64,000 nucleotides of DNA, taken from positions 96,001 to 160,000 of IMG/VR virus record IMGVR_UViG_3300027782_000032; one strand, given 5' to 3'. A model generated the notes under the pieces. The model was not told where the DNA came from and did no database searches. It saw nothing but the letters and a program-made list of their open reading frames with translations. The position numbers were made by a program, and so were the translations under genes. Of this stretch, positions 1 through 64,000 are shown piece by piece. The stretch comes from a virus. The first letter of the stretch is position 1, and each line of letters starts with the position of its first letter.

Positions 1-779
1 GCTAGAGCTCCTACATAAGATCCGTAGCCTGCAGGTAACACTCTAGTTCTCTCAATAGCATTCTGCTTATACTCTTTAGAATCTGCTCCTAAAGCTTTTT
101 TTAAAGCATCGTCGCTTAAACTGTTGGCTCTTGCTTCATGAACAAGGTTAGCCCCAGGAACCATAAAATAGGATGCATGATAAAGGTCGCCGGCTAAGCC
201 TTTTAAAGGCTTAGAAGCTATATTGCCTTTGCCAGGTTTTATACCATACAGGCCGTTAAAGTCTAGTGCGTGACCTAATTCGTGCTGTGTCACTGCAGGC
301 TCGTGCATGTATTCGCCTATAGTGTCTGACATCCTATTATAGTGGGATGCTCTTAAAAGAGGAGTAATAGCATTAGTAACAAGGGTCTGAGGCATACCTA
401 TCAAGCGCATAGGAAGCGAAACCTTTTGGTTATGTAATACTCTTCCTCCTAACCGTCTGTACCAAGGTAAGTTGTCTCCCCTGTCTTTTTTCCATATAAT
501 ATCGTCTATTGTGTTTGTACCGCCTAGCCTCAATACAGTGTCTTTAAGGGCTTCTCTATTATCGTCAGAAGAATTAGCTATTAGCTCTGCATCGTGTTTG
601 TGCTCTTCAAACCTATCTGGAAGATACTTATGAAACAATGACCTAGACGGGTCTTTAAGGGCGTTACCAGTTAACATTAGATTTTGAAAGCCGCCTATAC
701 GTCCTAGCGTGCTGGCAGCTATTCTTGATATTGGGCCACCTTCTTCAACATGTATTGAAGTTTTTTCTAATCTGTTCAT
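1..779 (-). CDS. Zincin-like metalloprotease-motif protein (runs off the window edge; not in the ORF track)
   Basis: Hand translation from ATG at 779 (RBS GAGGAG) is open to position 1: MNRLEKTSIH...QHELGHALDF...VHEARAN; HExxH plus a downstream Glu. Confidence 0.6.
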   Translation of the reverse strand, partial: MNRLEKTSIHVEEGGPISRIAASTLGRIGGFQNLMLTGNALKDPSRSLFHKYLPDRFEEHKHDAELIANSSDDNREALKDTVLRLGGTNTIDDIIWKKDRGDNLPWYRRLGGRVLHNQKVSLPMRLIGMPQTLVTNAITPLLRASHYNRMSDTIGEYMHEPAVTQHELGHALDFNGLYGIKPGKGNIASKPLKGLAGDLYHASYFMVPGANLVHEARANSLSDDALKKALGADSKEYKQNAIERTRVLPAGYGSYVGAL

Positions 780-796
780 GGCGCTCCTCTGTAGGT

Positions 797-1399
797 TTAC
801 TTATTAGACCTCAAACCTAAGTATTTAGCAGCGGTTTCGCCTGCACTACTTAAATCATTAAGAAGGTTATTGCCTCCTGCTCCACTACCTGTACCTGTAA
901 GGTATCCAACACCCTCGTTAACAGCTTCATTCATTTTTTTAGTGTTTAGTAAGCCGCCAGTGTAAGGTACTTCCCCTAGCATGACGTTGCTTCCTATAAG
1001 ATCTTTTTGTGACTTCTCAGTAGCGTCTGGTGATGTGTTATTTACAGCGTGCATGCGATCTTTGTGCAACTGCTTTAACATCGTAAGTGGGTTATACATT
1101 TGATAAGCGGCTGTACCTGCACCTCCTAACATACCAGCGCCTGCACCAAGAAGACCGCCTCTTGTAGCCCCGTACAAAGCTCTGCTAAGTGCGCCCCGTC
1201 TAGGTTTGCCTGAACCGTCCTCATCTTCTTCGTTACCTACCATTCCGGTTAAGCCTGCAAGGCCGCCCAAGGCTGCACCTCCAAGTCCGCCTAAACCGCC
1301 AAAGCCAGCAGCATTAGTTAGAACTCCGTTGTATCCTTCGCCGGCTGCAGCTTTGCCCATCATTGCTCCGAAAGCTGCTGCTTTTTCTAATCTGTTCAT
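797..1399 (-). CDS. Gly/Ala-rich putative virion/internal or membrane protein
   Basis: Two Gly-zipper-like hydrophobic stretches (GGLGGLGGAALGGLAG, GGLLGAGAGMLGGAG); KAAA motifs; RBS AGGAG. Confidence 0.5.
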   Translation of the reverse strand: MNRLEKAAAFGAMMGKAAAGEGYNGVLTNAAGFGGLGGLGGAALGGLAGLTGMVGNEEDEDGSGKPRRGALSRALYGATRGGLLGAGAGMLGGAGTAAYQMYNPLTMLKQLHKDRMHAVNNTSPDATEKSQKDLIGSNVMLGEVPYTGGLLNTKKMNEAVNEGVGYLTGTGSGAGGNNLLNDLSSAGETAAKYLGLRSNK

Positions 1400-1426
1400 A
1401 TCAATCGCTCCTGTGTTACGGCTTAA

Positions 1427-1849
1427 TTAGGCCGCGTCTTGGTTAGAAAGTATACTAAGTCCACCGTTGTCTAATCTACGCCTTAAAGATCTAAGCTCAT
1501 CCTCTAGTTGAATGACCTTAATTCTCAATTCGTCGTTCTCTTTACGGCAGTTACGTCTGTCGTTGTAGAGTTCTTCTATGTCCTTCTTAAGGTTCTTCAT
1601 CTCTTCCCTTAGAAAACTCTGCATGTCTTTAGATGACTCTACTATAAGCCTGTATTCGCTGAACAACGTATCATTCTCATGGTGCTCTAAGCGCTGCTTT
1701 TTTAAGATGATCTCTTTGGTCTTTATGTCAGCTTCTTTTGCAGCCTTTAGCCTACTGACGTAGATAAAGGAAATGGCTCCCGCAAGGGAGCCAGCGGCAC
1801 CAAATAGAATGCTTATCGCTGAGAGTATGATGTCTAGCTTAAAGTCCAT
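1427..1849 (-). CDS. Membrane-anchored coiled-coil protein, holin-like
   Basis: N-terminal TM helix (IILSAISILFGAAGSLAGAISFIYV) followed by a long coiled coil. Confidence 0.4.
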   Translation of the reverse strand: MDFKLDIILSAISILFGAAGSLAGAISFIYVSRLKAAKEADIKTKEIILKKQRLEHHENDTLFSEYRLIVESSKDMQSFLREEMKNLKKDIEELYNDRRNCRKENDELRIKVIQLEDELRSLRRRLDNGGLSILSNQDAA

Positions 1850-1878
1850 GACGGTTACATCCTTGTAAGTAATTAAGA

Positions 1879-2325
1879 CTAATACTTTCTAGGTTGAACG
1901 TTCTTTACGTCATTAAACTCGTCTGGTCCGCCGTAGTTTACTTTAGGATTGTTTCTACCTGCGTAGTCTTGTATTAGGCCGGGTACTGCTCTAGACATGC
2001 CTGGAATGTCTTTCTTAAATGAAGCAGCAGCTCCCATAAGATGTGGAGTAGCAGCCATAAGACCACTAGGTATACCACTACCTCTAGCAACATTGTTTAC
2101 CAGCTTACTAGCGGCAAGGCCTCCCTGAGCTATACCTTGCTGCCTGCGTACTTGGTCTTGGGTGTACTCTGATGGTATACCCATCGCTCCAGCGAATGGA
2201 GTTAAAGGGCCCTTACGATACTTGTCAGCAGCTGGAACTGCCTGAGTAGGATCTGCAGCCTTCTTAAAGAACACCCTATGAAGATTAGCCAACTTGTTGA
2301 AACTGCTCATAGTCTTTACATCCAT
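1879..2325 (-). CDS. Hypothetical protein (possible virion-associated)
   Basis: 148-aa ORF in the same run as its neighbours; contains FFKKAADP. Confidence 0.5.
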   Translation of the reverse strand: MDVKTMSSFNKLANLHRVFFKKAADPTQAVPAADKYRKGPLTPFAGAMGIPSEYTQDQVRRQQGIAQGGLAASKLVNNVARGSGIPSGLMAATPHLMGAAASFKKDIPGMSRAVPGLIQDYAGRNNPKVNYGGPDEFNDVKNVQPRKY

Positions 2326-2344
2326 GTAAGAGAAAGTTATAAAG

Positions 2345-2575
2345 TCCAGTTTAAAGCCTCTCCAGATCCCCTGCCCTGGAGTCCTAGCTAAGCGTTAGCT
2401 CAGCAGCAAGCCAGTAAATTGAGCGTTATACTGCCCGCCCCTCCTGCCATACCTGATCGGCTTTCGCCATGGTATGGGTTCCTAGTTCCGTAGAGCAAGC
2501 TTCCATGCATTAGTCTATCAGTACCTAACCAGTTGACGCCCTCAACTAAGCTCTAAGCTGGACGTCATATTATGC
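2345..2575 (-). ncRNA. Unclassified structured RNA candidate in the intergenic region
   Basis: GC-richer non-coding stretch with several stems; on the minus strand CCATACC-AT-GGC-GAAA-GCC-GATCA-GGTATGG, AGTTGA/TCAACT, AGCTAA/TTAGCT, TCCAG/CTGGA. Confidence 0.4.
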
Positions 2576-2714
2576 CAAAAGACTTTTGTATAGTCTACAA
2601 TGAAGATTATTAATTTAAAAAGCTTAGTAAGTATAGAGCCTATTTAATCTTGTGGTTTATCTATAAAACTAAAATAATAAGCTAATAAGTTTACATCAAC
2701 CACTGGGACTGACA

Positions 2715-3887
2715 ATGCTGTACATACTGACTCCGTGCTCTAGGCCTTATAACCTAAAAGAAATGCATGCAACCATTCCGCCTCAAGCACAATGGGTAAT
2801 ATGCCACGACTTTGATGATGCGTATATTCCTGAGCTGAGCAACGCAATTATAATGAAGGTTGATAAGACAAGCCCGTACGGCGTTAATGCAAGAAATCAT
2901 ATGTTGAACACAATACCTTTTAAAGACGAAGACTGGATATACTTTCTAGATGACGACAACATCATTCATGAAGACTTTTATAAATACATAGAATTTGCTC
3001 TTAAGCTTGATATGTACGCTATGGTCACTTGGGCTCAGGTAGACAACAGAGGTAGGCATAGACTAAAAGCCTTGGTAGAGCCTGTAGTGGCAGCTATAGA
3101 CACGGCTAGCTATATGGTTAACTACAGGTTTGTTAAAGACTTAAGACTAGTACAGATTAATATTCAAGATGGAATATACGCTGAAGCATGTGCAAAGAGA
3201 GGTCCAGTTCTGGCAATAGGTAAAGTGCTATGCCACTACAATAAGCTTGAGATTAGTAAAAAAAAAGTAACCATACTCATCGTAAACTTCAAAACCCTGG
3301 GCTTAATAAAAAGGGCCGTAGAGGCAATAAGAAGCCTGACCAATAAAGACGATTACGAAATCATAGTGTTTGATAACGGGTCTAACGATGAGTCTTTAGA
3401 GTACTTAAGAAGCTGCGTTGGAGATGACTTACAACTAGTTGAAAACAGTACTAACATAGGACACGGAAGAGCTCTAGACAAAATAGTAAAACTTGTAAGA
3501 ACGCCATACATATTCACTATGGATTCTGACGCTTATCCTATTAGAGCAGATTGGATTAGTCACTATTTGAGTAAAATGACTGACAAAGTTAAATGCGTAG
3601 GTGCTAAGTTTAACTCTAATCCTGGAAGAGATCATATTCATGTAAGCGCACTTATGGTCGAGACTGAAGCATTTAAAAAAGTAAACGCATCGTTCGTCGG
3701 TAAGGGTGGGTATGAAAACTATGGAAATCCAGACCGGCAATCCTATGACGTTGGAGAAAAGCTTACTTGGGACTTAAGAGAGAACTGGTTTGAAGTGTGT
3801 TCTGACGGTGACTTTCGTCAGTTTGTTACTCATGACTGGGCTGGTACTCAAAATTTAGCTCCAAGAGATCTTCTAGTATTTCGGTAA
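2715..3887 (+). CDS. Tandem GT2 (GT-A fold) glycosyltransferase with two domains
   Basis: ILTPCSR...YFLDDDN (domain 1); TILIVNFKT...VFDNGS..NIGHG...TMDSDA (domain 2). Confidence 0.8.
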   Translation: MLYILTPCSRPYNLKEMHATIPPQAQWVICHDFDDAYIPELSNAIIMKVDKTSPYGVNARNHMLNTIPFKDEDWIYFLDDDNIIHEDFYKYIEFALKLDMYAMVTWAQVDNRGRHRLKALVEPVVAAIDTASYMVNYRFVKDLRLVQINIQDGIYAEACAKRGPVLAIGKVLCHYNKLEISKKKVTILIVNFKTLGLIKRAVEAIRSLTNKDDYEIIVFDNGSNDESLEYLRSCVGDDLQLVENSTNIGHGRALDKIVKLVRTPYIFTMDSDAYPIRADWISHYLSKMTDKVKCVGAKFNSNPGRDHIHVSALMVETEAFKKVNASFVGKGGYENYGNPDRQSYDVGEKLTWDLRENWFEVCSDGDFRQFVTHDWAGTQNLAPRDLLVFR

Positions 3888-3888
3888 G

Positions 3889-4806
3889 CTAGTCGTCTTC
3901 TTGTCTGTTTTTAAAGAACAGTTCAATTTCAGATTTAAACTTAACGCTGTCTCCAACGTACTTATACAAGCCTTCTGACTCTTTAAGATCATCGATCACA
4001 TTTAGATGACTAAGCACAGTATAGCGTGAAGAGTACTGTCGATTAAACATGCTTCCATGGTTTATGTGCATTACGTCCTGATCAATACCTAAAACTTGTC
4101 TATACCCCATCCATCTAGAATAAGTAGCTTCAAGCGCGGTCAACTCTTGTAATAGATGCTTGTTTATTACTTTAGCTCTTCCAAATGAAATACCTAAAAA
4201 CATATAAGACTGAAAAGTGTCTCCTCCTCCTATTATTGACAGATCATATATTGGGTGCTTCCTTATGTCTTCAAGCCGCATAGCCCAAACACCTCCAGGA
4301 GCTGAATGTTTAAGCACAGTAGTGATGAACGCAGCTGTATACGAGTCATTACCTCCTAGGTCTCTTACCTGCTTTGACAAAGACGGAGTAGTAGCTAAGC
4401 TTACTCCATGGTATCTAGTGTGTCCTTTAGGTAAGTAGTGTACCTTAGAAAATGGTTGAACTACTGAGTTAGGCTGCTGAAGCAGCCGCTTTGTCTTGTC
4501 TATCCAGTCAGGATCAGTAAATATTAGATCTGAATCTACGTAAGCTATGTACTTGTATTCGTCAGTAAGATTTTGCGCTACATGATTTACGACACGTTCT
4601 TTTTGCCAGAGGCATTGATCAGAAGTAAGCCTTATTACGCCTGGCATATTCAGATGAAAACAGCCTTTCTTAGCAACTTCAACTACCTTTACGTGAGGAG
4701 TAACCTCCTTATAACAGTTGTAGGCTATATGAAAGTTTTTTAAAGGGGTTTTACGATTAAAGTAATTCCAATAAAACATTACTAAGCAAAAGTCATCGTG
4801 CTTCAT
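3889..4806 (-). CDS. GT-A fold glycosyltransferase-like protein
   Basis: WQKERVVN...YIAYVDSDLIF DxD motif; GGGDT; HINHG. Confidence 0.65.
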   Translation of the reverse strand: MKHDDFCLVMFYWNYFNRKTPLKNFHIAYNCYKEVTPHVKVVEVAKKGCFHLNMPGVIRLTSDQCLWQKERVVNHVAQNLTDEYKYIAYVDSDLIFTDPDWIDKTKRLLQQPNSVVQPFSKVHYLPKGHTRYHGVSLATTPSLSKQVRDLGGNDSYTAAFITTVLKHSAPGGVWAMRLEDIRKHPIYDLSIIGGGDTFQSYMFLGISFGRAKVINKHLLQELTALEATYSRWMGYRQVLGIDQDVMHINHGSMFNRQYSSRYTVLSHLNVIDDLKESEGLYKYVGDSVKFKSEIELFFKNRQEDD

Positions 4807-5911
4807 TTAAGAACACCTGTATGTTTCCTGAGTTGCTAACATTTGTCATTTTTAAGGTAGCTACAGCAGCCAAAGCCTTAGGGCTATCTGAAACTATGAC
4901 TGTAACGTGCAAAGGTATTAAAACTAAACTTACATCCTCTGACCATTCTGAAAAGAATACAACTTCACTAGTAGGTAAGCCGCTGGGTACGCATGAGTAA
5001 AACCTTACTCTATGCCTTAGTCCAAACCTATCTAGCCAAATAATCAAGTCAAGGCTATCTATGTAGCCTTGAGGAGCGAACACGTTAACGACTCTGCACG
5101 CCTGAGCCAGGGTGATGATGTCTGCAGTAGACTTTCCGTAATAAGATACGCTATTAAATACTCTACATATTGAGAAGATTCTTTCATACCTGCGCCTATC
5201 TTTATATGAAGAAACGCCATCAGGATAGACTAAAGGCCCTAGCTCTTGAGACCACTCTAAAAGAATGTCACCAGACAATAGGTTCTGGTTTGCATAAAAG
5301 TATTTAAGATTATTATTTTTAGTGTACGTGTCTATTGAGCCTGCTGCGCATATGCCTGCTACTGATCTTTGGCTAATGATAATTGGAGCAGTACCGTCAG
5401 ACACTATAGCGTCACTAAGTACGTAATCATGACCTTCTGTTTTTATCGCTGAACTGTCTGAACACGTAGTTGGTGAGCCAACCATAACTTGATATCTAAC
5501 TAGAGGTCGCCAATTGGAGAGGTTTGAATAAAAGCACATTGAAAGCTGAACAGACTTAGGAAGGTAAAGAAAGTACTCGTATTGATCCATCTCAGTCGCT
5601 GCTGTTACAAGACCAGCTACTGGATTGCTGCTATACTTAGAATCTATAACAACTGTTTTTCCAAAGAAGTCGCTCTCATCTAGTAGATTATTATTGTCTT
5701 CGTGCTGTACAACTACGAGATTAGTAAGCGGCTTTGTGCCTACCCTGTAGCATATGTTATCGATGTGTGTTTCAACCAAGGCCTTTGGCTCAGCCTTAGC
5801 TATTAACTTAGGAGCCTGTATTGGTTGAAGACTACCATCCTCGCCTTCAACAAAACCTTTAGTTATCTTATCAACAATGCGTCGCAGCTTAACGAGGTCT
5901 GATGACAGCAT
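4793..5911 (-). CDS. Hypothetical protein
   Basis: 372-aa ORF, translationally coupled to neighbours; no motif recognised. Confidence 0.6.
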   Translation of the reverse strand: MLSSDLVKLRRIVDKITKGFVEGEDGSLQPIQAPKLIAKAEPKALVETHIDNICYRVGTKPLTNLVVVQHEDNNNLLDESDFFGKTVVIDSKYSSNPVAGLVTAATEMDQYEYFLYLPKSVQLSMCFYSNLSNWRPLVRYQVMVGSPTTCSDSSAIKTEGHDYVLSDAIVSDGTAPIIISQRSVAGICAAGSIDTYTKNNNLKYFYANQNLLSGDILLEWSQELGPLVYPDGVSSYKDRRRYERIFSICRVFNSVSYYGKSTADIITLAQACRVVNVFAPQGYIDSLDLIIWLDRFGLRHRVRFYSCVPSGLPTSEVVFFSEWSEDVSLVLIPLHVTVIVSDSPKALAAVATLKMTNVSNSGNIQVFLNEAR

Positions 5912-5927
5912 GATTTAAAGCCATAAG

Positions 5928-6755
5928 TTAGAGTGACCCTGGGGGCATGTATGGAAAGTCGGAGTCTGAATCATCATCTTCATCGCCAAACTCTTCGTCT
6001 TCTTCCAACTCCTCGTCAGTAGGGGCTCTGAACACGAAGTTTGCTTCCGATATCAACTCAAGCCTTGGCAGCTTTGGAAATATAATCCTCATAGCTTGCC
6101 TTATCTTTTCAACATCGTTGCATATCTCACAATCATCGGGGTCATTGACTCCTATGTCAACAGTTATCTCCATATAAGAGTCGGATGGATCGGAATCATA
6201 GCCTGAATCCTCCATATCCTGATCTTCATTAAAGGAGTAATCGCTGTCACTGTCTGAGTCACTATCGCTGTCTGAATCGCTATCGTATCCTGGCTCGCCT
6301 TCTCTACCCTTATGATCACCTAGGTCGTAGTCAACATGCCATTCTGAACTCTCAGAATCAGAGTCGCTATCTGAATCGCTGTCTGAGTCAACCTTGTCAT
6401 TACCAAGAATGCCAAGAGCCTCTTCCATCTGGTCGTCTGACATGTAAGGCTTAGTGGAGACGTCTCCACTGGATGGTATAATAGCTGAGCACTGCATAAA
6501 CAGAGGACCTACTGCTCCCTTAGTCTGGGAGTCCTTTACTGTCTTCTCAAAGTACTCTGATAGCTTGTACTTAGACTTGAAGCCTTTCTCATATAGTATC
6601 TTGATGATCTCCATGGAGTCATACACGGCTATAGTTCCGCTAGCTGGAGCTGGCACTACACCAACAAAAGCTCTGTCAAACCCTTTCATGAGCTTGATGT
6701 TAGGGTATAGCTTAGTTATTGCCTCTGCTGTCATGTGGTTTCGCTTATGCTTCAT
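5928..6755 (-). CDS. Conserved phage hypothetical domain plus acidic Ser-Asp repeat tail
   Basis: N-terminal GFDRAFVGV..IAVYD..II..L..EYF..GAVGP resembles a common phage family; two (DS)n tracts; very acidic C-terminus. Confidence 0.65.
   Translation of the reverse strand: MKHKRNHMTAEAITKLYPNIKLMKGFDRAFVGVVPAPASGTIAVYDSMEIIKILYEKGFKSKYKLSEYFEKTVKDSQTKGAVGPLFMQCSAIIPSSGDVSTKPYMSDDQMEEALGILGNDKVDSDSDSDSDSDSESSEWHVDYDLGDHKGREGEPGYDSDSDSDSDSDSDSDYSFNEDQDMEDSGYDSDPSDSYMEITVDIGVNDPDDCEICNDVEKIRQAMRIIFPKLPRLELISEANFVFRAPTDEELEEDEEFGDEDDDSDSDFPYMPPGSL
6235..6395 (-). repeat. Ser-Asp dipeptide repeats (two tracts)
   Basis: DSDSDSDSDSDSES and DSDSDSDSDSDSDSD in the translation. Confidence 0.85.
6454..6469. 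promoter_or_regulatory. Recurrent palindrome GTGGAGACGTCTCCAC, site 1 (in CDS, frame G-D-V-S)
   Basis: AGTGGAGACGTCTCCACT at 6453-6470. Confidence 0.8.
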
Positions 6756-9090
6756 CGCTATCCTCCTCAGATTCTTCGCTACCTTTAAGCACTTGGGTCA
6801 GAGCTAACACCGCTGGCACAGTCATACCACCAGCTATTAAAGCTTTTTGCAATGACGATAGCCCAGCAGGCGTTATCTTTTCTTTGATTTCTTTTACTAT
6901 CTCTTTAGCTGGGGGTTGAGCTTCCCCTTTTTGAGGTTGAGCTACCCCTTTTTGAGGTTGAGCTACCCCTTTTTGAGGTTGAGCTTCCCCTTTTGCTGGC
7001 TTATTAGTAGGTGGGAAGTAAGCGTCTGGATTGGTAGCGTCGACGTTCTTCCTAGTTATAGCCTTTAATATCTCTGGGCCCTCGTTTGCAGCTATTAAAC
7101 CTGGCGTAGATACTGCAGTTCTTGCTGCAGCCATGGGAGCAGCCTTTACAGCTTTAGTTGCGTTAAAGTTCTTAAGAGCCTTTAAAACAGCTGCTGGGCT
7201 ATCTTTTATATTTTTAAGCAGCTCTGGAATAGACTTTAACGATCTAGGACTTGCCAAACCACCTATGCCAGCTACTAAGTCTGCGTTAGGAATGTCTGCT
7301 GAATGAGCTCCAAATCCAAGAATTCCTTGCCCAAGAGCAATTGCTCTTCCGACAGGGGTTAAAGCTAAAGTATCAAAGAGTGTTTCTGTGCCTTTTTCTA
7401 ACGTACTTTTAGATGGGTTAAACAAAGGTAACGGGTCTACGCTTCCCACCGTAGAGTTGTTAGCTAAATCTTTTTGATTTTTATTGTTTAGATCTACAAG
7501 TGCTTTAAGCCTTTGCTTGTCTTCGTTTCTAGATACAGGGTCTGGATTTCGAAGTATTCGAGTGTCTAGTTCTTTAATTGCCTTGGCAGTATCTTGAATT
7601 CTTGTGTCGCTATCAATTACTTCCCTTGAGCTGTCTACTCCTTGTATAACCTTATTACCATTAAAAGGAGTGTTGTTAGATGTCGGTGGAGGAAGATTAG
7701 GTATAGGAACTTCAGGATCGATTCCAGGTACCAAACTTCCTAACGTCTTTGCAATATTAGTTAAAGAGTTGCCTATACCGCCTGCATAAAGAACGCCTTT
7801 ATCTACACCTTTAGAGCCAAATACAGGCTCGTAAGCTGGTCCACTGTCAAGGCTAGCTTTGTTAGTAGCATTGATTACCATTCGTTTGAGTATTGCGTCC
7901 TTATGCTCTTTTGGTAATCCCTCAAACGCACTTCTTATCTCAGGTGGAAGGTCAGTTAAATCGCCTGTCCTGTACTTATGAGAATGGTTGACTATGGCCT
8001 GAGCTAGGTCGCTTCTTCCTGCATCGCTAGCGCTTAGCCCAGACTTAGCAGCTCTAGCTCTAACATCGGCAAGCCTATTTGCGTTTATTAACTCTTCATT
8101 TGTCTTGTACTTTATAACAGGCTTCGCATCAGGAGGAGGAACAGGAAGAGCAGGAACATTTGAAGATAACGAAGCGCCAACTGGAACACTGTTCTGTGGA
8201 GTAGTTGTCTTTCCTCCAGAGGCTAAGAACTCTTCATACTTTTTATTAATGTCATCGCTGCCTGATTGAGCTGCTGCTGTGTTACTTATTCTATTAAGAG
8301 TCTCGCTTAGGTTCTTGTTAGCTACAGCAGCCTGCTCTGCTGTTTGAAACGTCCTTGGAGGAGGCGTAGGTGCAACTGTAGGAAGGTTTCTTACAGCGTC
8401 TTGAGCTTGAGCCCTTGATGTAGCGTTGCTAATACTGTCGCTAAGGTTCCTATTAGCTTCTCCAGCTTGAGTGCTATTAGGTATAAAAGGTGAAGGAGTG
8501 GGAGATGGCGTAGGTGTAAGGAAAGATGACACGCCATTCGCTAAGCTAGAGGCCAGACGGCCCTTACCTTCAGCTGCTAAGTTCTCTCCAAAGCTGCTTA
8601 ACAGCTTACCAAACCCTGATTCAGCGAAAGGTTTGGACGCGCTGTACTGTTTGTATGAGTTTACTAAGTTTTTAGAGTAATCAGCAGCAGCTGGGAATGC
8701 TTCCATAACCTTGGGAAGCGCTGCAGATGTCAAAGCTGACAGCAATTTGAACGATGCAGCCTTTATAACCTCAGATCTTTGACTAGTGTAATTTTGATCA
8801 GTGTACGCCTGGGCACGCAAACCTCCTAAATTATCATAAGCAATGATTTTATAAGGAGTTACGTCGGATTGGGTGGCTGTTTTATTAAGATTACCACCTA
8901 CGAGAGGCTGTGACAACTGTTTTTTCTTTAAAAAAGGATTAGTTGTCTTATCTCCTAGCTGGGTCTGCTCTTTCGGTTTGTTAGATAACCTAGAAGCACC
9001 TATGCCCATAGGCTTTAAGCCCCTAAAACTGCCACCTAAAGCCCCAGAAAGGGATATACCAGCCTGCTTATCACCTTGATTCAATGACAT
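6745..9090 (-). CDS. Large Ala/Pro/Ser-rich putative virion/internal protein
   Basis: 781 aa, low complexity, internal duplicated helix (ANRNLSDSI / ANKNLSETL), C-terminal hydrophobic segment. Confidence 0.55.
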   Translation of the reverse strand: MSLNQGDKQAGISLSGALGGSFRGLKPMGIGASRLSNKPKEQTQLGDKTTNPFLKKKQLSQPLVGGNLNKTATQSDVTPYKIIAYDNLGGLRAQAYTDQNYTSQRSEVIKAASFKLLSALTSAALPKVMEAFPAAADYSKNLVNSYKQYSASKPFAESGFGKLLSSFGENLAAEGKGRLASSLANGVSSFLTPTPSPTPSPFIPNSTQAGEANRNLSDSISNATSRAQAQDAVRNLPTVAPTPPPRTFQTAEQAAVANKNLSETLNRISNTAAAQSGSDDINKKYEEFLASGGKTTTPQNSVPVGASLSSNVPALPVPPPDAKPVIKYKTNEELINANRLADVRARAAKSGLSASDAGRSDLAQAIVNHSHKYRTGDLTDLPPEIRSAFEGLPKEHKDAILKRMVINATNKASLDSGPAYEPVFGSKGVDKGVLYAGGIGNSLTNIAKTLGSLVPGIDPEVPIPNLPPPTSNNTPFNGNKVIQGVDSSREVIDSDTRIQDTAKAIKELDTRILRNPDPVSRNEDKQRLKALVDLNNKNQKDLANNSTVGSVDPLPLFNPSKSTLEKGTETLFDTLALTPVGRAIALGQGILGFGAHSADIPNADLVAGIGGLASPRSLKSIPELLKNIKDSPAAVLKALKNFNATKAVKAAPMAAARTAVSTPGLIAANEGPEILKAITRKNVDATNPDAYFPPTNKPAKGEAQPQKGVAQPQKGVAQPQKGEAQPPAKEIVKEIKEKITPAGLSSLQKALIAGGMTVPAVLALTQVLKGSEESEEDSDEA
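6914..6995. repeat. 21-bp tandem repeat x4 (AQPQKG[EV])
   Basis: ggttgagct[ta]cccctttttga at 6914, 6935, 6956, 6977. Confidence 0.9.
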
Positions 9091-9103
9091 TAAAAGCTCC
9101 TTA

Positions 9104-9361
9104 TCAGCTAGTCGACACCAATGGCACCAGCTTTCCGTCCAACATTACCACTTTACCAGAAGAAACCTCTCTGCAGTGGTGTATGAACTCATCAAAGCAA
9201 GCTATTACAGCAAGCCTACTAGCGTTATTACCGTACTTTGACACAGGCTTGAGCTTACTTTGCAAGAAATCATCGACTAAACCGTCTAAAAGAGCTTCTT
9301 GCTCTTCTCCAGTGAATAGCTTTAGCTCTGGTCTGTCTTTAAATGTTATTTTTTTAGCCAT
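9104..9361 (-). CDS. Hypothetical protein
   Basis: 85-aa ORF packed between neighbours. Confidence 0.55.
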   Translation of the reverse strand: MAKKITFKDRPELKLFTGEEQEALLDGLVDDFLQSKLKPVSKYGNNASRLAVIACFDEFIHHCREVSSGKVVMLDGKLVPLVSTS

Positions 9362-9364
9362 TGG

Positions 9365-9742
9365 TTAAGCTCTCCCTGTGATACTAGCTGAAGTGTCCAT
9401 CTGACGTATTGAATTATTCTGAATATCAGCATAAGAACCCGTAATAGATACTGATGCAGTGGGTTCAGTTATGGTTAATGACTTGTTAAAGGGAAGTCTC
9501 TCTCCAGTAGATAGCAGAATACCTATACCTTGGTCTAAGTACTCCATTCCAATCACTGGATGCTTAGTCATATGAGCCTGACCAAACTTAAGGAAGCCCT
9601 TAACAGACTCTACCTGAACCTCGTTAGGAGAATCAGACTTAATCCAATTCTCAAGTATCCAGTTTAATAGGTCTGGCTCTGATGAAGTAGTAACATTAAA
9701 ACCAAAGCCTTCTTTCCAAGTGTCAATAGATACTGCAGCCAT
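9365..9742 (-). CDS. Hypothetical protein
   Basis: 125-aa ORF, RBS-like AAAGG upstream. Confidence 0.6.
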   Translation of the reverse strand: MAAVSIDTWKEGFGFNVTTSSEPDLLNWILENWIKSDSPNEVQVESVKGFLKFGQAHMTKHPVIGMEYLDQGIGILLSTGERLPFNKSLTITEPTASVSITGSYADIQNNSIRQMDTSASITGRA

Positions 9743-9756
9743 TGTGGTACACCTTT

Positions 9757-10095
9757 CTAGTGTTGTTGTCCCATGTTGAGTTTCATAAGCGTCAACCCAG
9801 CCGCTACTAATAACGAACCTAGGACAACATACTTATTAACATTAAGCCCATAAAATACAAGTGGAACTATGTAATCAATAGATATTACCGAGAACTCCCA
9901 GCAAAGGCTAAACAAAAAGATGCGCTCTTTGTTGTCTACAAACCTGACACCAAGTACCCACAATGTGGATACGAGTAACCCTACCCCTATAGATAGAATA
10001 GGATAATACCAAGCGTTTCTGATTAGGTCGGTGTAGCAGAAGATTAGGGAAGAGGTATAAAGCACCATAACTGCAAGAATGATTAACCATTCCAT
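9757..10095 (-). CDS. Small four-TM membrane protein, SMR/DMT-like
   Basis: 112 aa, four hydrophobic helices, C-terminal LGSLLVAAGLTLM typical of SMR/DMT. Confidence 0.55.
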   Translation of the reverse strand: MEWLIILAVMVLYTSSLIFCYTDLIRNAWYYPILSIGVGLLVSTLWVLGVRFVDNKERIFLFSLCWEFSVISIDYIVPLVFYGLNVNKYVVLGSLLVAAGLTLMKLNMGQQH

Positions 10096-10153
10096 AGTCT
10101 AAGCACCTCAATAAAAGAGTTAACTATAATGGTACCCTATAACTGGCTATGGC

Positions 10154-10194
10154 TGATAGCTAAAAAAAGAGCAGTTTAACGTCCTGCTCAGGAC
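10154..10194 (-). terminator. Cassette A intrinsic terminator with junction motif (T)7AGCTATCA
   Basis: GAGCAG/CTGCTC stem next to A7 and TGATAGCT on the plus strand. Confidence 0.75.
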
Positions 10195-10200
10195 GGGTGG

Positions 10201-10590
10201 TTAGTAAGAAGGAGATTGAACTCTTCTCTCTATTCGTTCCCAAGCACCATCGTGCAAATCAACGTCGTAAGCTGATACAGCGTTGATAATTGCCTTAGAC
10301 AGAGACTTAGAGTCTCTACCGAAGTTGATGTTTATACGATGCTTTGTGACAGCTATTATAACATTCCCTGGTGTTATGACCATTACCTCCCATGGAGCTA
10401 GGTCAACCACCTGTGCCCAAGTATCCGAAAACAGCTTCCATTCTTCCGTCACTACTCTGAGACGTCCTTTGAAGTCGTCAAAGTCATGACTTGGGTTATA
10501 TTCCCCTGCAATTGAAGCCATGTGATTTGCCACCGACTGGAACACGTCGTTTATGTTCGCTTCGTTTAATCCAATGTTCAATATGTACAT
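10201..10590 (-). CDS. Hypothetical protein (cassette A)
   Basis: 129 aa, RBS AAGGAG, own promoter and terminator. Confidence 0.7.
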   Translation of the reverse strand: MYILNIGLNEANINDVFQSVANHMASIAGEYNPSHDFDDFKGRLRVVTEEWKLFSDTWAQVVDLAPWEVMVITPGNVIIAVTKHRININFGRDSKSLSKAIINAVSAYDVDLHDGAWERIERRVQSPSY

Positions 10591-10682
10591 AACTCTATCT
10601 CCTTAAAATATAAACATGCAAACACAGCCAACGAAAAGTTCGTAGGACTGCTCACGTTTTTACAGGTACGTGTAACCACTAT

Positions 10683-10710
10683 ATTATGACGCACTTATGG
10701 GTTGGATTAA
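10683..10710 (-). promoter_or_regulatory. Conserved cassette promoter A, TTAATC-N16-CATAAT
   Basis: Six copies in the window share TWAATY-N12-(G/A)CGT/GTGT-CATAAT at constant spacing. Confidence 0.7.
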
Positions 10711-10726
10711 GTGGAGACGTCTCCAT
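10711..10726. promoter_or_regulatory. Palindrome site 2, abutting the -35-like element of promoter A
   Basis: GTGGAGACGTCTCCAT. Confidence 0.8.
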
Positions 10727-10730
10727 TGGC

Positions 10731-10762
10731 TGATAGCTAAAAAAAAGCAGGATGATCCTGCT
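10731..10762 (-). terminator. Cassette B terminator with junction motif
   Basis: TGATAGCT-A-tract then AGCAGG/CCTGCT stem. Confidence 0.75.
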
Positions 10763-10768
10763 CTCGGG

Positions 10769-11146
10769 TTACCCCTCTTGACCAACGACTCCCCACAGAC
10801 TGAAAGGAGAAATCTCCTTCCACTCGGTAATGTCGTTTGACCGCATGGGCTTCCACCCATTTGCACGGTCCAAGCACATGGTAATGTGCTTGCGGACGTT
10901 CCGACTAGGAACGTCCGTATCGACTTCAACGGCCATTACGCCGTCGAGTCGACCGACACGAACTACTTTTAGTTCGTGTCGTTGACCATTGAGATCCTGT
11001 GCCATACTGTTACATATGGGAAGAAGGTCAACGGTCATATGGTGGCATATGACCTCGAAGTGTTTGGGCACTTCGAGGTTTGCGTGCATCCACGCCACCA
11101 AGATGGATACACTGTCCTTTTCAAGGACGCAAGCCGTGTAGGCCAT
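10769..11146 (-). CDS. 2H phosphoesterase (tRNA-ligase CPD-like), cassette B
   Basis: Two HxT motifs (CHHMTV, KHITM) plus G.KP..SN.I..W; start moved to MAYTAC, which has RBS AGGAG. Confidence 0.7.
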   Translation of the reverse strand: MAYTACVLEKDSVSILVAWMHANLEVPKHFEVICHHMTVDLLPICNSMAQDLNGQRHELKVVRVGRLDGVMAVEVDTDVPSRNVRKHITMCLDRANGWKPMRSNDITEWKEISPFSLWGVVGQEG

Positions 11147-11212
11147 TTTTAGTCTCCTAAAAATAAGACGAGGCGCCATCTATTTGATGACTGGTACCTA
11201 TACTTGCACCTT

Positions 11213-11240
11213 ATTATGACACACTTATGGGTTGGATTAA
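11213..11240 (-). promoter_or_regulatory. Conserved cassette promoter B
   Basis: Identical to promoter A except one base. Confidence 0.7.
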
Positions 11241-11256
11241 GTGGAGACGTCTCCAC
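11241..11256. promoter_or_regulatory. Palindrome site 3, abutting promoter B
   Basis: AGTGGAGACGTCTCCACT at 11240-11257. Confidence 0.8.
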
Positions 11257-11260
11257 TATG

Positions 11261-11305
11261 TGATAGCTAAAAAAAGACCAACAGCATAAAGCTGATGGTC
11301 TTTTT
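11261..11305 (-). terminator. Cassette C terminator (bidirectional-looking) with junction motif
   Basis: AAAAAGACCA-ACAGC-ATAAA-GCTG-A-TGGTCTTTTT. Confidence 0.8.
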
Positions 11306-11320
11306 AGTTTGGTTAAATGA

Positions 11321-12118
11321 CTACTTGCAGGTTCTGCACACTCTGAAGCAAAGTCGTGTACGGTCATCTCTGCCGAACCAGCCTTCTGATTCGGTTGGAA
11401 ACATAGATTTGTCATATCCGCCTGATAGAACTACCACTCTTTTCCATTCTATAGCATCAAGATTAGGCACCTTGATCGTAGTTTCCTTATATTTAGTTAC
11501 TTTATACCTTTTATAACCAAGCTTCTTTCCTGCTCCACCTGCAATACATTTAATCTCCTCTCCTGGCTGAGGGCCCTTAGGGTTATATTTAGGTATTTCA
11601 ATACCAGTAGGTGCTCCAGGGTACTCTTCGCTTACCTCTAAGTTCTCTAGGCCTGGGATCCCTGTAGTGTAGTTGCAGCTGTTAAACCGAGACCACGATT
11701 TACCATTCCAGTGGTGGTAACAATAGCTAGAGTACCCTTCATAGCTATAATCCTGACACCACTCGCCTATGGGGTGACTTCTTCGGGCAGTACCTAAAAC
11801 AGAACGTACCCAGGTAAGCTCCAACTCAGCCTGAGTTGGTAGCCTAAATACTGACTTGTTTATCCTACTTTTATTTAGCCGGGTTATGAACTCCTGGCAA
11901 TCATACCAAGACACGCTGGTTATAGGGTCGTCATGGTTTGCGTTCCAAGGGATAGTCTCAGTAGACCACCACTTTCCAGATTTAGTCCTGTTCATACCCA
12001 GCTCATACCACCTCTTTATAGTTATCATAGGTGATATAGCAAACTCTGATACTATTACTGGGTGTCTATACCATCTATCTATAAAACTTCCTTTAAATCT
12101 AACTAGAGTAGACATCAT
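11321..12118 (-). CDS. FGE-sulfatase (formylglycine-generating enzyme-like) domain protein, cassette C
   Basis: PITSVSWYDCQEF..RLPTQAELE..GEWCQD..GG..FRV; RBS AGGAGG. Confidence 0.75.
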   Translation of the reverse strand: MMSTLVRFKGSFIDRWYRHPVIVSEFAISPMITIKRWYELGMNRTKSGKWWSTETIPWNANHDDPITSVSWYDCQEFITRLNKSRINKSVFRLPTQAELELTWVRSVLGTARRSHPIGEWCQDYSYEGYSSYCYHHWNGKSWSRFNSCNYTTGIPGLENLEVSEEYPGAPTGIEIPKYNPKGPQPGEEIKCIAGGAGKKLGYKRYKVTKYKETTIKVPNLDAIEWKRVVVLSGGYDKSMFPTESEGWFGRDDRTRLCFRVCRTCK

Positions 12119-12191
12119 ACCTCCTGCTTAACAGCGTCAAAGAATAGCTCTCTGACCAGCCCCCGTTTTTACAGGTACGGGTAACCATTAT

Positions 12192-12219
12192 ATTATGACG
12201 CGTTTATAAGACCAATTAA
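12192..12219 (-). promoter_or_regulatory. Conserved cassette promoter C, TTAATT-N16-CATAAT
   Basis: Same consensus; shares a 38-nt leader/-10 block with cassette A. Confidence 0.7.
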
Positions 12220-12238
12220 CATAACGAGATATGATGTG

Positions 12239-12282
12239 TGATAGCTAAAAAAGAAACACACCATGCCCGAAGGCATGATGTG
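12239..12282 (-). terminator. Cassette D terminator with junction motif
   Basis: TGATAGCT-A6 then CATGCC-CGAA-GGCATG stem. Confidence 0.7.
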
Positions 12283-12291
12283 ATCCTTGAA

Positions 12292-12609
12292 TTACGCAAT
12301 CCTTCTTGGGGATTGCTTGATCCACTGCACGACCTCATCCCAGCTCTCGCTGGAGAATTGGTCTTGCTGTGAGTTTGACGACATGTACATACAGCATGAG
12401 TCATCCCAGTCGTTAAGCAACACACAGCTGAACTGCTGCGACTCGGTGTCACAGTCAACCATAACACCGCAGAGTCGCTTAGTACTCTTAATCTGGGCAG
12501 AGCTGCTGCCGTATCCAACCACACGTTTGAACCCTGCTCTACGCAGGGAGTCAGACAGTTTAACGCAGGGCAATAAAGATCTTACTAAAGTAGTCACGAG
12601 AACCTCCAT
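12292..12609 (-). CDS. Hypothetical protein (cassette D)
   Basis: 105 aa between its own promoter and terminator; visibly more GC-rich than the backbone. Confidence 0.6.
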   Translation of the reverse strand: MEVLVTTLVRSLLPCVKLSDSLRRAGFKRVVGYGSSSAQIKSTKRLCGVMVDCDTESQQFSCVLLNDWDDSCCMYMSSNSQQDQFSSESWDEVVQWIKQSPRRIA

Positions 12610-12674
12610 GTAGCTAATAATAACGCAGGCGATGAACTTTAGAGCTCATCTACTAATACCTACGTATACACCTC

Positions 12675-12702
12675 ATTATGACGCACTTATTGGTTGAATT
12701 AA
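12675..12702 (-). promoter_or_regulatory. Conserved cassette promoter D
   Basis: TTAATT-CAACCAATAAGTGCGT-CATAAT on the minus strand. Confidence 0.7.
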
Positions 12703-12828
12703 GTTAAGCTAGGTAAGATGGTTCTTAGCTACAAGTCTTGTAGCCAGGCTACAAAAGCACGTCGCTGGCGACGAAAACGTAACATAAGGTAACGGTCACA
12801 TTATGTTACTTGACAATGAGCTGGTTAC

Positions 12829-12869
12829 TGATAGCTAAAAAAAGAGCAGTTTAACGTCCTGCTCAGGAC
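12829..12869 (-). terminator. Cassette E terminator with junction motif
   Basis: 42 nt identical to the cassette A terminator (10153-10194 = 12828-12869). Confidence 0.8.
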
Positions 12870-12875
12870 AGGTGG

Positions 12876-13244
12876 CTAAGCGACTATGTCGGACCAGCCT
12901 CTCAAGTCTGAACGATGTGAAGAAGACTTAGTGGCTATTGCACACAGTTCTTCTACGTCGTTACCGTTAAGGAAAGCTGAGACAAACTTCACCACTCCCG
13001 TCCATGAGTACAACCTGTACTCATAGTCGGCTGGAACACCGCTCAAACCCAAGCTGTCGACTAGTCTTGGACCGCATAGAAACGTAGTGACTAAATATCT
13101 CCCGTCGTCATCCGCCTCAGCCACCAACGCAGATCTATTGGACTCTACGCTAGGAGCAATTAAAGCAGACGAGTAGCTCCTTGACTTTCTAATCTGGTCT
13201 TTAAAGCCTGGTAAATTAGCGTGTAGTTTCTCAATAATAGTCAT
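12876..13244 (-). CDS. Hypothetical protein (cassette E)
   Basis: Start moved to MTIIEK (RBS AAAGGAG); the longer track start overlaps the promoter. Confidence 0.65.
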   Translation of the reverse strand: MTIIEKLHANLPGFKDQIRKSRSYSSALIAPSVESNRSALVAEADDDGRYLVTTFLCGPRLVDSLGLSGVPADYEYRLYSWTGVVKFVSAFLNGNDVEELCAIATKSSSHRSDLRGWSDIVA

Positions 13245-13337
13245 GGTTATTTCTCCTTTAATGAGGGCTACCACAGCCGGTAAGTACAACAGTGCAAGCG
13301 CTCTTACTGAGCTCCTGAACACTATCGTATTCAACTC

Positions 13338-13365
13338 ATTATGACGCACTTATGGGTTGGATTAA
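13338..13365 (-). promoter_or_regulatory. Conserved cassette promoter E
   Basis: 43-nt promoter+palindrome block identical to cassette A. Confidence 0.7.
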
Positions 13366-13381
13366 GTGGAGACGTCTCCAC
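13366..13381. promoter_or_regulatory. Palindrome site 4, abutting promoter E
   Basis: AGTGGAGACGTCTCCACT at 13365-13382. Confidence 0.8.
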
Positions 13382-13400
13382 TAGCCGTCCTATAAAATAA

Positions 13401-13432
13401 TAGGACAGTAGGACGATAGGACAGTAGGACAA
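13401..13432. repeat. TAGGAC(AG/GA) octamer tandem x4
   Basis: TAGGAC at 13401, 13409, 13417, 13425; inverted GTCCTA at 13387. Confidence 0.8.
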
Positions 13433-13448
13433 TTACTGTTGATTAGGA

Positions 13449-13814
13449 TTAAGCCTTGATGCCGCCTATGTCTGTACGCACAATGTCGTGCTCAGATAGC
13501 TCAGACCAATAGATCTCCAAAGCTTCAGTCTCTTCTATAGCTTCGAACTTATGGTTCAAGCCAGGCGGTATCTTAATGCACTCGGTAGGTCTAAGAATGA
13601 TGGTGCTTTTTATAGTACCGTCTGGGTTGTAGCAGCTGACCATCAGCTTACCCGAGACTATATAGAATTGATTCCACTTGTGCTGGTGAAAGTGATTAGA
13701 GCAGTATCCACCTTTGAGAATATGTATGTGGCAGATTTGAAAGGAGTTGTCTAAATGAATGATATGGTTTCGGCCCCATAACTTCTCCTCTTGTCTTACA
13801 GCTAGAACATCCAT
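13449..13814 (-). CDS. Cupin-fold protein (sugar isomerase/epimerase-like)
   Basis: SNHFHQHKWNQFYIVSG ... IPPGLNHKF cupin motifs. Confidence 0.75.
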   Translation of the reverse strand: MDVLAVRQEEKLWGRNHIIHLDNSFQICHIHILKGGYCSNHFHQHKWNQFYIVSGKLMVSCYNPDGTIKSTIILRPTECIKIPPGLNHKFEAIEETEALEIYWSELSEHDIVRTDIGGIKA

Positions 13815-13817
13815 GAG

Positions 13818-14858
13818 TTAACCCTCTATGATCTTCTTCCAAGATGCATTGAATTTGTTACGCTTAATCTTACGTCCAATCTTAGTGTTCTTGTTAAGGT
13901 CTGCTAAGCCATGATTAATAATATCTGCAGCTAAATTAAAGAACCTATTCGCATCAGGCTTAGCAAACACTATACCATTGGTCGATCCGCCCTGATCACA
14001 TGGTACTAATATTCCGTTAGAGCCATCAACTATTATATTTGATATTGGAGGTATGTTATAAGCTATAACAGGAGTACCCATGTACAAAGACTCTATGCCA
14101 ACTAAACCAAACCCTTCAATCTCAGCAGGCCATATGACTAGATCGTGGTTTCCGTACAGCAGCAAGGAGCTTACACATGTGGTTGTGTCTATAATCGGAT
14201 TTATCTGATGGTTCTTTTTAAAGAAGTGCCTTAGTTCTCTAACCACCTCCCAAGACATACACCTAGGGCTGTACGATATAGACAGCTCAGCATGAGGGCA
14301 CAGCTTGTTTACACCAATGGCTACATCAAACAATGCATCCATGTCACATCTAAGGCCTTGGCTAGAGTGCAGAGGTATGAGTACCTTAGGCTTAGAAGTG
14401 TCTACTCCTCCAATGTCTTTCCTGGTAACAGGTATCAAACTGTCCCACTCAACAGTGGATACATTCTTAAGATCAAAGTCCTTCTTTAGAGTCTCTGCAT
14501 TACTAGGGCTTGGAGCTACAGTATGCGCACATAGCTTAAATGACTTCCTACTATAAGCTGGAAGGCAGTCCCAAGGGGCTAGAGCTATTGTTACTATGTT
14601 CTTACCGACCTTGTGTATTAGATCCTTGTCAGGTGGCACAGGCCATATGATGTGAGTAATACCTTTGAGCCACTGCTCGTAGCTCATGACGTCAGGCGTA
14701 ACTACAACCGAATCCCAATCACAGCCGTATGTGTGTCCTCGTTTGAGCTTACTAAACAAAGTAGTCTCATACCCTATAGAACGCAATGAATCAGACAAAC
14801 GCATTGCCGCATATACGGCATCGTGAGGCTTGTACTGAATATCGAATCCTATTCTCAT
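13818..14858 (-). CDS. GT4-like (GT-B) glycosyltransferase
   Basis: WPAEIEGFGLVGIESLYMGTPVIAY...IVDGSNG signature. Confidence 0.85.
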   Translation of the reverse strand: MRIGFDIQYKPHDAVYAAMRLSDSLRSIGYETTLFSKLKRGHTYGCDWDSVVVTPDVMSYEQWLKGITHIIWPVPPDKDLIHKVGKNIVTIALAPWDCLPAYSRKSFKLCAHTVAPSPSNAETLKKDFDLKNVSTVEWDSLIPVTRKDIGGVDTSKPKVLIPLHSSQGLRCDMDALFDVAIGVNKLCPHAELSISYSPRCMSWEVVRELRHFFKKNHQINPIIDTTTCVSSLLLYGNHDLVIWPAEIEGFGLVGIESLYMGTPVIAYNIPPISNIIVDGSNGILVPCDQGGSTNGIVFAKPDANRFFNLAADIINHGLADLNKNTKIGRKIKRNKFNASWKKIIEG

Positions 14859-14868
14859 ACTGGGCCTA

Positions 14869-15495
14869 TCAATTATGCGTGAACAGGTAGCCTTCTACCT
14901 TGGCAGGTTTGAACTCTGGTAAATTTGAAAGGTTCTTTACAAAAAACCAGTCAGCAGCAAAGTCATCGCTGTCCCATTTAACCTTACTGCACAAGCAAGA
15001 GCTTGCTATCCAAGCGCCTCCGTCAATCAAACCTCTCTTTAAAGAAGTATTAACTGGAGACCACAACTTGTGACTATGTACCATGTTGCAGTAAACGAAG
15101 CTAGCCTTATCGGAGTAAGCTTTAGACAGCATCCATTCAAAGTATACAGGAACATACCAGCAGTCTGCATTCATAGTGCATAGCCAGTCGCATCCGTCAT
15201 TGACTGCCTTGTCTAATCCAGGCTGTCTCATGCTATGACCGTGCTTTCCAACCCTAGAAGAAGTACATGATAAGTCAAACCTTGCGTCTTCTCCTATTGC
15301 TAGCTTGCAGTTAGCTAAAGCCTTGGTGTCTAGCCAAGGACCATCGTGTGATATATAAGCTTTGAAGTTGTGATAGGTCTGAGCCTTTAACGCGTATATG
15401 AGGGAAGACAGTGAGTTGGCTTGATTGTACGTAACTAATGATATGCCTATCTTAGCGCTGGCTGGTATGTTTGACTTAGGCTTCCAGTACCTCAT
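14869..15495 (-). CDS. GT2 glycosyltransferase
   Basis: ISLVTYNQ..QTYHNF..ISHDGP..HGHSMR..TMNADCWY. Confidence 0.75.
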   Translation of the reverse strand: MRYWKPKSNIPASAKIGISLVTYNQANSLSSLIYALKAQTYHNFKAYISHDGPWLDTKALANCKLAIGEDARFDLSCTSSRVGKHGHSMRQPGLDKAVNDGCDWLCTMNADCWYVPVYFEWMLSKAYSDKASFVYCNMVHSHKLWSPVNTSLKRGLIDGGAWIASSCLCSKVKWDSDDFAADWFFVKNLSNLPEFKPAKVEGYLFTHN

Positions 15496-16241
15496 GAGTC
15501 TCTCCTCAAATGTCCTTTTCCTGCTCCTTTACCACTAGGCTTTCTAGTAACGCCACGGTAATGAAACACGAAGCTTGAGCAAGCTACTGCACTTGTTATA
15601 CCTAGCTTCTTCCACCTTCCCATTAACTCGTCTTCATTACGAGTCATCTTGTACTTTGGATTGAAGAACAAGCCTGGGCTCATAGCTCCCATCAGCCAAG
15701 TGGTTGCTTTAGCAGCTATGCAGAAACCGTTTAGAGGTGAACTTACAGTTTTGCCTGAATGAAGACGAAGCAACTCAGACGACACCTTTGATATGTAGAC
15801 GTCTGAGTCGCTAACTTTAAACTCTGGGTAGTACTTAATGACGTTTTGGCTAGCTCTGTGGCCCGGCGCATTCGTCGTCGGACCCACTACGCCTGCGCCG
15901 CCTTCTAGAGCCTCTTCGATTCCCAGCATCCAGTTCGGTGGAAACTTCAGGTCTGAGTTCCCCGCTACTATTATCTTGGGGTTTTGGGTCAACGCTAGCT
16001 GTATTCCCTTGTTCCACGACCTTGTCAGGTTCTTGTCGTTCTTCTCGAACCTGTACAGGAGCAGCCGGTGCTTCGGATACTTCTCCCATATGGCAGGATT
16101 CCACAACGGGCTCCCGTCGTCCACAAGTACCGCCAAGCTGTTCGCAGAGCTCGCCAGCAGGCTTTCCACAGCTATCTTCGCATAATCGAACTGATTGTAC
16201 GTCGGTATTACAACAGCCACCAGAGGCTGGAAACGTCTCAA
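15492..16241 (-). CDS. GT2 glycosyltransferase; 5' 392 nt overlap the upstream ORF
   Basis: VVIPTYNQ..LVDDGS..SWNKG..GNSD..VVGP..GFC..FHYRG; TTG start uncertain. Confidence 0.8.
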   Translation of the reverse strand: MRRFQPLVAVVIPTYNQFDYAKIAVESLLASSANSLAVLVDDGSPLWNPAIWEKYPKHRLLLYRFEKNDKNLTRSWNKGIQLALTQNPKIIVAGNSDLKFPPNWMLGIEEALEGGAGVVGPTTNAPGHRASQNVIKYYPEFKVSDSDVYISKVSSELLRLHSGKTVSSPLNGFCIAAKATTWLMGAMSPGLFFNPKYKMTRNEDELMGRWKKLGITSAVACSSFVFHYRGVTRKPSGKGAGKGHLRRDS

Positions 16242-17763
16242 CAGCTACTGGGCTGGCCTCCTCCTCTTTAGCTGACTTAGTTTCAATAGCTTCATCAATT
16301 GAAGGCACATTGTCGATGAAAGTGTCGATTGGATTAAACTCTTGAGGCTCAGGATCAGGTAGTGGAGACGCCTCCAATAGGAGCAGCTCTTTAAGTCCTT
16401 CAAGCTTTGTTGGAGTCAGCTGGTAATCACAAGATGCTAGAATGCACCTTACGTGCCCTCCTTCAACTTCGTCAGAAGGTAAAACTTCTTCTAAAGTAAC
16501 TCCGTAGTTGTCCTTTAGGATACTGTAAGACTTGCTAAGGAAAGCTGAACCTATTGAGTAGTTAGATTGAATGCAGTTGTTTATTACTATCTTAGTTCCT
16601 GGCACGCACAGCCTAAGTATGTGTGCAAAATCAGACGCTATAGTCTCTGGTGACCTGCCGCCATCAATGCTTACTATGGTAACGTTAGGCATGTCAGCGG
16701 TTGCGGTTGGTAGGGTTTCTCTAGTATCACCTTTGATAAGCTGAACTAAGCTAGCACCTGCAGCTGTAATCTTCTGTCTAGCTAAATCCCTGCTTGCTGG
16801 ATCATGCTGGCCCTTTAGGTGCTCCCTTTCTTTAATCTGTTCCGTAGCTTTTTCAAACATGTCAAAACCGTAGAACTCAATGTTAGTCCTACCAAGCCTC
16901 TTAGCTAAAGCTACTAAGGTAGCTGACCTGTCTGCGTTATGTACGCCAATATCGAGTATGCGGTAAGGCTTATTCTTCTTACTTTCGTTAATAGTGGAAT
17001 TAACTGCTAAAGTAAGGTGATCGTATCTGCTCATCTCTGACTCCTTGTTAAAAGGTAACTCTATTCCAGACCTATAATACTTAGATATGTCTTTAGGCTT
17101 TGGAAGCTTAGACAAACCAAGCTCTTTTCTAAACTGTGCATAATCCTCTTGATGCACGTCTCCGCCACATCCCAACAATGGATATAGCGACAATACAGCT
17201 ACGCCTGCCTTCTCTCTAGCTAGCCTCCTAGCTTTATAAGTCCATAGTCTATACTCTCTATAGACTTCTGAAGCAGATAAACCATGAAACTGAATATGCT
17301 GGTCATGCCCGTGATGGTCACCAGCTATATCGCCTAGGTCTACTCCGACTAGAATAACAGATCTAGCACCCATGCGACAGGCTAAATCAATAGCTGTTAG
17401 CTGTATTCCTTTTCCAAGGAACAAAGTATCAGACTTACCACCTATGAACTCCTTCCATTCATAAGAGGTATAAAACACATATATTGACGGGTCATTAAGC
17501 CGTAAAAACGTTGGAGCTTTATGCTTCACTAGCCACTTAGTTGGCTTTACCTTTTTAGCTTTAACAAGCTCTCTATATTCAACCTCAAGCTCTGGATGCA
17601 CAGTTATGCTGTACATAGGTTCAATAAGCTTATAGGCTTGATTAAGACCTATCGTTACTCTTCCTTTAAAGAAATTCTTTGGAAACAACCTAGCTGTAGG
17701 CCCTGTTCCAACCACATATATGTCTGCACCAACGTGCTTCTTAATTAAAGTATTTATTCTCAT
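15850..17763 (-). CDS. DUF115/MptE-like (GT-associated) domain fused to a class I SAM methyltransferase, with an acidic/Cys/Arg-rich tail
   Basis: YVVGTGPT..IGLN..LVGVD (N-terminal); ILDIGVHNA..YGFDMF..IKGDT..IDGG (methyltransferase); internal AAGGAG-N6-ATG at 17034. Confidence 0.65.
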   Translation of the reverse strand: MRINTLIKKHVGADIYVVGTGPTARLFPKNFFKGRVTIGLNQAYKLIEPMYSITVHPELEVEYRELVKAKKVKPTKWLVKHKAPTFLRLNDPSIYVFYTSYEWKEFIGGKSDTLFLGKGIQLTAIDLACRMGARSVILVGVDLGDIAGDHHGHDQHIQFHGLSASEVYREYRLWTYKARRLAREKAGVAVLSLYPLLGCGGDVHQEDYAQFRKELGLSKLPKPKDISKYYRSGIELPFNKESEMSRYDHLTLAVNSTINESKKNKPYRILDIGVHNADRSATLVALAKRLGRTNIEFYGFDMFEKATEQIKEREHLKGQHDPASRDLARQKITAAGASLVQLIKGDTRETLPTATADMPNVTIVSIDGGRSPETIASDFAHILRLCVPGTKIVINNCIQSNYSIGSAFLSKSYSILKDNYGVTLEEVLPSDEVEGGHVRCILASCDYQLTPTKLEGLKELLLLEASPLPDPEPQEFNPIDTFIDNVPSIDEAIETKSAKEEEASPVAVETFPASGGCCNTDVQSVRLCEDSCGKPAGELCEQLGGTCGRREPVVESCHMGEVSEAPAAPVQVREERQEPDKVVEQGNTASVDPKPQDNSSGELRPEVSTELDAGNRRGSRRRRRRSGSDDECAGPQS

Positions 17764-17772
17764 TGATCACCG

Positions 17773-18537
17773 TTAGTCAATAAAGCTTTTTAGATACTTC
17801 TCATAGTATGGATGTAAGCCCTGTTTTGGTCTACTGTCTATTCTAGGAGCTGACCACAGCCTAAGCGCATGTATGAAGTCTCCCCTAAGCACGTCCTTAC
17901 TAGCTATAGCCTTAGCTAGTTCAGACTCCCACATTGCAGCTAAAGAGTGGTCTGGCTTATACCAAGGCTGCTCAGGCTCTTTTGTGTAATGAATAAGTCT
18001 AGTAGTTGACTCTTCATAAGTATTAAGATGGTTCCAATAGTTAGGGATGCTCATTGGCATCTCTTTCATAAAAGTAAGATGCATAAAGTTAGGGTAAGAG
18101 TACCCGTTCTTTAACATATTCCAAAGTTCCTCTGGAATCCAACCACAGGTTTCGCAGTTTATAACCATTACAGATGTGTTAGGCCAAGGGTTCTTAGGGC
18201 TAAACTTGTCAACTTGATAAGTACACGCTACCGACTGAGCACCGGTCATAAGCTTTGAATAGTTCCATAACTCAGCAATATCGCCCAGCACCAGCTGATC
18301 TGCGTCAAGGTATATGGCATGTCCTTCAAATCCGCACGCTGCTGGAATCATAAACCTTCTTAGGCTAAACCCAGTCCCTTGGTGCAAGCCTCTTGGAACT
18401 TGCCAAGAAGGTCCAACCATGGCAGTAATCTCTACAGGCATAGAGCAATGCCTTCGTATAGAATGACCGAGCACGTCAAGCGGTACCTTGGTCTTCTCTT
18501 CAGTGCCTACAAATATACGTATCGTTTCTTCTGTCAT
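17773..18537 (-). CDS. GT8-like glycosyltransferase
   Basis: IRIFVG..HSI..GTGFSLRRF.IP..AIYLDADQ..DIAELW..SVMVIN..WNHL..LIHYT. Confidence 0.8.
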   Translation of the reverse strand: MTEETIRIFVGTEEKTKVPLDVLGHSIRRHCSMPVEITAMVGPSWQVPRGLHQGTGFSLRRFMIPAACGFEGHAIYLDADQLVLGDIAELWNYSKLMTGAQSVACTYQVDKFSPKNPWPNTSVMVINCETCGWIPEELWNMLKNGYSYPNFMHLTFMKEMPMSIPNYWNHLNTYEESTTRLIHYTKEPEQPWYKPDHSLAAMWESELAKAIASKDVLRGDFIHALRLWSAPRIDSRPKQGLHPYYEKYLKSFID

Positions 18538-18606
18538 AGCTTGTTCCTTAGTCCAGCAAAGTTAACTTAGCGAGCTCCTTAGTTAACGCAAACGCGTTTC
18601 CGTGAA

Positions 18607-19221
18607 CTAAGGAACTTTGAATAAAGGTTTTACACTAACTCCAAAGGTTTTGGAAGCCAACTTAAACTCATTGTACTGTCCTTTAAATGAAGTCCTTCCG
18701 TTGGCAAGCCTAGACTCCTCATTAAATGCCTTAGAGTATTCAGTACCCTCGTCTACTCCAAGCGTAAATATTTCTTTTACTCCTGAGCTGGCTAACAGGT
18801 TTACAGCGGCGACAGCGCTAAACAGCTTTACCCTAACCACTGGACCTGACTGTATCATAAGCTTGCTAGATCTAGAGCTGTTGTACCACAACACCGGAAC
18901 ATTTACGCTCAAACTCTTATCAGAGAACAAGTTTAGAGCTGTTTTACCACAAGGCACAAAGTTAACGTGAGGCTCCCAAGGTGTTACAATATGTTGGCAA
19001 AGGTTATCGCTTACCGACGTTTTGATTACGTCAAAATCAATAACATGACCTAGCAGGCATGGTATCTTAAACATGACATGGTTTAAACCAACCACGTGGT
19101 AAGAGTCTAAATCTATATCTGCAACCCTATCAAATGATGGGCCTTTGCCTACTATCAACCAAGGCTTGTAAAACAGATTAGACTTAAACCAATCAAAGAA
19201 ACTGATTAGGTTTAAGGTCAC
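18607..19221 (-). CDS. DUF115/GT29-like glycosylation-associated protein
   Basis: WLIVGKGPS..VGLN..TLGVD, parallel to the N-domain of 15850-17763. Confidence 0.55.
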   Translation of the reverse strand: MTLNLISFFDWFKSNLFYKPWLIVGKGPSFDRVADIDLDSYHVVGLNHVMFKIPCLLGHVIDFDVIKTSVSDNLCQHIVTPWEPHVNFVPCGKTALNLFSDKSLSVNVPVLWYNSSRSSKLMIQSGPVVRVKLFSAVAAVNLLASSGVKEIFTLGVDEGTEYSKAFNEESRLANGRTSFKGQYNEFKLASKTFGVSVKPLFKVP

Positions 19222-19985
19222 AGATTGTTACCATTAACTAAAACATCTAAATAGGTACCAGGGCTCTCTACAAGCTTCTTAAGCATCTTGGCTTCTGAAG
19301 CCTCATGGTCTTCTATACGAATGTAATGATCGCACATACCTGATACTGCTAGTCTTGTTAACTTAGGAAACCTGCTACCTGCTCCGTGGTGGTAAAACAT
19401 ATGGCCGTATACAGCACCCAGCAGCGGGTGGTAGTTAACCTTGTTTGTCCTTATCAAAGGTACAATCTTATTCATGAAAGGAACTAGTCCTGTACCAACG
19501 TCGCTTACTTCCTTACCAAGCATATTAAACGTAGACTTTGGATCGAAGCTTGCATCAGAATCAAAGAACTCTTTACTAGCAAAGAAAACGCAAGGGTGAG
19601 GAAACACGTCAAAGTTCTCAAACCTTACTACTGCAGCAGCTATCCTATTCTTCATCTCTAGCATTCTCTTGCATATAGGGAACCAGTCAGCCCTAAATGG
19701 AAAGGCATCGCTGTCTAGTAACAGCAGCCACTTATAGTCGCTCTCTTTAAACGCTTTTACTATTGGCTTGAGGCCGTCAGCATGTCCCTTGTTATTTTTA
19801 AATGAAGCTATTACTTTGTAACCCTTTTCAACCCATGGCTCTTCCATGGCAGCGTTTAGCACTACGTGCTTATCCATCTTAACGCCTATAGACCTGTTTA
19901 AAAAGAATGACTGTAGGTTTGACCAAGCTTCGTTCCTGTTAGAAGTAGAGGCAACGGTCGCCATCATAACGCTATCTTCGTTCAT
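19218..19985 (-). CDS. GT-A fold glycosyltransferase-like protein
   Basis: LLLLDSDAFP DxD; PHPCVFF; FYHHGAGSR. Confidence 0.6.
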   Translation of the reverse strand: MNEDSVMMATVASTSNRNEAWSNLQSFFLNRSIGVKMDKHVVLNAAMEEPWVEKGYKVIASFKNNKGHADGLKPIVKAFKESDYKWLLLLDSDAFPFRADWFPICKRMLEMKNRIAAAVVRFENFDVFPHPCVFFASKEFFDSDASFDPKSTFNMLGKEVSDVGTGLVPFMNKIVPLIRTNKVNYHPLLGAVYGHMFYHHGAGSRFPKLTRLAVSGMCDHYIRIEDHEASEAKMLKKLVESPGTYLDVLVNGNNL

Positions 19986-20008
19986 GCTATACCTTTCTTT
20001 TTAAAAGT

Positions 20009-20536
20009 TTAATCTACATCTACTAAGCTATCAGACATTGCTAACTTAGGTGCATCGCTAGTTCTTACTCCGTCTATATATACAGCACACCAAAAGTTAT
20101 AGCCATCCTTACTACAAGACCTACCCATTCCAAATTGAGTATAGTCGCCTAGAATGATGGGTCTATGAGTTAAAGAGTTGAACCAAGTCTTCATAACTGC
20201 TGATGGGTCATCAGTCATGGAGAATGATATGCACTCTCCTATGTTGGAAGGCTCTTCTCCAACTATAGTTAGCCTCTGAGAAGGCCCAAAGAAGCTAAAG
20301 CCTAAATGAGAAACAGATTGTGTATTAGCCATCCACACAGCATGAGCCTGAGCGACTGTGCAGCAGCTCTCACTAATGACTAACGGAGCTAGGTCGTACA
20401 CGCTCCTAGTCTTGTTGTGTAGGTCCAACATTGTATTGCACTCTTTGCTAGTTGGCATGTCTGCATCCCTGCCTTGCTTGCGCCTCGATGATACATCGAA
20501 GAGCATGCTTAAGAAGCTACTGATCACATTCATCAC
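20009..20536 (-). CDS. CAP/SCP domain protein
   Basis: LHNKTR..AQAHAVWMA..H..GECI..WFNSLTHR..ILG..FGMG. Confidence 0.85.
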   Translation of the reverse strand: MMNVISSFLSMLFDVSSRRKQGRDADMPTSKECNTMLDLHNKTRSVYDLAPLVISESCCTVAQAHAVWMANTQSVSHLGFSFFGPSQRLTIVGEEPSNIGECISFSMTDDPSAVMKTWFNSLTHRPIILGDYTQFGMGRSCSKDGYNFWCAVYIDGVRTSDAPKLAMSDSLVDVD

Positions 20537-22440
20537 ATAACCCCATATTGCTGCTGTAGTATAGATCTAGCACCTGCTGTCTGAGCCTGTTGTCTGATGT
20601 TGCCTATAGTCTGCTTAACCAAGCTGTGAATAACTGGGTCTTGAGACTTGAGCTTAGTCATCTCAGATTGCCTCTGAGACTCAGGCATGGACATCAGCTG
20701 GTCTGCAAGTGTTTGAGCCTTTGACTGCAAATCTTGAGGCGTTACTTTCTGGTTAGGAGATGTAGGCGTAGCTAACGACATACCTTGAGCTGCTGCTCCA
20801 GCTGCTCCAGCCGGAGGAGCCTGCCCTGGAGCAGGAGGAGCTCCATAGCCTGGAGGCTGCTGGCCTTCTTGTCCTTGCTGTCCTTGCTGTATCTGATCTA
20901 TAACAGGAGGAGCCATTTGCTCCATTAGTGCAGACTGATCCATATCCTCTTGCATCTTAGCCTGCTCTTCTTGTTTAAACCTTTCTTCTTCCATCATCTG
21001 ACGCTGCTCATCCTTGAAGTTGAGCCCAAGGCTTCTGAGAACGCCTGTCTGACTTACCTGCTGTGACTGCATCAACTGCATCTTGGACATGATAAGCTGT
21101 ACATCGTCTAGAATGCTTGGCCTAATCAGTTTGCATACTGCAGGCTCCCATCCAAACGCGTCGCCTATGTCCTTAGTTAACTGCCTCAGGAATGCGTTTA
21201 GGCAATGCACTAGATAGTACCAGCTAGACTCAAACAGCCTAATAGCTGGAAGAGCAGCTTGAAGATTCAATGTGCCACGATATAACTCTGCAGGCATACC
21301 AAACCCGTTGAGCAACATGTTGATGCCTGACTCTAATAGATCGTTAGGTGCTAGGTTCTTAGCCTCTCCACCTAGCGATTGATACTGAATAGGAGTGCTA
21401 AGGAAGTGCCACGCTGCTGGGTCTTTCCTTCTCTTCCTAAGCATGGCTTGGACCTGTCCTCTAAGACCTCCTAAGTCCATGTTCATTAAAGGGTCTCCAC
21501 CTTCTGGCAGGGAGCTAGACTGCGGCTGAGGGCTTAGAACCCTAAACGGAATAACGTAGTCCAATGCTATAGCTTCATTGTATCTGTGAAGAACTTGGCA
21601 ATACCAAGCGTGTCTGAAGTTAACCAGAGTTCTAGAGATGCCCCAACCTCTAGACCTTACGCCTGAAAGGGTTGGTTCGTACATATGGTGAATAGCGCCT
21701 TTATCAAACAATAAGAAGCCATTAGCTGCTACTGCCTCTACAATCTCCCATGGTACAGTTTCAAGTACCTGTGGATCTCCTCTTCTTACCTGCATTCTAT
21801 AGTCCTCTGGTATACGCCAGAGGTAGTCTCGGTTATCGCGTACAGGGTCGTGCCTGATCTCCATCTCTACTGCAGGCCATCTTCTTACTCTTACTTCGTC
21901 TATCTCGTTGGTTCTTCTGTCTGTTCTTTTCCAAATGCCTGTGTACTTACACTTAGGGCAGTTAGCGCTAAAGTCTGGCATCTTCCACTTAAATGCGAAG
22001 TTAGAGTTATTGATAACTTCCTTAAGTGGAACATCAAGGAAGCATTGAGGACAGGCAAGATAACGCCTGAACGGTACAACAAGCGTAGTAAAGCTATTAC
22101 CATAACATAAGAAGTCCAAGCCTACAGAGTGGAGAATAGTTCTTATGTCTAAGGTCTCGTTCAAGAAAGTCTCGTACTTTTCTCTCTCGTCGTCGCCTAT
22201 GTTCTTGTTGCCTACGCCCTTGATCTCTATCTCGGTTATAAAATAGCTGAGAATACGCCTAGCGGCTTCTCTGATCATTGAGTTGGAATTGAATATGAAC
22301 TCGCAATAGCGTAGAGCGTCGCGTATGTTCTCTGGCATTACGGTGCTAGCGTAATCCATGAATGGGTCTGGAAACGGCTCATCACCCCTATTGTTAAGGG
22401 CCCATCCTCTACCTAACGCACCTTCAGAGTAATCAGACAT
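20533..22440 (-). CDS. Phage portal-like protein with a Zn-ribbon insert
   Basis: 635 aa; DFLCYGNSF, IHH, GWGISRTL portal-type motifs; CPQC..CPKC insert; Q/P/G-rich tail. Confidence 0.6.
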   Translation of the reverse strand: MSDYSEGALGRGWALNNRGDEPFPDPFMDYASTVMPENIRDALRYCEFIFNSNSMIREAARRILSYFITEIEIKGVGNKNIGDDEREKYETFLNETLDIRTILHSVGLDFLCYGNSFTTLVVPFRRYLACPQCFLDVPLKEVINNSNFAFKWKMPDFSANCPKCKYTGIWKRTDRRTNEIDEVRVRRWPAVEMEIRHDPVRDNRDYLWRIPEDYRMQVRRGDPQVLETVPWEIVEAVAANGFLLFDKGAIHHMYEPTLSGVRSRGWGISRTLVNFRHAWYCQVLHRYNEAIALDYVIPFRVLSPQPQSSSLPEGGDPLMNMDLGGLRGQVQAMLRKRRKDPAAWHFLSTPIQYQSLGGEAKNLAPNDLLESGINMLLNGFGMPAELYRGTLNLQAALPAIRLFESSWYYLVHCLNAFLRQLTKDIGDAFGWEPAVCKLIRPSILDDVQLIMSKMQLMQSQQVSQTGVLRSLGLNFKDEQRQMMEEERFKQEEQAKMQEDMDQSALMEQMAPPVIDQIQQGQQGQEGQQPPGYGAPPAPGQAPPAGAAGAAAQGMSLATPTSPNQKVTPQDLQSKAQTLADQLMSMPESQRQSEMTKLKSQDPVIHSLVKQTIGNIRQQAQTAGARSILQQQYGVM

Positions 22441-22479
22441 TGTAAGATAGGCCTCCTGCCTCGTTACTATATTTAAGTA

Positions 22480-23283
22480 TTAAAGGACGCCTTCTTCTAT
22501 AACCTTTGCAGGGTCGACGTCTCTTTTGCTAGCTCTATCATCATACTCTTTTTGTGGAGACGTCTCCACTGGCTTATCTTCAACAAGCTCTTGTATTAGT
22601 TCAGCCGGCATAGACTTCTCTTGAGAGATTGGAACCAAGCAATGCTCGTAAGGTCCAAACTTGTGCTGAAGAATAGGAGGTTTAACTATAAACAAGCTGT
22701 CTATACCTTCTACCATCACCCCTATGTAAGCGTCAGCCTCGTTAGCTAGTTTGCTGGTAAACGGATAAAACTCTCCAGGCCCTGCATACCTCATATCAGT
22801 TGTAAGCACTAGATACCCTGGGGTTATTGTAGCACCGTGATACTTGTAGTTTAAAGTTGCTAAGCTTGGCATGTCAAAGTACACCCTTACCATAGGAGGT
22901 GTAACTGATGCCTCTGGCAGCTGTGCTGCAGGATGAACATGATTAGCACCATCAATCGTAGATGCTACCGTGCCTAGACTAGGAGGAGTAGTAGCAGATG
23001 CAGTAGTAGAGAATCGCCTTAAGTTATCAGATATCATCTTGGACCTTTCTGCTTGAGCAAGTTTTCTAAGGTCCTGACTATTGTCATCTTTGACCTTGTA
23101 AGGATTGGCTGTTGGCTTAATAGTATTTAAATCAATAACAAAGGAGTCACTCTCGTGCGGGTCTACTATCATCTTGGTAACTGATCTGCTGTGGTCTATA
23201 GTAGACCCTCCTGTTACTGGTGCTAGTCTTGAATCTGACATTAGTGAATCCTTCCTAAGTTTAACTCTACTGTAACCTAACAC
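22480..23283 (-). CDS. Hypothetical protein
   Basis: 267-aa ORF directly upstream of the portal-like gene. Confidence 0.65.
   Translation of the reverse strand: MLGYSRVKLRKDSLMSDSRLAPVTGGSTIDHSRSVTKMIVDPHESDSFVIDLNTIKPTANPYKVKDDNSQDLRKLAQAERSKMISDNLRRFSTTASATTPPSLGTVASTIDGANHVHPAAQLPEASVTPPMVRVYFDMPSLATLNYKYHGATITPGYLVLTTDMRYAGPGEFYPFTSKLANEADAYIGVMVEGIDSLFIVKPPILQHKFGPYEHCLVPISQEKSMPAELIQELVEDKPVETSPQKEYDDRASKRDVDPAKVIEEGVL
22554..22569. promoter_or_regulatory. Palindrome site 5 (in CDS, frame V-E-T-S-P)
   Basis: GTGGAGACGTCTCCAC. Confidence 0.8.
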
Positions 23284-23316
23284 AGCGTTTTACTGTTTAT
23301 AAGGATAATAAGCAAC

Positions 23317-23454
23317 ATGATATCTTACGAAGAAGTAGATATATATAAGTTTTTTAGCCTACTGCTTATCGTAGCGGCTGTCTACCTATTAGCTCTAGGT
23401 ATACCTATTATACTTGATATCTTATTGTCAGATCCTTTTGACGACCATAGCTGA
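23317..23454 (+). CDS. 45-aa single-TM small protein (below the ORF-track cutoff)
   Basis: MISYEEVDIYKFFSLLLIVAAVYLLALGIPIILDILLSDPFDDHS; AAGGA upstream; its TGA stop is the first triplet of the junction motif. Confidence 0.4.
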   Translation: MISYEEVDIYKFFSLLLIVAAVYLLALGIPIILDILLSDPFDDHS

Positions 23455-23501
23455 TAGCTAAAAAAAACAATCCGACGCCCTCCTAAGAGGGAATCGGATT
23501 G
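23452..23501 (-). terminator. Cassette F terminator with junction motif
   Basis: TGATAGCT-A-tract then CAATCCGA..CCCTC-CTAA-GAGGG..TCGGATTG. Confidence 0.8.
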
Positions 23502-23507
23502 TGAGTT

Positions 23508-24158
23508 TTACTTGGTGACAGACTGCCGTGGCAGCCTTACCCTATTAGGCTGGAAGAACTTGTACAGCTCCTCCAGACCAAGTCCGGCAGCCTCCAAGGA
23601 GGACCTGGTAACCACCTGAGGCTTTGGTAAGCCGTCTTGATCTACGAGTCCGTCTACGCACTCGTATATTCTAGCTGGCTCAGCTAAAACCGAATCCTCC
23701 AAAATGGCGCATGGCGCCATTCTGTATGGCGCCATCAACTTGATGGAGCCAAGAAGCGCAGCCTCTAGGGCCTCTGGAGCTTCCGCACCAGAAGCTATAG
23801 AAAGAGACTCAAGACTGACGTCGTCCGAAGACGACATCATTCCGTAACCAATTGGAAGTGCAACTGCCTGAGGGATTAGATCGCCCGTATCGAACCGGTC
23901 CAAAGCCCGGTCGAACGCCCTCCTGTTGGAGGGGGATCTTTTGCAGAAAGGCCTAAAGGCCTTTCCCAGAGGATCGATTGCTTGCCTAGCCACGTACCCG
24001 TAAGGGTACGCCTTAGCCCTGGAAAACACGCCAACTACCCCGTTAGGGTAGCCGACAATAACGCCTGTTTGCCCTACAGGCAAAAAGGATTCTTTAAACC
24101 CCTCCTCCCATGCCGATGGAGTTATGGTGATTAGAGCCAAGTCCTTTAGCTGAGACAT
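23508..24158 (-). CDS. Hypothetical protein (cassette F, gene 2)
   Basis: 216 aa; visibly GC-rich; RBS AAGGAG. Confidence 0.65.
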   Translation of the reverse strand: MSQLKDLALITITPSAWEEGFKESFLPVGQTGVIVGYPNGVVGVFSRAKAYPYGYVARQAIDPLGKAFRPFCKRSPSNRRAFDRALDRFDTGDLIPQAVALPIGYGMMSSSDDVSLESLSIASGAEAPEALEAALLGSIKLMAPYRMAPCAILEDSVLAEPARIYECVDGLVDQDGLPKPQVVTRSSLEAAGLGLEELYKFFQPNRVRLPRQSVTK

Positions 24159-24176
24159 GCAGATACTCCTTGAAAA

Positions 24177-24458
24177 TTACTTCTTCTTTACCCATAGAAT
24201 ACTGTCCTTCGGGACAGTAAGCTGGGGCCTTGGGGCCCCTTTAGTATCGGGTCTCAGTGTGCAGGCCACTTGGCCATCACTCTGAGCCCTTCGTCGGACC
24301 ACTTCTCTGAGTGATCCTCCGTATTGGACATGTGGCCTGTAACCAGGGCCAGCACCGTCCTGGGATACCTTCCCATTTTTACCCTTTGAAAAGTTGACCC
24401 ATAAAAGGGCCACTACAAAGGAGGTCAACACAAGGCCTGCCACCGTGTTTTCAAACAT
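24177..24458 (-). CDS. Small membrane-anchored protein (cassette F, gene 1)
   Basis: N-terminal TM (VAGLVLTSFVVALLWV); start moved to MFENT (AAGGGG upstream). Confidence 0.55.
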   Translation of the reverse strand: MFENTVAGLVLTSFVVALLWVNFSKGKNGKVSQDGAGPGYRPHVQYGGSLREVVRRRAQSDGQVACTLRPDTKGAPRPQLTVPKDSILWVKKK

Positions 24459-24494
24459 GGCCGCCCCTTTCTGCCACCCATAAGGTAGCACTAT

Positions 24495-24522
24495 ATTATG
24501 ACGCGTTTAAGAGCTGGATTTA
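24495..24522 (-). promoter_or_regulatory. Conserved cassette promoter F, TAAATC-N16-CATAAT
   Basis: Same spacing and GCGTCATAAT as promoters A, C, D and E. Confidence 0.7.
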
Positions 24523-24523
24523 G

Positions 24524-24880
24524 CTAAGATTTGAAGTACTCATCATCGTCGTCAAACACCTCCATGTCGTCAAACATGGAGCCGTTAGGGTCTAATTCTG
24601 TACTCTTAGGCTCGTAAGAAAGGTCAGCCTCTACCTGTCCATCTGAATTGATTAACTTGCGTGGAGGAAGGGATATGTGCATCCTCTCTCCATAAAAGAC
24701 GTGGCAGCTCACCCGCTTGCCGTTGTAAGAACGGAGCTTCTCTACAAAGTCTTCCTTGCTACTGAAAGATAAACACTCAGGATAACCATGAGAGGGTACA
24801 ACAACGATGTGATATAAATCCTTCGCTGTCTGGCCCGAATCACTTTCGTTCAGGCCATTGTCCATTTTGGTTACCTTCAT
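24524..24880 (-). CDS. Hypothetical protein
   Basis: 118 aa, acidic C-terminus. Confidence 0.6.
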   Translation of the reverse strand: MKVTKMDNGLNESDSGQTAKDLYHIVVVPSHGYPECLSFSSKEDFVEKLRSYNGKRVSCHVFYGERMHISLPPRKLINSDGQVEADLSYEPKSTELDPNGSMFDDMEVFDDDDEYFKS

Positions 24881-25136
24881 AAATAGCAGTTATGGCTACC
24901 AGAACTGACCTTCTGGTCATCTCCTTGTCCAACCATCTGCTGTCCATTCCAGGTGCAGACGTTGCAACAATGGTGAACTGGTTATTGAACAGCCACTCGT
25001 TAATAGTGTCGTCCAATGGCTCGTTTATGCGTACAAGCCTCCAATCGTCTGGAGCTGCTCCAGCCGGTCGTTCGTAAACTCTCTCCTCTACGAACGTTTT
25101 TGTTTTGCGATATATGAAATCAGTTGGGTGGTTCAT
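24840..25136 (-). CDS. Hypothetical protein
   Basis: 98-aa ORF in operon. Confidence 0.55.
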   Translation of the reverse strand: MNHPTDFIYRKTKTFVEERVYERPAGAAPDDWRLVRINEPLDDTINEWLFNNQFTIVATSAPGMDSRWLDKEMTRRSVLVAITAIYEGNQNGQWPERK

Positions 25137-25797
25137 TGTTTACTACTTTCATTAAATACTTAGCTTCATAGCTAGCTGGACACTTAATTAGTTTAGGAAC
25201 TGGAAAGCCTTTGTACCCCCAGCTATGGGTTGAGCCGTCCATCTTCCACAGATAAGGCTCTATAGTCAAGCTCGGATCCTTAGGGTCTGGTATCCTAACC
25301 TTGACCATTTCACAAAGAAACATGTGACCTTTTGCACGATTAAGTATCGTAAACTTACCTATCGCCTTCTGTATAACGTGCCAGTGCTCTATCGGAACAA
25401 AGGATAGCATACGGTCATGTCCGCCGCTGTTATCAGGGTAATCAAGACCGTCGAATATGCGTCTGTTGAAGATAACATAGCTAACCAAGTTCTGATTATC
25501 AGACCATATCTGGTACTCTTTAAGAGGGTCAAAGTCCAAACCTCCCTTTGAGAAAAGAGCTGTATGGTTAAAGAATACAAAGTCATTAGAAAGGCTATGA
25601 AGTGAATCTGAAAGCTCAACCCTCTTCAAAGGAGGGAGCTTCTTAAGCTCTTCTAATGTTGGGTTCTCTATACCACCATCAACTACACCTTCGGCTACAG
25701 GGACCCTTCCCTCTAGCGTAGTTTCTGGTACGTCTTTAAGCCTAGCCTCTATCTCTTCTTGGCTTAGTCTCTTATCACTCATGGTTAGCCTTTGCAA
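25120..25797 (-). CDS. Hypothetical protein
   Basis: 225-aa ORF in operon. Confidence 0.6.
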   Translation of the reverse strand: MQRLTMSDKRLSQEEIEARLKDVPETTLEGRVPVAEGVVDGGIENPTLEELKKLPPLKRVELSDSLHSLSNDFVFFNHTALFSKGGLDFDPLKEYQIWSDNQNLVSYVIFNRRIFDGLDYPDNSGGHDRMLSFVPIEHWHVIQKAIGKFTILNRAKGHMFLCEMVKVRIPDPKDPSLTIEPYLWKMDGSTHSWGYKGFPVPKLIKCPASYEAKYLMKVVNNEPPN

Positions 25798-26833
25798 TAG
25801 TTAGGGTTACGTTGCCTAAACGATCCACCAACCATACTGATTTCTTATCTGATAAACAGTCAAACGGAGAACCTAAGTCATAAAAAGATTTTGTTACTTC
25901 TTGGTTCTGATCACCAATGTTGCTGTCAGTAGAGTGGAATGCTATTGTACAAATACCTTTTCCTGAGGTGTTAGTTCTGCATTTTTTGAAGCAGCATAAG
26001 GCTTCTTTGTACCTACCCCTTCTACCTATCTTGGAGCCTACCCTTCGCTCTGCTGCTGTTGCTTTTGGGTTGAACCCATGGCACAACTCATCCACTAGCA
26101 GCAAGTTTAGGGGAGTTAACTTACTTGATTCTTTAATTAAAGAGAACAAGCCATCCTTTGATCTTAGCTTGTCAGTCCAGTCATCTGGATGGATCTTCCT
26201 ATAGTACTTGTTAAACTTCTTGTTGTAGGACCTCATGCTAAGGTGGAGACAGTTCTGCAAGTTGTTCTCAGCGCAATCTAGGATGTGAGATATTACACAA
26301 TCTAGATCCTTTCTCTTTCCAAATACAACCATAGGAATAGACGAAGATACAGACTCAGTCATTCCTGCATCAAACCTGTAAGTCTGGTTACGCTTGTTGT
26401 CTACCTCTGCTATTACATTTTTAAGGGCAGCAGTCTTCTTACTTAAGTTAGTCGTCATGTCCCTCTTGTGGCTAGGAATAAACTTTGCCAAATAGCCAGC
26501 TACTCTCATGCAAGTCTTTGGCAGCAGGCACCTATCAATAGGAGTAGTTCTAGCAAGCGATAGAACATCCTTCTTAAGTCTTGCTATAGCTTCTTCTGAT
26601 GCCCCTGCAGCCTTTGCTTGAGATTCTAGGTCTTCTATAGCTCTCCACTGAAGCATCTGAGAAAGCCTTAAAGCGTCCATAAAATAAGCTGTAGTTGATG
26701 CTGCGCTAGGAGCTGACAATATTGTTTCTGCAGCTTTTACTTGACTTTCACTATCAAATGGCTTCTTCATATAATCCTTTCTTATAATTAAAACTGTAAG
26801 CCTGAACCATACTGCTCTATAAGAACAGAGCAA
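25775..26833 (-). CDS. Hypothetical protein, possibly a degenerate P-loop NTPase fold
   Basis: Walker-B-like LLLVDEL; no intact Walker A. Confidence 0.45.
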   Translation of the reverse strand: MLCSYRAVWFRLTVLIIRKDYMKKPFDSESQVKAAETILSAPSAASTTAYFMDALRLSQMLQWRAIEDLESQAKAAGASEEAIARLKKDVLSLARTTPIDRCLLPKTCMRVAGYLAKFIPSHKRDMTTNLSKKTAALKNVIAEVDNKRNQTYRFDAGMTESVSSSIPMVVFGKRKDLDCVISHILDCAENNLQNCLHLSMRSYNKKFNKYYRKIHPDDWTDKLRSKDGLFSLIKESSKLTPLNLLLVDELCHGFNPKATAAERRVGSKIGRRGRYKEALCCFKKCRTNTSGKGICTIAFHSTDSNIGDQNQEVTKSFYDLGSPFDCLSDKKSVWLVDRLGNVTLTIAKANHE

Positions 26834-27399
26834 ACATAAACTGCATCGGCTATGTTATCCACACCAGTGCTTTCATAGCCTTCTACTTCAAAGTTAAAAC
26901 CAAACTCTTTATTGCAAGCAGCGATAATATCGCTCTTGTTGGCGTTGCCCTTTCCAGTAGCTCTCTTTTTAATAGTACCGATAGGAATACCTGTAATAGG
27001 TATTCCCTGCGCCTCACACCAAGTAGCCGCAGTAGCTTTAAGCGCACCAAACCACTCGCAAGCAGGGGCGGCCCTAGCCAACAAAGCACCAACGCTTTGA
27101 AAGCCTGTATTAGGAGGAGTGTACCTAACGTCTTCAAATGCTACAAGGTCTGGCTTGATAGCAGCTAGAAAGTGTCTTAACCTTATAAACCTTATAGCTC
27201 CTGAGTCATAAGGCCCAGCTGATAAGTCCAGCTGACCAGCGTGCATTCTTCTCTCAGAAGAACCCTTAGTTAAAAAACAATAAGAGTATCCACAGGATGT
27301 TCCTAAATCTAATCCAAGAACTGTCATAGTACCTTCAGGTCTTACTGAAGATACTTTTTCTTTTAAAACTTCTGGGCATCTTTCCATGTCATGCTTCAT
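26788..27399 (-). CDS. ruvC: RuvC-like Holliday junction resolvase
   Basis: VLGLDLG..FED..KKRATGKGNANK..DNIADA. Confidence 0.85.
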   Translation of the reverse strand: MKHDMERCPEVLKEKVSSVRPEGTMTVLGLDLGTSCGYSYCFLTKGSSERRMHAGQLDLSAGPYDSGAIRFIRLRHFLAAIKPDLVAFEDVRYTPPNTGFQSVGALLARAAPACEWFGALKATAATWCEAQGIPITGIPIGTIKKRATGKGNANKSDIIAACNKEFGFNFEVEGYESTGVDNIADAVYVCSVLIEQYGSGLQF

Positions 27400-27411
27400 T
27401 TAAACCCCTTA

Positions 27412-28194
27412 TTAGTTTACCTTCTTAAATCCTCGTTCAGACATCTCTCTAAACTCCTCAAAAAGATGATGAGTAAGTTTACAGTCAAAGTCAGCTTCGT
27501 GAGCGCTGCCTTGAAGGCTGTGCTTATTAACTAAGTCATATTTCTTAGAACAGTGCTTGTCTAAAGAACTGTAAAGCCTTCCACCTTCTTTTATAAGCCT
27601 TACATTGAAGCTAAACCAATCGTCACCAGGGTTAGGAGTCAGCTTACACTGACTTCCACGCTCTAGACCCATAGTATCAAAGTAGCTCATGCCTGAGCCT
27701 TCAAGGCTGAAGCTCTCGTTGTCGCCTCTAAGTTGCTTTACGCACCTATCTATCATTGGCTGGTCAAACCTAAGCCCGTTATGTGCTATAAAACTGAACT
27801 TATTAGCCTTACATAGTTTAACTATGTCCATAAAGTGAGTAAAAGCATCGTAGGCAGGTATGCCATGCTGCTTCATTCTTGAAATGCTGTGCTTATACAC
27901 AGAAGTGCCAGGCTCTCCAGGGTTCTTAGAGTCCATAGCGTTTTTGGTAAAAGCCATGCGGTTATCAAGCCAAGCACAAAAGTCTGGGCTGCTGTTATGA
28001 GTCCAGTCCACTATGAAGCTGCCGCAATCAACTAGTGAGCGATTGTGTACTAGAACATACCCCAACTGCACCACTAAGTCGTTTGATAAATCCAAGCCTG
28101 TTGACTCAACATCAAACACTATGTAGTTGGAAGGTAGCGGTCCAAGTTTAGATACTACCTTAGCCATCCACACGTCAGACTCTTCATCTATCAT
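27412..28194 (-). CDS. DEDDh 3'-5' exonuclease (DnaQ-like)
   Basis: VFDVESTG..AHNGLRFD..AHEADFD. Confidence 0.85.
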   Translation of the reverse strand: MIDEESDVWMAKVVSKLGPLPSNYIVFDVESTGLDLSNDLVVQLGYVLVHNRSLVDCGSFIVDWTHNSSPDFCAWLDNRMAFTKNAMDSKNPGEPGTSVYKHSISRMKQHGIPAYDAFTHFMDIVKLCKANKFSFIAHNGLRFDQPMIDRCVKQLRGDNESFSLEGSGMSYFDTMGLERGSQCKLTPNPGDDWFSFNVRLIKEGGRLYSSLDKHCSKKYDLVNKHSLQGSAHEADFDCKLTHHLFEEFREMSERGFKKVN

Positions 28195-28206
28195 AAGTCT
28201 TCCTAA

Positions 28207-28710
28207 CTATTTTTTAAAAAACGAAACAACCCTGTCGTATGCTCTTCCAAGTATAGACCTTCGTTTATAGAAGATACCGTCCATGGAAGACCCAACCAGT
28301 TCAACAAACCTCTTGTCGTTTAATGGTGACGGCTCGTCCTCAACTAAAACATCTCGTATAGAAGAATAGAACGCAGCCATCATCGTCTCACCAAGAGCGG
28401 CGTAGATTAACATCTTTGCTGAGTCATTACATTCAAATAATCCTGATTTTTCCATAGTGTCCTTAACATTATTAGGGCATTCATCAGGCCGTCCGCACAT
28501 TGCCATGTAGTTAGCCATAGCCTTAGCAGCCTTTGAAAGAGCTTCGTCAGTTACATGATGATGCTTAACTAGATCCATAAACCATGGAAGTCCTGTGCCT
28601 TTGCTAACCCTATCCATAGCAGACTGCATGATTTGAGGCCAGCAGTACGCTATGTCTCTTGAAGGGTTATATCTCCTACGATCTACGTGTCCTAAAATAT
28701 TGGTTGTCAA
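28207..28710 (-). CDS. Hypothetical protein
   Basis: 167-aa ORF, RBS AGGAG. Confidence 0.6.
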   Translation of the reverse strand: MTTNILGHVDRRRYNPSRDIAYCWPQIMQSAMDRVSKGTGLPWFMDLVKHHHVTDEALSKAAKAMANYMAMCGRPDECPNNVKDTMEKSGLFECNDSAKMLIYAALGETMMAAFYSSIRDVLVEDEPSPLNDKRFVELVGSSMDGIFYKRRSILGRAYDRVVSFFKK

Positions 28711-28721
28711 CTTAATCTCCT

Positions 28722-29630
28722 TTAATCTACTAGATTTAAACTTGTATTAATTACGCAATCGACACACTTACCTGGTTTTCCTGGGTCTATCCAAGATACT
28801 TTGTTACATACATCACAGTGCTTTTCTTGATAGGTATTCAAATGAGTAGCGGCTTCGCATTCGCTTAGACCTGCTGGGCACCTATGACAATTAACTGTTA
28901 CAGGGTACTCACGTGGGCACCTAAACTCTTCATTCCTATGTATAGACCTATACCTCTTTCTGAGCAATTCCCTGTTCTTTGACACTACATAGTCATTACA
29001 TAGAAACTCTGTGTAGTCAGGCTTATCCCTTACAGCTAGGTGATCAAAGTAACCTAGGAAGTATAGACTTGTAAAGTTAGATTCATCTAGATATGGATAT
29101 TTATTATTATCTTCGCTTCTGCTGAAACCTATTCTGTACTTTGCGTAGTTGCACATGTCGGATGACCAAAACCTTCTATATAACATAGAGCTGGCTGGTC
29201 CGCTCATAACGTCAAGGTCTACCCATATACCTCGCTGCTTGTTACCGTCTTTAAAAGACCTTACAGCCTTCTCTATACTTACTATCTTTATAAGGCCCCA
29301 GTCAGACCTTATTCTCCAGTCAGTGTCCTTGACCTGCTCGCCTTGCATTAGAAGAGGCATATTACCAGCTATCTTTGCAGCTATAGATTCTACGTCTCTA
29401 GCTGTAATAGGCTGCCTTAAATATTTAAGAAGCATATCTTGAGAGAAGGCAAAGTCTATACATGCCTTTGGAATACAAAATGATAAAGCAGCTGAAGCAG
29501 AACTAATAGAATCGCTTGTAAGAATGCTGCCACAAAAAGGAATGAGAGCATCAACAACCCGCTTGCGAGTGTTGAGTATTTTCGACGAAGACACCTTAAC
29601 CTTCTCATCACTAAGCCTCCTGCTAAACAT
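28722..29630 (-). CDS. Hypothetical protein with a C-terminal Cys cluster (Zn-binding)
   Basis: C..CHRC..C..CDVC..CVDC. Confidence 0.6.
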   Translation of the reverse strand: MFSRRLSDEKVKVSSSKILNTRKRVVDALIPFCGSILTSDSISSASAALSFCIPKACIDFAFSQDMLLKYLRQPITARDVESIAAKIAGNMPLLMQGEQVKDTDWRIRSDWGLIKIVSIEKAVRSFKDGNKQRGIWVDLDVMSGPASSMLYRRFWSSDMCNYAKYRIGFSRSEDNNKYPYLDESNFTSLYFLGYFDHLAVRDKPDYTEFLCNDYVVSKNRELLRKRYRSIHRNEEFRCPREYPVTVNCHRCPAGLSECEAATHLNTYQEKHCDVCNKVSWIDPGKPGKCVDCVINTSLNLVD

Positions 29631-29633
29631 TAA

Positions 29634-30383
29634 TCACCCTTCTTTCTTAAATCTGTCGTTCCATACTTCAAGTTGAGTCTTTTTAGAGCCAAGTGGCGGC
29701 TCGTTATAACCTCGTCTATCAGATGCAGATTCTTTTCCGTTATCGTCTGCGTTTACAGCGACGCCAGCCTTATAGCTTGAAAGTTTAAGGCCTTGATGCC
29801 TTATTAGCTCTCCTAAAAGGACATCTCCTCCGCAATGCTTAAGCATTGGATGAGGCCACTTATACTTGTTTATCACACTTGTCTTAATAATCCACCACCC
29901 TCCTGTAGCAAACTTTGTCATCTCTGGTCTTCCAGGAAGAGGTCCACTTACAAACCAGTCACAGTGGAGACGTCTCCAATCGGTCTGTCCTGGTAATATG
30001 GGTATGTGATATATAGCGCCTGCCATGTCTGATTCGCTATCGTTCATAAACTTCTCAGTAGCTGATAGCCAAGCCAATGGATTAGAGTCTTTTATGAAGC
30101 TATCGTCATCAAACCACATGACGTAGTCAGTGGTAATAGGCTTTGCTTTGAAAAGCCTATCCATCATAGGGTATTTGAATATCTGTGGGTTAAAGCTAAG
30201 GTTGACTAACCTGTCGCTATGAATGAATAGGTCTGAGACTACCTTATTGGTAGCCTCAGACGTCTCGTTTAATCCTATTCTAACTTCGACTCCGCTTTTA
30301 TAAAGCTGGCTTACAGGGCTTAAACACCTTGAAGCCAGCTTAGGGTAGTCTCCGTACATCAGACAGCATACTGTAGTGCTCAA
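29634..30383 (-). CDS. GT-A fold glycosyltransferase-like protein
   Basis: YVMWFDDDS; FATGGWW; GGDVLLG. Confidence 0.6.
   Translation of the reverse strand: MSTTVCCLMYGDYPKLASRCLSPVSQLYKSGVEVRIGLNETSEATNKVVSDLFIHSDRLVNLSFNPQIFKYPMMDRLFKAKPITTDYVMWFDDDSFIKDSNPLAWLSATEKFMNDSESDMAGAIYHIPILPGQTDWRRLHCDWFVSGPLPGRPEMTKFATGGWWIIKTSVINKYKWPHPMLKHCGGDVLLGELIRHQGLKLSSYKAGVAVNADDNGKESASDRRGYNEPPLGSKKTQLEVWNDRFKKEG
29964..29979. promoter_or_regulatory. Palindrome site 6 (in CDS, frame W-R-R-L)
   Basis: GTGGAGACGTCTCCAA. Confidence 0.8.
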
Positions 30384-30390
30384 TATAACC

Positions 30391-31299
30391 TCAGCTACTT
30401 AGCTTAGAGTCTATAGACGCTGGCCTCCTTGACTTAGTCTTGGATAGCGCTTCAGACTTGTCAGCGTCGGTTAACGCCTTCTTGGCAGTGGCCCTTTCTT
30501 CTATGGCCTTCTTGGTAACAGATGGAAGGTTTTCAGTAAATACTAAAATCCTAGCCAACATGGTACTAAGAGTAGCTACAGTCTCGTGCATCTCCTCTAC
30601 TTTTGATAGAAACTCATCAGGCTTTTCTATCTGGTTTACAACCTCAGTAAAGTCAGCTAGCACGTTCTCAACCTGAGCTTTAATCTTTGCCTGATATCTT
30701 TCAGTACCACTAATAACTTGCTTAATTGTAGAAGACACTTCTGAGCCCCTGTTAGCAACCCTCTTAGCTGTAGTGCCCCCAAACTCAGACTTAATCTCAG
30801 ACATAAGATCCCTAACCGACAACTTACCAGATATAGCCTTATCTATCATCTTTCTTCTATTATCGTGTGGATCCGTTTCTGAAGAGCTTGGAAGATGCAT
30901 AACGCTAGCAAAGTGAGACCAAGTTAAAACAAACCCAGAGTCTTTAGCTCGCTGGACTACCTTGTTAAGCTCTGACTTAGTAGCGTACATAGAGCTGAAA
31001 GTAATCGTCTTATAAACTGTTGACTTATCAACTGAAAGAGCTTTAGATAGCTGCTCTACAGCCTTGTCTCCTAGCTTAGGGTTACCCCTAACTGTTCTAG
31101 CTACACTACCCCTGTCGTAGTTAAAGCTGATCATGTCGTCTCTAAACTCTTGATAAGCCTTCTTTTCCTTCTCGTAAATTTCAAACAGCTCGTCGCTCAT
31201 TGAGTCAGTTATATCTGGCTTGTTAGGCTCACTTGATTTGACATGCTGATTTGCAGCCAACTCAGTATCCTTTTCAATTGCTTCTAATTTGTCTTTCAT
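30391..31299 (-). CDS. DUF1016-N/ParB-like HTH DNA-binding protein with a C-terminal coiled coil
   Basis: G..AVEQLSKAL..KSTVY HTH, LTWSHF, R..I..A..LSVRDL..I; no ParB CTPase motif seen. Confidence 0.55.
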   Translation of the reverse strand: MKDKLEAIEKDTELAANQHVKSSEPNKPDITDSMSDELFEIYEKEKKAYQEFRDDMISFNYDRGSVARTVRGNPKLGDKAVEQLSKALSVDKSTVYKTITFSSMYATKSELNKVVQRAKDSGFVLTWSHFASVMHLPSSSETDPHDNRRKMIDKAISGKLSVRDLMSEIKSEFGGTTAKRVANRGSEVSSTIKQVISGTERYQAKIKAQVENVLADFTEVVNQIEKPDEFLSKVEEMHETVATLSTMLARILVFTENLPSVTKKAIEERATAKKALTDADKSEALSKTKSRRPASIDSKLSS

Positions 31300-31326
31300 G
31301 AATCACCTCAGTTGTAAAAGAAAAGA

Positions 31327-32517
31327 CTATTCACCGGAAACACTATCCGGCAAAACCAACCTGTTAAAAAACAAATTCCAAGCTACTCGCTCGTACTTGT
31401 CCGTGTTGGAGAAGTTGAGAGATCTCTGCTCAAAACTCTCCATAGTTATAGAACGCACCAAGTCCATAGCAGATCTACTTGGCCAGTTCTTAGATCTATC
31501 TAGCATGAGGAAATTGTTTGAAGCAGGCTCGTCACCAGTCAGAACCATAGACAGGCATCGCCTAGACATAAAGTAAGTTAGACCACCCCTGTCAGTTAAG
31601 AACTCAACTAATGAACTGAACCTAGCTTCATCCTTCTCTTCACCTGTAAAGCCTAGAAGCCTACCCTGAGCATCTGACTCTTTCTTAGCCAGAGACTCTT
31701 TAGAAAATGTCTTGTTTTCAAGCTTAGATACTACACCAACAATGAGTTGAGATAACTTACCAAGAAGGTCTCTTCCTGAATGAGCTACTCTTCCCATTCT
31801 TCCATAAGAAGACTGCATAGTGGCTCCCTTACTATCAATAAGAACTACAGCCGCTTTTATGGCTGAGTCTCCTATCTCGCTGTTAACAAGCCTTATGCCT
31901 GGTGTAAGCCCTGTCTCATCGTAGCCATCCATAGAGTACACTAGGGATACGCGTCTTCCGGACAGCTCAGCAGAGAAGAAAGAAAGGCTTACGCTACAAG
32001 AACCCATAACACTAGAAACAGCCGATAAAAAGTCACTATTGGATAACCTCCTGTATCTATTGCCTACTAGAGCCTCTATGACCCTCGTCTCAGAGTTTCT
32101 AATGGCCTGGAAACCAAACAATCTGCCAAACCTTTTCTTGAGAACAAGGTTGTATAAGGATGCAGCCTCTCCGACTGTAAAGTCTTCGTCAGGGTCTGCT
32201 TTAACCTTTGACGGTTTATCCATGGCGTCTGCAGACCTCCTCATGCCTAATAAGTCGGCAAGAGAAGATGCCAGACCTGCAGATAGAGCTTTGCAGATCT
32301 GGCGCATAGCCAACCATGAGATACGATCGCCCCCAGCTGTTAAAGCTTTTCTAGAAAGTATAAGCTGATCCTCGGAGTCTATCATCCAAGAATCAGTAGT
32401 CCTTTCACAGTCAGCTAAAACATTAACTAGCTTTTCATAGTCGGTTCTATGGAACAACGCACCCCGTAAGGAGACGGCGAGGTTGGTAGGTTCGTTACTA
32501 GGGGATCTTGTAGCCAT
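31327..32517 (-). CDS. DUF932-like protein
   Basis: ALVGNRYRRLSNSDFL..GIRLVNSEIG pattern. Confidence 0.55.
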   Translation of the reverse strand: MATRSPSNEPTNLAVSLRGALFHRTDYEKLVNVLADCERTTDSWMIDSEDQLILSRKALTAGGDRISWLAMRQICKALSAGLASSLADLLGMRRSADAMDKPSKVKADPDEDFTVGEAASLYNLVLKKRFGRLFGFQAIRNSETRVIEALVGNRYRRLSNSDFLSAVSSVMGSCSVSLSFFSAELSGRRVSLVYSMDGYDETGLTPGIRLVNSEIGDSAIKAAVVLIDSKGATMQSSYGRMGRVAHSGRDLLGKLSQLIVGVVSKLENKTFSKESLAKKESDAQGRLLGFTGEEKDEARFSSLVEFLTDRGGLTYFMSRRCLSMVLTGDEPASNNFLMLDRSKNWPSRSAMDLVRSITMESFEQRSLNFSNTDKYERVAWNLFFNRLVLPDSVSGE

Positions 32518-32523
32518 GGTTAG

Positions 32524-32907
32524 TTACTCTGGTTTAGACCATGAAAACTTAACTGTCTTACTACAGAACCCAAGCTTATCCACGTCATTAGACAGGCTAA
32601 CAAGCATCTCTACTTGGGCTGGGTTAACTTGAGAAATGAGAGCCTTGGCTGCTTCCTTTACAGCGTCTCCAAGGTTATTTATAGAAGGGTTAAAGTCTAC
32701 AAGAGTCTTGAACCAATCTCGGTCAAAAGCCTCTAGAGTGCTAGCTACTTCTTTGTCACAGGAAGGTACATACTGTAGAGCAACCTCCAAGTACTTACAA
32801 GGAACTGAAGCTGCACACGAGGGGCTGTCACTAACCTCTAAAGGTATGTTGGCAGACCTGCTCATTTCTACATACAGGTTTCCACCATCTTTACTGTTAT
32901 CTTTCAT
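32524..32907 (-). CDS. Hypothetical protein
   Basis: 127-aa ORF in operon. Confidence 0.55.
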   Translation of the reverse strand: MKDNSKDGGNLYVEMSRSANIPLEVSDSPSCAASVPCKYLEVALQYVPSCDKEVASTLEAFDRDWFKTLVDFNPSINNLGDAVKEAAKALISQVNPAQVEMLVSLSNDVDKLGFCSKTVKFSWSKPE

Positions 32908-32921
32908 TAGAAATCCTTTCG

Positions 32922-33479
32922 CTAATTAGACCATGTGATCGAATCAAGAAGCTGCTCGAACGGCTCGATCACAAAGCTTTCTCCGTTCTTTAAAGATTTG
33001 TAAATCTTTAAGCAGTCATCGTCTTTGGCGGCGGCCACGCTGTACCAAGAACCGCCAAATTGTTTCGACTCTAAATTATGAATACAACACATTTTCCAAC
33101 TGGGCCAGTTGAACACTACTGCTGTAGGCTTTGTAAGAAAGTCATCAACACCGCTAAGCTTGATGGCATCTTCATTACTTTTCCAAGCAGCATATAATTC
33201 GGTCCTCTTAAAACCGCTATGTAGACCAGCCCACATGTCTCGTATCCATGGGATGTTTTTATAAACTACCCTAATTGGAAAATTAGGGTACTCTTCGTAA
33301 AACCAAGATAATGTAACCTTGGCATCACCAGTTTGTTCTTTGCAAAGCCTCTTAAGATGAGGAAACGAACCAATGCAAGGAAACCTATTAACAAGGACTC
33401 TTAAGGCTGCCTCAACTGAGACAGCCTCCGAGTCTATTCCTACCGGCCTCTTGCTGAAGAACTCTTCACTACTTACCAT
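32922..33479 (-). CDS. Hypothetical protein
   Basis: 185-aa ORF abutting the RecA-like gene. Confidence 0.6.
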   Translation of the reverse strand: MVSSEEFFSKRPVGIDSEAVSVEAALRVLVNRFPCIGSFPHLKRLCKEQTGDAKVTLSWFYEEYPNFPIRVVYKNIPWIRDMWAGLHSGFKRTELYAAWKSNEDAIKLSGVDDFLTKPTAVVFNWPSWKMCCIHNLESKQFGGSWYSVAAAKDDDCLKIYKSLKNGESFVIEPFEQLLDSITWSN

Positions 33480-34691
33480 TTACACACCCACTTTCTCAAC
33501 TTCTCCAGCTTCACATGCTTCTCTCATCTGAGTTGAGTAGGGAACTCCTAAGACAAAAGGCCTACGCTTTCGTATACCTTGAGAAGCATCAAGTTCTTCC
33601 CTCATAGCTACGTCTGCGTCGATAGCTGCTCCTACCTCGGTCCAGCTAGCTCCTACCAATCCCAACTTTGAGCAGTCAGCAGTTCTGCGTGACTTATCAA
33701 TGTTTTTAAGTCCTGTAATGTCAGTAATAACCTTCTTGCGTACTGAAGTCATACCTTCTATGATGCGTATGCTTGCTTCATGCCAATCCCACCAAGTGGT
33801 TTGAACACCATTTTCGTCAAATGTCCACTTCATAGGAGCTAGTATGGACCTTCGCTCTGGAGCCGTTCCAAGGCTGTTCTTATCCATAATAAACTTAATT
33901 AAACGACCAGACTCATCAAGCCTGTCTATGTCGTCCTTCCTTTGCATTCTTATTTTAAAAGTAGCATAAAAATCTAACGATTGGCCTCCAGGTATCTTAT
34001 ACTCTGGAATACCGTTTGCGTCCTTACCTATCTTCATATGGTTAACCCCAATGAAGCTAAAAGGCCACACTCTAATCTCTGAAAACACAAACTTACAATA
34101 GGTGTTAATAATGTTTGCACCTTTTGCAAAGTTTATCTGTGCAAAACCTTTTTCCCATATCGCAGCAATCTCTGCTCTAGTTGCAACAGCTGTTAAAGAG
34201 TCGACTCCAATAGCTCCAGGAAAAGGACAAGATCCTGACTCAGAAAAAGCTTTTCTACTTTCTTTAAGCCATTTTGTTATGTTCTCTTGCCAGTCCTCTA
34301 TGCTGTTACAAGTCTGAGTTGGCCACTTTCTATCAGCTTCATGGCCAATTATACTAGACCTAAGATCAGGGCTATCTTTAGGTTCGGCTAGGTTAAAGAT
34401 GTACCCACCACCTGCATTAACATGCCATCTAAACATCTCATACAACATCGCTGATTTACAAGATTCGTTAATGCCGTACAACTCTGTCATCCTGCTTAAT
34501 GGAAAGCAGTCGTTCTGGAACAAGTATCTTAGGCTAAACGCAGGCAATGGAATGCCTATGATAACCCTTTGAGACTCTGATCCAATGTAAGTATCGTTAC
34601 GTCCGAGCTCAGCTTGTGAAGATGTCATCTGTGAAGAAAAAAAGTCAGATGCTGTTATCTTTACGTCTGGGTCCCACTTCTTCTTAGCCAT
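33480..34691 (-). CDS. recA: RecA/UvsX-like recombinase
   Basis: ELYGINESCKS, IGVDSLTA, FIGVNH, PGGQSLDFYATFKI, MDKNSLG. Confidence 0.85.
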   Translation of the reverse strand: MAKKKWDPDVKITASDFFSSQMTSSQAELGRNDTYIGSESQRVIIGIPLPAFSLRYLFQNDCFPLSRMTELYGINESCKSAMLYEMFRWHVNAGGGYIFNLAEPKDSPDLRSSIIGHEADRKWPTQTCNSIEDWQENITKWLKESRKAFSESGSCPFPGAIGVDSLTAVATRAEIAAIWEKGFAQINFAKGANIINTYCKFVFSEIRVWPFSFIGVNHMKIGKDANGIPEYKIPGGQSLDFYATFKIRMQRKDDIDRLDESGRLIKFIMDKNSLGTAPERRSILAPMKWTFDENGVQTTWWDWHEASIRIIEGMTSVRKKVITDITGLKNIDKSRRTADCSKLGLVGASWTEVGAAIDADVAMREELDASQGIRKRRPFVLGVPYSTQMREACEAGEVEKVGV

Positions 34692-34722
34692 GTGTCTATC
34701 TCCTTATTTCTATGTGTATTAG

Positions 34723-34749
34723 AGACCCTCCAGTAACTCTGGAGGGTCT
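34723..34749. terminator. Hairpin between the SSB candidate and RecA
   Basis: AGACCCTCCAG-TAACT-CTGGAGGGTCT, perfect 11-bp stem; no clear U-tract. Confidence 0.55.
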
Positions 34750-34760
34750 TGTGTTAACTA

Positions 34761-36086
34761 CTACTTACCGTCAGTAATTCCAGCCTTAGCCCTTAACTCC
34801 CTTAACTGAGCCATAAGCGCATCCTTGTCCAAGTCAATCTCTGGTGCAGCAGCGGCTGCATTAACGATCTTCTGTGGATCTGGATAAGGCTGTGGTGCAG
34901 CTTTAACAGGAGCCTGAACAGGCACAGGTTGGTGTGGGACGTTAGCTACAGTAGCCGGAGCGTAAGCAGCAGGAACTGGAGCATAAGTTGGTATAGAAGG
35001 AGCATATCCTGGGTTAGACACTGCAGTAGCCATAAGCCCTACCTGCCTAAGGTATTCATTACCAAAGTTCAGGAAGTCTGCAGGTAAGAACCGCTCATAT
35101 CTATCACGTAAAGCATGTACTACTAAACCAGCGTGCGAAGCTTGGCCTCTCATACTATCAACAACGTATCTAATCTGCTCTTCGTCAGAAGGGAAGTTTA
35201 GGTTGTCTCTAATAGGAGTAGCAGTCCTTCTAGCCACGATCTCCATCTCTGCATCGGTAAAGCTGGCCGGTTGGCCTCTGTACGTTTTGCTGATTAAACA
35301 ATCGTAACCTTTGCCCTGTGGCTTGCCGTAGCTAGCTGGCGATAAAGCAGGCGCTTCATAACCTCTAGGAGTCATTCCAATCTCGTAAAAGACTAGGAAT
35401 GCTCCGTCCTTAACGGACACTACGTCGCCACTCTTAAACTTGTCATTAACATTACCAGTGGAGCTGGCTCCGTCATTCTTCAACAAGCTTAACTCTCTAA
35501 TAAGAGCTTGAGCAGCTGACTTTTTTAACACCATAAAAACAGTCTGATGATGAGGCGCTAAACCGTCAACAGGTTGCTTTGGCTCTCCCTTATACTCATA
35601 AACTGCGCATCTTACGATAAGCACTCTATCAGGCTTAGAGACAGTTGCTGACTTACCAGCGCCGCCCTTGATGGCAAGAGCCCATTCTTGAGGACCGCGC
35701 ACGTTGGTGTTGTTGGCTACTTGATAAGCCAGATCATATACCATGACGCTAGGATTGCTCCTTACCTCATAGTTATGGTCCTCTGGATCGTAAGCAATCC
35801 AACTCTTCTGAGGGTTACCAAAGCTTGAAACCATGGTAGCTTCAAAGAACCACTTAGAACACTCAGATTCGCTATACCTTGCTGGCTGGAAGCTATTGCC
35901 TTCAGTACAAGGGAAAGGACGAATTACAGTAGCATCACTTTTAGTCCATGAAGGACGCATGATGATGCCAGCCCCTGGCTTAAGAGTGTGATCACCCCTG
36001 TTAGAGTCTGGTCTGGAATCAAAGTTTGGCAAACTAATACCTAAAGACATAAAAGACCTCCAAATGAAAAAATTGGAACAGCACAA
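34761..36086 (-). CDS. Putative ssDNA-binding/recombination accessory protein
   Basis: Next to RecA; TVIRPFP resembles the gp32-type start; Pro/Ala-rich tail. Confidence 0.35.
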   Translation of the reverse strand: MCCSNFFIWRSFMSLGISLPNFDSRPDSNRGDHTLKPGAGIIMRPSWTKSDATVIRPFPCTEGNSFQPARYSESECSKWFFEATMVSSFGNPQKSWIAYDPEDHNYEVRSNPSVMVYDLAYQVANNTNVRGPQEWALAIKGGAGKSATVSKPDRVLIVRCAVYEYKGEPKQPVDGLAPHHQTVFMVLKKSAAQALIRELSLLKNDGASSTGNVNDKFKSGDVVSVKDGAFLVFYEIGMTPRGYEAPALSPASYGKPQGKGYDCLISKTYRGQPASFTDAEMEIVARRTATPIRDNLNFPSDEEQIRYVVDSMRGQASHAGLVVHALRDRYERFLPADFLNFGNEYLRQVGLMATAVSNPGYAPSIPTYAPVPAAYAPATVANVPHQPVPVQAPVKAAPQPYPDPQKIVNAAAAAPEIDLDKDALMAQLRELRAKAGITDGK

Positions 36087-36190
36087 CGCTGTTCCGGAAC
36101 ACTGTGTGACGGATTTAAATAGCCTAATAGACTTTTTGGATTTTTAAAACGAATTGTCGATGTGCTGTACGTCACGTAGACTCGATTCAT

Positions 36191-36694
36191 CTAAAGACCA
36201 CTAGGAACCATTAGACCATTAGACCCGTTAGAAAAATTTACACTTATGAATGCCGTTATCTGGTTGTTAAGTTCTCTTAAGTCTCCAGCGTTGTTCAAAA
36301 CATGAGTGCAGTTAGAAGAAGTATAGGTTACCGTTGGGTCTTTGGCAATACCTGGCCTATCAACCCAAACTGCTATTTTTATAAGTCCTTCCTGTAAAGC
36401 AGTTTGCAACTCTAAAAAAGTTCTTGCACCACACACAATAGGGCTAAATTTTAAACAAGTTCTGATTAATTTGGCAGGGTCATCACCCCTGTATTCTTCT
36501 AGTATTCGCTTCCAGTCTTCTCGTATCTCATGCCTAGTATCCCAAGCTAACTGGTCAGGAATGCCTAGTTTTGCAGCGACTATCTCTTTGTGCATCCAAG
36601 ATATGCTGCCTGCGTATGGAATACCTGTAATTTTAGAAAACATATAAGCAGACGTGTCTTTACCAGACCTACCGTATCCACAGAAAGCTATCAT
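36191..36694 (-). CDS. Deoxynucleoside monophosphate kinase
   Basis: IAFCGYGRSGKDT P-loop; VCGAR..E; WVDRPG. Confidence 0.75.
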   Translation of the reverse strand: MIAFCGYGRSGKDTSAYMFSKITGIPYAGSISWMHKEIVAAKLGIPDQLAWDTRHEIREDWKRILEEYRGDDPAKLIRTCLKFSPIVCGARTFLELQTALQEGLIKIAVWVDRPGIAKDPTVTYTSSNCTHVLNNAGDLRELNNQITAFISVNFSNGSNGLMVPSGL

Positions 36695-36761
36695 AGTTAC
36701 CCCTTTAAAAAGTTAATAAGGGCACAGTTTAACATTCGTATTTGCGATGTAAACAAAATAA

Positions 36762-37370
36762 CTATGAAGGCGTTAACCATGTCTTAAAGTCGCCTAAAGC
36801 ATCTACATCTACTTTTGGATCCTTACTAACTTCAGGTTCTTTAACTCCAGTAAAATAACCTTTGTCGTAAGTGTTAGTACCTAAGTCGTTACAAACTTGC
36901 TCGTACTCTGAGACCTCAATGTCTATTGTTAAGCTGTTAAAGTAAATGTTTATAGTGCCTCTGCATCCTTCATTATTAAAATCAGACCTAGAATCAAGAT
37001 CTATAATTTGAAACAAAAGATCTTCTTTAGCAGCCCATAAATTTACATTAGAGAGTGGAGCTTCAGTTCTAGTATCTACAGGAGTAAAAGCAATAACGTC
37101 TAAAGCCTGCTGCTCAAACTCAGCAGCCAAAGCGCTGCTTATTGAACATGGGCATTTTGTATCATGAGCTGTAATCGGTCCAATAGGAGAGCTTCTGTAT
37201 AATAAATCAAAAGAAGTTCTTGTTACACCACAGTGTATGCAAAATACAGCCGTATTATCAAAGTCACTAAATGAATCGCCTGAGCCTGAAAAGTCTGTAC
37301 TAAAACTTCCAATTAAATTGTAAGTCATAGCAGCATGTTCAATATAAGTCATAATATCTTCACTTCTCAT
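36762..37370 (-). CDS. DUF6878-like protein
   Basis: FSGSGDS..DFNNEG.RG.I.I; paired with a DUF6915-like gene; ends LGDFKTWLTPS. Confidence 0.55.
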   Translation of the reverse strand: MRSEDIMTYIEHAAMTYNLIGSFSTDFSGSGDSFSDFDNTAVFCIHCGVTRTSFDLLYRSSPIGPITAHDTKCPCSISSALAAEFEQQALDVIAFTPVDTRTEAPLSNVNLWAAKEDLLFQIIDLDSRSDFNNEGCRGTINIYFNSLTIDIEVSEYEQVCNDLGTNTYDKGYFTGVKEPEVSKDPKVDVDALGDFKTWLTPS

Positions 37371-37798
37371 TTTACTTCTCCAATTGATTGCAGGTTAATT
37401 GTTCTAGTTACTTTTCTAAGTTCAGATTCAGAATCGGCCAAGTATGTCTTAGTTCTAGGGGCTGGCCCCATAGCATTATTCATCCAAGGCGTGAGATTCA
37501 TCTCAGAAAGATAATCCATCACGTTTGGAAAGAACTTAAACTTAAAGTCCTCGTTTATATGCTGCTCGCATATCCGATATATGCTAACTATCTTTCCGTC
37601 ACTATTTGTAATTGTCTTGCCAAAAATAGGCTCCATCACCTCAAATATCCAGAAGTGGCTATGTGTAAGTGCTCTATGTCGGTTATCTCCGCAGTACTTC
37701 TTGCTGCAATCCATCTTTTCATGGATTGCCATATAATCCTCAGGCTTACCACCAAACTGCCTAGCCGAACTAAGCGAGTGAACTAGAGGCTCTGCCAT
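37367..37798 (-). CDS. DUF6915-like protein
   Basis: HSLSSARQFGGKPEDY..IH..MD.SK..DNRHRAL.H..EQHI.ED. Confidence 0.75.
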   Translation of the reverse strand: MAEPLVHSLSSARQFGGKPEDYMAIHEKMDCSKKYCGDNRHRALTHSHFWIFEVMEPIFGKTITNSDGKIVSIYRICEQHINEDFKFKFFPNVMDYLSEMNLTPWMNNAMGPAPRTKTYLADSESELRKVTRTINLQSIGEVK

Positions 37799-38034
37799 TA
37801 CTCGCTCCTATCTGTAAGCCAAGGTTTATTACTTCTCCATTCATCAATACCTGCTTGCCAGTCATCTGTGACTCTATTGACTCTCATAATAGCGTCCATA
37901 GGATCTGTAGCAGGCATGTCTATCGTAGTGCCGTCAGACATAGTAACAATATGAGGCACTACGTGCCAAAGGTCTGACTCTTTTGTATTTTTATTCTTTG
38001 TTTTTGCGCTAACCGGCCTAGGTAATCTACTCAT
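37798..38034 (-). CDS. Hypothetical protein
   Basis: 78-aa ORF, coupled start/stop. Confidence 0.55.
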   Translation of the reverse strand: MSRLPRPVSAKTKNKNTKESDLWHVVPHIVTMSDGTTIDMPATDPMDAIMRVNRVTDDWQAGIDEWRSNKPWLTDRSE

Positions 38035-38036
38035 GG

Positions 38037-38267
38037 TTACTCTCCTTTGATCATAGTTTGTGAGTACTCTAATTGGTTCTGACTGGCCATAAACTGCTCT
38101 CCTGAGAACTTGTTCTGCGTTCTCCGCAGAGCCACCTGATGGGATCCTTTAATCTTCCATCCCTTACTGAGCATCTCTTTCACTTCGTTTGTAAGCTCGT
38201 AACCATTGTCAGCAACTACAACTTGATATTCCATTTTTACTCCTTTTAGTTTGATGGGTCTAGCCAC
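38037..38267 (-). CDS. DUF1737-like small protein
   Basis: YQVV..L..V..L..GW.I.G..Q pattern; true start probably MEYQ. Confidence 0.55.
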   Translation of the reverse strand: MARPIKLKGVKMEYQVVVADNGYELTNEVKEMLSKGWKIKGSHQVALRRTQNKFSGEQFMASQNQLEYSQTMIKGE

Positions 38268-38920
38268 TGTCTAAAATCACCTAAAGTATCTTCTGTTACC
38301 ACCTTATGAAGTGGAAACATTTGTCTGTATTTATGTAACGTGTACTCTTCTGTAGCTATCACTGGTTCACCCAACGGAAAAGGCGCTTTTAAAACGTCCT
38401 GCGCATAACAATAAGAATAGTATGCGCTTATAGCTATTGCAGCTTCTCCTAGTGGAAAAGAACCCTTTAAAATATACTTTGCATACATATAAGAGTGTTT
38501 TGCAACTTTAGATATAGCGCGCTCTCCCAATATAAAAGGAGCTCTTAAAACATCCGTTGCATAATAGTAAGAGTATAATGAGCTTTTAGATATTGCATCC
38601 TCGCCCAATGGGAAAGGTGCCTTTAAAACTTCGTGTGCATATTCATAAGACGTTACCGCACTTGCGGCTATCGCAGCTTCTCCTAGAGGGAATCTACCCT
38701 TTAAAACATCTTTAGCATAACGGAAAGAGCAGCTTGCACTTGTAGATATAATACGTTCATTTTTTGTGGGCTCCGTGCTGCGTATTATCTTGCTGCGTAT
38801 TCTCCTACCAAAGGCATCATGCAACTGAGGATCTTGTAAGTGCCGGATGTAAGCTTGCAGTTCTAGGCTGTAAGCTGTTTCTGGGCTCATCATGTATTCT
38901 AAGCTGTTGGAACTAGCCAT
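38246..38920 (-). CDS. 26-aa helical repeat protein, paralogue 1
   Basis: 5 repeats of SYxYAxDVLKxPFPLGExAI; ends LGDFRQWLDPSN. Confidence 0.8.
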   Translation of the reverse strand: MASSNSLEYMMSPETAYSLELQAYIRHLQDPQLHDAFGRRIRSKIIRSTEPTKNERIISTSASCSFRYAKDVLKGRFPLGEAAIAASAVTSYEYAHEVLKAPFPLGEDAISKSSLYSYYYATDVLRAPFILGERAISKVAKHSYMYAKYILKGSFPLGEAAIAISAYYSYCYAQDVLKAPFPLGEPVIATEEYTLHKYRQMFPLHKVVTEDTLGDFRQWLDPSN

Positions 38921-39582
38921 GCTTTGAAGTCTCCTAAATTAGCATTAACAACCTTCTCTGCTCTCTTAGGAAAAAGAGCTACATATCTTTTTAGTGTGAA
39001 TGGGCACTTAGATATAACCGCCTCACCCAATGCAAATGGAGCTTTTAGAACATCTCTTGCGTATTCAAAAGACCACTCCGCACTTGTAGCTATTGTAGCC
39101 TCGGCCCTAGGGAAAGGCGCTTTTAGTATATCCCTTGCGTAAAAATGAGAGTGCCTTGCATTATTAGATATTTGAGCTTCCCCTAATGGGAAGGCCGACT
39201 CTAAAACGTCTTTTGCATACAAATAAGCATGAACTGCTTCGGTAGCTATAGCATCCTCTCCTTTTGGAAAAGGACCTTTTAAAACCTCTTGTGCATAACA
39301 ACGAGAGTAATAAGGATCAGCGGCAATAGCAGCTTCGCCTTTTGGAAAAGAACCTCCTAAAACGTTCTTTGCGTAATAATAAGAATTATATCCACTAGAG
39401 GCTATGCAGTCCTCCACCGACGTAGCCCTGCCCTTTACAATTTCTTTTGCATACTTGTATGCTATGCTCGGGTCTTCAAAGATAAGTGAACGGGCAGCAG
39501 AAAGCTTGTCCCAATCTAGCCCTGCGGCTTTATCAGGTACAATAACTTCTTTAAGATATTTAAAACTCTCATCTGTGGTCAT
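38899..39582 (-). CDS. 26-aa helical repeat protein, paralogue 2
   Basis: 6 repeats of the same consensus; ends LGDFKAWLVPTA. Confidence 0.8.
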   Translation of the reverse strand: MTTDESFKYLKEVIVPDKAAGLDWDKLSAARSLIFEDPSIAYKYAKEIVKGRATSVEDCIASSGYNSYYYAKNVLGGSFPKGEAAIAADPYYSRCYAQEVLKGPFPKGEDAIATEAVHAYLYAKDVLESAFPLGEAQISNNARHSHFYARDILKAPFPRAEATIATSAEWSFEYARDVLKAPFALGEAVISKCPFTLKRYVALFPKRAEKVVNANLGDFKAWLVPTA

Positions 39583-39599
39583 GTTGTTCTCCTTTAGAG

Positions 39600-40046
39600 T
39601 TACTCAATGTAATTAGCGTTCTTAAGTGCTGTCTCAAGAGATGAGCACAGTTCAGCCAAAGGCTCAGTCGGTTTCTTGCTATTTGGATTTGAAAAAGTAA
39701 ATTCTATATTACTATCAGTAACTAACACGGATAGGTCTTTATATGATGCAAAATTAGATATAGTTGATTCATCAAGCTTTATAACCTCTCCAAAGTCATC
39801 TCCGCCTACCAAGCTTCTAGCAGTTTGATAGTAGTCACTGTCTTTACTAGGATTGCAGCCTTCAGCATAGGCTACGTATGATTTTGGTCCTTCTAAATCA
39901 GCAGGGCTAGCATTGCTCATAATGTACACGCCGCTATCGTGCACTAATAGTACTGACGGAACAGAAAAACCGTCGTCTGGAGTGTTCTTTACAGCGTGAA
40001 CTACACACCTTAACACTTCGCTAACTTTAAATTTACATACGCCCAT
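39600..40046 (-). CDS. DUF3085-like protein
   Basis: LLVHDSGVYIMSN..YAEGCNP..GGDDFGE. Confidence 0.75.
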   Translation of the reverse strand: MGVCKFKVSEVLRCVVHAVKNTPDDGFSVPSVLLVHDSGVYIMSNASPADLEGPKSYVAYAEGCNPSKDSDYYQTARSLVGGDDFGEVIKLDESTISNFASYKDLSVLVTDSNIEFTFSNPNSKKPTEPLAELCSSLETALKNANYIE

Positions 40047-40069
40047 GGTTAGAGCCTTTCACGTTTGAG

Positions 40070-40552
40070 TTAAGTTTCCGAAACACATTCATCTCCCTTA
40101 AGGTTTAGGCCTACTCTCTTTAGCTCAGCACGAAGCTGCGCAAGAGAAATTACACCCATGTTTCTCCAATCAAGAATGTCCATAGCTGATAGCTGTACAA
40201 ACTCCGAAAGAGTTTTGCCCTTAAACTCATGCAAAATAGATCTAACAGTTCTAGTATTAAGCTTTAACGTAGGAAATATTGGCTTGTTTAGAATATGGTC
40301 CTGACTAACTATTGACTTATAAGCCTCGTCGCTTTTATTAATTTGTAAATATTTATGATAAATGTCCTTTACGCTTTCCAATACGTCAAAGCTGACACCT
40401 TGAGAGCAAGCAACTCTAGACGATGGACGTCTAACGTATCTAGTTCTCATCTCTACGCATCTAACCGAGCTTACACTTACAATATGGTCTACATTTATTA
40501 GTATAGACAGGTTGCTTAATGCCTCTGTAAGTTCTATTAAGTTACAGCTCAT
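40070..40552 (-). CDS. FlbD-like N-domain fused to an RNA polymerase alpha-CTD-like domain
   Basis: ILINVDHIVSV (N-terminal); LKLNTRT..L..TL.EF..S..DIL..RNMG..SL..L..L...GL.L (C-terminal). Confidence 0.6.
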   Translation of the reverse strand: MSCNLIELTEALSNLSILINVDHIVSVSSVRCVEMRTRYVRRPSSRVACSQGVSFDVLESVKDIYHKYLQINKSDEAYKSIVSQDHILNKPIFPTLKLNTRTVRSILHEFKGKTLSEFVQLSAMDILDWRNMGVISLAQLRAELKRVGLNLKGDECVSET

Positions 40553-40567
40553 GTAATCTCCTTTTAA

Positions 40568-40900
40568 TTAAATAAAAATGTCATCAAAAATACCATCAGG
40601 TCCTTCCATTGCTCTTATAGCGTTTGATTGGCTTGGGCTGATGTCGTCCTCGTATCTTTCGTTGTTATAGTCAGACCTACCCCCAAAGAACGATATGTTC
40701 TGATTTACAATCTTGCCTAGGTGTAGCTCGCGGTAGCATACAAGGCATAAAATGGGGTAACGAGCCGTTTCTAATACCCTGGCATAAGTTATACTGTATT
40801 TACAACACGAGCACTCTGCATTATTACTAGATCGAAGAGCAGGTCTAACATCCATCTTAAGCTGTTCAACTACCGCTCTATCCTTTTGTTCGGCGGTCAT
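40568..40900 (-). CDS. Small Zn-finger protein
   Basis: CSCC..CLVC. Confidence 0.5.
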   Translation of the reverse strand: MTAEQKDRAVVEQLKMDVRPALRSSNNAECSCCKYSITYARVLETARYPILCLVCYRELHLGKIVNQNISFFGGRSDYNNERYEDDISPSQSNAIRAMEGPDGIFDDIFI

Positions 40901-41187
40901 GGCTCATTCTCCCTTTTACTCTCGGCAACAATGTTTGCATTATTAATTGTCCTTTTCTTATCAATAGACTCGTATTTTTCTTCGTTATATTTTGACCAGA
41001 ACTTTGATGACCTAGACTTTTCATATTTTGTTCTTGGTACCTTTAAGTAGCATGCGTGAATATGCAGCTCTTTCTTGTCTAAGCTCCAAAACCTCTCGTG
41101 TCTACAAAGGTCTTTGCTTGGATAATATAAAGCATCTTCACCGCACCTTTTACACTTTACGACAGTTATCTCTATCTTTTTTGCCAT
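40897..41187 (-). CDS. Small basic Zn-ribbon protein
   Basis: CKRCG..H.C; RBS AAGGAG. Confidence 0.55.
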   Translation of the reverse strand: MAKKIEITVVKCKRCGEDALYYPSKDLCRHERFWSLDKKELHIHACYLKVPRTKYEKSRSSKFWSKYNEEKYESIDKKRTINNANIVAESKRENEP

Positions 41188-41211
41188 AGTCGTCTCCTTT
41201 TTAATTAAAAA

Positions 41212-41239
41212 ATGATCCCTAAAGCAATTTAGGGATCAT
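41212..41239 (-). terminator. Intrinsic terminator
   Basis: ATGATCCCTAAA-GCAA-TTTAGGGATCAT next to an A-tract on the plus strand. Confidence 0.8.
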
Positions 41240-41262
41240 AGGTTATACAGCTTAGGCTAACA

Positions 41263-41802
41263 CTAACTTGGATGGTCTTCCGCCTCAGCTATAGAATCGT
41301 CTTCATCGTCTTGGTCTTTATCATCACGTAGTTTAACTTGTTGCTCGCAGCAAGACTTGCATACCGTCTCCCCCTCTAATTCATCGTTTCCTATAGCATG
41401 AGGGGCATCATGGTCTATGCACTCTAAACATGTAGGCATGTCGCAGAAATAACATTCTTGGCCGTGGTCTGTACCAGTATTTGGTTGTGGCCAATGCATT
41501 TGCGGCAATGACTTGTTACATACGCAACATTGGTGAATATGTGATACATCATCAGCCCATTTTCTCTTTTCTTTTAAAGTTCTTTTGTTTTTTTCCATGG
41601 CATCCTCTTCCATGGCATCCTCTGCTAAAATCATGTCCTCCGCAGCTTGAGAACCTGACATTAGCATCTCCATACGCCTATCCATCTTAAGTCTAGCGTT
41701 TCCTTCTTTTATAAGCATTTTCCTTACAGCCGCTGCACTATGTGGACCTAGTAGTTCAGCAGCTCTAATTGCAGCTTTATCTCTCTTATTCAACTCGTAC
41801 AT
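41263..41802 (-). CDS. Hypothetical Zn-finger protein
   Basis: CCVC, CYFC..CLEC, CKSC; RBS GGAGG. Confidence 0.6.
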   Translation of the reverse strand: MYELNKRDKAAIRAAELLGPHSAAAVRKMLIKEGNARLKMDRRMEMLMSGSQAAEDMILAEDAMEEDAMEKNKRTLKEKRKWADDVSHIHQCCVCNKSLPQMHWPQPNTGTDHGQECYFCDMPTCLECIDHDAPHAIGNDELEGETVCKSCCEQQVKLRDDKDQDDEDDSIAEAEDHPS

Positions 41803-41811
41803 ACCATCCTC

Positions 41812-44800
41812 CTAATGCTGGGCAAACCTCTCAGGTATGCCCATAACCTTACAATCCTCCTTGGTAAGCGGTATCGACCATTTGGTAAATACTTCAGTCG
41901 CTATGCCTAGATGAAAAGGACCGTTACTACCACTCCTCATCGTTCCGTCTAAGTTACAAGATCTAATCTCAACCTTGTCACTCATACAGACCGGCAAGAC
42001 AGTATCAACTACCCACTCTACACAAGCATAAGGAACCTCAAGGATCACGGCATCGTGAACCTGAAGTATTATGTCGTAGGTCATGCCTAATGGTGCAGAG
42101 TTTCTGTAGCTGTATATGTGATCTAGTGCGCACGACATAGCATCAGCTACCGCGGATTGGATTGGAAAATTCATGCTTTGACGTTCATACTCAGCGACGA
42201 CAAGCCTGTCTTCACTAGGAGAGAATCGCCTGTATCTTCCAAAAGCATTACTCATCCAACCTGGGTGCTTAACTCTTGACTTGCACTCATTGAAGTACAA
42301 AGGAAGCTTAGGGTACATTGCAACTAACCCGTCTATAAGCTCTTGAGCTTCTCTTACCGATATTATGACACCCTCTTGCTTTGCCTTTCTAGCTGTAGAG
42401 TCAGCCCCTTGACCATAGGCGTAACCAAATACCACAGCTTTAGCAGCTGTTCTAATGCCTGACTTACCTATATCCTTAAGGCCTTTCTTGGTAGCTGGGC
42501 AATTCAACTTGAATGTATTTACAGCCACATTACTATGGATGTCGTAGTGATCTGGGTGATCCTCTGGAAGGTTAGCTCTACGAACGTGATCTATCATGTT
42601 CTTATCACCAGACTGCCAAGCCATAATAGCAAGCTCTGCGCCAGTATAGTCAGCCTCTACCAGTACAGTTCCAGGCCTTGCACTTATCACAGACCTGAGA
42701 GGATACGTATAGTTCATTCCAAGGTCTTTACCATGCAGCTTGAATATACCCTTATACTTTTCTTCTATAGTCTTTCCAAGGTTCTGCATGTTTGGCCTAG
42801 ATGACGAAGCGCGGCCTGTTTCTTTAGTCTGGCTAAACATAGATCTAACTCTGTCGTCAGCATTCATGTATGAAAGAATGCCTTTGTCATAAACTATGTC
42901 ACCTTCAGAATCAGTCTTCTCATTACCTGCGTCATCAAAGTCTGGGCCTCTAAGAACAGTAGTTCGTAAGTAATGAAGCGACCTTATATCTCTAAGCATA
43001 GCCACTACTGGATGCTTTTCTGCCAATATGGTAAGAGTCTCCTTGTCTACGGCAGCGGTATACATGTGCTCTTCCCTTTTGGTTATAAGGTCAGCCCACA
43101 GTTTACCTTTAGATCCTGTACCAGTACTCTTATAAGGTGTTAGAGAAAGAGTCATAGCATCGTCAGGTCTTTGCTTTATGAATCCTCCGTTTATGTCCCT
43201 CTTACCAGATAGCTCCTCACCAAAAAGAAGCTCTCTGTTATGAAATGTACTCGATGGGTTATAGTCAGGCCAATGTATGACAGCTCTTATCTTAACCATA
43301 AGGTTTTCATAAAGAAGGTTGTATGAGTCAGTAAGCTCCAACACCCTTGCTTTATCTATTAATATTCCCTTTTCATGCATCTCTATAAATGCAGGATAAG
43401 CTCTAGATGACAGCCAGAAGGCTGGCCTGCAGTTGTTACCATACTTATCAGCGTCAAGTTTACCCTTAACACCACTATGCCCGTTGTAGTAGTCAAAGAG
43501 CCTTCTTGTAACATCTGCGTCATAACACCCATAAGGTATGATGACATCGTCAGGGCAGTCTCCGTATCCTTCAAGCTCTGAGTCTTTTATACCCTTAGCC
43601 CTACAGTGAGCCTTACGCCAGTCCAGAATAGGACCTTCCCATCTAGGCACTCCGCAGTACCTTACAGCCTGCTCCTCTAGATTAAAGTAGTCAGTCTCGT
43701 TTACAGAGTGAGCAGCTAAAAGCGTATCAAAACCACCAAAGTCTCTAGTCTTTTCGAAACCAAACTTATAGTCAGGCCCGTACATGCTTATAGGGTCGTC
43801 TTCTGGAGCCATGAACAAATTTGAAAGATCTACACCTATAGACTTAAGCCAAGGTAAGTCAGAGGTAAGGTAGTGACCTACAACTCTGACATGTCTTCCA
43901 TCTTCTGGATAAAATATAGAGTTCAGTATAGAGCTTAGAGCGTCAGGACCTCCATCAAATACAAAGCCTCCTCCAGCTTCATTTACAATTATGCTGCAAG
44001 CTACTCCAGACTTCCAAGACAGCTGTACTGTTCTAACGTAAGAGTTCTTATCTCCAGGCCATGCACCATTCCACTCAAGGTCAACTGCTACTACTGGTAC
44101 AGGATCTTTAAGTATCTCGTCTCTAACCTTTACAAGCTCTTCGCTAGTTCTAACAGCAAAGTGATTTATATTAGCTTCTTTAGACAAGAACTCTACGTCA
44201 TTGCATAACGCAGAGAAGTGATTCAAAGAAGCTTCAAACCTATCACTATGCTCAGGGTATCTAAGTACATAAGCTGGGTTAACGCAGGTTATAGCCTTTG
44301 CTATGTGGAAAGATCCATCAGGCAAAGGAATGTTAACTTCAAACACCTTACCAGTAGATGTATGTAAGCGTTTGTCTCTACCAAGGACAGCCTTAATAGC
44401 CTCGTCACCAAGTAGAAGCATGAAGTCAGGTTTAACCAATGCCATTTCTATCTTTAGCAATGGAGCACAGTTGTGTATCCAATTTGCTTTAAGAGCATTG
44501 CTAGCAGGATCAAGCAAAGTATGTTTTACAGAACAAGTCATATAGAAGTCAGATTCAGATAACCCAGGTATTCCTGAAAGGTGTTTATACAGCTGACTTT
44601 TTCTTGTTCCTGAAAGTATTCTTCCAGCAGCCTCGTCTTGACTTGAAGCACACTTACCAACCACCATGCATTTAAACTTCCTAAAAGGACCAGGCCTGCA
44701 GTTGTCCATCCAACCGCTACCAGGAACCATGTTTACACTTAATATGTTTCCGTTAAACATGACTGGAAGGCTAAAGTTTTGGCAGTATAAAGCCCTGAAG

Positions 44801-45018
44801 TAAAGAAAGTCACAATAGAAGTCTACTGCTTCAGGATACTCAGGGCCAGCTAGCTTGTCAGCGCACTGATAAAAGTCAGGACCTGGCTTTGCTACTATGT
44901 GCTTATTCTTAGAAGGAAATATAAAAGGGTAATTTATTAAAGGACCTGTCCCCTCTTGTAGTAAAAGAAAGTTTCTATAAGTGCATATACTTTTAAAGTC
45001 TTTTATTAAATCAATCAT
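41812..45018 (-). CDS. polA: Family A DNA polymerase with an N-terminal family-4 uracil-DNA-glycosylase-like domain (SPO1-type architecture)
   Basis: UDG-like VKPDFMLLLG..A..NPAY; exonuclease VAVDLE; motif A ADYTGAE; motif B RTAAKAVVFGYAYG; motif C QVHDA. Confidence 0.9.
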   Translation of the reverse strand: MIDLIKDFKSICTYRNFLLLQEGTGPLINYPFIFPSKNKHIVAKPGPDFYQCADKLAGPEYPEAVDFYCDFLYFRALYCQNFSLPVMFNGNILSVNMVPGSGWMDNCRPGPFRKFKCMVVGKCASSQDEAAGRILSGTRKSQLYKHLSGIPGLSESDFYMTCSVKHTLLDPASNALKANWIHNCAPLLKIEMALVKPDFMLLLGDEAIKAVLGRDKRLHTSTGKVFEVNIPLPDGSFHIAKAITCVNPAYVLRYPEHSDRFEASLNHFSALCNDVEFLSKEANINHFAVRTSEELVKVRDEILKDPVPVVAVDLEWNGAWPGDKNSYVRTVQLSWKSGVACSIIVNEAGGGFVFDGGPDALSSILNSIFYPEDGRHVRVVGHYLTSDLPWLKSIGVDLSNLFMAPEDDPISMYGPDYKFGFEKTRDFGGFDTLLAAHSVNETDYFNLEEQAVRYCGVPRWEGPILDWRKAHCRAKGIKDSELEGYGDCPDDVIIPYGCYDADVTRRLFDYYNGHSGVKGKLDADKYGNNCRPAFWLSSRAYPAFIEMHEKGILIDKARVLELTDSYNLLYENLMVKIRAVIHWPDYNPSSTFHNRELLFGEELSGKRDINGGFIKQRPDDAMTLSLTPYKSTGTGSKGKLWADLITKREEHMYTAAVDKETLTILAEKHPVVAMLRDIRSLHYLRTTVLRGPDFDDAGNEKTDSEGDIVYDKGILSYMNADDRVRSMFSQTKETGRASSSRPNMQNLGKTIEEKYKGIFKLHGKDLGMNYTYPLRSVISARPGTVLVEADYTGAELAIMAWQSGDKNMIDHVRRANLPEDHPDHYDIHSNVAVNTFKLNCPATKKGLKDIGKSGIRTAAKAVVFGYAYGQGADSTARKAKQEGVIISVREAQELIDGLVAMYPKLPLYFNECKSRVKHPGWMSNAFGRYRRFSPSEDRLVVAEYERQSMNFPIQSAVADAMSCALDHIYSYRNSAPLGMTYDIILQVHDAVILEVPYACVEWVVDTVLPVCMSDKVEIRSCNLDGTMRSGSNGPFHLGIATEVFTKWSIPLTKEDCKVMGIPERFAQH

Positions 45019-46069
45019 TAGGCCACTCCTTTGATGCTTCTGGCATCGACTCTCCTATGTCTTGAAACTGAGATTGGAGACGTCTCCACAACTCCATCTT
45101 TAAAGCGCCTGGGTCTTCATGCTTATCCATCTTAACTTTTATGATCTTAGACCTTGGAGCAGCCTGCTGAAGCTTGTCAACTAAAGACTCAGCCTTGTAA
45201 GCCACGTCTCCGTCTAAAGCTATAGCTATGGGCTTACCATTAAAGTTCTGTCCGATTAAAGCAAGCTGACCAGCACTACAGTCACTGCCGAATATAGCTA
45301 CACCTGCCGGACCTATTGACCAAACATCTATTGGACCCTCACACACTACTATCATTGGTTGTAGCTTCGCATTGTCTATGTTGTAAAGAAGCATGGACTT
45401 CTTCATTCCAACTGGGTTTATATATTTTTGTTTCTTCTTCAATGGGTCGTCATAAATTATTCTTGCCTGATAACCCATTAACTTTGAACCTTGAAATATG
45501 GGTATGTAAAGTCTTTCTCTAAGGGTTGGAATAGCCATGTCGTCTATCCAGCCTACACCTAGATACTTATCAAGAACGGCTGGGTTATATCCCCTAGACT
45601 CAACATACTTTATGGCTTCGTGATCCTTGCTAAGAGACGATAGGCTTGTAAGTCTTTCTGGAGGTCTGCATTCAGTAAGAGCTATCAATGCCTCAGAAGA
45701 CATAGGCTTATCAACTACTGAAAGAGTTATCTTAGAAGACGTATTGAACAACCACATGTGAAGTTGATCTAAGTTAAGCTTACCTAGCTCGCCTCTAGTG
45801 CATGCTGTCTCGTTAAAGCAGTTTGCCATGTGTCTGTACTCAAACCATCTGTGGTTTATGTACAACCTATGTCTTGTCTCTTTACAAAAAGGACAGCAGA
45901 CCCTGTAATATTCTCCATTTACTATAGAGGTAGGCCTCTCTCCATTAGATGAGGGGCGCATCACCATGCCGACCCCTCTATTATTAACATAGACCTGACC
46001 AAACAACTTCTTAAGCTTAAAGTATAGTTCAGGGCACAACACGTCATCATAACTAGTCGAAGTGCTCAT
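45011..46069 (-). CDS. DNA primase (Zn finger + TOPRIM)
   Basis: CCPFC..CF..C; VCEGPIDVW; ALDGD; EDPG. Confidence 0.85.
   Translation of the reverse strand: MSTSTSYDDVLCPELYFKLKKLFGQVYVNNRGVGMVMRPSSNGERPTSIVNGEYYRVCCPFCKETRHRLYINHRWFEYRHMANCFNETACTRGELGKLNLDQLHMWLFNTSSKITLSVVDKPMSSEALIALTECRPPERLTSLSSLSKDHEAIKYVESRGYNPAVLDKYLGVGWIDDMAIPTLRERLYIPIFQGSKLMGYQARIIYDDPLKKKQKYINPVGMKKSMLLYNIDNAKLQPMIVVCEGPIDVWSIGPAGVAIFGSDCSAGQLALIGQNFNGKPIAIALDGDVAYKAESLVDKLQQAAPRSKIIKVKMDKHEDPGALKMELWRRLQSQFQDIGESMPEASKEWPND
45074..45089. promoter_or_regulatory. Palindrome site 7 (in primase CDS, frame W-R-R-L)
   Basis: TTGGAGACGTCTCCAC. Confidence 0.8.
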
Positions 46070-46080
46070 AACTTTCCTTT

Positions 46081-47739
46081 CTAGGAATCCCTGTCAGAGT
46101 AATCATCGGAAGCTGCTTTGTAACTTCGGCTTGTTGGTACATCCATAGAGCTGCCTGAGAACGATGCTCTTATAAAACCTGCTTGCTCATCTATGACCCA
46201 TTCGTTGTTTAAAGAGTAAGTGCACGAATCAGCTTCAAACTTTATGACTGCACAATTCTTAGAAGTATGTTCATCCTCCCTATACTTAGTAGCGTCAAGC
46301 CTTTGACATCCGCTGTTTAAGTCCTTCTGCCCAAGGCAAAACATCCTATGGCAGTTTTCAGCAAAGTCCTTACATTCGCTAGCCATGGAGTGATGAAGCG
46401 GCTTATGAGCTTTAATACTATTAGCTTCTCCACTAAGCTGATGAAGAAGCCAAACGCAGCAGTTATAGCTAAGACCTATATTGACTGATACGTCTTCAGC
46501 TAGCTTTCTTATGTAGTGACGCATGTTCTCAACTTTTATACCCTTAGCCGATATGTGCCTGTCAACGATAAGCTTAACGTAATCGACAACCATCAAAGCT
46601 ATCTCAACGTTCTTAAAGTTAACTAGCTTGTCAACCTGGGCTGTAAGCTCAGAAGTGTAGCCATGCCCGAGCTTAGTACCTCCGGAGCCGCTCATGTCAA
46701 GAAGTTGAACATACGTGTTAACTAATGACTTTGTATCCCTGAACCTATCTGACTCTGAAATCCTAAGAACTTCTTCTATAACTCCTGAGTATCTCTTTAG
46801 CTCGTAATCTTTAAGGTTGCCGCTAGTTGAAAGAAGAGCTCCATTAATAACGTGGGCCTTAATAGTATTTAATGGAGTTTTAGACACAGTTGCAGCAAGC
46901 CTAAGTCTTATAGAGTCTATGTTACCTTCGTAATTAGCATAAACGCCTACTTTACGCTTATACGGCCTTCCTTCGGCTAAACATAGAATCTCTCTAGCTC
47001 GCTCAGTAAAGCAATGGTTGGCTATAATGTTTATACCCATCCAAGTCTTACCTGCGCCTGTACCAGCAAGAAGACCGTAAATGTCTCCAGCTGCAACCCC
47101 TCCTGTCATAAACTTGTCAAAGTAAGGTAGACCCATTGGAGCTCCTATAGCTATGTTAGGTTTCCAAACGTCTGGAATAGACTCACACATTGCTGATGAG
47201 CCAGCTCCTTTAAAGTTGTTGTATATTTTGCTAAAATGACCTAACAAGATAGAAGGGTCTTTAGACACTGATTGAACAGATGATGTCTTACTAAAGTGAC
47301 TGTACAGCTTATCGTGTACGCCTCTCTCGGTTAAAAACCTTTGAATAACTTCTCTACATATATGACGGTTAGCCTCTACGTTGTCTTTAGGAACTAAGAA
47401 AGCCTCGTCTATTATTTGAAACACAGACTGCTTAAGTTGAGCTGCCTCATGAGTGCCTCCCCTGAGCTCGTCATCATCGATAGTTATAGTTTTGAATATT
47501 TCAGCTGTAAGCGACAGGTCTTTGTAAACCGTCTTCATGTAAAGCTTAATACTATTAACGATAACTCTGTAAGCTCTTTCATCGTGACTAAAGTATCCTG
47601 TGTTAAAATACTCTAGCGACTCAAGTATTAGCAGACGGTCCGCTATAAGATGCTTTACCATGAAGTCTACTGTAGTTGAATCAAGCCTGTAGACCGTCTC
47701 TATAGTAGTATCTACTAAACTTTCAGATTTATCATGCAT
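46081..47739 (-). CDS. dnaB: DnaB-like replicative helicase
   Basis: GLLAGTGAGKT, YEG, MVVDY, LHQL; next to primase. Confidence 0.75.
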   Translation of the reverse strand: MHDKSESLVDTTIETVYRLDSTTVDFMVKHLIADRLLILESLEYFNTGYFSHDERAYRVIVNSIKLYMKTVYKDLSLTAEIFKTITIDDDELRGGTHEAAQLKQSVFQIIDEAFLVPKDNVEANRHICREVIQRFLTERGVHDKLYSHFSKTSSVQSVSKDPSILLGHFSKIYNNFKGAGSSAMCESIPDVWKPNIAIGAPMGLPYFDKFMTGGVAAGDIYGLLAGTGAGKTWMGINIIANHCFTERAREILCLAEGRPYKRKVGVYANYEGNIDSIRLRLAATVSKTPLNTIKAHVINGALLSTSGNLKDYELKRYSGVIEEVLRISESDRFRDTKSLVNTYVQLLDMSGSGGTKLGHGYTSELTAQVDKLVNFKNVEIALMVVDYVKLIVDRHISAKGIKVENMRHYIRKLAEDVSVNIGLSYNCCVWLLHQLSGEANSIKAHKPLHHSMASECKDFAENCHRMFCLGQKDLNSGCQRLDATKYREDEHTSKNCAVIKFEADSCTYSLNNEWVIDEQAGFIRASFSGSSMDVPTSRSYKAASDDYSDRDS

Positions 47740-47751
47740 ATGACCTCCGTG

Positions 47752-48450
47752 TTACAACACTATGCTTTTGGTATTAATTAGAAGCTTGGACCTTTCCTGA
47801 TTTAAAGCTGATAGAGCTTTATCTGCAAAAGATTTATGTATAATGTCAGGTATAACAGTTTCATAAACATCAACTCTCATCAAATAGTCTTTAATGGCTG
47901 TGCTTATCATGTTAGGCGGTATGTCTGCTGACTCATTCATAAACATAATAGAGTTTACTTTGAAGAAACAAGACACGTCGCTACTCACTATGACATCCAA
48001 GAAAGAACGTTCGTTCTTTATAAGGTGCATTGAGTTTACAAGGTTAACCTCAACAACCTTTCTATAAGACATTATTAAATTGTGAGTCTCTTGTCTTTCA
48101 GCTTCTCTGCTAGAGTTGGTTATCGACACTGCCCTTTCTGTGTAACATGCACTAGCTGCAGGTGGTCCTCCCATAGACGTGTCAAACTGAGTTCTTATTA
48201 GTTCTAGCAGTGTTACTTTGTTATCAATCGAGCATTTAGCTATTAAAGGCCAGACAGGCTTGTAGTCCTTGCCGTACTTATGAAGTATAGCTTCCCCTGG
48301 CCTTGGTCTTAAAACAGAAGTTCCATCGTAATTGGGTATTACTCTGGAACCGTAGTTGGACACTACCCCCTTAGTCTTAAGGAGGTAGTCGCGCATAAAC
48401 ATGCAATAAATACGTCTTGCTTCAAGAGCTAAGGTTCCAATAGACTCCAT
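47752..48450 (-). CDS. Hypothetical protein (replication operon)
   Basis: 232-aa ORF. Confidence 0.6.
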   Translation of the reverse strand: MESIGTLALEARRIYCMFMRDYLLKTKGVVSNYGSRVIPNYDGTSVLRPRPGEAILHKYGKDYKPVWPLIAKCSIDNKVTLLELIRTQFDTSMGGPPAASACYTERAVSITNSSREAERQETHNLIMSYRKVVEVNLVNSMHLIKNERSFLDVIVSSDVSCFFKVNSIMFMNESADIPPNMISTAIKDYLMRVDVYETVIPDIIHKSFADKALSALNQERSKLLINTKSIVL

Positions 48451-49199
48451 TACTTTGCGCCTTCAAGAGCGCTTATCTCTGCTCTTTCAAACTCAGCAGA
48501 TTTTATTCTAGACATAACAGCAGCTGAACTCTCTAAAACCCTTAGCTTTCTAAGCCTAGGAATATTTGTATAAATTGTGCTTCCAATTTTACAATTGTCT
48601 TCACCAAACTTTATCTTAAGTCTCTTTGTAAGGTTGTAATCATCTATTATGCCTACTATAGAATCTATTTTTAAGTACGTTAATTCGTACTCTTCTTCGT
48701 AAGGTTCTTCATTTAAAAAAAGCTCATCATTATCGCCTAATACTACATCGCCATTTGTCATAAAAGTTTTAATAGCTGTTACTTCTATGAAGTTAGAGGC
48801 AGCAACTACTGTCGGATGGCCTGTAACAGCAGTAGGCTGTACATAAATGCATGGTACCTCTTCCAGACTTAAAGTAATAACAGTGTCGTACTTATCTGAA
48901 TATTTATAAACTGCATACTTTTTATCAACCAATGTAGCTAGCATTTTTTTAAACTCAGGAGAATCATCTTTAAGTAAAAACTCCATAAGCCCCTGATCAC
49001 CTCCAGACGCGTACGCTATGCTGTTTATAATCTTCTTACTTAAAGCTGTAATAGTAGGGCAGTATATAACCTCTTCGAAGTAAGGAGCAACTTCTCCTCT
49101 CTTTTTCCATGAAGGCATGTTTTCATAACCTAAAACAACCGACCAAACCTTAGGTACTTTTTCTGAAAACCTTGTCTTCTTTTTAGTTTCTTCTGTCAT
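48450..49199 (-). CDS. Hypothetical protein
   Basis: 249-aa ORF. Confidence 0.6.
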   Translation of the reverse strand: MTEETKKKTRFSEKVPKVWSVVLGYENMPSWKKRGEVAPYFEEVIYCPTITALSKKIINSIAYASGGDQGLMEFLLKDDSPEFKKMLATLVDKKYAVYKYSDKYDTVITLSLEEVPCIYVQPTAVTGHPTVVAASNFIEVTAIKTFMTNGDVVLGDNDELFLNEEPYEEEYELTYLKIDSIVGIIDDYNLTKRLKIKFGEDNCKIGSTIYTNIPRLRKLRVLESSAAVMSRIKSAEFERAEISALEGAK

Positions 49200-49225
49200 G
49201 TTGTACTCAATTCTTTTAAAAAGGT

Positions 49226-50779
49226 TTAAAGTTCTTCATCTACTGAATCAAACGCTTCATCTAATATGTCTGCTTCAAAGTTATGAGTATCTATCTCAGA
49301 CTTAATAAACTTCTCAGCCCAACCCATTTGCTTGTAGCTAGCCCTTCTACTCTTACTTCTATTAAGGAAAGTAAAATCGAAGGCATCCATGAAATCAACA
49401 ACCAAACCAAACTTTTTACCTGACTCGTCATGTTTTCTAGCAACTCTACCTGGAGCTTGAATATCTACTATCTTGCTAGATCTAGCATCTGCTCGTATCA
49501 ACACGCAAAGCTGTGCAAAGTCTACACCTGTAGACCACACGTCAGTGCTTATAACTTTTTTTAGAGTAGCCCTCTCAAAGCCAAGTCTCATATCTTCTCT
49601 TCTAGCAGGAGTCATCAAAGGCTCGGCAACTGGGTCAATAAGTTCCTTGTTTACATAAGCTTGGTAGTCGTCTGGATCCATTGAGTCATAACACAGCTGA
49701 AACTCAGGTAGAAACTGCTTAAGATGTATAGCGTGCTCTATTGACTTAACCATGATTAAAACCTGATCATCATCATCGTACTCTCTAGCTTTAGCCGCTA
49801 TAGCTTTATTTCTTTCTTCGTTTCGCCATATACCCCACCTCTCCTTAGACACTCCACTCATATCTGAAAATGCGCTTGGACCATTACCCTTTACATACAC
49901 CCACTCAACCTTGATAGGAACTACAAGGTCTACGCTTACAGCGTCGCTATATGATAGTTGGAATATCCTAGGCCCAAATATTGCTTCTAGCATGAAATGA
50001 GCTCCATCCATTCTTCCGTCTGGAGAAGCAGTGAACCCAAACTTACGTGTCCTCATAAACTTACCTAGTTCATGCTGATACGTTGGAGCTACAGCTTCGT
50101 GTGCTTCATCGTAAAGAAGGATGTCTGCCAGACCTTCGCCTTCGTGGGATATCCTATGCATACTATCAGCAGTAATAACTGTAACTCTATCCCAAGTCTT
50201 CTTCCCGCTACCAACCATTCCAAGAGCAGGTATAAACTTTGACAACCCAGAGTGAATGCGACGCATAACGTCAACTCTTCTGGTTACTATCTGAATCTTT
50301 GCTTTTGGATAAGCCAAGCATACTGCTGCAAACATAAAAGTCTTACCAAAGCCTGTTGGCCCTACGATGATGCCGCCGCGAGAAGTAAGTATAGCTGCCA
50401 AGCATTCATCCTGCTTGTCTCTAAGCTCCATCCTACCCTTTAGTCTCATTATGTCGTACTTGAAGGCTGGGCCGCTGTGGTATTCTTTGTCTATGTCTAC
50501 AATTGAAACCTTGTAGCCTAATCGCTCTGCATCAGCTTTTACCTTTGATAAAAACCCAGCTGGGCAAACCAAGTTATTAAGACCGTCATATTGAAACACT
50601 CTTCTTATCTCTGTGGTTATTCCACCCTTCTTTGAAAAGTAGGTGGGTTGGTTGTAAGTGTTGTGAGTGTAACAAAGCCTGCTCTCTAAGCTTTTAGACA
50701 AGTCTTCCGGTAGAGAACTCATTCCTGGCACTGACACTTGAAGCAGAGAGTTACCTATAGTAAATAAAACTTCACTCAT
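49226..50779 (-). CDS. SF2 DEAD/DEAH-type helicase (UvsW/SSL2-like)
   Basis: GPTGFGKT, LYDEAH, FTASP, STGVD, QAPGRVAR; start moved to MSEVLF (AAGGAG). Confidence 0.9.
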   Translation of the reverse strand: MSEVLFTIGNSLLQVSVPGMSSLPEDLSKSLESRLCYTHNTYNQPTYFSKKGGITTEIRRVFQYDGLNNLVCPAGFLSKVKADAERLGYKVSIVDIDKEYHSGPAFKYDIMRLKGRMELRDKQDECLAAILTSRGGIIVGPTGFGKTFMFAAVCLAYPKAKIQIVTRRVDVMRRIHSGLSKFIPALGMVGSGKKTWDRVTVITADSMHRISHEGEGLADILLYDEAHEAVAPTYQHELGKFMRTRKFGFTASPDGRMDGAHFMLEAIFGPRIFQLSYSDAVSVDLVVPIKVEWVYVKGNGPSAFSDMSGVSKERWGIWRNEERNKAIAAKAREYDDDDQVLIMVKSIEHAIHLKQFLPEFQLCYDSMDPDDYQAYVNKELIDPVAEPLMTPARREDMRLGFERATLKKVISTDVWSTGVDFAQLCVLIRADARSSKIVDIQAPGRVARKHDESGKKFGLVVDFMDAFDFTFLNRSKSRRASYKQMGWAEKFIKSEIDTHNFEADILDEAFDSVDEEL

Positions 50780-51002
50780 AATCGCTCCTTCGAACTTTAA
50801 ACTCAAAATAATAGATTTATGGCAGCCTCTGGAGGTACCAGTGATTGCCACTTTTGTTGTTACTAAGTAGGTCTTTCGGATTCTATTTTGATAGAAGGTT
50901 TGAGTCAATTACTGAACTTAAAACAAGTTTTGTAATTGATTACAAAGCGTTACATGCTAGTAAGTTAAACTTAATAATATTAAAAATAAACTTACATGTA
51001 CA

Positions 51003-51917
51003 CTACTTCAACTTGCTAAGGTGAATAGCCAAACCTATTGAATCCTTCTCTTGTGAAAAGAAAAGATCTGGATCAAACACTTTCTCCATCCAAGGGTTTG
51101 GATATGGATATATGCTGTCCATCCAAGCCATACGTACAAACTTGATAAAGAGCTGAGACATTCTTAACGAACTAACCCAAGGTTTGTGGTTTGCCCATTT
51201 AGTACTGCCTTCTCTTATAATAAACCAACCAGGCCTAGTCATCTCGGATATGGAAGCTGACAAGCCCTTGGACCAGCAGGAGTAAACGTCAAACTTCTTT
51301 ACAAGCTTATCGTCAGTCTGTGGTCCATTGCACAAGCCAAGCCAAGAATACAACCTTGAAAGCCTAGATGGATGGTTAGGGTCTATATACCACCTTGGGT
51401 CACCTATTCTAGCCATAACCTTTGTGAAGAACATGTCATCTATATGAGGTATGAAGCTTACATAGTTCCATACAGGATGCTGCTTCATTAGCTCACAAGC
51501 TTTTATGTGAGAGCCTTCTGTCTCTGATCTTATAAGAGCCCCAACCCCGTATGAAGCGCAATCTAACATATCAGCCTCATGCCAACCACCTAAAGACGGA
51601 ATAGCTGAAGCCATTCTCATCTTAATAAGATTAGCCGGCGCATCGTTGTTAGATACTATGATTGGGCTGCCTATCTCAAGAGACTTGAGCCTGTGCTTAA
51701 CTTTAAGCCGGTACAATCTTACAATCATACCGGCGTTTGAACCACTACCTAAAACACGAATCTTATCAGGGCAGTTTCCAGAGGTCTCAAGCTTGTCTAT
51801 GTAACCCTCAACAGTAAGCTTAGTGCTGTAAGGCATTCTGTCGCCTTCTATAACCCACACCTCACTGTTGCTGTCTAAGGCAAGCTTGAAAACCGAACCT
51901 TCTACTGTTGTACCCAT
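51003..51917 (-). CDS. Degenerate IS110/Nop-domain-related protein, apparently domesticated
   Basis: IPHID..VMARIGDPRWY..LYSWLGL matches the IS110 Transposase_20 pattern; DEDD acids and the SG serine are not evident. Confidence 0.55.
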   Translation of the reverse strand: MGTTVEGSVFKLALDSNSEVWVIEGDRMPYSTKLTVEGYIDKLETSGNCPDKIRVLGSGSNAGMIVRLYRLKVKHRLKSLEIGSPIIVSNNDAPANLIKMRMASAIPSLGGWHEADMLDCASYGVGALIRSETEGSHIKACELMKQHPVWNYVSFIPHIDDMFFTKVMARIGDPRWYIDPNHPSRLSRLYSWLGLCNGPQTDDKLVKKFDVYSCWSKGLSASISEMTRPGWFIIREGSTKWANHKPWVSSLRMSQLFIKFVRMAWMDSIYPYPNPWMEKVFDPDLFFSQEKDSIGLAIHLSKLK

Positions 51918-51924
51918 CTATCAC

Positions 51925-54039
51925 CTATTTATAAAGAGTCAGCGTATGATCGCACATGCGCTCCATAGCTTTCTCGTGACTGACTACAATAACTTGCAGT
52001 CCAGAGGACTTAGACATAGCTCTTAGTCTATTGAAAGCTGTGTCTAAACATTCGATGTTGTCATCGTCTAGACCTACGGTTGGTTCATCAAGTACTAACA
52101 GGTTTACACCTGAAGCTACTCCAAACTGAACAGCTAGCCTGAATGCAAGAGCCAGAACAACCTTCTCACCGCCTGACAATCTAGCCGCTGGTAAGTCTCT
52201 TCCGTCATTGAACTTTGCCCAGAACACAAGCTCGTCATCAGAGTAAACTCTGAACGGAGCGTTAAAGTCTTCTAGATACTCATTCAACTTAATCACTGTC
52301 CTCTTTAAGTAGTTTACCGTAAGTCTCTTCGGTAAGTTAGACTTATGCATAACTTCTTTAAGATTTTCAAAATGATCCTTAGCAACTTTATTAACCCTAG
52401 CTTCTTCTATGTCTCCAACCAGCTTATCTCTTCTATTATATAAGTAATCTAAAGTTTCAACAGTTGCTTTTGATTGCTCTTCAAATCGTATTTTCTTTTC
52501 TCTGTCTTGATTTACTAAATTGATGCTATCACACAATACTCTTTCTTGCATGTAGTAGTCTTCACTTATGTTGCATTCTTTACTTCTAGTTTCAATCTGA
52601 GACAAAAGTGAGTCTCTGGTTGCTTTTAAAGAAGTTATGCAAAAGTCTAAAGCAGAAAGCTTTGATGACAAAGACTCATAGGATGTTCTAAGCTCAGTAA
52701 AGGTAGAAATAAACTTATTAACCTCGTCTTCAGAAACAGAAGGCTGCTCAGGTCTTTCAGTCTGAAGTTTTAGTGTAATTAACTCAAGCTTACTGTTAAG
52801 ACCAGCTAAGTCTGAAGAGTGTTTGTAATTAGCAGTGTCGTACTCTCTGCTAAGCTGATACTGCTTCTTCATGTGGTCTATGAGTGGAGACGTCTCCACT
52901 AGATGCTTAGATATAGCGTCTATTGCAGCTAAAAGTACTTCTCCGGTAGTACCACATACAGGGCACTCTTTCTTTGAAGTAAGTTGAATTAGGTTCTGCC
53001 TCTTAGCTTCTAAAGCCCCAGCCGACTGTGAGTACTTCTCAAAATCTAAACCACTAGACTCTATGTAAGGAGACGGCTTTATAGGAGCAGATGCAACTAG
53101 TACTGATATACTTTCTTCAACTATAACAAGCTGAGCCTCATTAGCTGCTTTGCTATTGTCGTACTTATGTATAAGACTCCACTGATACTGATGTTTTTTA
53201 TACTCAGATAGAGCTGCATCTGAGTCTTTAACTAAAGACAGGTCATCAACCTTTGCTGAAAGAGGAGGCCTAGCTTCTTCTGCCTGACTTAGATCAGACA
53301 AAACTAAACTTAGAGTTTCTGAACACTTGTTGATGTCACGTTTTACATCTTTCTTTCTTCTTACTTCGCTGAGGTCTTTTTGAAGCTCAGTGTCGTCTAC
53401 TACGTTTAAAGACACTTCCTTCAAAGATTTCGATATAGACTCAAGTAGTAGAGTCTTCTCTCGTATCTGAGCAAGTACAGACTCTACAGTTTCAGATGGA
53501 ACCTGCACTAATATCTTAGATGAATATTTATTTATCTCGTCGTAGCAAAGTTCTGCTTTGTCTAAACCGTATAGCGACTGCAGAGCTGACAGCCTGTCAG
53601 ATTTAGGTAAAGTAAATATGCTGAACATCTGCCATTGGTCTACAAATATGTAGTCAGACAATATGTTAGAGCTTACTCCGACCAAACCTTCGATAGCAGT
53701 AGTAACTTCTCTGTCTCCAGTCAGTGGAGGCATAGAGTTTATAATTAAAGACCGCTTGTTAGGTCTTAGGTTCCTCTTTATAACAGCCTTACCGCCTGTT
53801 GTAGAAAATGTTAGCTCTACAAATGACTCATCTTTATCTGAGCATATTTTATTAATGTTTTCTGATAGAACACCTTCATTCCTTTTAAAATCTCCAGTAA
53901 GAGCTGCGTACGCTCCCTTGATAGCGTTAGACTTTCCTCCACCGTTAGGCCCTGTTATGGCAGTTATGCCATCAAGAAAAGTCCAGTCAAGTTCTTGATG
54001 CTGGCAGAAGTTACGCAACCGAAGTTTATCAAGTCTCAT
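51925..54039 (-). CDS. sbcC: SbcC/Rad50-like SMC ATPase
   Basis: GPNGGGKS, central CPVCG zinc hook, LSGGE, LVLDEPT, VVSH. Confidence 0.92.
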   Translation of the reverse strand: MRLDKLRLRNFCQHQELDWTFLDGITAITGPNGGGKSNAIKGAYAALTGDFKRNEGVLSENINKICSDKDESFVELTFSTTGGKAVIKRNLRPNKRSLIINSMPPLTGDREVTTAIEGLVGVSSNILSDYIFVDQWQMFSIFTLPKSDRLSALQSLYGLDKAELCYDEINKYSSKILVQVPSETVESVLAQIREKTLLLESISKSLKEVSLNVVDDTELQKDLSEVRRKKDVKRDINKCSETLSLVLSDLSQAEEARPPLSAKVDDLSLVKDSDAALSEYKKHQYQWSLIHKYDNSKAANEAQLVIVEESISVLVASAPIKPSPYIESSGLDFEKYSQSAGALEAKRQNLIQLTSKKECPVCGTTGEVLLAAIDAISKHLVETSPLIDHMKKQYQLSREYDTANYKHSSDLAGLNSKLELITLKLQTERPEQPSVSEDEVNKFISTFTELRTSYESLSSKLSALDFCITSLKATRDSLLSQIETRSKECNISEDYYMQERVLCDSINLVNQDREKKIRFEEQSKATVETLDYLYNRRDKLVGDIEEARVNKVAKDHFENLKEVMHKSNLPKRLTVNYLKRTVIKLNEYLEDFNAPFRVYSDDELVFWAKFNDGRDLPAARLSGGEKVVLALAFRLAVQFGVASGVNLLVLDEPTVGLDDDNIECLDTAFNRLRAMSKSSGLQVIVVSHEKAMERMCDHTLTLYK
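52884..52899. promoter_or_regulatory. Palindrome site 8 (in sbcC coiled coil, frame V-E-T-S-P)
   Basis: AGTGGAGACGTCTCCACT at 52883-52900. Confidence 0.8.
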
Positions 54040-54080
54040 GATACCTCCAATCTAGTAGGGTAAATGATACATACTAAACA

Positions 54081-54116
54081 AAATAAGCCCACCCCAAAGA
54101 AGAGGTAGGCTTATTT
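54081..54116 (-). terminator. Probable terminator
   Basis: AAATAAGCC..GGCTTATTT stem flanked by A-tracts. Confidence 0.55.
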
Positions 54117-54134
54117 AAAATATAAAACAGTATG

Positions 54135-54809
54135 TTACTTAGTCATAGTTTTATCAGGACCTATGCCTGTATATGGTCTGCCATTTAAGGAGCCTCCTGG
54201 CACGGCTTGCATAACTGCAGGAGCTATAGATGGAGGAGCAGGCTTTGGAATTCTTGTAGCTGGCCTGCTTCCTTTAATTGTAGCAGGCTTCTTTACTGAA
54301 ACTGGCTTTTTAGGTTTAGCCTTATTAATACCTTTAGTCTTAGGAGGAAGTACCTTAGGCTTACCGGTAGGCTTACCCTTAGGCTTTGGGTTACTAGGAG
54401 CCAACGGAGACTCAACTACAGGCTTAGTTGATGGAGGATCAGGAATAGGCTCAGCTGTATTAGATGGCGGTGGAAACCCTGTACAAATCTCAGGAGGAAT
54501 ACTCCATGTGTCAAAGCTTCCATAAATTCCAAAAGAATTAGTAGTAGTAACAGTTGGCGGTGAAGGAACTTTTACTCCTGGAAAGTCTTTATACTGTTTA
54601 ACTAACTGGTTATAATAATCACCTGCTGAGTTAACTTGTGCTCTTGCAGTACCCAAACTTTGAGAAATAGTATTGTCCCATCCTGTATTATCTTTAAGCT
54701 GTGATCGTTTATTATCTAAATCAGTTACTGCTGCTTTAAGATCGTCTTTAGCAGCCTGCAGATCTTTGTTAGCCTTGTCTGGGTCAAACTTAAAAAACAT
54801 GCTGGTCAT
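54135..54809 (-). CDS. Pro/Lys-rich hypothetical protein
   Basis: N-terminal coiled coil, PKPK-rich basic tail. Confidence 0.6.
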   Translation of the reverse strand: MTSMFFKFDPDKANKDLQAAKDDLKAAVTDLDNKRSQLKDNTGWDNTISQSLGTARAQVNSAGDYYNQLVKQYKDFPGVKVPSPPTVTTTNSFGIYGSFDTWSIPPEICTGFPPPSNTAEPIPDPPSTKPVVESPLAPSNPKPKGKPTGKPKVLPPKTKGINKAKPKKPVSVKKPATIKGSRPATRIPKPAPPSIAPAVMQAVPGGSLNGRPYTGIGPDKTMTK

Positions 54810-54880
54810 GTTATTACCTCGCTAACTGAAAATATGTGGTAGCCAGTTGTAGCCAGCTACCATTATCTCCTATAAACCTT

Positions 54881-56035
54881 TCAAGTTCCACCACTTTTTA
54901 TGTCACTAAGCATGTTATCCAACTCGCCCCTCAAATCCTCTACTGATCTGCTAGACCATAGCTTTATAAGGTCATTGTAGCTTCTTTCGGTAACATCACA
55001 AAAATCCTTTAAAGACTCATGAAATGACGAGTTTATATCAAAAGATCCTACTAGCTTGTCCAAGTCAGAAGCTACTGATGGCAAGTCAACTATTTCTTCA
55101 ATTATAGGCACAAGGTCCACGTGAGCCTTGTCCTTAAAAGCTGAAGTTATAGCTGCGTTAACGTTATCTAACTTAGTAGAGTAACGTATCCTAAATATAG
55201 GCCGTCCTATGTCGTTAGGCATATCGTCAGACTCAACTTTTTCAGCAACCTTTACCATAGTGTGAAGGTCGCTTTCTGAGTTTATTACTGACTGAATTAG
55301 TCGCCTTGTCTTATAAGGTGCTGATACAAACCCAAGGTCTTCAGTCATAATCCAAGCTGCTTTGTTGCAAGACTCTTTCAAATCTTGAAGACATATGCTG
55401 CCTGGAGATACAAACTTCATGTCATTAACGTCTGATATAAAATGTGAGTGAAAGTCTCCACTTATAAGAGCCTTGTACTTAAGGTTGTGTTCTACTAACG
55501 AGTAAGAGCAGCAAAATTCTTGTCCTGTATGAGGAAGCAGCTCGCTCCAAACCTGATGAGTAACTAGAACATCTGCAGGTCTAAATCTGTTGTAAGAGTC
55601 TTCAACAGACTTAGGAAGAAAGTAGTCGTAACCAAAAAAGTCCACTCCTTTTATTTTAAAGTTCTTGTTATGAACGTTTTCACAACCTTTAAACAGACTA
55701 AGCCAGGTAGGGTCTGACATCTCGTGCTGACCTTGCACATAGTATACCGGCAATCCTTTTTCATACATCCTTGCCATCTGGTTTGAAACAACATGTATGC
55801 TGTAAGAGTCAGGATTCTTTATGTCAAACAAATCACCAGCCGCTATAAGCGGTACGCTTAGGGCTATAGCCATATCAACTATTTGTGTAAGAGAGTATTC
55901 AGCATCTCCTTTTATACTTGGAAACTTCTTCCAAGCATTAAGTGCAACATGCCAATCAGATGTAACTACTGCCAAAGGTTTTGAATTTAAAGAAACATTA
56001 TTAATAGGATTTTTCATGAATGCTCCACTGTCCAT
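54881..56035 (-). CDS. sbcD: SbcD/Mre11-like metallophosphoesterase nuclease
   Basis: SDWH, AGDLFD, GQHE, THQ, GDFH, PGS. Confidence 0.88.
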   Translation of the reverse strand: MDSGAFMKNPINNVSLNSKPLAVVTSDWHVALNAWKKFPSIKGDAEYSLTQIVDMAIALSVPLIAAGDLFDIKNPDSYSIHVVSNQMARMYEKGLPVYYVQGQHEMSDPTWLSLFKGCENVHNKNFKIKGVDFFGYDYFLPKSVEDSYNRFRPADVLVTHQVWSELLPHTGQEFCCSYSLVEHNLKYKALISGDFHSHFISDVNDMKFVSPGSICLQDLKESCNKAAWIMTEDLGFVSAPYKTRRLIQSVINSESDLHTMVKVAEKVESDDMPNDIGRPIFRIRYSTKLDNVNAAITSAFKDKAHVDLVPIIEEIVDLPSVASDLDKLVGSFDINSSFHESLKDFCDVTERSYNDLIKLWSSRSVEDLRGELDNMLSDIKSGGT

Positions 56036-56095
56036 TGGATTTAAAACAATATAATACTCTAGGCGGTAACTGAAACCACTTCAGGAGAACTAAAA

Positions 56096-56281
56096 ATGCT
56101 AATATTATCAAGAAAAGTAGAAGAGTCTATAAAGATATCAGACGATATCGTAATAAAGATAGTTCGTATAAGTGGCAACCAAGTTAAGATAGGAATAGAA
56201 GCACCAGCTCACATGACTGTTAGCAGGTCAGAAGATAAAACTAGATCTGTTGGTAAGTTTAACCTTAAACATACCTCATAA
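56096..56281 (+). CDS. csrA: Carbon storage regulator (RNA-binding translational regulator)
   Basis: [33 protein letters not shown]. Confidence 0.92.
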
Positions 56282-57467
56282 TAAGTTTATTCCAATCAAT
56301 AACAGCTTTAGACCAAAGCTTAAAGTAATCGCAGCACTCCTGTGAGCAGCCGCTTTCGTCTGGTGTTAGCGTCATCATCGCTTCAGCTATGTAATTAGAC
56401 ATAACACCAGCATCTGCCTTAGCCTCCTCAGGAGGAGCACTGTAGTTACTTAAAACCCACTCTAGACCTCTCCACACATCTTCATTAAGTCTTATACCTG
56501 AAGCCTCTGCCACTAAGCAATTCATTCTGTCACTAAGCCTAAGGTGATCTAAGTTAGGGTAGCCATAGCACCATGCGTCACCACTAAGCTTTAAAGCAGC
56601 CTGAGCAAACAGACCAAACCATATATCATCGAATCGTTTGTAATTAGACAGCATACCCATAGGAGGAAATAAAGCATGAGGCAACATCGAGTCTATAAAC
56701 GCTAGGTTCATTCCACATATAGGGTAAACCACAGAAGGATGAGCTAACACAGGACCGTGAAGTAAAGGAAGAACTGCTTTCTCAAGAGATGGGTTACTTA
56801 TTCTTTGTATTGAATCAAAATCAGGCATTCCCTCCCACGTACCTACGCTCATTGAAACAAAAGGTTTGTGTAAGTGAGTTGTATTAGTAAAGTACGGCAC
56901 ACCTCTTACGCGCACTCCAGGCACTGTAGAAGACCAGACGTTAAAATCAAATAAATTTGATAAATGAGACTTAAAGAAGTCTCCGCCTCGTTCACCTTTT
57001 GAAGGACGACAGTCATCATCTAATGTAAATACAACATGTTCTCTATATTCATTTATCTTTCTTTTAGCGTTTAAAGAACAAGCTTGAAGAAACCCGTAAC
57101 TTCGTATTGCTGAATCTTTTTTACTAAAACAAGAAAAACCTGCGTATTCAAACATATCTATAGGTATAGGCAAGCAGTCTATCAAATTGTAGTCTGAGCT
57201 TCCTATGTAGGTTGCGTCCCAACTATGAAAATGCAAACGGTATTTTTTAATGTTGATCAGGTCTAACAACTCGCTAAAGTCTTTAAAACCTGATGAATGA
57301 CCGTCATATACTATGTGAACGTCTTCAGGAAAACACTCTAGAGATTCCCAAGCTAACAAAAAATCACTTATCTCATTCAGCCTTATAGTTGGTACTACTA
57401 AGGAAGAATATACTAAAGGAACTTTTGATAAGTTTTGAAGATAGAACGGTTTAAGGATGTTAGTCAT
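56265..57467 (-). CDS. Reversibly glycosylated polypeptide / UDP-arabinopyranose mutase-like protein (GT75)
   Basis: [46 protein letters not shown]. Confidence 0.8.
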
Positions 57468-57477
57468 GTATACCTTT

Positions 57478-58293
57478 CTAGATTACACCGCGCATAAACG
57501 ATGGAATAGGTCTTAAACTTGAATCAATAGGTCCTTGATTACCTCTAAAGAACCATTTGTCAAATCCAGCACCGTCAAAAACCCTGTTATGAAAACCAAG
57601 ACCTTCAGCTAAGTCAACCGGGTTCCAAGTTCTGCTTACTTGTTCACGGTGTTTATTTTTACACATGTCGTAGTCAAGTTTATGAAGGTGAACAAGGAAA
57701 AGGTCGTTGCTTACTTTTGGCTGAGATGGCACGTTTAAAATATGAAAACCAACGTCCCACTTACAAGAAACTTTAGATATAAGAGTCTTGTTATAAATAG
57801 TGTCGTAACGCCAAAAACCTCTTTGATTAAAAATAGGTTTTGACAAATCTATAGAAGGCTCTTTGGCTGGGTCGTGGTCTAATGCCAAACCTACACATCT
57901 TAAAAGTGACAATCCTGGCTCAGCAAACCGCTTAGACACGTACTCGTTAAGGCCGTAAGGATGTAGCTCTGGGTTAGGTACTAATATCTCATCAGACTCT
58001 GCAAACGCTACTACATCATAGCTTTGAAGCAAAAACGATTGAAAAGATTGAACTGTGTCTCTTAGCCACCCATGATCAAAACTAAAAAACCTATGCACCG
58101 GTACAATATTAACTCCAGCTTTCCTATGTCTGTCTAAAGACGCTAAAGAAGATTCTGTTGCAGAGTTGTGATTAAGTATGTATAAATCTTCTTTAGGAAT
58201 GGTCTTAGAATAGTAGTTAACCCATATATCTAAAAAAAAGTCTTCGTTTTGAACAATAGTAAAGGCCGCTAGTTGTTTCTTTGACTTTGACAT
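57478..58293 (-). CDS. GT2/GT92-like glycosyltransferase
   Basis: TIVQNE..L..W..YY..NH.; FAESDEIL; K..GFH; LVHL. Confidence 0.7.
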   Translation of the reverse strand: MSKSKKQLAAFTIVQNEDFFLDIWVNYYSKTIPKEDLYILNHNSATESSLASLDRHRKAGVNIVPVHRFFSFDHGWLRDTVQSFQSFLLQSYDVVAFAESDEILVPNPELHPYGLNEYVSKRFAEPGLSLLRCVGLALDHDPAKEPSIDLSKPIFNQRGFWRYDTIYNKTLISKVSCKWDVGFHILNVPSQPKVSNDLFLVHLHKLDYDMCKNKHREQVSRTWNPVDLAEGLGFHNRVFDGAGFDKWFFRGNQGPIDSSLRPIPSFMRGVI

Positions 58294-58316
58294 TGTAAAT
58301 CCTTAGAAAGAAAAAC

Positions 58317-58961
58317 ATGAACACATGCTACGCTATAATAAGCACTCCAAGGTCTGGGTCAAGCGCATTATCGGGGGTGGTTCATACTTTAGGAATAAGC
58401 ATGGGAGATAGGCTTTTGCCTCCTATGGAACAAAACCCAAAAGGGTTCTATGAGGACATGGAGTTCTTAGAGCACCACGCTAACATGTACGGAAACATAC
58501 CTTACTTGATGGACGGCTTAGAACCAGGAACTCCATCTCCTCCAAACCCTGCGTATGCAAGCCTGATAAGAAGAAGATGCGTAAAACCAAAATGGGGACT
58601 AAAAGACCCTAGAATGGTATTTCTAGTTCAAGATTTCAAAGAATACCTTATGAACTGCAAACTAAAAATAATCAGTACATCAAGGCCTATAAATTTGTCT
58701 GCAAAAAGTATGAGCAAAGTTATAAAAGTAGATTACAGAAGAGCTACTGAAATTATAGGAAGATATGAGGCTGCAAGACTTGACACACTAGCTTGGGCTG
58801 CAGAAGTTGGAATAGAAACGCTTATAGTTCCTTACAACGACTTAATTGACAACACAAAAAACACAGTTAAAAAAGTAGCTGAGTTTTGCGAGATTACTGA
58901 TGAAGCCTATATAGCAAGAGCTACGAGCATAGTTGACGTTTCTTTAAGAAACAACAAGTAA
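58317..58961 (+). CDS. Sulfotransferase-family protein
   Basis: STPRSGSS 5'-PSB loop; NPKGFYED; WGLKDPR; YNDL. Confidence 0.8.
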   Translation: MNTCYAIISTPRSGSSALSGVVHTLGISMGDRLLPPMEQNPKGFYEDMEFLEHHANMYGNIPYLMDGLEPGTPSPPNPAYASLIRRRCVKPKWGLKDPRMVFLVQDFKEYLMNCKLKIISTSRPINLSAKSMSKVIKVDYRRATEIIGRYEAARLDTLAWAAEVGIETLIVPYNDLIDNTKNTVKKVAEFCEITDEAYIARATSIVDVSLRNNK

Positions 58962-59213
58962 CTAAGAGTTGTCTTCTGAATCAATTGATAGGCCAGACCT
59001 GTATACTCCAGGAGACCACTCCTTGCAGTTAAGCCTAGTGCATGGAACGCATATCCTGTTTCTACATACGTCGTTAGACATAAACTGCTTGCCACATCTA
59101 AGGCAATTCTTGTAGCCACAGTTAGCTCGCTTGTTATATCTGTTGTCCACTTTCTTTGCAGGCTTCTTACCTACTTTTTTGGACTTTCCTTTTTCTTCTT
59201 CTCTTTTTGACAC
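58962..59213 (-). CDS. Small basic Zn-ribbon protein
   Basis: CLRCGK.F..NRIC..C. Confidence 0.6.
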   Translation of the reverse strand: MSKREEEKGKSKKVGKKPAKKVDNRYNKRANCGYKNCLRCGKQFMSNDVCRNRICVPCTRLNCKEWSPGVYRSGLSIDSEDNS

Positions 59214-59659
59214 TTATTGCCACCTCCATGTGGCTTAGCCGTTGTTTCCGGTACCTCGTCAAGATCATCCTGATCATCCAAAGAACAGTCAAGGCTAAGT
59301 AGCTCATTAATAAACTTATTAGAAGACTCCCGCTCAGATACAGCTTCAATGTAGGCGTCGCTGGTTATAGCTGAATATATGATGTCTCTAGTAATACGGT
59401 CTGACCCAGGGATCTCTACTCCTTCCTTGGTTGAAGCTACTGCAAACGGCTCCCTATCTGGTATCGAGCCTGCAGACTTCCACCTTTTATCAAATATAGA
59501 GATCACATCAGACATCTGGCTATAGTTGTAACTCTCTCCAGGCATAGGGTATTTAGGCAAGACATCAGGAAGTTTTTCAAACACAGGAGGTACATATACT
59601 ACATAGGTTTTAAACTTAGTGTCTTTATGCATGGAGTAAGATTCCTTTCTTAATACCAA
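59171..59659 (-). CDS. Hypothetical protein
   Basis: 162-aa ORF. Confidence 0.55.
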   Translation of the reverse strand: MVLRKESYSMHKDTKFKTYVVYVPPVFEKLPDVLPKYPMPGESYNYSQMSDVISIFDKRWKSAGSIPDREPFAVASTKEGVEIPGSDRITRDIIYSAITSDAYIEAVSERESSNKFINELLSLDCSLDDQDDLDEVPETTAKPHGGGNKCQKEKKKKESPKK

Positions 59660-59671
59660 CGTATAGTTAGG

Positions 59672-60469
59672 CTATTCCTCATCAGCTGAATAAAACGAAC
59701 CGTATTGCCTTATCAGCCTTCTACGCCTAAAAGCCTCGTCTACCTTAATAGACCTTAAGGGGCCATCGTAAAGCATGGATACAGGAAAGCAACAAAAATT
59801 AATAGCAGCTTTTCCAAATCTTTTTGACGAGCACAAAGAAGACTTAGCGGTCTTAGAGTCCTTGTGACAGTAAGATATCTGCTTAAGAGTAAGCTTGTAT
59901 ACTCTCTCTCCATCTAGTAAGTGAGAGTGTACTATAAGCATTTCAGATACTCCTGCAACTCTATTAGCTGAAAGAGAAGCAGGACGCATCTTCCATCTTG
60001 GAGAAAACATGCTTAAACCTTTGTCAGATATGGCTTTACTGCTAGATCCTACAGGTATATAAGAAACTTTCTCACTGTAAAAAAAGCCATAGTCTTTATA
60101 CTTATCGCTGCCTTTACATAAGCTACTCGTCATACGCCTATAAGCTCTGCATATTGACCTATTCCAACAGTATGGGCAATATCTTATCTTACTGCATTTG
60201 TAAGCCTTCTTCTTATCTTTGTCTTTAGAGAACCTAAGGTAAGAAGGAAGTGTGCATTTTCTCAAAGAAAAGCATAAAAAAGGATAACGTGTTTTAAGGT
60301 CTTGCAATCTTTCAAAAGCCTTAAAAAAAGCTTTAATCTTTTTACTTCTCAAGTATAAAAACTTTGACATAGCGCCAGCACGACTTTTAATGCCGTGCTG
60401 CGCTACAGTTGCAAATAACTCTAAATAAAAACAGCTTTTATAAAACCTAGATACGAGGCTGGTTGCCAT
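59672..60469 (-). CDS. Basic hypothetical protein with a Cys cluster
   Basis: C..C..CPYC; Lys/Arg-rich. Confidence 0.55.
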   Translation of the reverse strand: MATSLVSRFYKSCFYLELFATVAQHGIKSRAGAMSKFLYLRSKKIKAFFKAFERLQDLKTRYPFLCFSLRKCTLPSYLRFSKDKDKKKAYKCSKIRYCPYCWNRSICRAYRRMTSSLCKGSDKYKDYGFFYSEKVSYIPVGSSSKAISDKGLSMFSPRWKMRPASLSANRVAGVSEMLIVHSHLLDGERVYKLTLKQISYCHKDSKTAKSSLCSSKRFGKAAINFCCFPVSMLYDGPLRSIKVDEAFRRRRLIRQYGSFYSADEE

Positions 60470-60487
60470 TTCTTGCCTTCAATTCTT

Positions 60488-61033
60488 TTAGTTAAACTCA
60501 GCCATAGCTTTTCCAAACATATCGTTAAACCTTCCACTGTTAGTTGAAGCTTTCTTATCAGTAGGCTTAGTGCTGAAAGTCTCCCACTCCCCTAACGATA
60601 CATTATCGCCAGATCTGATAATGTCTGCCTTATACAGAATTTCTTCTTTAACAGAAGAGTACTGCATAAGCATTATTTCCTTCCTTAGCGGGTGATTGGC
60701 AACAGAACCGTATTCATCAAAAGCTTTTTCAACTCCACCTTTTTCGGATTCTAAGCACCAGCTCTCAGCAACAAATACGTACTCCTTTACAGAGCCATTC
60801 TGTATTCTGGCTTTCATGTCAGACATTACGTTATCTTTGTCTCTGTTGTTTCTGAACGCTACAGGTTTAACTTCAATCTTCTCATCTTCTGATGAAGTAA
60901 AGAATACCGGAGGGTGCTCACAGTTAGCCTCCATTACAGACTTTACAAGCTTTTTAATCATAGGAATTTTGTTAAAAAGTTTGCTGTTAATATCGCTCAT
61001 AGTACACCTCGATAAAAGTTGTTTAAACATCAT
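60488..61033 (-). CDS. Hypothetical protein
   Basis: 181-aa ORF; YVFVAESW motif seen in phage hypotheticals. Confidence 0.6.
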   Translation of the reverse strand: MMFKQLLSRCTMSDINSKLFNKIPMIKKLVKSVMEANCEHPPVFFTSSEDEKIEVKPVAFRNNRDKDNVMSDMKARIQNGSVKEYVFVAESWCLESEKGGVEKAFDEYGSVANHPLRKEIMLMQYSSVKEEILYKADIIRSGDNVSLGEWETFSTKPTDKKASTNSGRFNDMFGKAMAEFN

Positions 61034-61736
61034 CGCCTACGTTGGCGTTTGAGAAAAAATGAGAGTATGCTTTTTTACCTTTAAGCATTCTCCTAATCGT
61101 ATCCATAGCTTTTGCCAATATTTGACGAGCTCTTTCTCTAGTAATTCCAAGTTTATCTCCTATCTGCTGTAAATTTAGACCTTTGTTGTATTTGTATTTA
61201 ATAATCATCTTAGACCTTGAATCTAAATGCTCTGATATAATATCCCACATAACTTCGTTTCCGCCCACGCTATCAATAAGATCTAAGGCCCAACTAGTTT
61301 CTTTTTCTTTATATTCTAAATCTTTAAAAACAGATCCAGCAGAGTTAACTACTTTAGTTTTTACAGAATAATAAGATACAAAAGTGCAGTAAGGAAATAT
61401 TACCTCATGTGAGTCTTTCAACTCTTTCCAACTGGCAGCCATGTGATCAGATTCAAATCTTACAAATGTAGCTTTAACGTGTTTAAAACAATAATTAAAA
61501 ACTCTATCTTTAAAAAAGTTATCGCTATAACAGTTAGCAAAAAACAAAGAACTGTTAAAAGATAAAGCTATAGAGCCAAGGTAGTCTTTGCTATCGCCTC
61601 CAAAGACTTTAGCTAGTTCATCAGACAGTGCAATAATCAAATCTTGGTACCTATACCACATGTATTCAAAATTATAATGTTTAGTTACTCTACCTCGTAC
61701 CTTAACCGGCTTAGTTAGCACTTCTTTTACCGACAT
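61023..61736 (-). CDS. Sigma70-family region-4 protein (phage sigma-factor-like)
   Basis: IIKYKY..LNLQQIGDKLGITRERARQI..KA...IR; region 2 divergent. Confidence 0.7.
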   Translation of the reverse strand: MSVKEVLTKPVKVRGRVTKHYNFEYMWYRYQDLIIALSDELAKVFGGDSKDYLGSIALSFNSSLFFANCYSDNFFKDRVFNYCFKHVKATFVRFESDHMAASWKELKDSHEVIFPYCTFVSYYSVKTKVVNSAGSVFKDLEYKEKETSWALDLIDSVGGNEVMWDIISEHLDSRSKMIIKYKYNKGLNLQQIGDKLGITRERARQILAKAMDTIRRMLKGKKAYSHFFSNANVGDDV

Positions 61737-61809
61737 GATTCAATCCTAGAAATGTAGTTAATTTGTAAATTAAATAAGTCTGCAGAGCCTATTTTAAAGT
61801 AGACTCTGC

Positions 61810-61863
61810 AGTAAACAAAAGTAAACTGTTTACCGGTTAGTAAACGAAAGTAAACCGTTTACC
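61810..61863. repeat. 25-bp direct repeat x2 built from GTAAAC/GTTTAC hexamers
   Basis: agtaaacaaaagtaaactgtttacc (61810) and agtaaacgaaagtaaaccgtttacc (61839). Confidence 0.8.
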
Positions 61864-61870
61864 AAAAGTG

Positions 61871-62152
61871 CTAGTTAAAAGAAACAACAGCACCCTTGGG
61901 ATCGGCTACTACAAACCAAGACCCTTCAACCCTGGCATTGTTATCGCCAAGAGTCCATATGTTAACTCTCCACCTGTCGCTATAAACGTTTATGGCTTCA
62001 GATTTTATAACTCCAGAAGGATAGGTCACAAGTTTAGAAAGGTTGTTAATAATAACCTTGTCTATTTGAACCTTACCTTCTTTCTTAAGCTTTGGAGACG
62101 TCTCCAACTGCTCATCTTCTTTATGATCAATAGCCATTCTACTTACCTCCAA
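61871..62152 (-). CDS. Hypothetical protein
   Basis: 93 aa; NVYSDRWRVNIW. Confidence 0.6.
   Translation of the reverse strand: MEVSRMAIDHKEDEQLETSPKLKKEGKVQIDKVIINNLSKLVTYPSGVIKSEAINVYSDRWRVNIWTLGDNNARVEGSWFVVADPKGAVVSFN
62092..62107. promoter_or_regulatory. Palindrome site 9 (in CDS, frame L-E-T-S-P)
   Basis: TTGGAGACGTCTCCAA, perfect 16-mer. Confidence 0.8.
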
Positions 62153-62173
62153 GTAAGAGTTTGTCAGCCAATT

Positions 62174-62557
62174 TTACCACTGCAAGCTCTCACCAGCTAC
62201 GAAGTTCTCACATTCTTGCATAGCTCCCCAGAACTGCTTTCTTACTTCAGACATGTAGCCTGTAAAAAGCTCTTCTTGTTCAGGAACGTTAGGAGTCTGT
62301 ATGCAACAACTAAAGAACTTACCGTTATCAGCGGTTGCTGATAAAACTATTTCATTAGCTGTATCTTTGAACACTAAGTCAATATTTGTAAGTATAGTTT
62401 TACGTAAAATGTGTTCTTTAATAAAAAGAACCGGATTCTTATCGGTAGAAAATCCAACTAATCCGCTTGCAATGCAGGTAGCTAGTCCATCCATGGCTTC
62501 CTCCTTTAAAAATAAAACTACTACTTTCTCAAAAACACACCTATTTTCTCTAAACAT
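62174..62557 (-). CDS. Hypothetical protein
   Basis: Probable start MDGLAT (AAGGAGG upstream). Confidence 0.55.
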   Translation of the reverse strand: MFRENRCVFEKVVVLFLKEEAMDGLATCIASGLVGFSTDKNPVLFIKEHILRKTILTNIDLVFKDTANEIVLSATADNGKFFSCCIQTPNVPEQEELFTGYMSEVRKQFWGAMQECENFVAGESLQW

Positions 62558-63105
62558 TCAATAACCCTGCTAAGCCCCGTCTTAGTGACGTAATCGCTTA
62601 ATTTTAAGCTACTGCAGGCCGCTAGAATCAAAGACTCAGTAGACTTTGTTATATCAGCCAGCGTTCTGTACCCTATCTCATAAAGAAAGTTCTTTGTCTT
62701 CTTATCAAACAAATCGCAGTCTTTGATTAAAATAGCCCTCATGCTAGGAGCTGAAAGCCTTCCACTATGATGTGCAATATTCATTGAGTCTCTTAGTTCT
62801 AGATGCTTCCTAGTAATACGAGTGTGCTTTCCAAACCTACGCTTTTTAGGTTTGTTAAGCTTAGGCTCCTTGACAGCTGGAAGACCAAGCCTACACCCAT
62901 CGCGTTGTACATCTAGCAAGTTTAACTCTTCAAAGTTATCGCTAAAGTCATCTCTAAATTTATCTGGACTAACCACCTTACCTAATTTAAACCTAGCTTT
63001 GTTACTAGGGCTAAGTACTATGTTCAGGTTAACCTTATCACCAATACTGTTTAAAAGTTCGGTGAGTTGATCCATGTCTAAGTTGAGTCTTAGGTCTTTT
63101 ATCAT
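62521..63105 (-). CDS. Protein with a C-terminal alpha-CTD-like/HhH domain
   Basis: KTKNFL..IGYRTLADIT..TE..IL..G...V..CL..IG..L. Confidence 0.45.
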   Translation of the reverse strand: MIKDLRLNLDMDQLTELLNSIGDKVNLNIVLSPSNKARFKLGKVVSPDKFRDDFSDNFEELNLLDVQRDGCRLGLPAVKEPKLNKPKKRRFGKHTRITRKHLELRDSMNIAHHSGRLSAPSMRAILIKDCDLFDKKTKNFLYEIGYRTLADITKSTESLILAACSSLKLSDYVTKTGLSRVIECLEKIGVFLRK

Positions 63106-63132
63106 GTTAAAATCCTTAATGAGGTGTTGTTC

Positions 63133-63187
63133 TGTACACGTTCCACTTAATTCACTATATTCTAAAGAATATAGTAGTATACTTTTA
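63133..63187 (+). repeat. 55-bp inverted repeat, left copy
   Basis: Exact reverse complement of 63585-63639; internal palindrome ACTATATTCT-AA-AGAATATAGT. Confidence 0.9.
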
Positions 63188-63197
63188 GCTCTATTTA

Positions 63198-63572
63198 TTA
63201 TTCAATTTCGTTTGGAAACTGGTCAGCCTCTTCTCCATCGGAAAGCCAAGGTGAAACTGGTCCTATAGGTTTGATATCAACTAGCTCAGCTCTTCTCCAT
63301 ATTTTTAGAAAGTTACTGCTTTCAAACAAACTGTTCATAAAATAACCTTCTACGTAATCAAAACTTAAAAAGTCAAAATCATCAGGATTAAGACCTTTTT
63401 CAGTTAACTGTTCTTTAACTTTTGCTATTGCACACTCATGGTGCTTTCCTAAAGACACTTGAAACTTTGTACACGAGAGCTTTACAAAGTGAGGTATCTT
63501 TGAATATTTAGTTCTTACAGCTTCACTTTTATCCTTATGATTTTTTAAAACTACACACCTTACAGAAGCCAT
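63198..63572 (-). CDS. Hypothetical protein enclosed by the inverted repeats
   Basis: 124 aa; AAAGGA RBS directly after the right repeat. Confidence 0.65.
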   Translation of the reverse strand: MASVRCVVLKNHKDKSEAVRTKYSKIPHFVKLSCTKFQVSLGKHHECAIAKVKEQLTEKGLNPDDFDFLSFDYVEGYFMNSLFESSNFLKIWRRAELVDIKPIGPVSPWLSDGEEADQFPNEIE

Positions 63573-63584
63573 GGTTTAATCCTT

Positions 63585-63639
63585 TAAAAGTATACTACTA
63601 TATTCTTTAGAATATAGTGAATTAAGTGGAACGTGTACA
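63585..63639 (-). repeat. 55-bp inverted repeat, right copy
   Basis: 55/55 match to the left copy. Confidence 0.9.
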
Positions 63640-63688
63640 AACTACTGTACAAATTGTTTAAACAGTTCCACTTTTAAACCAAATCTAG

Positions 63689-63904
63689 TTATTCATTCTC
63701 TTCTTCTTCATTATCACCATTCCACTCTGCGAGCTCCATCATTAGGGATTCTAGCTCTTCAAAAGTAAGATCTTTGCATTCGTCTTCTAAACCTCTCTCG
63801 GCATAGAAGATCATCTCTGAGCCATCGCCGTCGTCTTTCATTGTTGCCATTTTGACTTCAATGTATTCAGCTCTTAACTGCTCAAGTTCTTTCTGATCTT
63901 TCAT
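63689..63904 (-). CDS. Small acidic hypothetical protein
   Basis: 71 aa, Glu/Asp-rich. Confidence 0.55.
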   Translation of the reverse strand: MKDQKELEQLRAEYIEVKMATMKDDGDGSEMIFYAERGLEDECKDLTFEELESLMMELAEWNGDNEEEENE

Positions 63905-64000
63905 AACTTACCTTTCATTTTGTGGTTTAAAGGAAATTTTATCTAAATTTTAAACTCTTTATGTCAAAAGACTTACGAGCTTAAATAGACTATTTATAAT

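What the first reader, a model, noticed from the sequence alone, without database searches (positions are those of the whole stretch)
6454..62107. Genome-wide 14-16 bp palindrome (K-TGGAGACGTCTCCA-H) embedded in genes in all three frames
Seen: the exact core TGGAGACGTCTCCA starts at 6455, 10712, 11242, 13367, 22555, 29965, 45075, 52885 and 62093, with a one-mismatch copy at about 16363. A rough expectation at about 40% GC is around 1e-4 copies per 64 kb. Six copies lie inside unrelated CDSs (primase, SbcC, a GT, three hypotheticals) and read as GDVS, (V/L)ETSP or WRRL, so all three frames are used and the constraint is on DNA, not protein. Three copies abut cassette promoters. Outside the cluster the spacing is about 7-15 kb. 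Established: dispersed palindromes inside genes characterise chromosome-organising sites (parS/ParB, NBS/Noc, SBS/SlmA, matS/MatP); parS is also a 16-mer with an ACGT centre. Inference: this phage has its own genome-organisation, segregation, packaging or transcription-roadblock system. An alternative is a mobile REP-like mini-element.
Basis: partly seen in the sequence, partly recalled or inferred. Interest (0 to 1): 0.88.

Follow-up and report, generated by a model that had tools for sequence, protein, structure and literature searches.

The report
Evenly spaced palindrome array in phage
An uncultured 190-kb phage and its relatives write one exact 14-18-base DNA palindrome about every 7.5 kb through genes and gaps alike; it is most likely a chromosome-wide row of docking sites for a phage DNA-binding protein, for which a ParB-like candidate is named here.

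Summary
The window has 9 exact TGGAGACGTCTCCA and one 1-mismatch copy. The whole 190,371-bp virus record has 23 exact and 3 near copies; chance expects about 1e-4 per 64 kb. The full unit is the 18-bp palindrome AGTGGAGACGTCTCCACT.

Copies lie in all three reading frames and in short gaps. Spacing is far more even than chance (median 7.3-8.1 kb in every relative; CV 0.35-0.6 against about 0.9).

Between genomes only 65-75% identical in DNA, the core is 96% conserved and its flanks about 60%. Some sites have moved 1-6 kb. Sites arise by in-place substitution, not insertion. Variant sites keep one perfect half and never show compensating changes, which fits a dimer on double-stranded DNA and argues against a hairpin. 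More distant relatives carry their own palindromes in the frame T-NNN-GRC|GYC-NNN-A.

No ParB CTPase domain or ParA is encoded. A conserved 302-aa protein (window 30391-31299) has a DUF1016_N domain whose model best matches ParB/Spo0J/Noc/KorB DNA-binding domains (Z 7.7-9.0), followed by long helices. Its putative reading helix differs in each lineage that has a different palindrome. The binder and the function remain inferred.

This scan has noted similar evenly spaced palindromes in other large phages.

The parts
6455..6468 (.). palindrome copy (exact), inside a 275-aa ORF on the minus strand, read as SGDVST
10712..10725 (.). palindrome copy (exact), intergenic. On the minus strand it lies between a terminator tail (T-run + AGCTATCA) and a cassette promoter (-35-like TTAATC, -10 CATAAT at 10683-10688). 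The site centre is at about -42.
11242..11255 (.). palindrome copy (exact), same terminator-site-promoter arrangement (-10 at 11213-11218)
13367..13380 (.). palindrome copy (exact), directly upstream of a third cassette promoter (-10 at 13338-13343)
16363..16376 (.). one-mismatch copy TGGAGACGCCTCCA inside the 637-aa glycosyltransferase-like gene (LEASP). The same variant sits at the same place in G002 and G004.
22555..22568 (.). palindrome copy (exact) near the 3' end of a 267-aa gene (VETSP). Positionally conserved in G002, G004, G005, G008 and G009; G006 keeps the peptide there (VEASP; its DNA was not aligned).
29965..29978 (.). palindrome copy (exact) in a 249-aa gene (WRRLHC), about 0.4 kb downstream of the candidate binder gene. 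Exact at the homologous place in the six relatives whose DNA aligns there (G001, G002, G004, G005, G008, G009).
45075..45088 (.). palindrome copy (exact) near the 3' end of the primase-like gene (ELWRRLQ)
52885..52898 (.). palindrome copy (exact) in the SbcC-like gene (LVETSP). Absent at this place in G001 and G004-G009, which have a site 0.9-4.4 kb away instead. Made by substitution, with no gap in the protein alignment.
62093..62106 (.). palindrome copy (exact) in a small minus-strand ORF (LETSP in the G002 orthologue)
30391..31299 (-). candidate reader of the palindrome. A 302-aa protein with a DUF1016_N-type helical DNA-binding domain (residues about 34-176, with the HTH-like stretch ALSVDKSTVYKTITF), followed by three long C-terminal helices.
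31327..32517 (-). 396-aa protein always encoded directly upstream of the candidate; in some lineages the stop and start overlap. The model is confident (pLDDT 82.8, pTM 0.81) but has no family and no PDB fold match. Possible partner.

Best explanation
The palindrome is a cis-acting site on double-stranded DNA. It is read by a two-fold symmetric (dimeric) sequence-specific protein that the phage itself encodes. Selection keeps about one site per 7-8 kb, so that every part of the chromosome lies within a few kb of a bound protein. Where no intergenic gap is available, the site is written into tolerant parts of proteins. The most likely reader is the 302-aa protein at window 30391-31299. It has a ParB/KorB/Noc-like helix-turn-helix DNA-binding domain without the ParB CTPase domain, and its long C-terminal helices could dimerise it or bridge sites.

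The array would then act as a scaffold or marking system for the whole phage chromosome. It could work by looping or bridging, or by recruiting a replication, recombination or transcription factor that has a limited range.

Shown: the array, its even spacing, its DNA-level conservation, its lineage-specific versions, and the fold-level resemblance of the candidate. Inferred: that a protein binds the site, that it is this protein, and what binding achieves.
For: Enrichment and exactness:
- 23 exact copies in 190 kb. No other conserved repeated word of 10 or more bases exists except a terminator tail.

Even spacing in every genome:
- G000 has CV 0.46 against 0.94 for random placement (P < 1e-4).
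- Median gaps are 7.3-8.1 kb in G000-G005.
- One-mismatch sites fill the gaps: G005 has CV 0.35 with them and 0.65 without.

Purifying selection on the DNA word:
- The core is 96.4% identical and the flanks 58-61%, over 34 homologous pairs in 64-76%-identical alignments.
- 47-71% of G000 sites per divergent relative have a site within 400 bp of the projected homologous place. The others have moved about 0.5-6 kb, so site density is kept even where position is not.
- All three frames and intergenic gaps are used. Sites arise by in-place substitution.

Dimer on duplex DNA rather than hairpin:
- Lone half-sites are not enriched (7 seen against 8.4 expected).
- Variant sites almost always keep one perfect half. 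No symmetric compensating pair of changes was seen.
- The commonest variant (G2 to A) wrecks the hairpin: -6.8 to -1.8 kcal/mol.

Private versions in distant relatives with the same gene order:
- D1: TCGCGGC|GCCGCGA, 5 exact and 1 near copy in 58 kb (expected 0.001).
- L192: CTCGGC|GCCGAG, 5 exact copies in 21 kb at 4.0-5.8-kb steps (expected 0.014).
- L193: TAGAGGC|GCCTCTA.
- The 18-mer is not a repeat of any of 185,579 species genomes: 7 hits, about the chance number.

The candidate:
- It is the only strong HTH-like hit in the ORF set.
- Pfam DUF1016_N matches weakly here and is on record for relatives.
- Foldseek's top 20 are ParB/Spo0J/Noc DNA-binding domains.
- VIA-align gives Z 9.0 / rmsd 3.1 A / 109 residues to ParB 6t1f, 8.7 to Spo0J-parS 4umk, and 8.0 to Noc-NBS 6y93.
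- In an unbiased scan of 48,161 chains, ranks 1-2 are ParB 6s6h (Z 7.8) and Spo0J 1vz0 (Z 7.7); the KorB DNA-binding domain scores Z 5.7.
- The putative reading helix D[KR]ST[VM]YKT is invariant in the TGGAGAC clade, although the proteins are only 36-50% identical.
- It reads RSMVYRA, KGFVYKM and RGLIYKA in the lineages with other palindromes.
- L191, which has the same helix, has the same palindrome.
Against: - No binding was or could be tested.
- The fold Z-scores (7.7-9.0) fall in the range that the tool itself calls common for helical models. There is no sequence-level match to any solved ParB.
- The helix-to-motif covariation is confounded by phylogeny, because every protein differs between these lineages. 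It rests on four motif classes, and two of them are seen on only about 20 kb each.
- The ParB_N CTPase domain and a ParA-type ATPase are absent, so the known spreading mechanism is not available.
- An unrelated complete 105-kb phage (G011) carries 22 exact copies of the L192-type palindrome without a detectable homologue of the candidate. Such palindromes therefore do not need this family.
- No copy of the site lies inside the candidate gene itself.
- In D1 all sites are intergenic, lie after stop codons and are often followed by T-rich DNA. There they could double as terminators.
Confidence: 0.6

Rival explanations
1. The sites are targets of a phage site-specific nuclease or nickase. Candidates are the conserved 116-aa HNH endonuclease at G000 42908-43258 and the lambda GpA-type large terminase. 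Regularly spaced nicks or cuts would serve packaging, recombination-dependent replication, or clamp loading for late transcription.
For: - An HNH endonuclease is conserved in the clade (phrog_144, E 9e-9; Pfam HNH 21.2 bits).
- The large terminase is GpA-type, and lambda's GpA nicks a partly symmetric site (own knowledge).
- The replication module resembles that of T5-like phages, which carry site-specific nicks (PMC3517423).
- Near-perfect exactness of 14 bp is more typical of nucleases than of regulators.
- Nick sites of LUZ24-like phages are also positionally conserved.
Against: - All known phage nick sites are asymmetric and confined to one strand. A palindrome would be nicked on both strands and would break the genome into pieces of about 7.5 kb.
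- The ends of the metagenomic contigs examined do not coincide with sites.
- Variant sites with one degenerate half persist at array positions.
- Nothing links the HNH gene to the sites.
Confidence: 0.15
2. The element works as a hairpin in single-stranded nucleic acid. It could be an RNA stem-loop (terminator, processing or stabilising site) in the long one-directional transcripts, or a DNA hairpin used as a priming or promoter signal, like the hairpin promoters of the phage N4 virion RNA polymerase.
For: - 88% of ORFs lie on one strand, so each site is transcribed.
- The 18-mer can form a 7-bp stem with a 4-nt loop (folded with 2-nt flanks, as a 9-bp stem: -6.8 kcal/mol as DNA, z -4.7).
- In D1 all sites lie after stop codons, and four of six are followed by T-rich sequence.
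- Three window sites lie next to terminator-promoter junctions.
Against: - Most sites in the G000 clade are inside genes, with no T-run.
- No compensatory changes occur. G-to-A variants that destroy the stem recur at array positions.
- Those changes are non-synonymous (Gly to Arg) where a synonymous, wobble-compatible change was available.
- The loop is itself palindromic and conserved.
- No Rfam family matches.
Confidence: 0.08
3. The sites are read by a host protein: a global regulator, a nucleoid protein or a Chi-like recombination signal. The phage exploits them across its chromosome.
For: - The word is invariant across phages whose own proteins are only 40-70% identical. A conserved host reader would explain this.
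- A 14-bp palindrome with a central CG has the format of LacI/PurR-type operators (own knowledge).
Against:
- The 18-mer is at chance level in 185,579 species genomes.
- Lone half-sites are not enriched, so a Chi-like single-strand signal is unlikely.
- A sponge or decoy role would not need even spacing.
Confidence: 0.07
4. The identical 18-mers are recombination anchors that promote exchange of modules between co-infecting relatives, like the boundary sequences of lambdoid phages or the PeSL cassettes of T4-type phages. Alternatively they are a mobile REP/MITE-like mini-element.
For: - The same word is present in all relatives at homologous places.
- Three copies sit in mobile-looking promoter cassettes.
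- One gene carrying a site lies at a different genomic place in G001.
Against: - Sites are not enriched at boundaries between conserved and variable segments or at gene ends (P 0.23-0.77).
- There are no insertion footprints; sites are in-place substitutions in conserved genes.
- 18 bp is short for homologous exchange.
- This model does not predict even spacing.
Confidence: 0.04

Closest known systems
17-bp dyad repeats of Cluster O mycobacteriophages (TGTTCGG-NNN-CCGAACA; Cresawn et al. 2015, PMC4351075)
   Same: A phage-clade-specific palindrome with invariant 7-bp arms. It is present more than 30 times and spread along the genome, partly inside ORFs. Its function is unknown.
   Different: The Cluster O repeat has a 3-bp spacer. 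24 of its 34 sites are intergenic or close to the 5' end of a gene. Even spacing was not reported and no reader was proposed. Here the halves abut, most sites are inside genes in all three frames, spacing is regular at about 7.5 kb, and relatives carry their own versions.
KorB and its OB operators on IncP plasmid RK2 (PMC11790492); more broadly ParB-parS, Noc-NBS, SopB-sopC
   Same: Palindromic sites with abutting half-sites are dispersed over a replicon and read by a dimeric HTH domain. The candidate's model best matches exactly these DNA-binding domains. Action at a distance from a few sites is established for KorB.
   Different: Those proteins are CTP-dependent clamps with a ParB N-terminal domain, which is absent here. 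No ParA is encoded. Chromosomal parS sites cluster near the origin (own knowledge), and KorB's long-range action is on promoters. Here sites are evenly spaced and mostly inside coding sequence.
YhcG/DUF1016 family (Pfam PF17761 N-terminal domain plus a PD-(D/E)XK nuclease domain)
   Same: The candidate carries the DUF1016_N domain: LTWSH and LSVRDL motifs, a weak Pfam hit here, and precomputed hits in relatives.
   Different: The candidate has no nuclease domain. Three long helices follow the N-domain instead. The family's DNA target is not established in the literature known to me.
Localized single-strand interruptions of T5-, phiKMV- and LUZ24-like phages (PMC3517423)
   Same: A short exact word recurs along the genome at positions conserved among relatives, and its function is unknown. 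The DNA polymerase's nearest named relatives here include T5-like phages, at about 25% identity.
   Different: Nick sites are asymmetric and lie on one strand only. Here the word is a perfect palindrome. Nicks could not be tested.
Stoperators of Cluster A mycobacteriophages (own knowledge)
   Same: About 25-35 copies of a 13-bp repressor site are scattered through the genome, including inside genes, and are read by a phage protein.
   Different: Stoperators are asymmetric and oriented with transcription. They are not evenly spaced. They belong to temperate phages with an immunity repressor.

Membership tests
ParABS partition system | ParB N-terminal CTP-binding domain (PF02195) | tested here: not met
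   The six-frame search of the whole 190-kb record found no match at E <= 1. The control search rang in 11 of 14 genomes.
ParABS partition system | ParA-type deviant Walker ATPase | tested here: not met
   PF13614 found no match at E <= 1 in the record, while the control rang in 14 of 14 genomes. The protein next to the candidate has no Walker A motif. Other ParA models were not tried.
ParABS partition system | ParB-type HTH DNA-binding domain | tested here: inconclusive
   There is fold-level resemblance only: Z 7.7-9.0, rmsd 3.1-3.8 A over 105-114 residues, top ranks in three searches. No sequence-level match exists.
ParABS partition system | Palindromic site of about 16 bp with abutting half-sites | tested here: met
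   The site is a 14-18-bp perfect palindrome with an ACGT centre.
KorB/Noc-type dispersed sites with a sliding clamp | CTPase clamp that loads at the site and slides | tested here: not met
   No ParB_N domain was found. The N-terminus of the candidate (residues 1-33) is short and of low confidence.
YhcG/DUF1016 | DUF1016_N domain (PF17761) | tested here: inconclusive
   The hit scores 22.8 bits, E 1.1e-4, below the 32.8-bit cut-off. Precomputed PF17761 hits exist on six relatives.
YhcG/DUF1016 | C-terminal PD-(D/E)XK nuclease domain (PF06250) | tested here: not met
   Pfam finds no such domain. The model shows only three long helices after residue 184.
Phage localized nick sites | Asymmetric site present on one strand only | tested here: not met
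   The site is a perfect palindrome, identical on both strands.
Phage localized nick sites | Physical nick at the site in virion DNA | not testable with these tools
REP/MITE-like mobile palindromic element | Discrete insertions, mostly intergenic, varying between relatives | tested here: not met
   Protein alignments show substitution without gaps. Sites are positionally conserved. 89 of 105 sites in six genomes lie in ORFs.
Intrinsic terminator | GC-rich hairpin followed by a T-run at gene ends | tested here: not met
   There is no T-run after G000 sites and most are intragenic. The genome's own terminators are a different class, with a T-run followed by AGCTATCA. The feature is partly met in D1.
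Chi-like recombination signal | Short oriented word, over-represented on its own | tested here: not met
   Lone half-sites: TGGAGAC 7 against 8.4 expected, GTCTCCA 39 against 26.9 expected.
Cluster O-type phage dyad repeats | Clade-specific invariant inverted repeat, tens of copies along the genome | tested here: met
   This is a descriptive class without a known mechanism.

The most novel reading that the evidence does not exclude
A widespread family of about 300-aa phage proteins has 2,649 cluster representatives. Each has a ParB-like HTH domain without the CTPase, followed by a helical tail, and in every contig examined it is paired with an upstream protein of about 390 aa of unrecognised fold. 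Each member would read its own private palindrome in the frame T-NNN-GRC|GYC-NNN-A. Selection would space that palindrome evenly (4-8 kb) through the whole chromosome, coding sequence included. Together these would form an undescribed phage chromosome-scaffolding or genome-marking system that sits in the recombination/replication module.
Probability: 0.3. Interest if true: 0.88.

Novelty: new variant of a known kind. Interest (0 to 1): 0.78.

Why it matters
Dispersed palindromes read by ParB-family proteins organise bacterial chromosomes and plasmids. No comparable system is described for lytic-type large phages, and full-text searches found nothing on this word or on evenly spaced phage palindromes.

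Here a phage clade pays a visible cost to keep one exact word every 7-8 kb: amino-acid changes in primase, SbcC, glycosyltransferases and other proteins. Relatives keep the spacing habit while changing the word. That points to a chromosome-wide function with a limited range of action.

The work gives a concrete, cheap test: one 302-aa protein, one 18-mer, and three natural specificity variants. If the protein binds, it would define a new use of the ParB-type fold without CTP. It would also suggest a function for the DUF1016_N domain, and it would help explain the similar arrays that this scan keeps finding in other large phages.

Tried and rejected
No result.
- The 'atlas' fold library was not available.
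- Similarity to named phages: megablast found nothing. tblastn of the polymerase gave only about 25% identity, the top hits including T5-like phages.
- Pfam/PHROGs scans of about 90 ORFs found no classical repressor, HU/IHF, recombinase or topoisomerase.
- Two small 'conserved basic proteins' next to the large terminase look like non-genes. One is a low-complexity translation and the region shows only ordinary nucleotide conservation of about 69%.
- Rfam and tRNA scans of the whole record found nothing.
- Profile searches of the candidate and two neighbours against PDB sequences found no informative match; only helical-bundle noise hit the C-terminal part.
- The 396-aa neighbour has a confident model but no PDB fold match by Foldseek.
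- Restriction avoidance as the cause of the ACGC centre in G006/G007: GACGTC and ACGT are not depleted there.
- Sites as module boundaries: no enrichment.
- Short contigs of two further family members (L186, L188; 14-17 kb) and L194 (21 kb) showed no repeated palindrome. They are too short to judge.
- Scan of viral contigs for the D1 16-mer: single hits only.
- Scan for the L192 14-mer: mostly single hits, plus G011, an unrelated phage with a regional array and no homologue of the candidate.

Full report
**1. The observation**

The window holds nine exact copies of TGGAGACGTCTCCA at the stated starts. It also holds a one-mismatch copy at 16363 and a doubtful two-mismatch copy at 16228. Dinucleotide-preserving shuffles expect 0.09 matches at up to two mismatches.

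The window is bases 96001-160000 of a 190,371-bp IMG/VR virus record, rated 92% complete and linear. The whole record has 23 exact and 3 one-mismatch copies. The flanks extend the unit to the 18-bp palindrome AG-core-CT: A 17/23, G 18/23, C 15/23, T 19/23. Apart from a tandem repeat confined mainly to the first 5 kb of the record, no other word of 10 or more bases is both frequent and shared with relatives. The one exception is the tail of the genome's terminators, a T-run followed by AGCTAT.

**2. Context**

About 88% of ORFs (200 of 227) lie on one strand. The phage is very distant from named phages. Its recognisable genes are:

- a UDG-PolA fusion polymerase, a DnaB-like helicase, a primase-like protein, SbcCD-like proteins and a UvsX-like recombinase;
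- a sigma-70-like factor;
- a lambda GpA-type large terminase and a ribonucleotide reductase, both on the opposite strand, and a major head protein;
- PhoH and a CsrA homologue;
- several glycosyltransferase-type genes.

Over six genomes, sites are read as SGDVST (41), (V/L)ETSP (35) or WRRL (13), or lie in short intergenic gaps (16). Many intergenic sites sit between a stop codon and the next ribosome-binding site.

Three window copies (10712, 11242, 13367) lie on the minus strand between a terminator tail and a cassette promoter. The site centre is near -42.

**3. Relatives**

At least nine further IMG/VR records carry the same word. G002 is 90% identical in DNA to this genome; G001 and G003-G005 are 69-74% identical.

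- Over 34 homologous site pairs in alignments of 64-76% identity, the 14 core positions are 96.4% identical. The two flanking dinucleotides are 79-87% identical and the surrounding 45 bp 58-61%.
- When G000 sites are projected through orthologous genes, 47-71% per divergent relative have a site within 400 bp of the projection, most of them within tens of bp. The rest have a site about 0.5-6 kb away. For example, the SbcC site exists only in G000 and G002, while each other lineage has a site elsewhere in the same interval.
- Protein alignments show that sites are made by substitution within existing codons, without gaps.

The element is therefore ancient, selected at the DNA level, and not an insertion.

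**4. Spacing**

Gaps in G000 have CV 0.46, against 0.94 for random placement (P < 1e-4). When one-mismatch sites are included, the median gap is 7.3-8.1 kb in G000-G005 (and in G008 and G009), and CV falls to 0.35-0.61.

One-mismatch sites fill what would otherwise be long gaps, so they are working members of the array. Sites are not enriched at boundaries between conserved and variable segments or at gene ends. What is selected is one site per interval. This implies a function with a limited range along the DNA and a cost per site.

**5. Duplex DNA or hairpin?**

- Lone half-sites are not enriched, so the unit is the dyad.
- In about 40 variant sites, one half is almost always perfect and no symmetric compensating pair occurs.
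- The commonest change (G2 to A, 11 sites) reduces hairpin stability from -6.8 to -1.8 kcal/mol. In the SGDVST frame it costs a Gly-to-Arg change, although a synonymous wobble-compatible change was available.

This pattern fits cooperative binding of a dimer to duplex DNA. It argues against an RNA or single-strand hairpin. In the most distant members of the clade (G006/G007) the centre is fixed as ACGC. Restriction-site avoidance does not explain this.

**6. Private versions**

Walking along a Logan contig that encodes a 22-27%-identical homologue of the candidate protein (D1, GC 58%, same gene order) gave 58 kb. It holds five exact and one near copy of AG-TCGCGGCGCCGCGA-CT, against 0.001 expected, with gaps of 3.9-15 kb. 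It is the only repeated palindrome of 12 bp or more there, and it is absent from the G000 clade.

- L192 (GC 66%, from a 108-kb contig) has CTCGGCGCCGAG five times in 21 kb at 4.0-5.8-kb steps, all inside genes including thymidylate synthase.
- L193 has TAGAGGCGCCTCTA with degenerate copies 4-6 kb apart. This word differs from the G000 half-site at exactly the two positions that most often vary inside the G000 clade.
- All versions share the frame T-NNN-G-R-C|G-Y-C-NNN-A.
- The G000 18-mer occurs only 7 times in 185,579 species genomes, about the chance number.

**7. A candidate reader**

No ParB_N domain and no ParA-type ATPase are encoded. Scans of about 90 ORFs found no classical regulator.

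The 302-aa protein at window 30391-31299 gave a weak DUF1016_N hit and the only strong HTH-like pattern in the genome, ALSVDKSTVYKTITF.

- Its AlphaFold model has pLDDT 75.5, and 75-93 over most of residues 30-175.
- Foldseek's top twenty matches are all ParB/Spo0J/Noc DNA-binding domains, several solved on parS or NBS DNA.
- A second aligner gives Z 9.0, 8.7, 8.2, 8.1 and 8.0 over 109-115 residues.
- A Foldseek-independent scan of 48,161 chains again puts ParB (Z 7.8) and Spo0J (Z 7.7) first, with the KorB DNA-binding domain at Z 5.7.

These Z values are middling for helical domains, so this is a fold-level lead and not proof. Residues 184-286 form three long helices.

The gene lies in the recombination/replication module. 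In every contig examined it is preceded by a protein of about 390 aa, sometimes with overlapping stop and start. That neighbour has a confident model (pLDDT 82.8) and no PDB fold match by Foldseek. An exhaustive profile search finds 2,649 cluster representatives of the candidate family, nearly all 230-400 aa.

The putative reading helix is invariant (D[KR]ST[VM]YKT) in the TGGAGAC clade although the proteins are only 36-50% identical. It reads DRSMVYRA in D1, SKGFVYKM in L192 and DRGLIYKA in L193. L191, which has the G000-type helix, has the G000 palindrome at the two expected places. This covariation points the right way, but it is confounded by phylogeny and rests on four motif classes.

**8. 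Counter-evidence and limits**

- G011, an unrelated complete 105-kb phage, has 22 exact copies of the L192-type palindrome confined to its last third, and no detectable homologue of the candidate.
- In D1 the sites could double as terminators.
- No binding, nicking or expression data could be obtained.

**9. Comparison with what is known**

The nearest described case is the 17-bp dyad repeat of Cluster O mycobacteriophages, whose function is unknown. The nearest understood mechanisms are KorB-OB, ParB-parS and Noc-NBS. This system lacks their defining CTPase domain and differs in its even, mostly intragenic placement.

Localized nick sites of T5-, phiKMV- and LUZ24-like phages share the positional conservation. 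However, they are asymmetric and lie on one strand only.

Notes from this scan report evenly spaced private palindromes in several other large phages. They also treat DUF1016_N as a ParB-like reader of palindromes. I read the DUF1016 notes only after reaching the candidate independently, and I treat them as leads.

**10. Verdict**

This is a real, strongly selected, evenly spaced array of a lineage-specific palindrome. The best explanation is a set of docking sites for a phage-encoded dimeric DNA-binding protein (0.6). The DUF1016_N/ParB-HTH-like 302-aa protein is the leading candidate (about 0.3). The downstream function is open.

Noticed in passing
window 10153-13382: Tandem minus-strand cassettes of promoter, small gene and terminator. 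The promoter is TTAATCC-N15-CATAAT. Each terminator is a different hairpin followed by a T-run and the invariant AGCTATCA. The T-run + AGCTAT tail is strand-specific and shared across the clade (8-11 copies per genome).
   Followed up: partly
window 13449-13814 (-): A 121-aa cupin-type protein (Cupin_2 / sugar-isomerase-like) is 96-98% identical in G002-G004, G006, G008 and G009, while neighbouring proteins are about 60% identical. This suggests recent exchange or unusually strong constraint. It heads a glycosylation gene cluster.
   Followed up: no
window 56096-56281 (+): A CsrA homologue (Pfam E 5e-21) is encoded on the minority strand. The distant relative D1 also has one, likewise on the opposite strand, with a palindrome copy at the end of the gene.
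   Followed up: no
window 41812-45018 (-): The DNA polymerase A is fused to an N-terminal uracil-DNA-glycosylase-like domain. The fusion is conserved in all relatives, including the distant ones.
   Followed up: no
window 31327-32517 (-): A 396-aa protein always lies next to the DUF1016_N protein. It has a confident AlphaFold model (pTM 0.81) but no Pfam, PHROG or PDB match. It has a conserved NSEIGDS motif.
   Followed up: partly
G000 bases 215-5228 (outside the window; locus L160): Dense repeats of CCTTGGTTTCCT and CCTTGATAGCCT (31-42 copies) lie in the first 5 kb of the record, probably a repeat protein gene near the contig end.
   Followed up: no
G000 170827-172692 (+) (L165:10827-12692): The lambda GpA-type large terminase is one of the few genes on the opposite strand. 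The 340 bp upstream holds no convincing ORF.
   Followed up: partly
G011 (IMGVR_UViG_3300017963_000011) 70050-104279; locus L267: An unrelated complete 105-kb phage with terminal repeats carries 22 exact copies of TCTCGGCGCCGAGA, all in its last third at 0.4-6-kb steps. It has no homologue of the candidate protein.
   Followed up: partly
G000 178334-179371 (-) (L165:18334-19371): A MoxR/CbbQ-type AAA+ ATPase (AAA_5, E 2e-22) lies next to a 663-aa protein. Both are conserved in the clade.
   Followed up: no
L190 950-3778 (D1 contig): The distant relative encodes a 942-aa protein with Hint (intein-type) and cytosine DNA methylase domains.
   Followed up: no

Follow-up and report, generated by a model that had tools for sequence, protein, structure and literature searches.

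The window analysed here, a stretch of 64,000 nucleotides, belongs to the 190-kb genome (92% complete) of an uncultured freshwater (lake) phage. This phage has a family-A DNA polymerase that is only about 25% identical to any deposited phage and carries its own multisubunit RNA polymerase, with an encoded RNAP beta; among cultured phages, Salmonella phage Arash is the nearest to it. Five minus-strand cassettes, in the order E-D-C-B-A, are flanked on one side by a conserved cupin gene, whose neighbour in all relatives is a GT4 glycosyltransferase, and on the other by a conserved gene for a membrane protein; the array starts directly after the cupin stop codon. Each cassette has a promoter, a leader that carries a ribosome-binding site, a single ORF and, at its end, a hairpin followed by a T-run and the tail AGCTAT(C/T)A. 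The features, in window coordinates, are these:

13449–13814, minus strand: upstream flank, cupin-domain gene (Pfam Cupin_2, 6.5e-07)
13338–13380, minus strand: cassette E palindrome TGGAGACGTCTCCA (14 nt) abutting promoter TTAATCCAACCCATAAGTGCGTCATAAT; predicted start G 13332
13245–13337, minus strand: cassette E leader with SD (AAAGGAGAAATAACC-ATG)
12876–13244, minus strand: cargo E, 122 aa, 7 homologues
12829–12870, minus strand: terminator E (A/E type), GTCCTGAGCAGGACGTTAAACTGCTC + T7 + AGCTATCA
12703–12828, minus strand: 126-nt spacer from the E tail to the D promoter, missing together with E in relative G002
12675–12702, minus strand: cassette D promoter TTAATTCAACCAATAAGTGCGTCATAAT; predicted start G 12669
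12292–12597, minus strand: cargo D, about 101 aa, GTG start at 12597
12239–12288, minus strand: terminator D, strong hairpin + T6 + AGCTATCA
12119–12219, minus strand: cassette C promoter (12192–12219) and leader
11321–12118, minus strand: cargo C, 265 aa, FGE-sulfatase-like domain (Pfam PF03781, 1.3e-06)
11261–11305, minus strand: terminator C, hairpin + T7 + AGCTATCA
11213–11254, minus strand: cassette B palindrome and promoter, one mismatch to A and E; predicted start G 11207
10769–11146, minus strand: cargo B, 125 aa, minimal 2H phosphoesterase
10731–10765, minus strand: terminator B, hairpin + T8 + AGCTATCA
10591–10724, minus strand: cassette A palindrome (10713–10724), promoter (10683–10710) and leader
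10201–10590, minus strand: cargo A, 129 aa
10154–10195, minus strand: terminator A (A/E type) with tail; end of the array
9757–10095, minus strand: downstream flank, 112-aa membrane protein (family fam11), 3' of the array in all relatives that reach it
23452–24522, minus strand: island II, promoter (24495–24522) and tailed terminator (23452–23490) around two genes conserved in relatives

The initial annotation had placed five units with promoters at 10683, 11213, 12192, 12675 and 13338, and T-runs followed by AGCTATCA at 10154, 10731, 11261, 12239 and 12829; all of them were found at these positions, the units and promoters all on the minus strand. The shared blocks that it listed were recovered as well, one of them in a weaker form: A and E agree over all 43 nt of the promoter and palindrome block, from which B differs at one position, and the A and E terminators have an identical 42-nt core (96% identity over 51 nt), but the leader block common to A and C is looser than the 38 nt claimed, with 91% identity over 44 nt and 77% over 78 nt. 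The 8-nt tail after the T-run is fixed, while the hairpins diverge, from the strong structures of D (-22.7 kcal/mol, z = -7.6), C (-18.9 kcal/mol, z = -6.4) and B (-18 kcal/mol, z = -4.4) to the weak hairpin of E (-9.4 kcal/mol), which has a competing fold. The leaders are long (60–110 nt) and modular, with a 5' hairpin followed by a small hairpin and the SD, and about six leader families are common to several cargos.

These signals form a strand-specific class that extends across the genome. With one mismatch allowed, TWAATY-N16-CATAAT occurs 7 times in the window (2.04 ± 1.48 in shuffled sequence), and all six exact matches lie on the minus strand. Neither the promoter nor the tailed terminator is exclusive to the array, a sixth of each being present in the window at 24495 and 23452, respectively, and the genome totals 10 promoters and 9 tailed terminators in four islands, every exact match being on the coding strand. 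The same holds for five relatives (24/24 terminators and 24/24 promoters), in which reversed control patterns gave 0 matches. The tailed terminators go only with the array promoter class, about five good terminators elsewhere in the genome being untailed, and the distance from tail to -35 falls into two tight classes, 7–9 nt (n = 18) and 19–20 nt (n = 22). The palindrome also occurs genome-wide, fused to a subset of the promoters. Since island II brackets conserved genes with the same signals, the motifs are the regular punctuation of this phage for one class of genes. The promoter consensus is lineage-specific, C-TTAAT-N13-GcGTCATAAT-N4-TG, that is, two blocks (CTTAAT and GcGTCATAAT-N4-TG) separated by a 16–17 nt spacer, with an invariant C at -12; in a logo of 58 distinct copies, GTCATAAT and the downstream TG reach 98–100%. 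A generic sigma70 scan did not pick up the array promoters, and no phage sigma factor was confirmed.

As had been proposed, the five cargo proteins are unrelated to one another, and two of them are GC-rich outliers: B has 51.6% and D 49.7% GC, where the genome averages 42.5 ± 3.6%, with GC3 z values of 2.6 (B) and 2.8 (D) and a GC z of 2.5 for B. Homologues of cargo B are cargo in small-gene arrays of unrelated phages, and on these grounds of composition and homology we count B and D as probably foreign. Only one of the five cargos has a recognisable fold. Cargo B, to judge from its predicted structure (pLDDT 96.9), is a 2H phosphoesterase: its motifs H35-H36-x-T38 (HHxT) and H87-x-T89 (HxT) are invariant in 12 sequences, a structure search returned the CNPase/CPDase fold (probability 1.00), a viral structure library gave matches to RNA-ligase CPD domains and to Acb1, and one homologue carries PF08302. 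With Acb1 and other viral 2H phosphoesterases it shares the 2H fold, the two invariant HxT motifs and the format of a small stand-alone phage protein; its best structural matches, however, are CNPase and RNA-ligase CPD domains (TMq 0.65–0.74), Acb1 being weaker (TMq 0.45–0.54), and at the level of sequence no family match to the Acb1 anti-CBASS nucleases was found. Cargo D is cysteine-rich and the most widespread cargo (6 loci), and its start is likelier to be GTG 12597 than ATG 12609 because the latter overlaps the SD GGAGG. The 7 homologues of cargo E all lie at the array locus in relatives, and its model (pLDDT 82) gave no fold match in the structure search. An orthologue of cargo C lies at the contig end of related locus L143, and cargo A has a single homologue cluster (89% identity), in L165–L167.

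Relatives were compared in gene content and order, as the initial annotation had proposed, and both proved to vary. Across 24 related loci, collinear flanks enclose arrays of 2 to 11 cassettes. Together these contain 75 cassettes, which belong to 32 cargo families (13 singletons), and the order of the genes conflicts from genome to genome, with three order cycles. Since all the relatives come from metagenome assemblies, in which several contigs stop within the array, some of the arrays are incomplete, and repeats may have caused mis-joins. Homology breaks off at the promoter elements (-35 and -10), at the RBS/ATG, or at the T-run with its AGCTATCA tail. In G002, cassette E is missing along with the 126-nt spacer, the join lying inside ACTTAAT of the E promoter -35, so that a single promoter is hybrid, E-type on the left and D-type on the right; the same genome switches to a different next cassette directly after the AGCTATCA of D. 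Its second cassette is 97% identical over 133 nt to the promoter and leader of cassette A, up to about 7 nt before the ATG, after which the cargo differs. Similarly, the promoter and leader of cassette C, conserved to 12135, drive a different 247-aa cargo in L166/L167; cargo swaps start 7–17 nt before the ATG. Cassette B is 94% identical over 545 nt to L177, with different neighbours; identity is 100% from the -10 (GTCATAAT) into the gene, and the homology stops exactly at the tail. Exchange of control sequences is also seen within the genome and in other cargo contexts: the promoter and leader of E are 88% identical over 135 nt to those of an island I cassette (genome position about 75.2 kb) whose cargo is an unrelated 164-aa membrane protein, and the A/E-type terminator, attached to 17 cargo families in the 24 loci, is 100% identical over 40 nt to that of L145, whose flanking glycosyltransferase is only 52% identical. 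Fossil terminators were found inside cassettes of relatives.

We consider it very probable that the locus is a hyperplastic accessory-gene region in which autonomous units recombine at shared control sequences. Each accessory gene is an autonomous expression unit made of a promoter, a modular leader and a tailed intrinsic terminator. Terminator, tail, spacer (7–9 or 19–20 nt) and next promoter together form a composite, PeSL-like junction, and every unit has the same short motifs on its flanks. The mechanism that we infer is general recombination, homologous or by microhomology, both inside one genome and among relatives that co-infect a cell. Its crossovers would lie in the -35, the -10 or the SD/ATG, or in the T-run with its tail, and whole units, or only their cargo, would be deleted, inserted, replaced or reordered with no need of a site-specific recombinase. 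A UvsX-like recombinase is encoded within the window. The initial proposal of the shared blocks or the AGCTATCA junction as crossover points thus stands for AGCTATCA as one such point, but not as the only one, given the breaks at the -35, the -10 and the RBS. The breakpoints at unit borders could partly reflect selection, since only joints that keep a working unit survive, and with such selection targeted recombination at the borders is not required. Among the assembled contigs no direct evidence of recombination intermediates was found; the sole circle- or duplication-like junction is one B-to-B contig (depth 2.8) across a 34-nt repeat, which a k=31 assembler alone can produce. RNA-library contigs with 99–100% identity map to cassettes A, B, C (part), D and E, each inside one cassette, which is compatible with the predicted transcript ends without proving them.

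Selection for intact units, acting on unrelated illegitimate indels, might also mimic motif breakpoints by itself, in which case the cassettes would be ordinary morons and the repeats would have no mechanistic part. Morons, reportedly described in lambdoid and other phages (Juhala et al. 2000; Hendrix et al.), usually occur singly and scattered, and their signals are unrelated and of host type. The cassettes share with them the format of single genes with their own promoter and terminator between conserved genes, variably present and often of deviant GC (here B and D), and this is what we find at the locus, with autonomous units of variable presence and deviant composition. Moreover, islands I, II and IV contain conserved, stable genes enclosed by this promoter and tailed terminator, so the motifs alone do not cause variability, and the islands hold the same few positions in all relatives, new insertion sites being absent. 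Here, however, up to 11 tandem units share one standardised set of signals that would also serve as recombination homology. Crossovers inside the motifs produced hybrids (the promoter with E on its left and D on its right; the fully identical block that starts exactly at GTCATAAT), and near-identical regulatory blocks of 40–135 nt lie on unrelated cargos, in genomes whose flanking proteins are 52–68% identical, which independent illegitimate events would not yield. We therefore regard morons alone as an unlikely account.

Even less likely is exchange of an integron- or homing-like kind, by a dedicated nuclease or recombinase that recognises AGCTAT(C/T)A, the hairpin with GTTAAAC, or the palindrome. 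The invariance of the tail next to diverging hairpins and the exact coincidence of two breakpoints with it would suit such an enzyme, for which island I holds a candidate, a gene of the HNH type, similar to homing endonucleases (phrog_3377, 6.5e-45), which starts 13 nt after a tail and is kept there in four genomes. Yet the other breakpoints are at the -35, the -10 and the RBS rather than the tail, whose 9 occurrences in the phage's own genome would be awkward for a self-cutting nuclease. GTTAAAC in the A/E terminator fits the integron core GTTRRRY, but chance alone predicts such a 7-mer within 42 nt at a rate of a few percent, and no inverse core site precedes it. Like integrons, the arrays have tandem single-gene units, a conserved element at each 3' end, a large cargo pool, mostly unknown, and variable length. 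Unlike them, they have a promoter in every unit rather than a common Pc and lack an attC structure with paired core sites; only one terminator type contains GTTAAAC, and crossovers occur at several motifs. Neither an IntI adjacent to the array nor any other integrase, resolvase, tyrosine recombinase (PF00589) or serine recombinase (PF00239) was found by profile searches of the 92%-complete genome, in which controls were positive. The integron analogy drawn at the outset thus fails, and the claim of an integrase-independent system holds within the limits of detection. Least credible of all is that assemblers mis-joined the cassettes of different strains at repeats of 30–50 nt, gain, loss and reordering being chimerism. 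All the relatives are metagenomic, and several of their contigs, like Logan contigs, break exactly at the repeats. Against this, arrangements recur across independent samples and assemblers (L166 = L167 = L165; L174 = L176; L177 = L180/L184/L186), most cargo families are absent from other genomes, an absence that mis-joining cannot create, and the window's own order was recovered at 97% of sampled words in one run and 74–77% in two others.

One observation speaks against homology as the whole role of the tail: it is kept at stable, non-variable islands, which argues for a direct function as well. The early expression and the host-takeover or anti-defence roles suggested for the cassette genes are putative, and so is any assignment of a polymerase to their promoters. 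It is conceivable, if rather doubtful, that promoter and tailed terminator make up a private punctuation, which only the phage's own RNA polymerase, zinc-free and probably virion-delivered, can read. If so, AGCTAT(C/T)A would signal termination or release in a sequence-specific manner and would represent a class of intrinsic terminator element undescribed for bacterial-type polymerases, the invariant 15-nt T-run and tail would double as a universal crossover site, and the cassettes would be plug-and-play genes whose expression is independent of the host enzyme.

The closest known system is the PeSL (promoter-early stem-loop), the mobile regulatory cassette of T4-like phages (Arbiol et al. 2010, PMC2839356; Comeau et al. 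2014, PMC4122927), whose mini-circles have been shown by inverse PCR (PMC2839356; PMC4122927), and the analogy drawn in the initial annotation fits feature by feature. In both systems (i) a composite stem-loop terminator lies directly upstream of a promoter, followed by the SD and start codon, with hairpins here of z = -4.4 to -7.6 and the SD and leader module part of the conserved element and shared by unrelated cargos; (ii) the elements cluster beside ORFans, in hyperplastic regions that conserved genes enclose; and (iii) insertions, deletions and replacements among relatives break in the elements, no dedicated recombinase is involved, and degraded copies occur, the fossil terminators resembling the 'degraded PeSLs' of T4-like phages (PMC4122927). 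The two systems differ in several respects: the promoter here keeps a two-block geometry, but its consensus departs from the host sigma70 type (TTGACA-N17-TATAAT or near), with C at -12 and with GcGT fixed before the -10 and TG after it; an invariant 8-nt tail follows the T-run; the leaders, of 60–110 nt, are modular, and a subset of promoters bears a palindrome. Whereas PeSLs have T4-like hosts, the source phage is not a T4-like myovirus, having a family-A DNA polymerase and its own RNAP beta, with Arash as its nearest relative. PeSL-like behaviour in a non-T4 host thus sets this system outside the T4 group: a hyperplastic region of the PeSL type occurs in a non-T4 phage equipped with an RNA polymerase of its own, and PeSL-type cassette exchange, known in T4-like phages, is here seen outside them.

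Five tandem promoter-gene-terminator units span window 13380 to 10154 on the minus strand, between a cupin gene and the membrane-protein gene fam11. Each has one promoter (TWAATY-N16-CATAAT), a leader of 60-110 nt with a strong Shine-Dalgarno at its 3' end, a single cargo ORF, and a hairpin followed by a run of 6-8 T and AGCTATCA; transcripts are predicted to start at the G of a conserved TG and to end in the T-runs. The units are listed here with the lake metatranscriptome contigs that match them:

Cassette E, minus strand: promoter 13338, predicted start 13332, ORF of 122 aa, terminator with AGCTATCA 12829, RNA contig 12942-13320
Cassette D, minus strand: promoter 12675, predicted start 12669, ORF of ~101 aa, terminator with AGCTATCA 12239, RNA contig 12285-12655
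Cassette C, minus strand: promoter 12192, predicted start 12186, ORF of 265 aa, terminator with AGCTATCA 11261, RNA contig over part of the cassette
Cassette B, minus strand: promoter 11213, predicted start 11207, ORF of 125 aa, terminator with AGCTATCA 10731, RNA contig 10758-11182
Cassette A, minus strand: promoter 10683, predicted start 10677, ORF of 129 aa, terminator with AGCTATCA 10154, RNA contig 10197-10649

The RNA-library contigs are 99-100% identical and each is confined to one cassette, which is compatible with the predicted units but, these being contigs, does not prove ends, strand or level; flanking genes and junctions had no RNA contig, and with such data an uncovered part is no evidence on transcript ends or relative expression. 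Sequence comparison bore out the initial annotation on the anatomy: repeat blocks are shared between cassettes, the five cargo proteins have no mutual relationship, and B and D are both GC outliers, richer in GC than the backbone. The hairpins of the B, C and D terminators are strong (-18 to -23 kcal/mol, z = -4.4 to -7.6), and the terminator common to A and E (the A/E type), at -9.4 kcal/mol, is weak and can also fold in a competing way. This commonest terminator is also the weakest (window 10160-10210 and 12835-12885); its second hairpin, GTCCTGAGCAGGAC, begins ~8 nt past the stop codon and competes with the terminator stem, an arrangement that would let termination depend on translation of the cargo.

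The array is one of four islands in a single viral contig of 190,371 bp (42.6% GC) that share this class of promoter and of terminator, the latter followed by a tail, AGCTAT(C/T)A, after hairpin and T-run:

Island I: genome ~74-76 kb
The five-cassette array: genome 106-109 kb
Island II: genome 119-120 kb
Island IV: genome 183 kb

Nine tailed terminators and 10 promoters of the array type were found in the genome, every one on the coding strand. About 5 further convincing intrinsic terminators all lack the tail, which is therefore specific to this promoter class. In five related viral contigs all the tailed terminators (24/24) and all the promoters (24/24) again lie on the coding strand, and reversed control patterns gave 0 matches there. 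The promoter logo from 58 distinct copies reads C-TTAAT-tca.cc.atAA..G-c-GTCATAAT-N4-TG, with the 3'-most TG conserved in 98-100%, and in the tail logo AGCTAT(C/T)A precedes a weaker g.ca. Tail and -35 are separated by either 7-9 nt or 19-20 nt, two narrow classes, so that terminator, tail, spacer and promoter make up a single composite junction. A variant was observed in island IV:

Genome 183409-183439, minus strand: promoter of the array class, its TG directly followed by TATAGCTATAGCTATCA

Here TATAGCTATAGCTATCA corresponds to the tail motif but has neither hairpin nor T-run, and ~80 nt downstream of it there is a long hairpin, then a T-run and AGCTATT; the equivalent site in the related contig G001 has T5-AGCTATTA 77 nt past the promoter. 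This arrangement may be a leader attenuator.

With the upstream glycosyltransferase as probe we obtained seven related contigs (52-94% protein identity), and with cargo homologues and the A/E terminator as probes further relatives. The flanks are collinear throughout these contigs (sugar-modification cluster, GT4, cupin, array, fam11-fam15), and the array between them varies in both content and order, as a check proposed in the initial annotation had anticipated: there are 2 to 11 cassettes per array, 75 over 24 loci, with 32 cargo families (ORFs of at least 40 aa), 13 of them singletons. The A/E-type terminator is found on 17 cargo families and the D type on 3. An earlier reading, that shared cargos keep a single order, was refuted by this larger census, in which gene order forms three cycles with solid homologies; a cycle via family F3 was discarded, its link being only 17 aa long.

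Order cycle 1: F11 before E before F9 before F11
Order cycle 2: D before B before F4 before D
Order cycle 3: D before X before F4 before D

Contigs L141, L143, L144, L145 and G001 terminate inside or beside a cassette array and Logan contigs break at repeats, so that such arrays are systematically under-assembled in short-read metagenomes.

G002, the closest relative, has neither cassette E nor the spacer that goes with it; the junction left there is within the ACTTAAT of the -35, E-type to the left and D-type to the right. Past the AGCTATCA of D, the same contig has the palindrome described below and an A-type promoter in place of the C junction, promoter and leader matching the window at 97% over 133 nt, to ~7 nt before the ATG of a different cargo. 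In L166 and L167, a C-type promoter and leader are kept to window 12135, 17 nt upstream of the ATG of C, a 247-aa cargo then replaces C, its terminator and the whole of cassette B, and homology restarts at the terminator before A; L166 has two additional cassettes ahead of E, with homology beginning at the -35. Cassette B and its copy in contig L177 are 94% identical over 545 nt among different neighbours: identity is 100% from GTCATAAT to a point ~230 nt into the gene, spacer and junction differ upstream of the -10, where the window has the palindrome and L177 does not, and homology stops exactly at the tail. From six breakpoints, therefore, crossovers occur at every one of the short motifs that are universally conserved, and at no single site. 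The proposal that shared blocks or the AGCTATCA junction serve as crossover points thus holds as regards breakpoints at shared motifs, but AGCTATCA is only one of several. Regulatory blocks also recur apart from their surroundings: the promoter and leader of E match an island-I cassette with another cargo (88% over 135 nt), and over 40 nt the A/E terminator has an exact (100%) match in L145, whose glycosyltransferase is 52% identical; to judge from such alignments, regulatory blocks can be more conserved than neighbouring genes. Relatives hold internal copies of the A/E hairpin with a GTTAAACTGC element and no T-run, their stems co-varying (CTG/CAG, CAT/ATG, TTA/TAA), and these copies are repeated in homologous cassettes without a convincing ORF:

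L144:11400-11905, L146:11730-12240 and L142:3155-3700: 2-4 internal hairpin and GTTAAACTGC copies

The internal copies look like fossil terminators, matching the 'degraded PeSLs' of T4-like phages (PMC4122927); alternatively, the ORF-poor cassettes may encode a small RNA with repeated hairpins, and an Rfam search of the window and three relatives gave no match to any known family.

What moves the units? The initial annotation likened the array both to integrons and to PeSL, the promoter-early stem-loop regulatory cassettes of T4-like phages. An integron it is not: crossovers fall at several motifs and no tyrosine or serine recombinase was detectable, in line with the integrase-independent system first proposed. 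A UvsX-like recombinase is encoded in the window. Recombination like that of PeSL would best explain the array, a step we infer from comparative anatomy: homologous or microhomology recombination between repeated regulatory motifs, within one genome and between co-infecting relatives, would excise, insert, replace and reorder units, with joints expected inside CTTAAT, GTCATAAT or TTTTTTTAGCTATCA. Among assembled contigs no recombination intermediates were seen. In one DNA run, a contig of depth 2.8 joins 11221 back to 10692 (window 10692-11221) across a 34-nt shared block, and so the leader of B to the terminator junction of B itself; the joint may stem from a circle or a tandem duplication, or else be an artefact of a k=31 assembler. 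Most other loose contig ends are no new junctions; they cross-match islands I/II or further copies of the palindrome.

Two elements of the junction merit separate comment. The tail stays constant while hairpins diverge, stable islands included, in relatives with 50-65% protein identity, so that selection acts on the tail itself. The tail lies past the usual point of transcript release, and may influence the transcribing enzyme as DNA, belong to the upstream region of the next promoter, or serve as a universal 15-nt crossover homology. The palindrome (A)GTGGAGACGTCTCCAC(T) has ~26 copies genome-wide, one per about 4-10 kb, mostly within ORFs and kept at syntenic positions in relatives:

Palindrome copies in the window: 6456, 10713, 11243, 13368, 16364, 22556, 29966, 45076, 52886, 62094

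Three copies lie directly upstream of the -35 in cassettes A, B and E, a fusion also present in the arrays of relatives; it is a separable module, because the B cassette of L177 lacks it.

As regards the cargo, B is a minimal 2H phosphoesterase, with two invariant HxT motifs and a model (pLDDT 96.9) matching the CNPase/CPDase fold at probability 1.00; a PDB profile search by sequence gave no match, and in a viral structure library RNA-ligase CPD domains came first, followed by Acb1 anti-CBASS proteins. Its role may be RNA-end repair or degradation of immune signals. At least two unrelated phage lineages also have homologues of B as cargo in small-gene arrays, with junction repeats peculiar to each lineage. 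One such array was observed in L161 (562-3188), an unrelated 57%-GC phage contig, where nearly every gene ends in TA-CCAACTAGG and then a GC-rich hairpin, a different, lineage-specific repeat. C has an FGE-sulfatase-like domain; A, D and E had no family match, and E no fold match either. The island-I cassettes carry a conserved 54-59-aa lipoprotein, fast-evolving membrane proteins and tiny hydrophobic peptides, and island I also has the following gene:

Genome 75240-76013 (L169:3240-4013), minus strand: HNH-type homing-endonuclease-like gene, 257 aa (phrog_3377, 6.5e-45)

It has C-terminal HTH modules, begins 13 nt past a tailed terminator without a promoter of its own, and keeps its position in four genomes at 60-85% identity. 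A weak resolvase-type HTH match had made this gene a candidate recombinase; that reading was rejected, the gene being HNH-endonuclease-like.

The phage occurs in freshwater and lake metagenomes. Its DNA polymerase is of family A (best identity only ~25% in the phage collection) and its genome encodes an RNA polymerase beta subunit, whose closest counterparts among cultured phages are those of Salmonella phage Arash (35%) and Vibrio phages D69, D148 and D181; DNA searches of the phage collection with the array locus and with the RNAP gene found nothing, and the downstream 781-aa gene found no relatives in viral contigs. Arash particles contain RNAP subunits and a sigma factor (PMC10585845). Here a PF04542 profile search for sigma factors gave 0 candidates, ORFs at the suspected sigma position had no Pfam, PHROG or PDB match, and Arash gp196 as query found no homologue; no sigma gene was thus confirmed, and neither a polymerase nor a sigma factor is assigned to the promoters. 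Arash itself lacks the promoter motif (5 one-mismatch matches versus 8 in the reversed control) and is therefore no direct test bed. Upstream of the array, the conserved block at window 13818-19985 consists of clustered sugar-modification genes (GT4, GT2, a sialyltransferase-like protein), to which relatives add MptE-like and methyltransferase genes; it suggests glycosylation of virion or DNA.

The array fits the moron concept and operates in the manner of PeSL cassettes in T4-like phages (PMC2839356, PMC4122927), so that the first reading was essentially right. It differs from them as follows: (i) it belongs to another phage lineage; (ii) its promoter consensus departs from that of sigma70; (iii) it has an invariant tail; (iv) its leaders are long and modular; and (v) a genome-wide palindrome is fused to some of its promoters. 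The PeSL idea, that of standardised regulatory junctions doubling as portable homology for swaps of accessory genes, thereby reaches beyond T4-like phages and takes in a large uncultured lineage from freshwater that encodes its own RNA polymerase. The array is also unusually clean: it has at most 11 units, a single class of promoter, a single tail and a 42-nt terminator found on 17 cargo families, and is therefore a practical signpost, by position, to accessory and candidate counter-defence genes; the positional approach has so far yielded 32 families, one of them a 2H phosphoesterase. Finally, the polymerase of the phage is said to be without the zinc domain that takes part in termination, and the strict pairing of promoter class and tail is hence of interest as a testable lead on how such polymerases stop.
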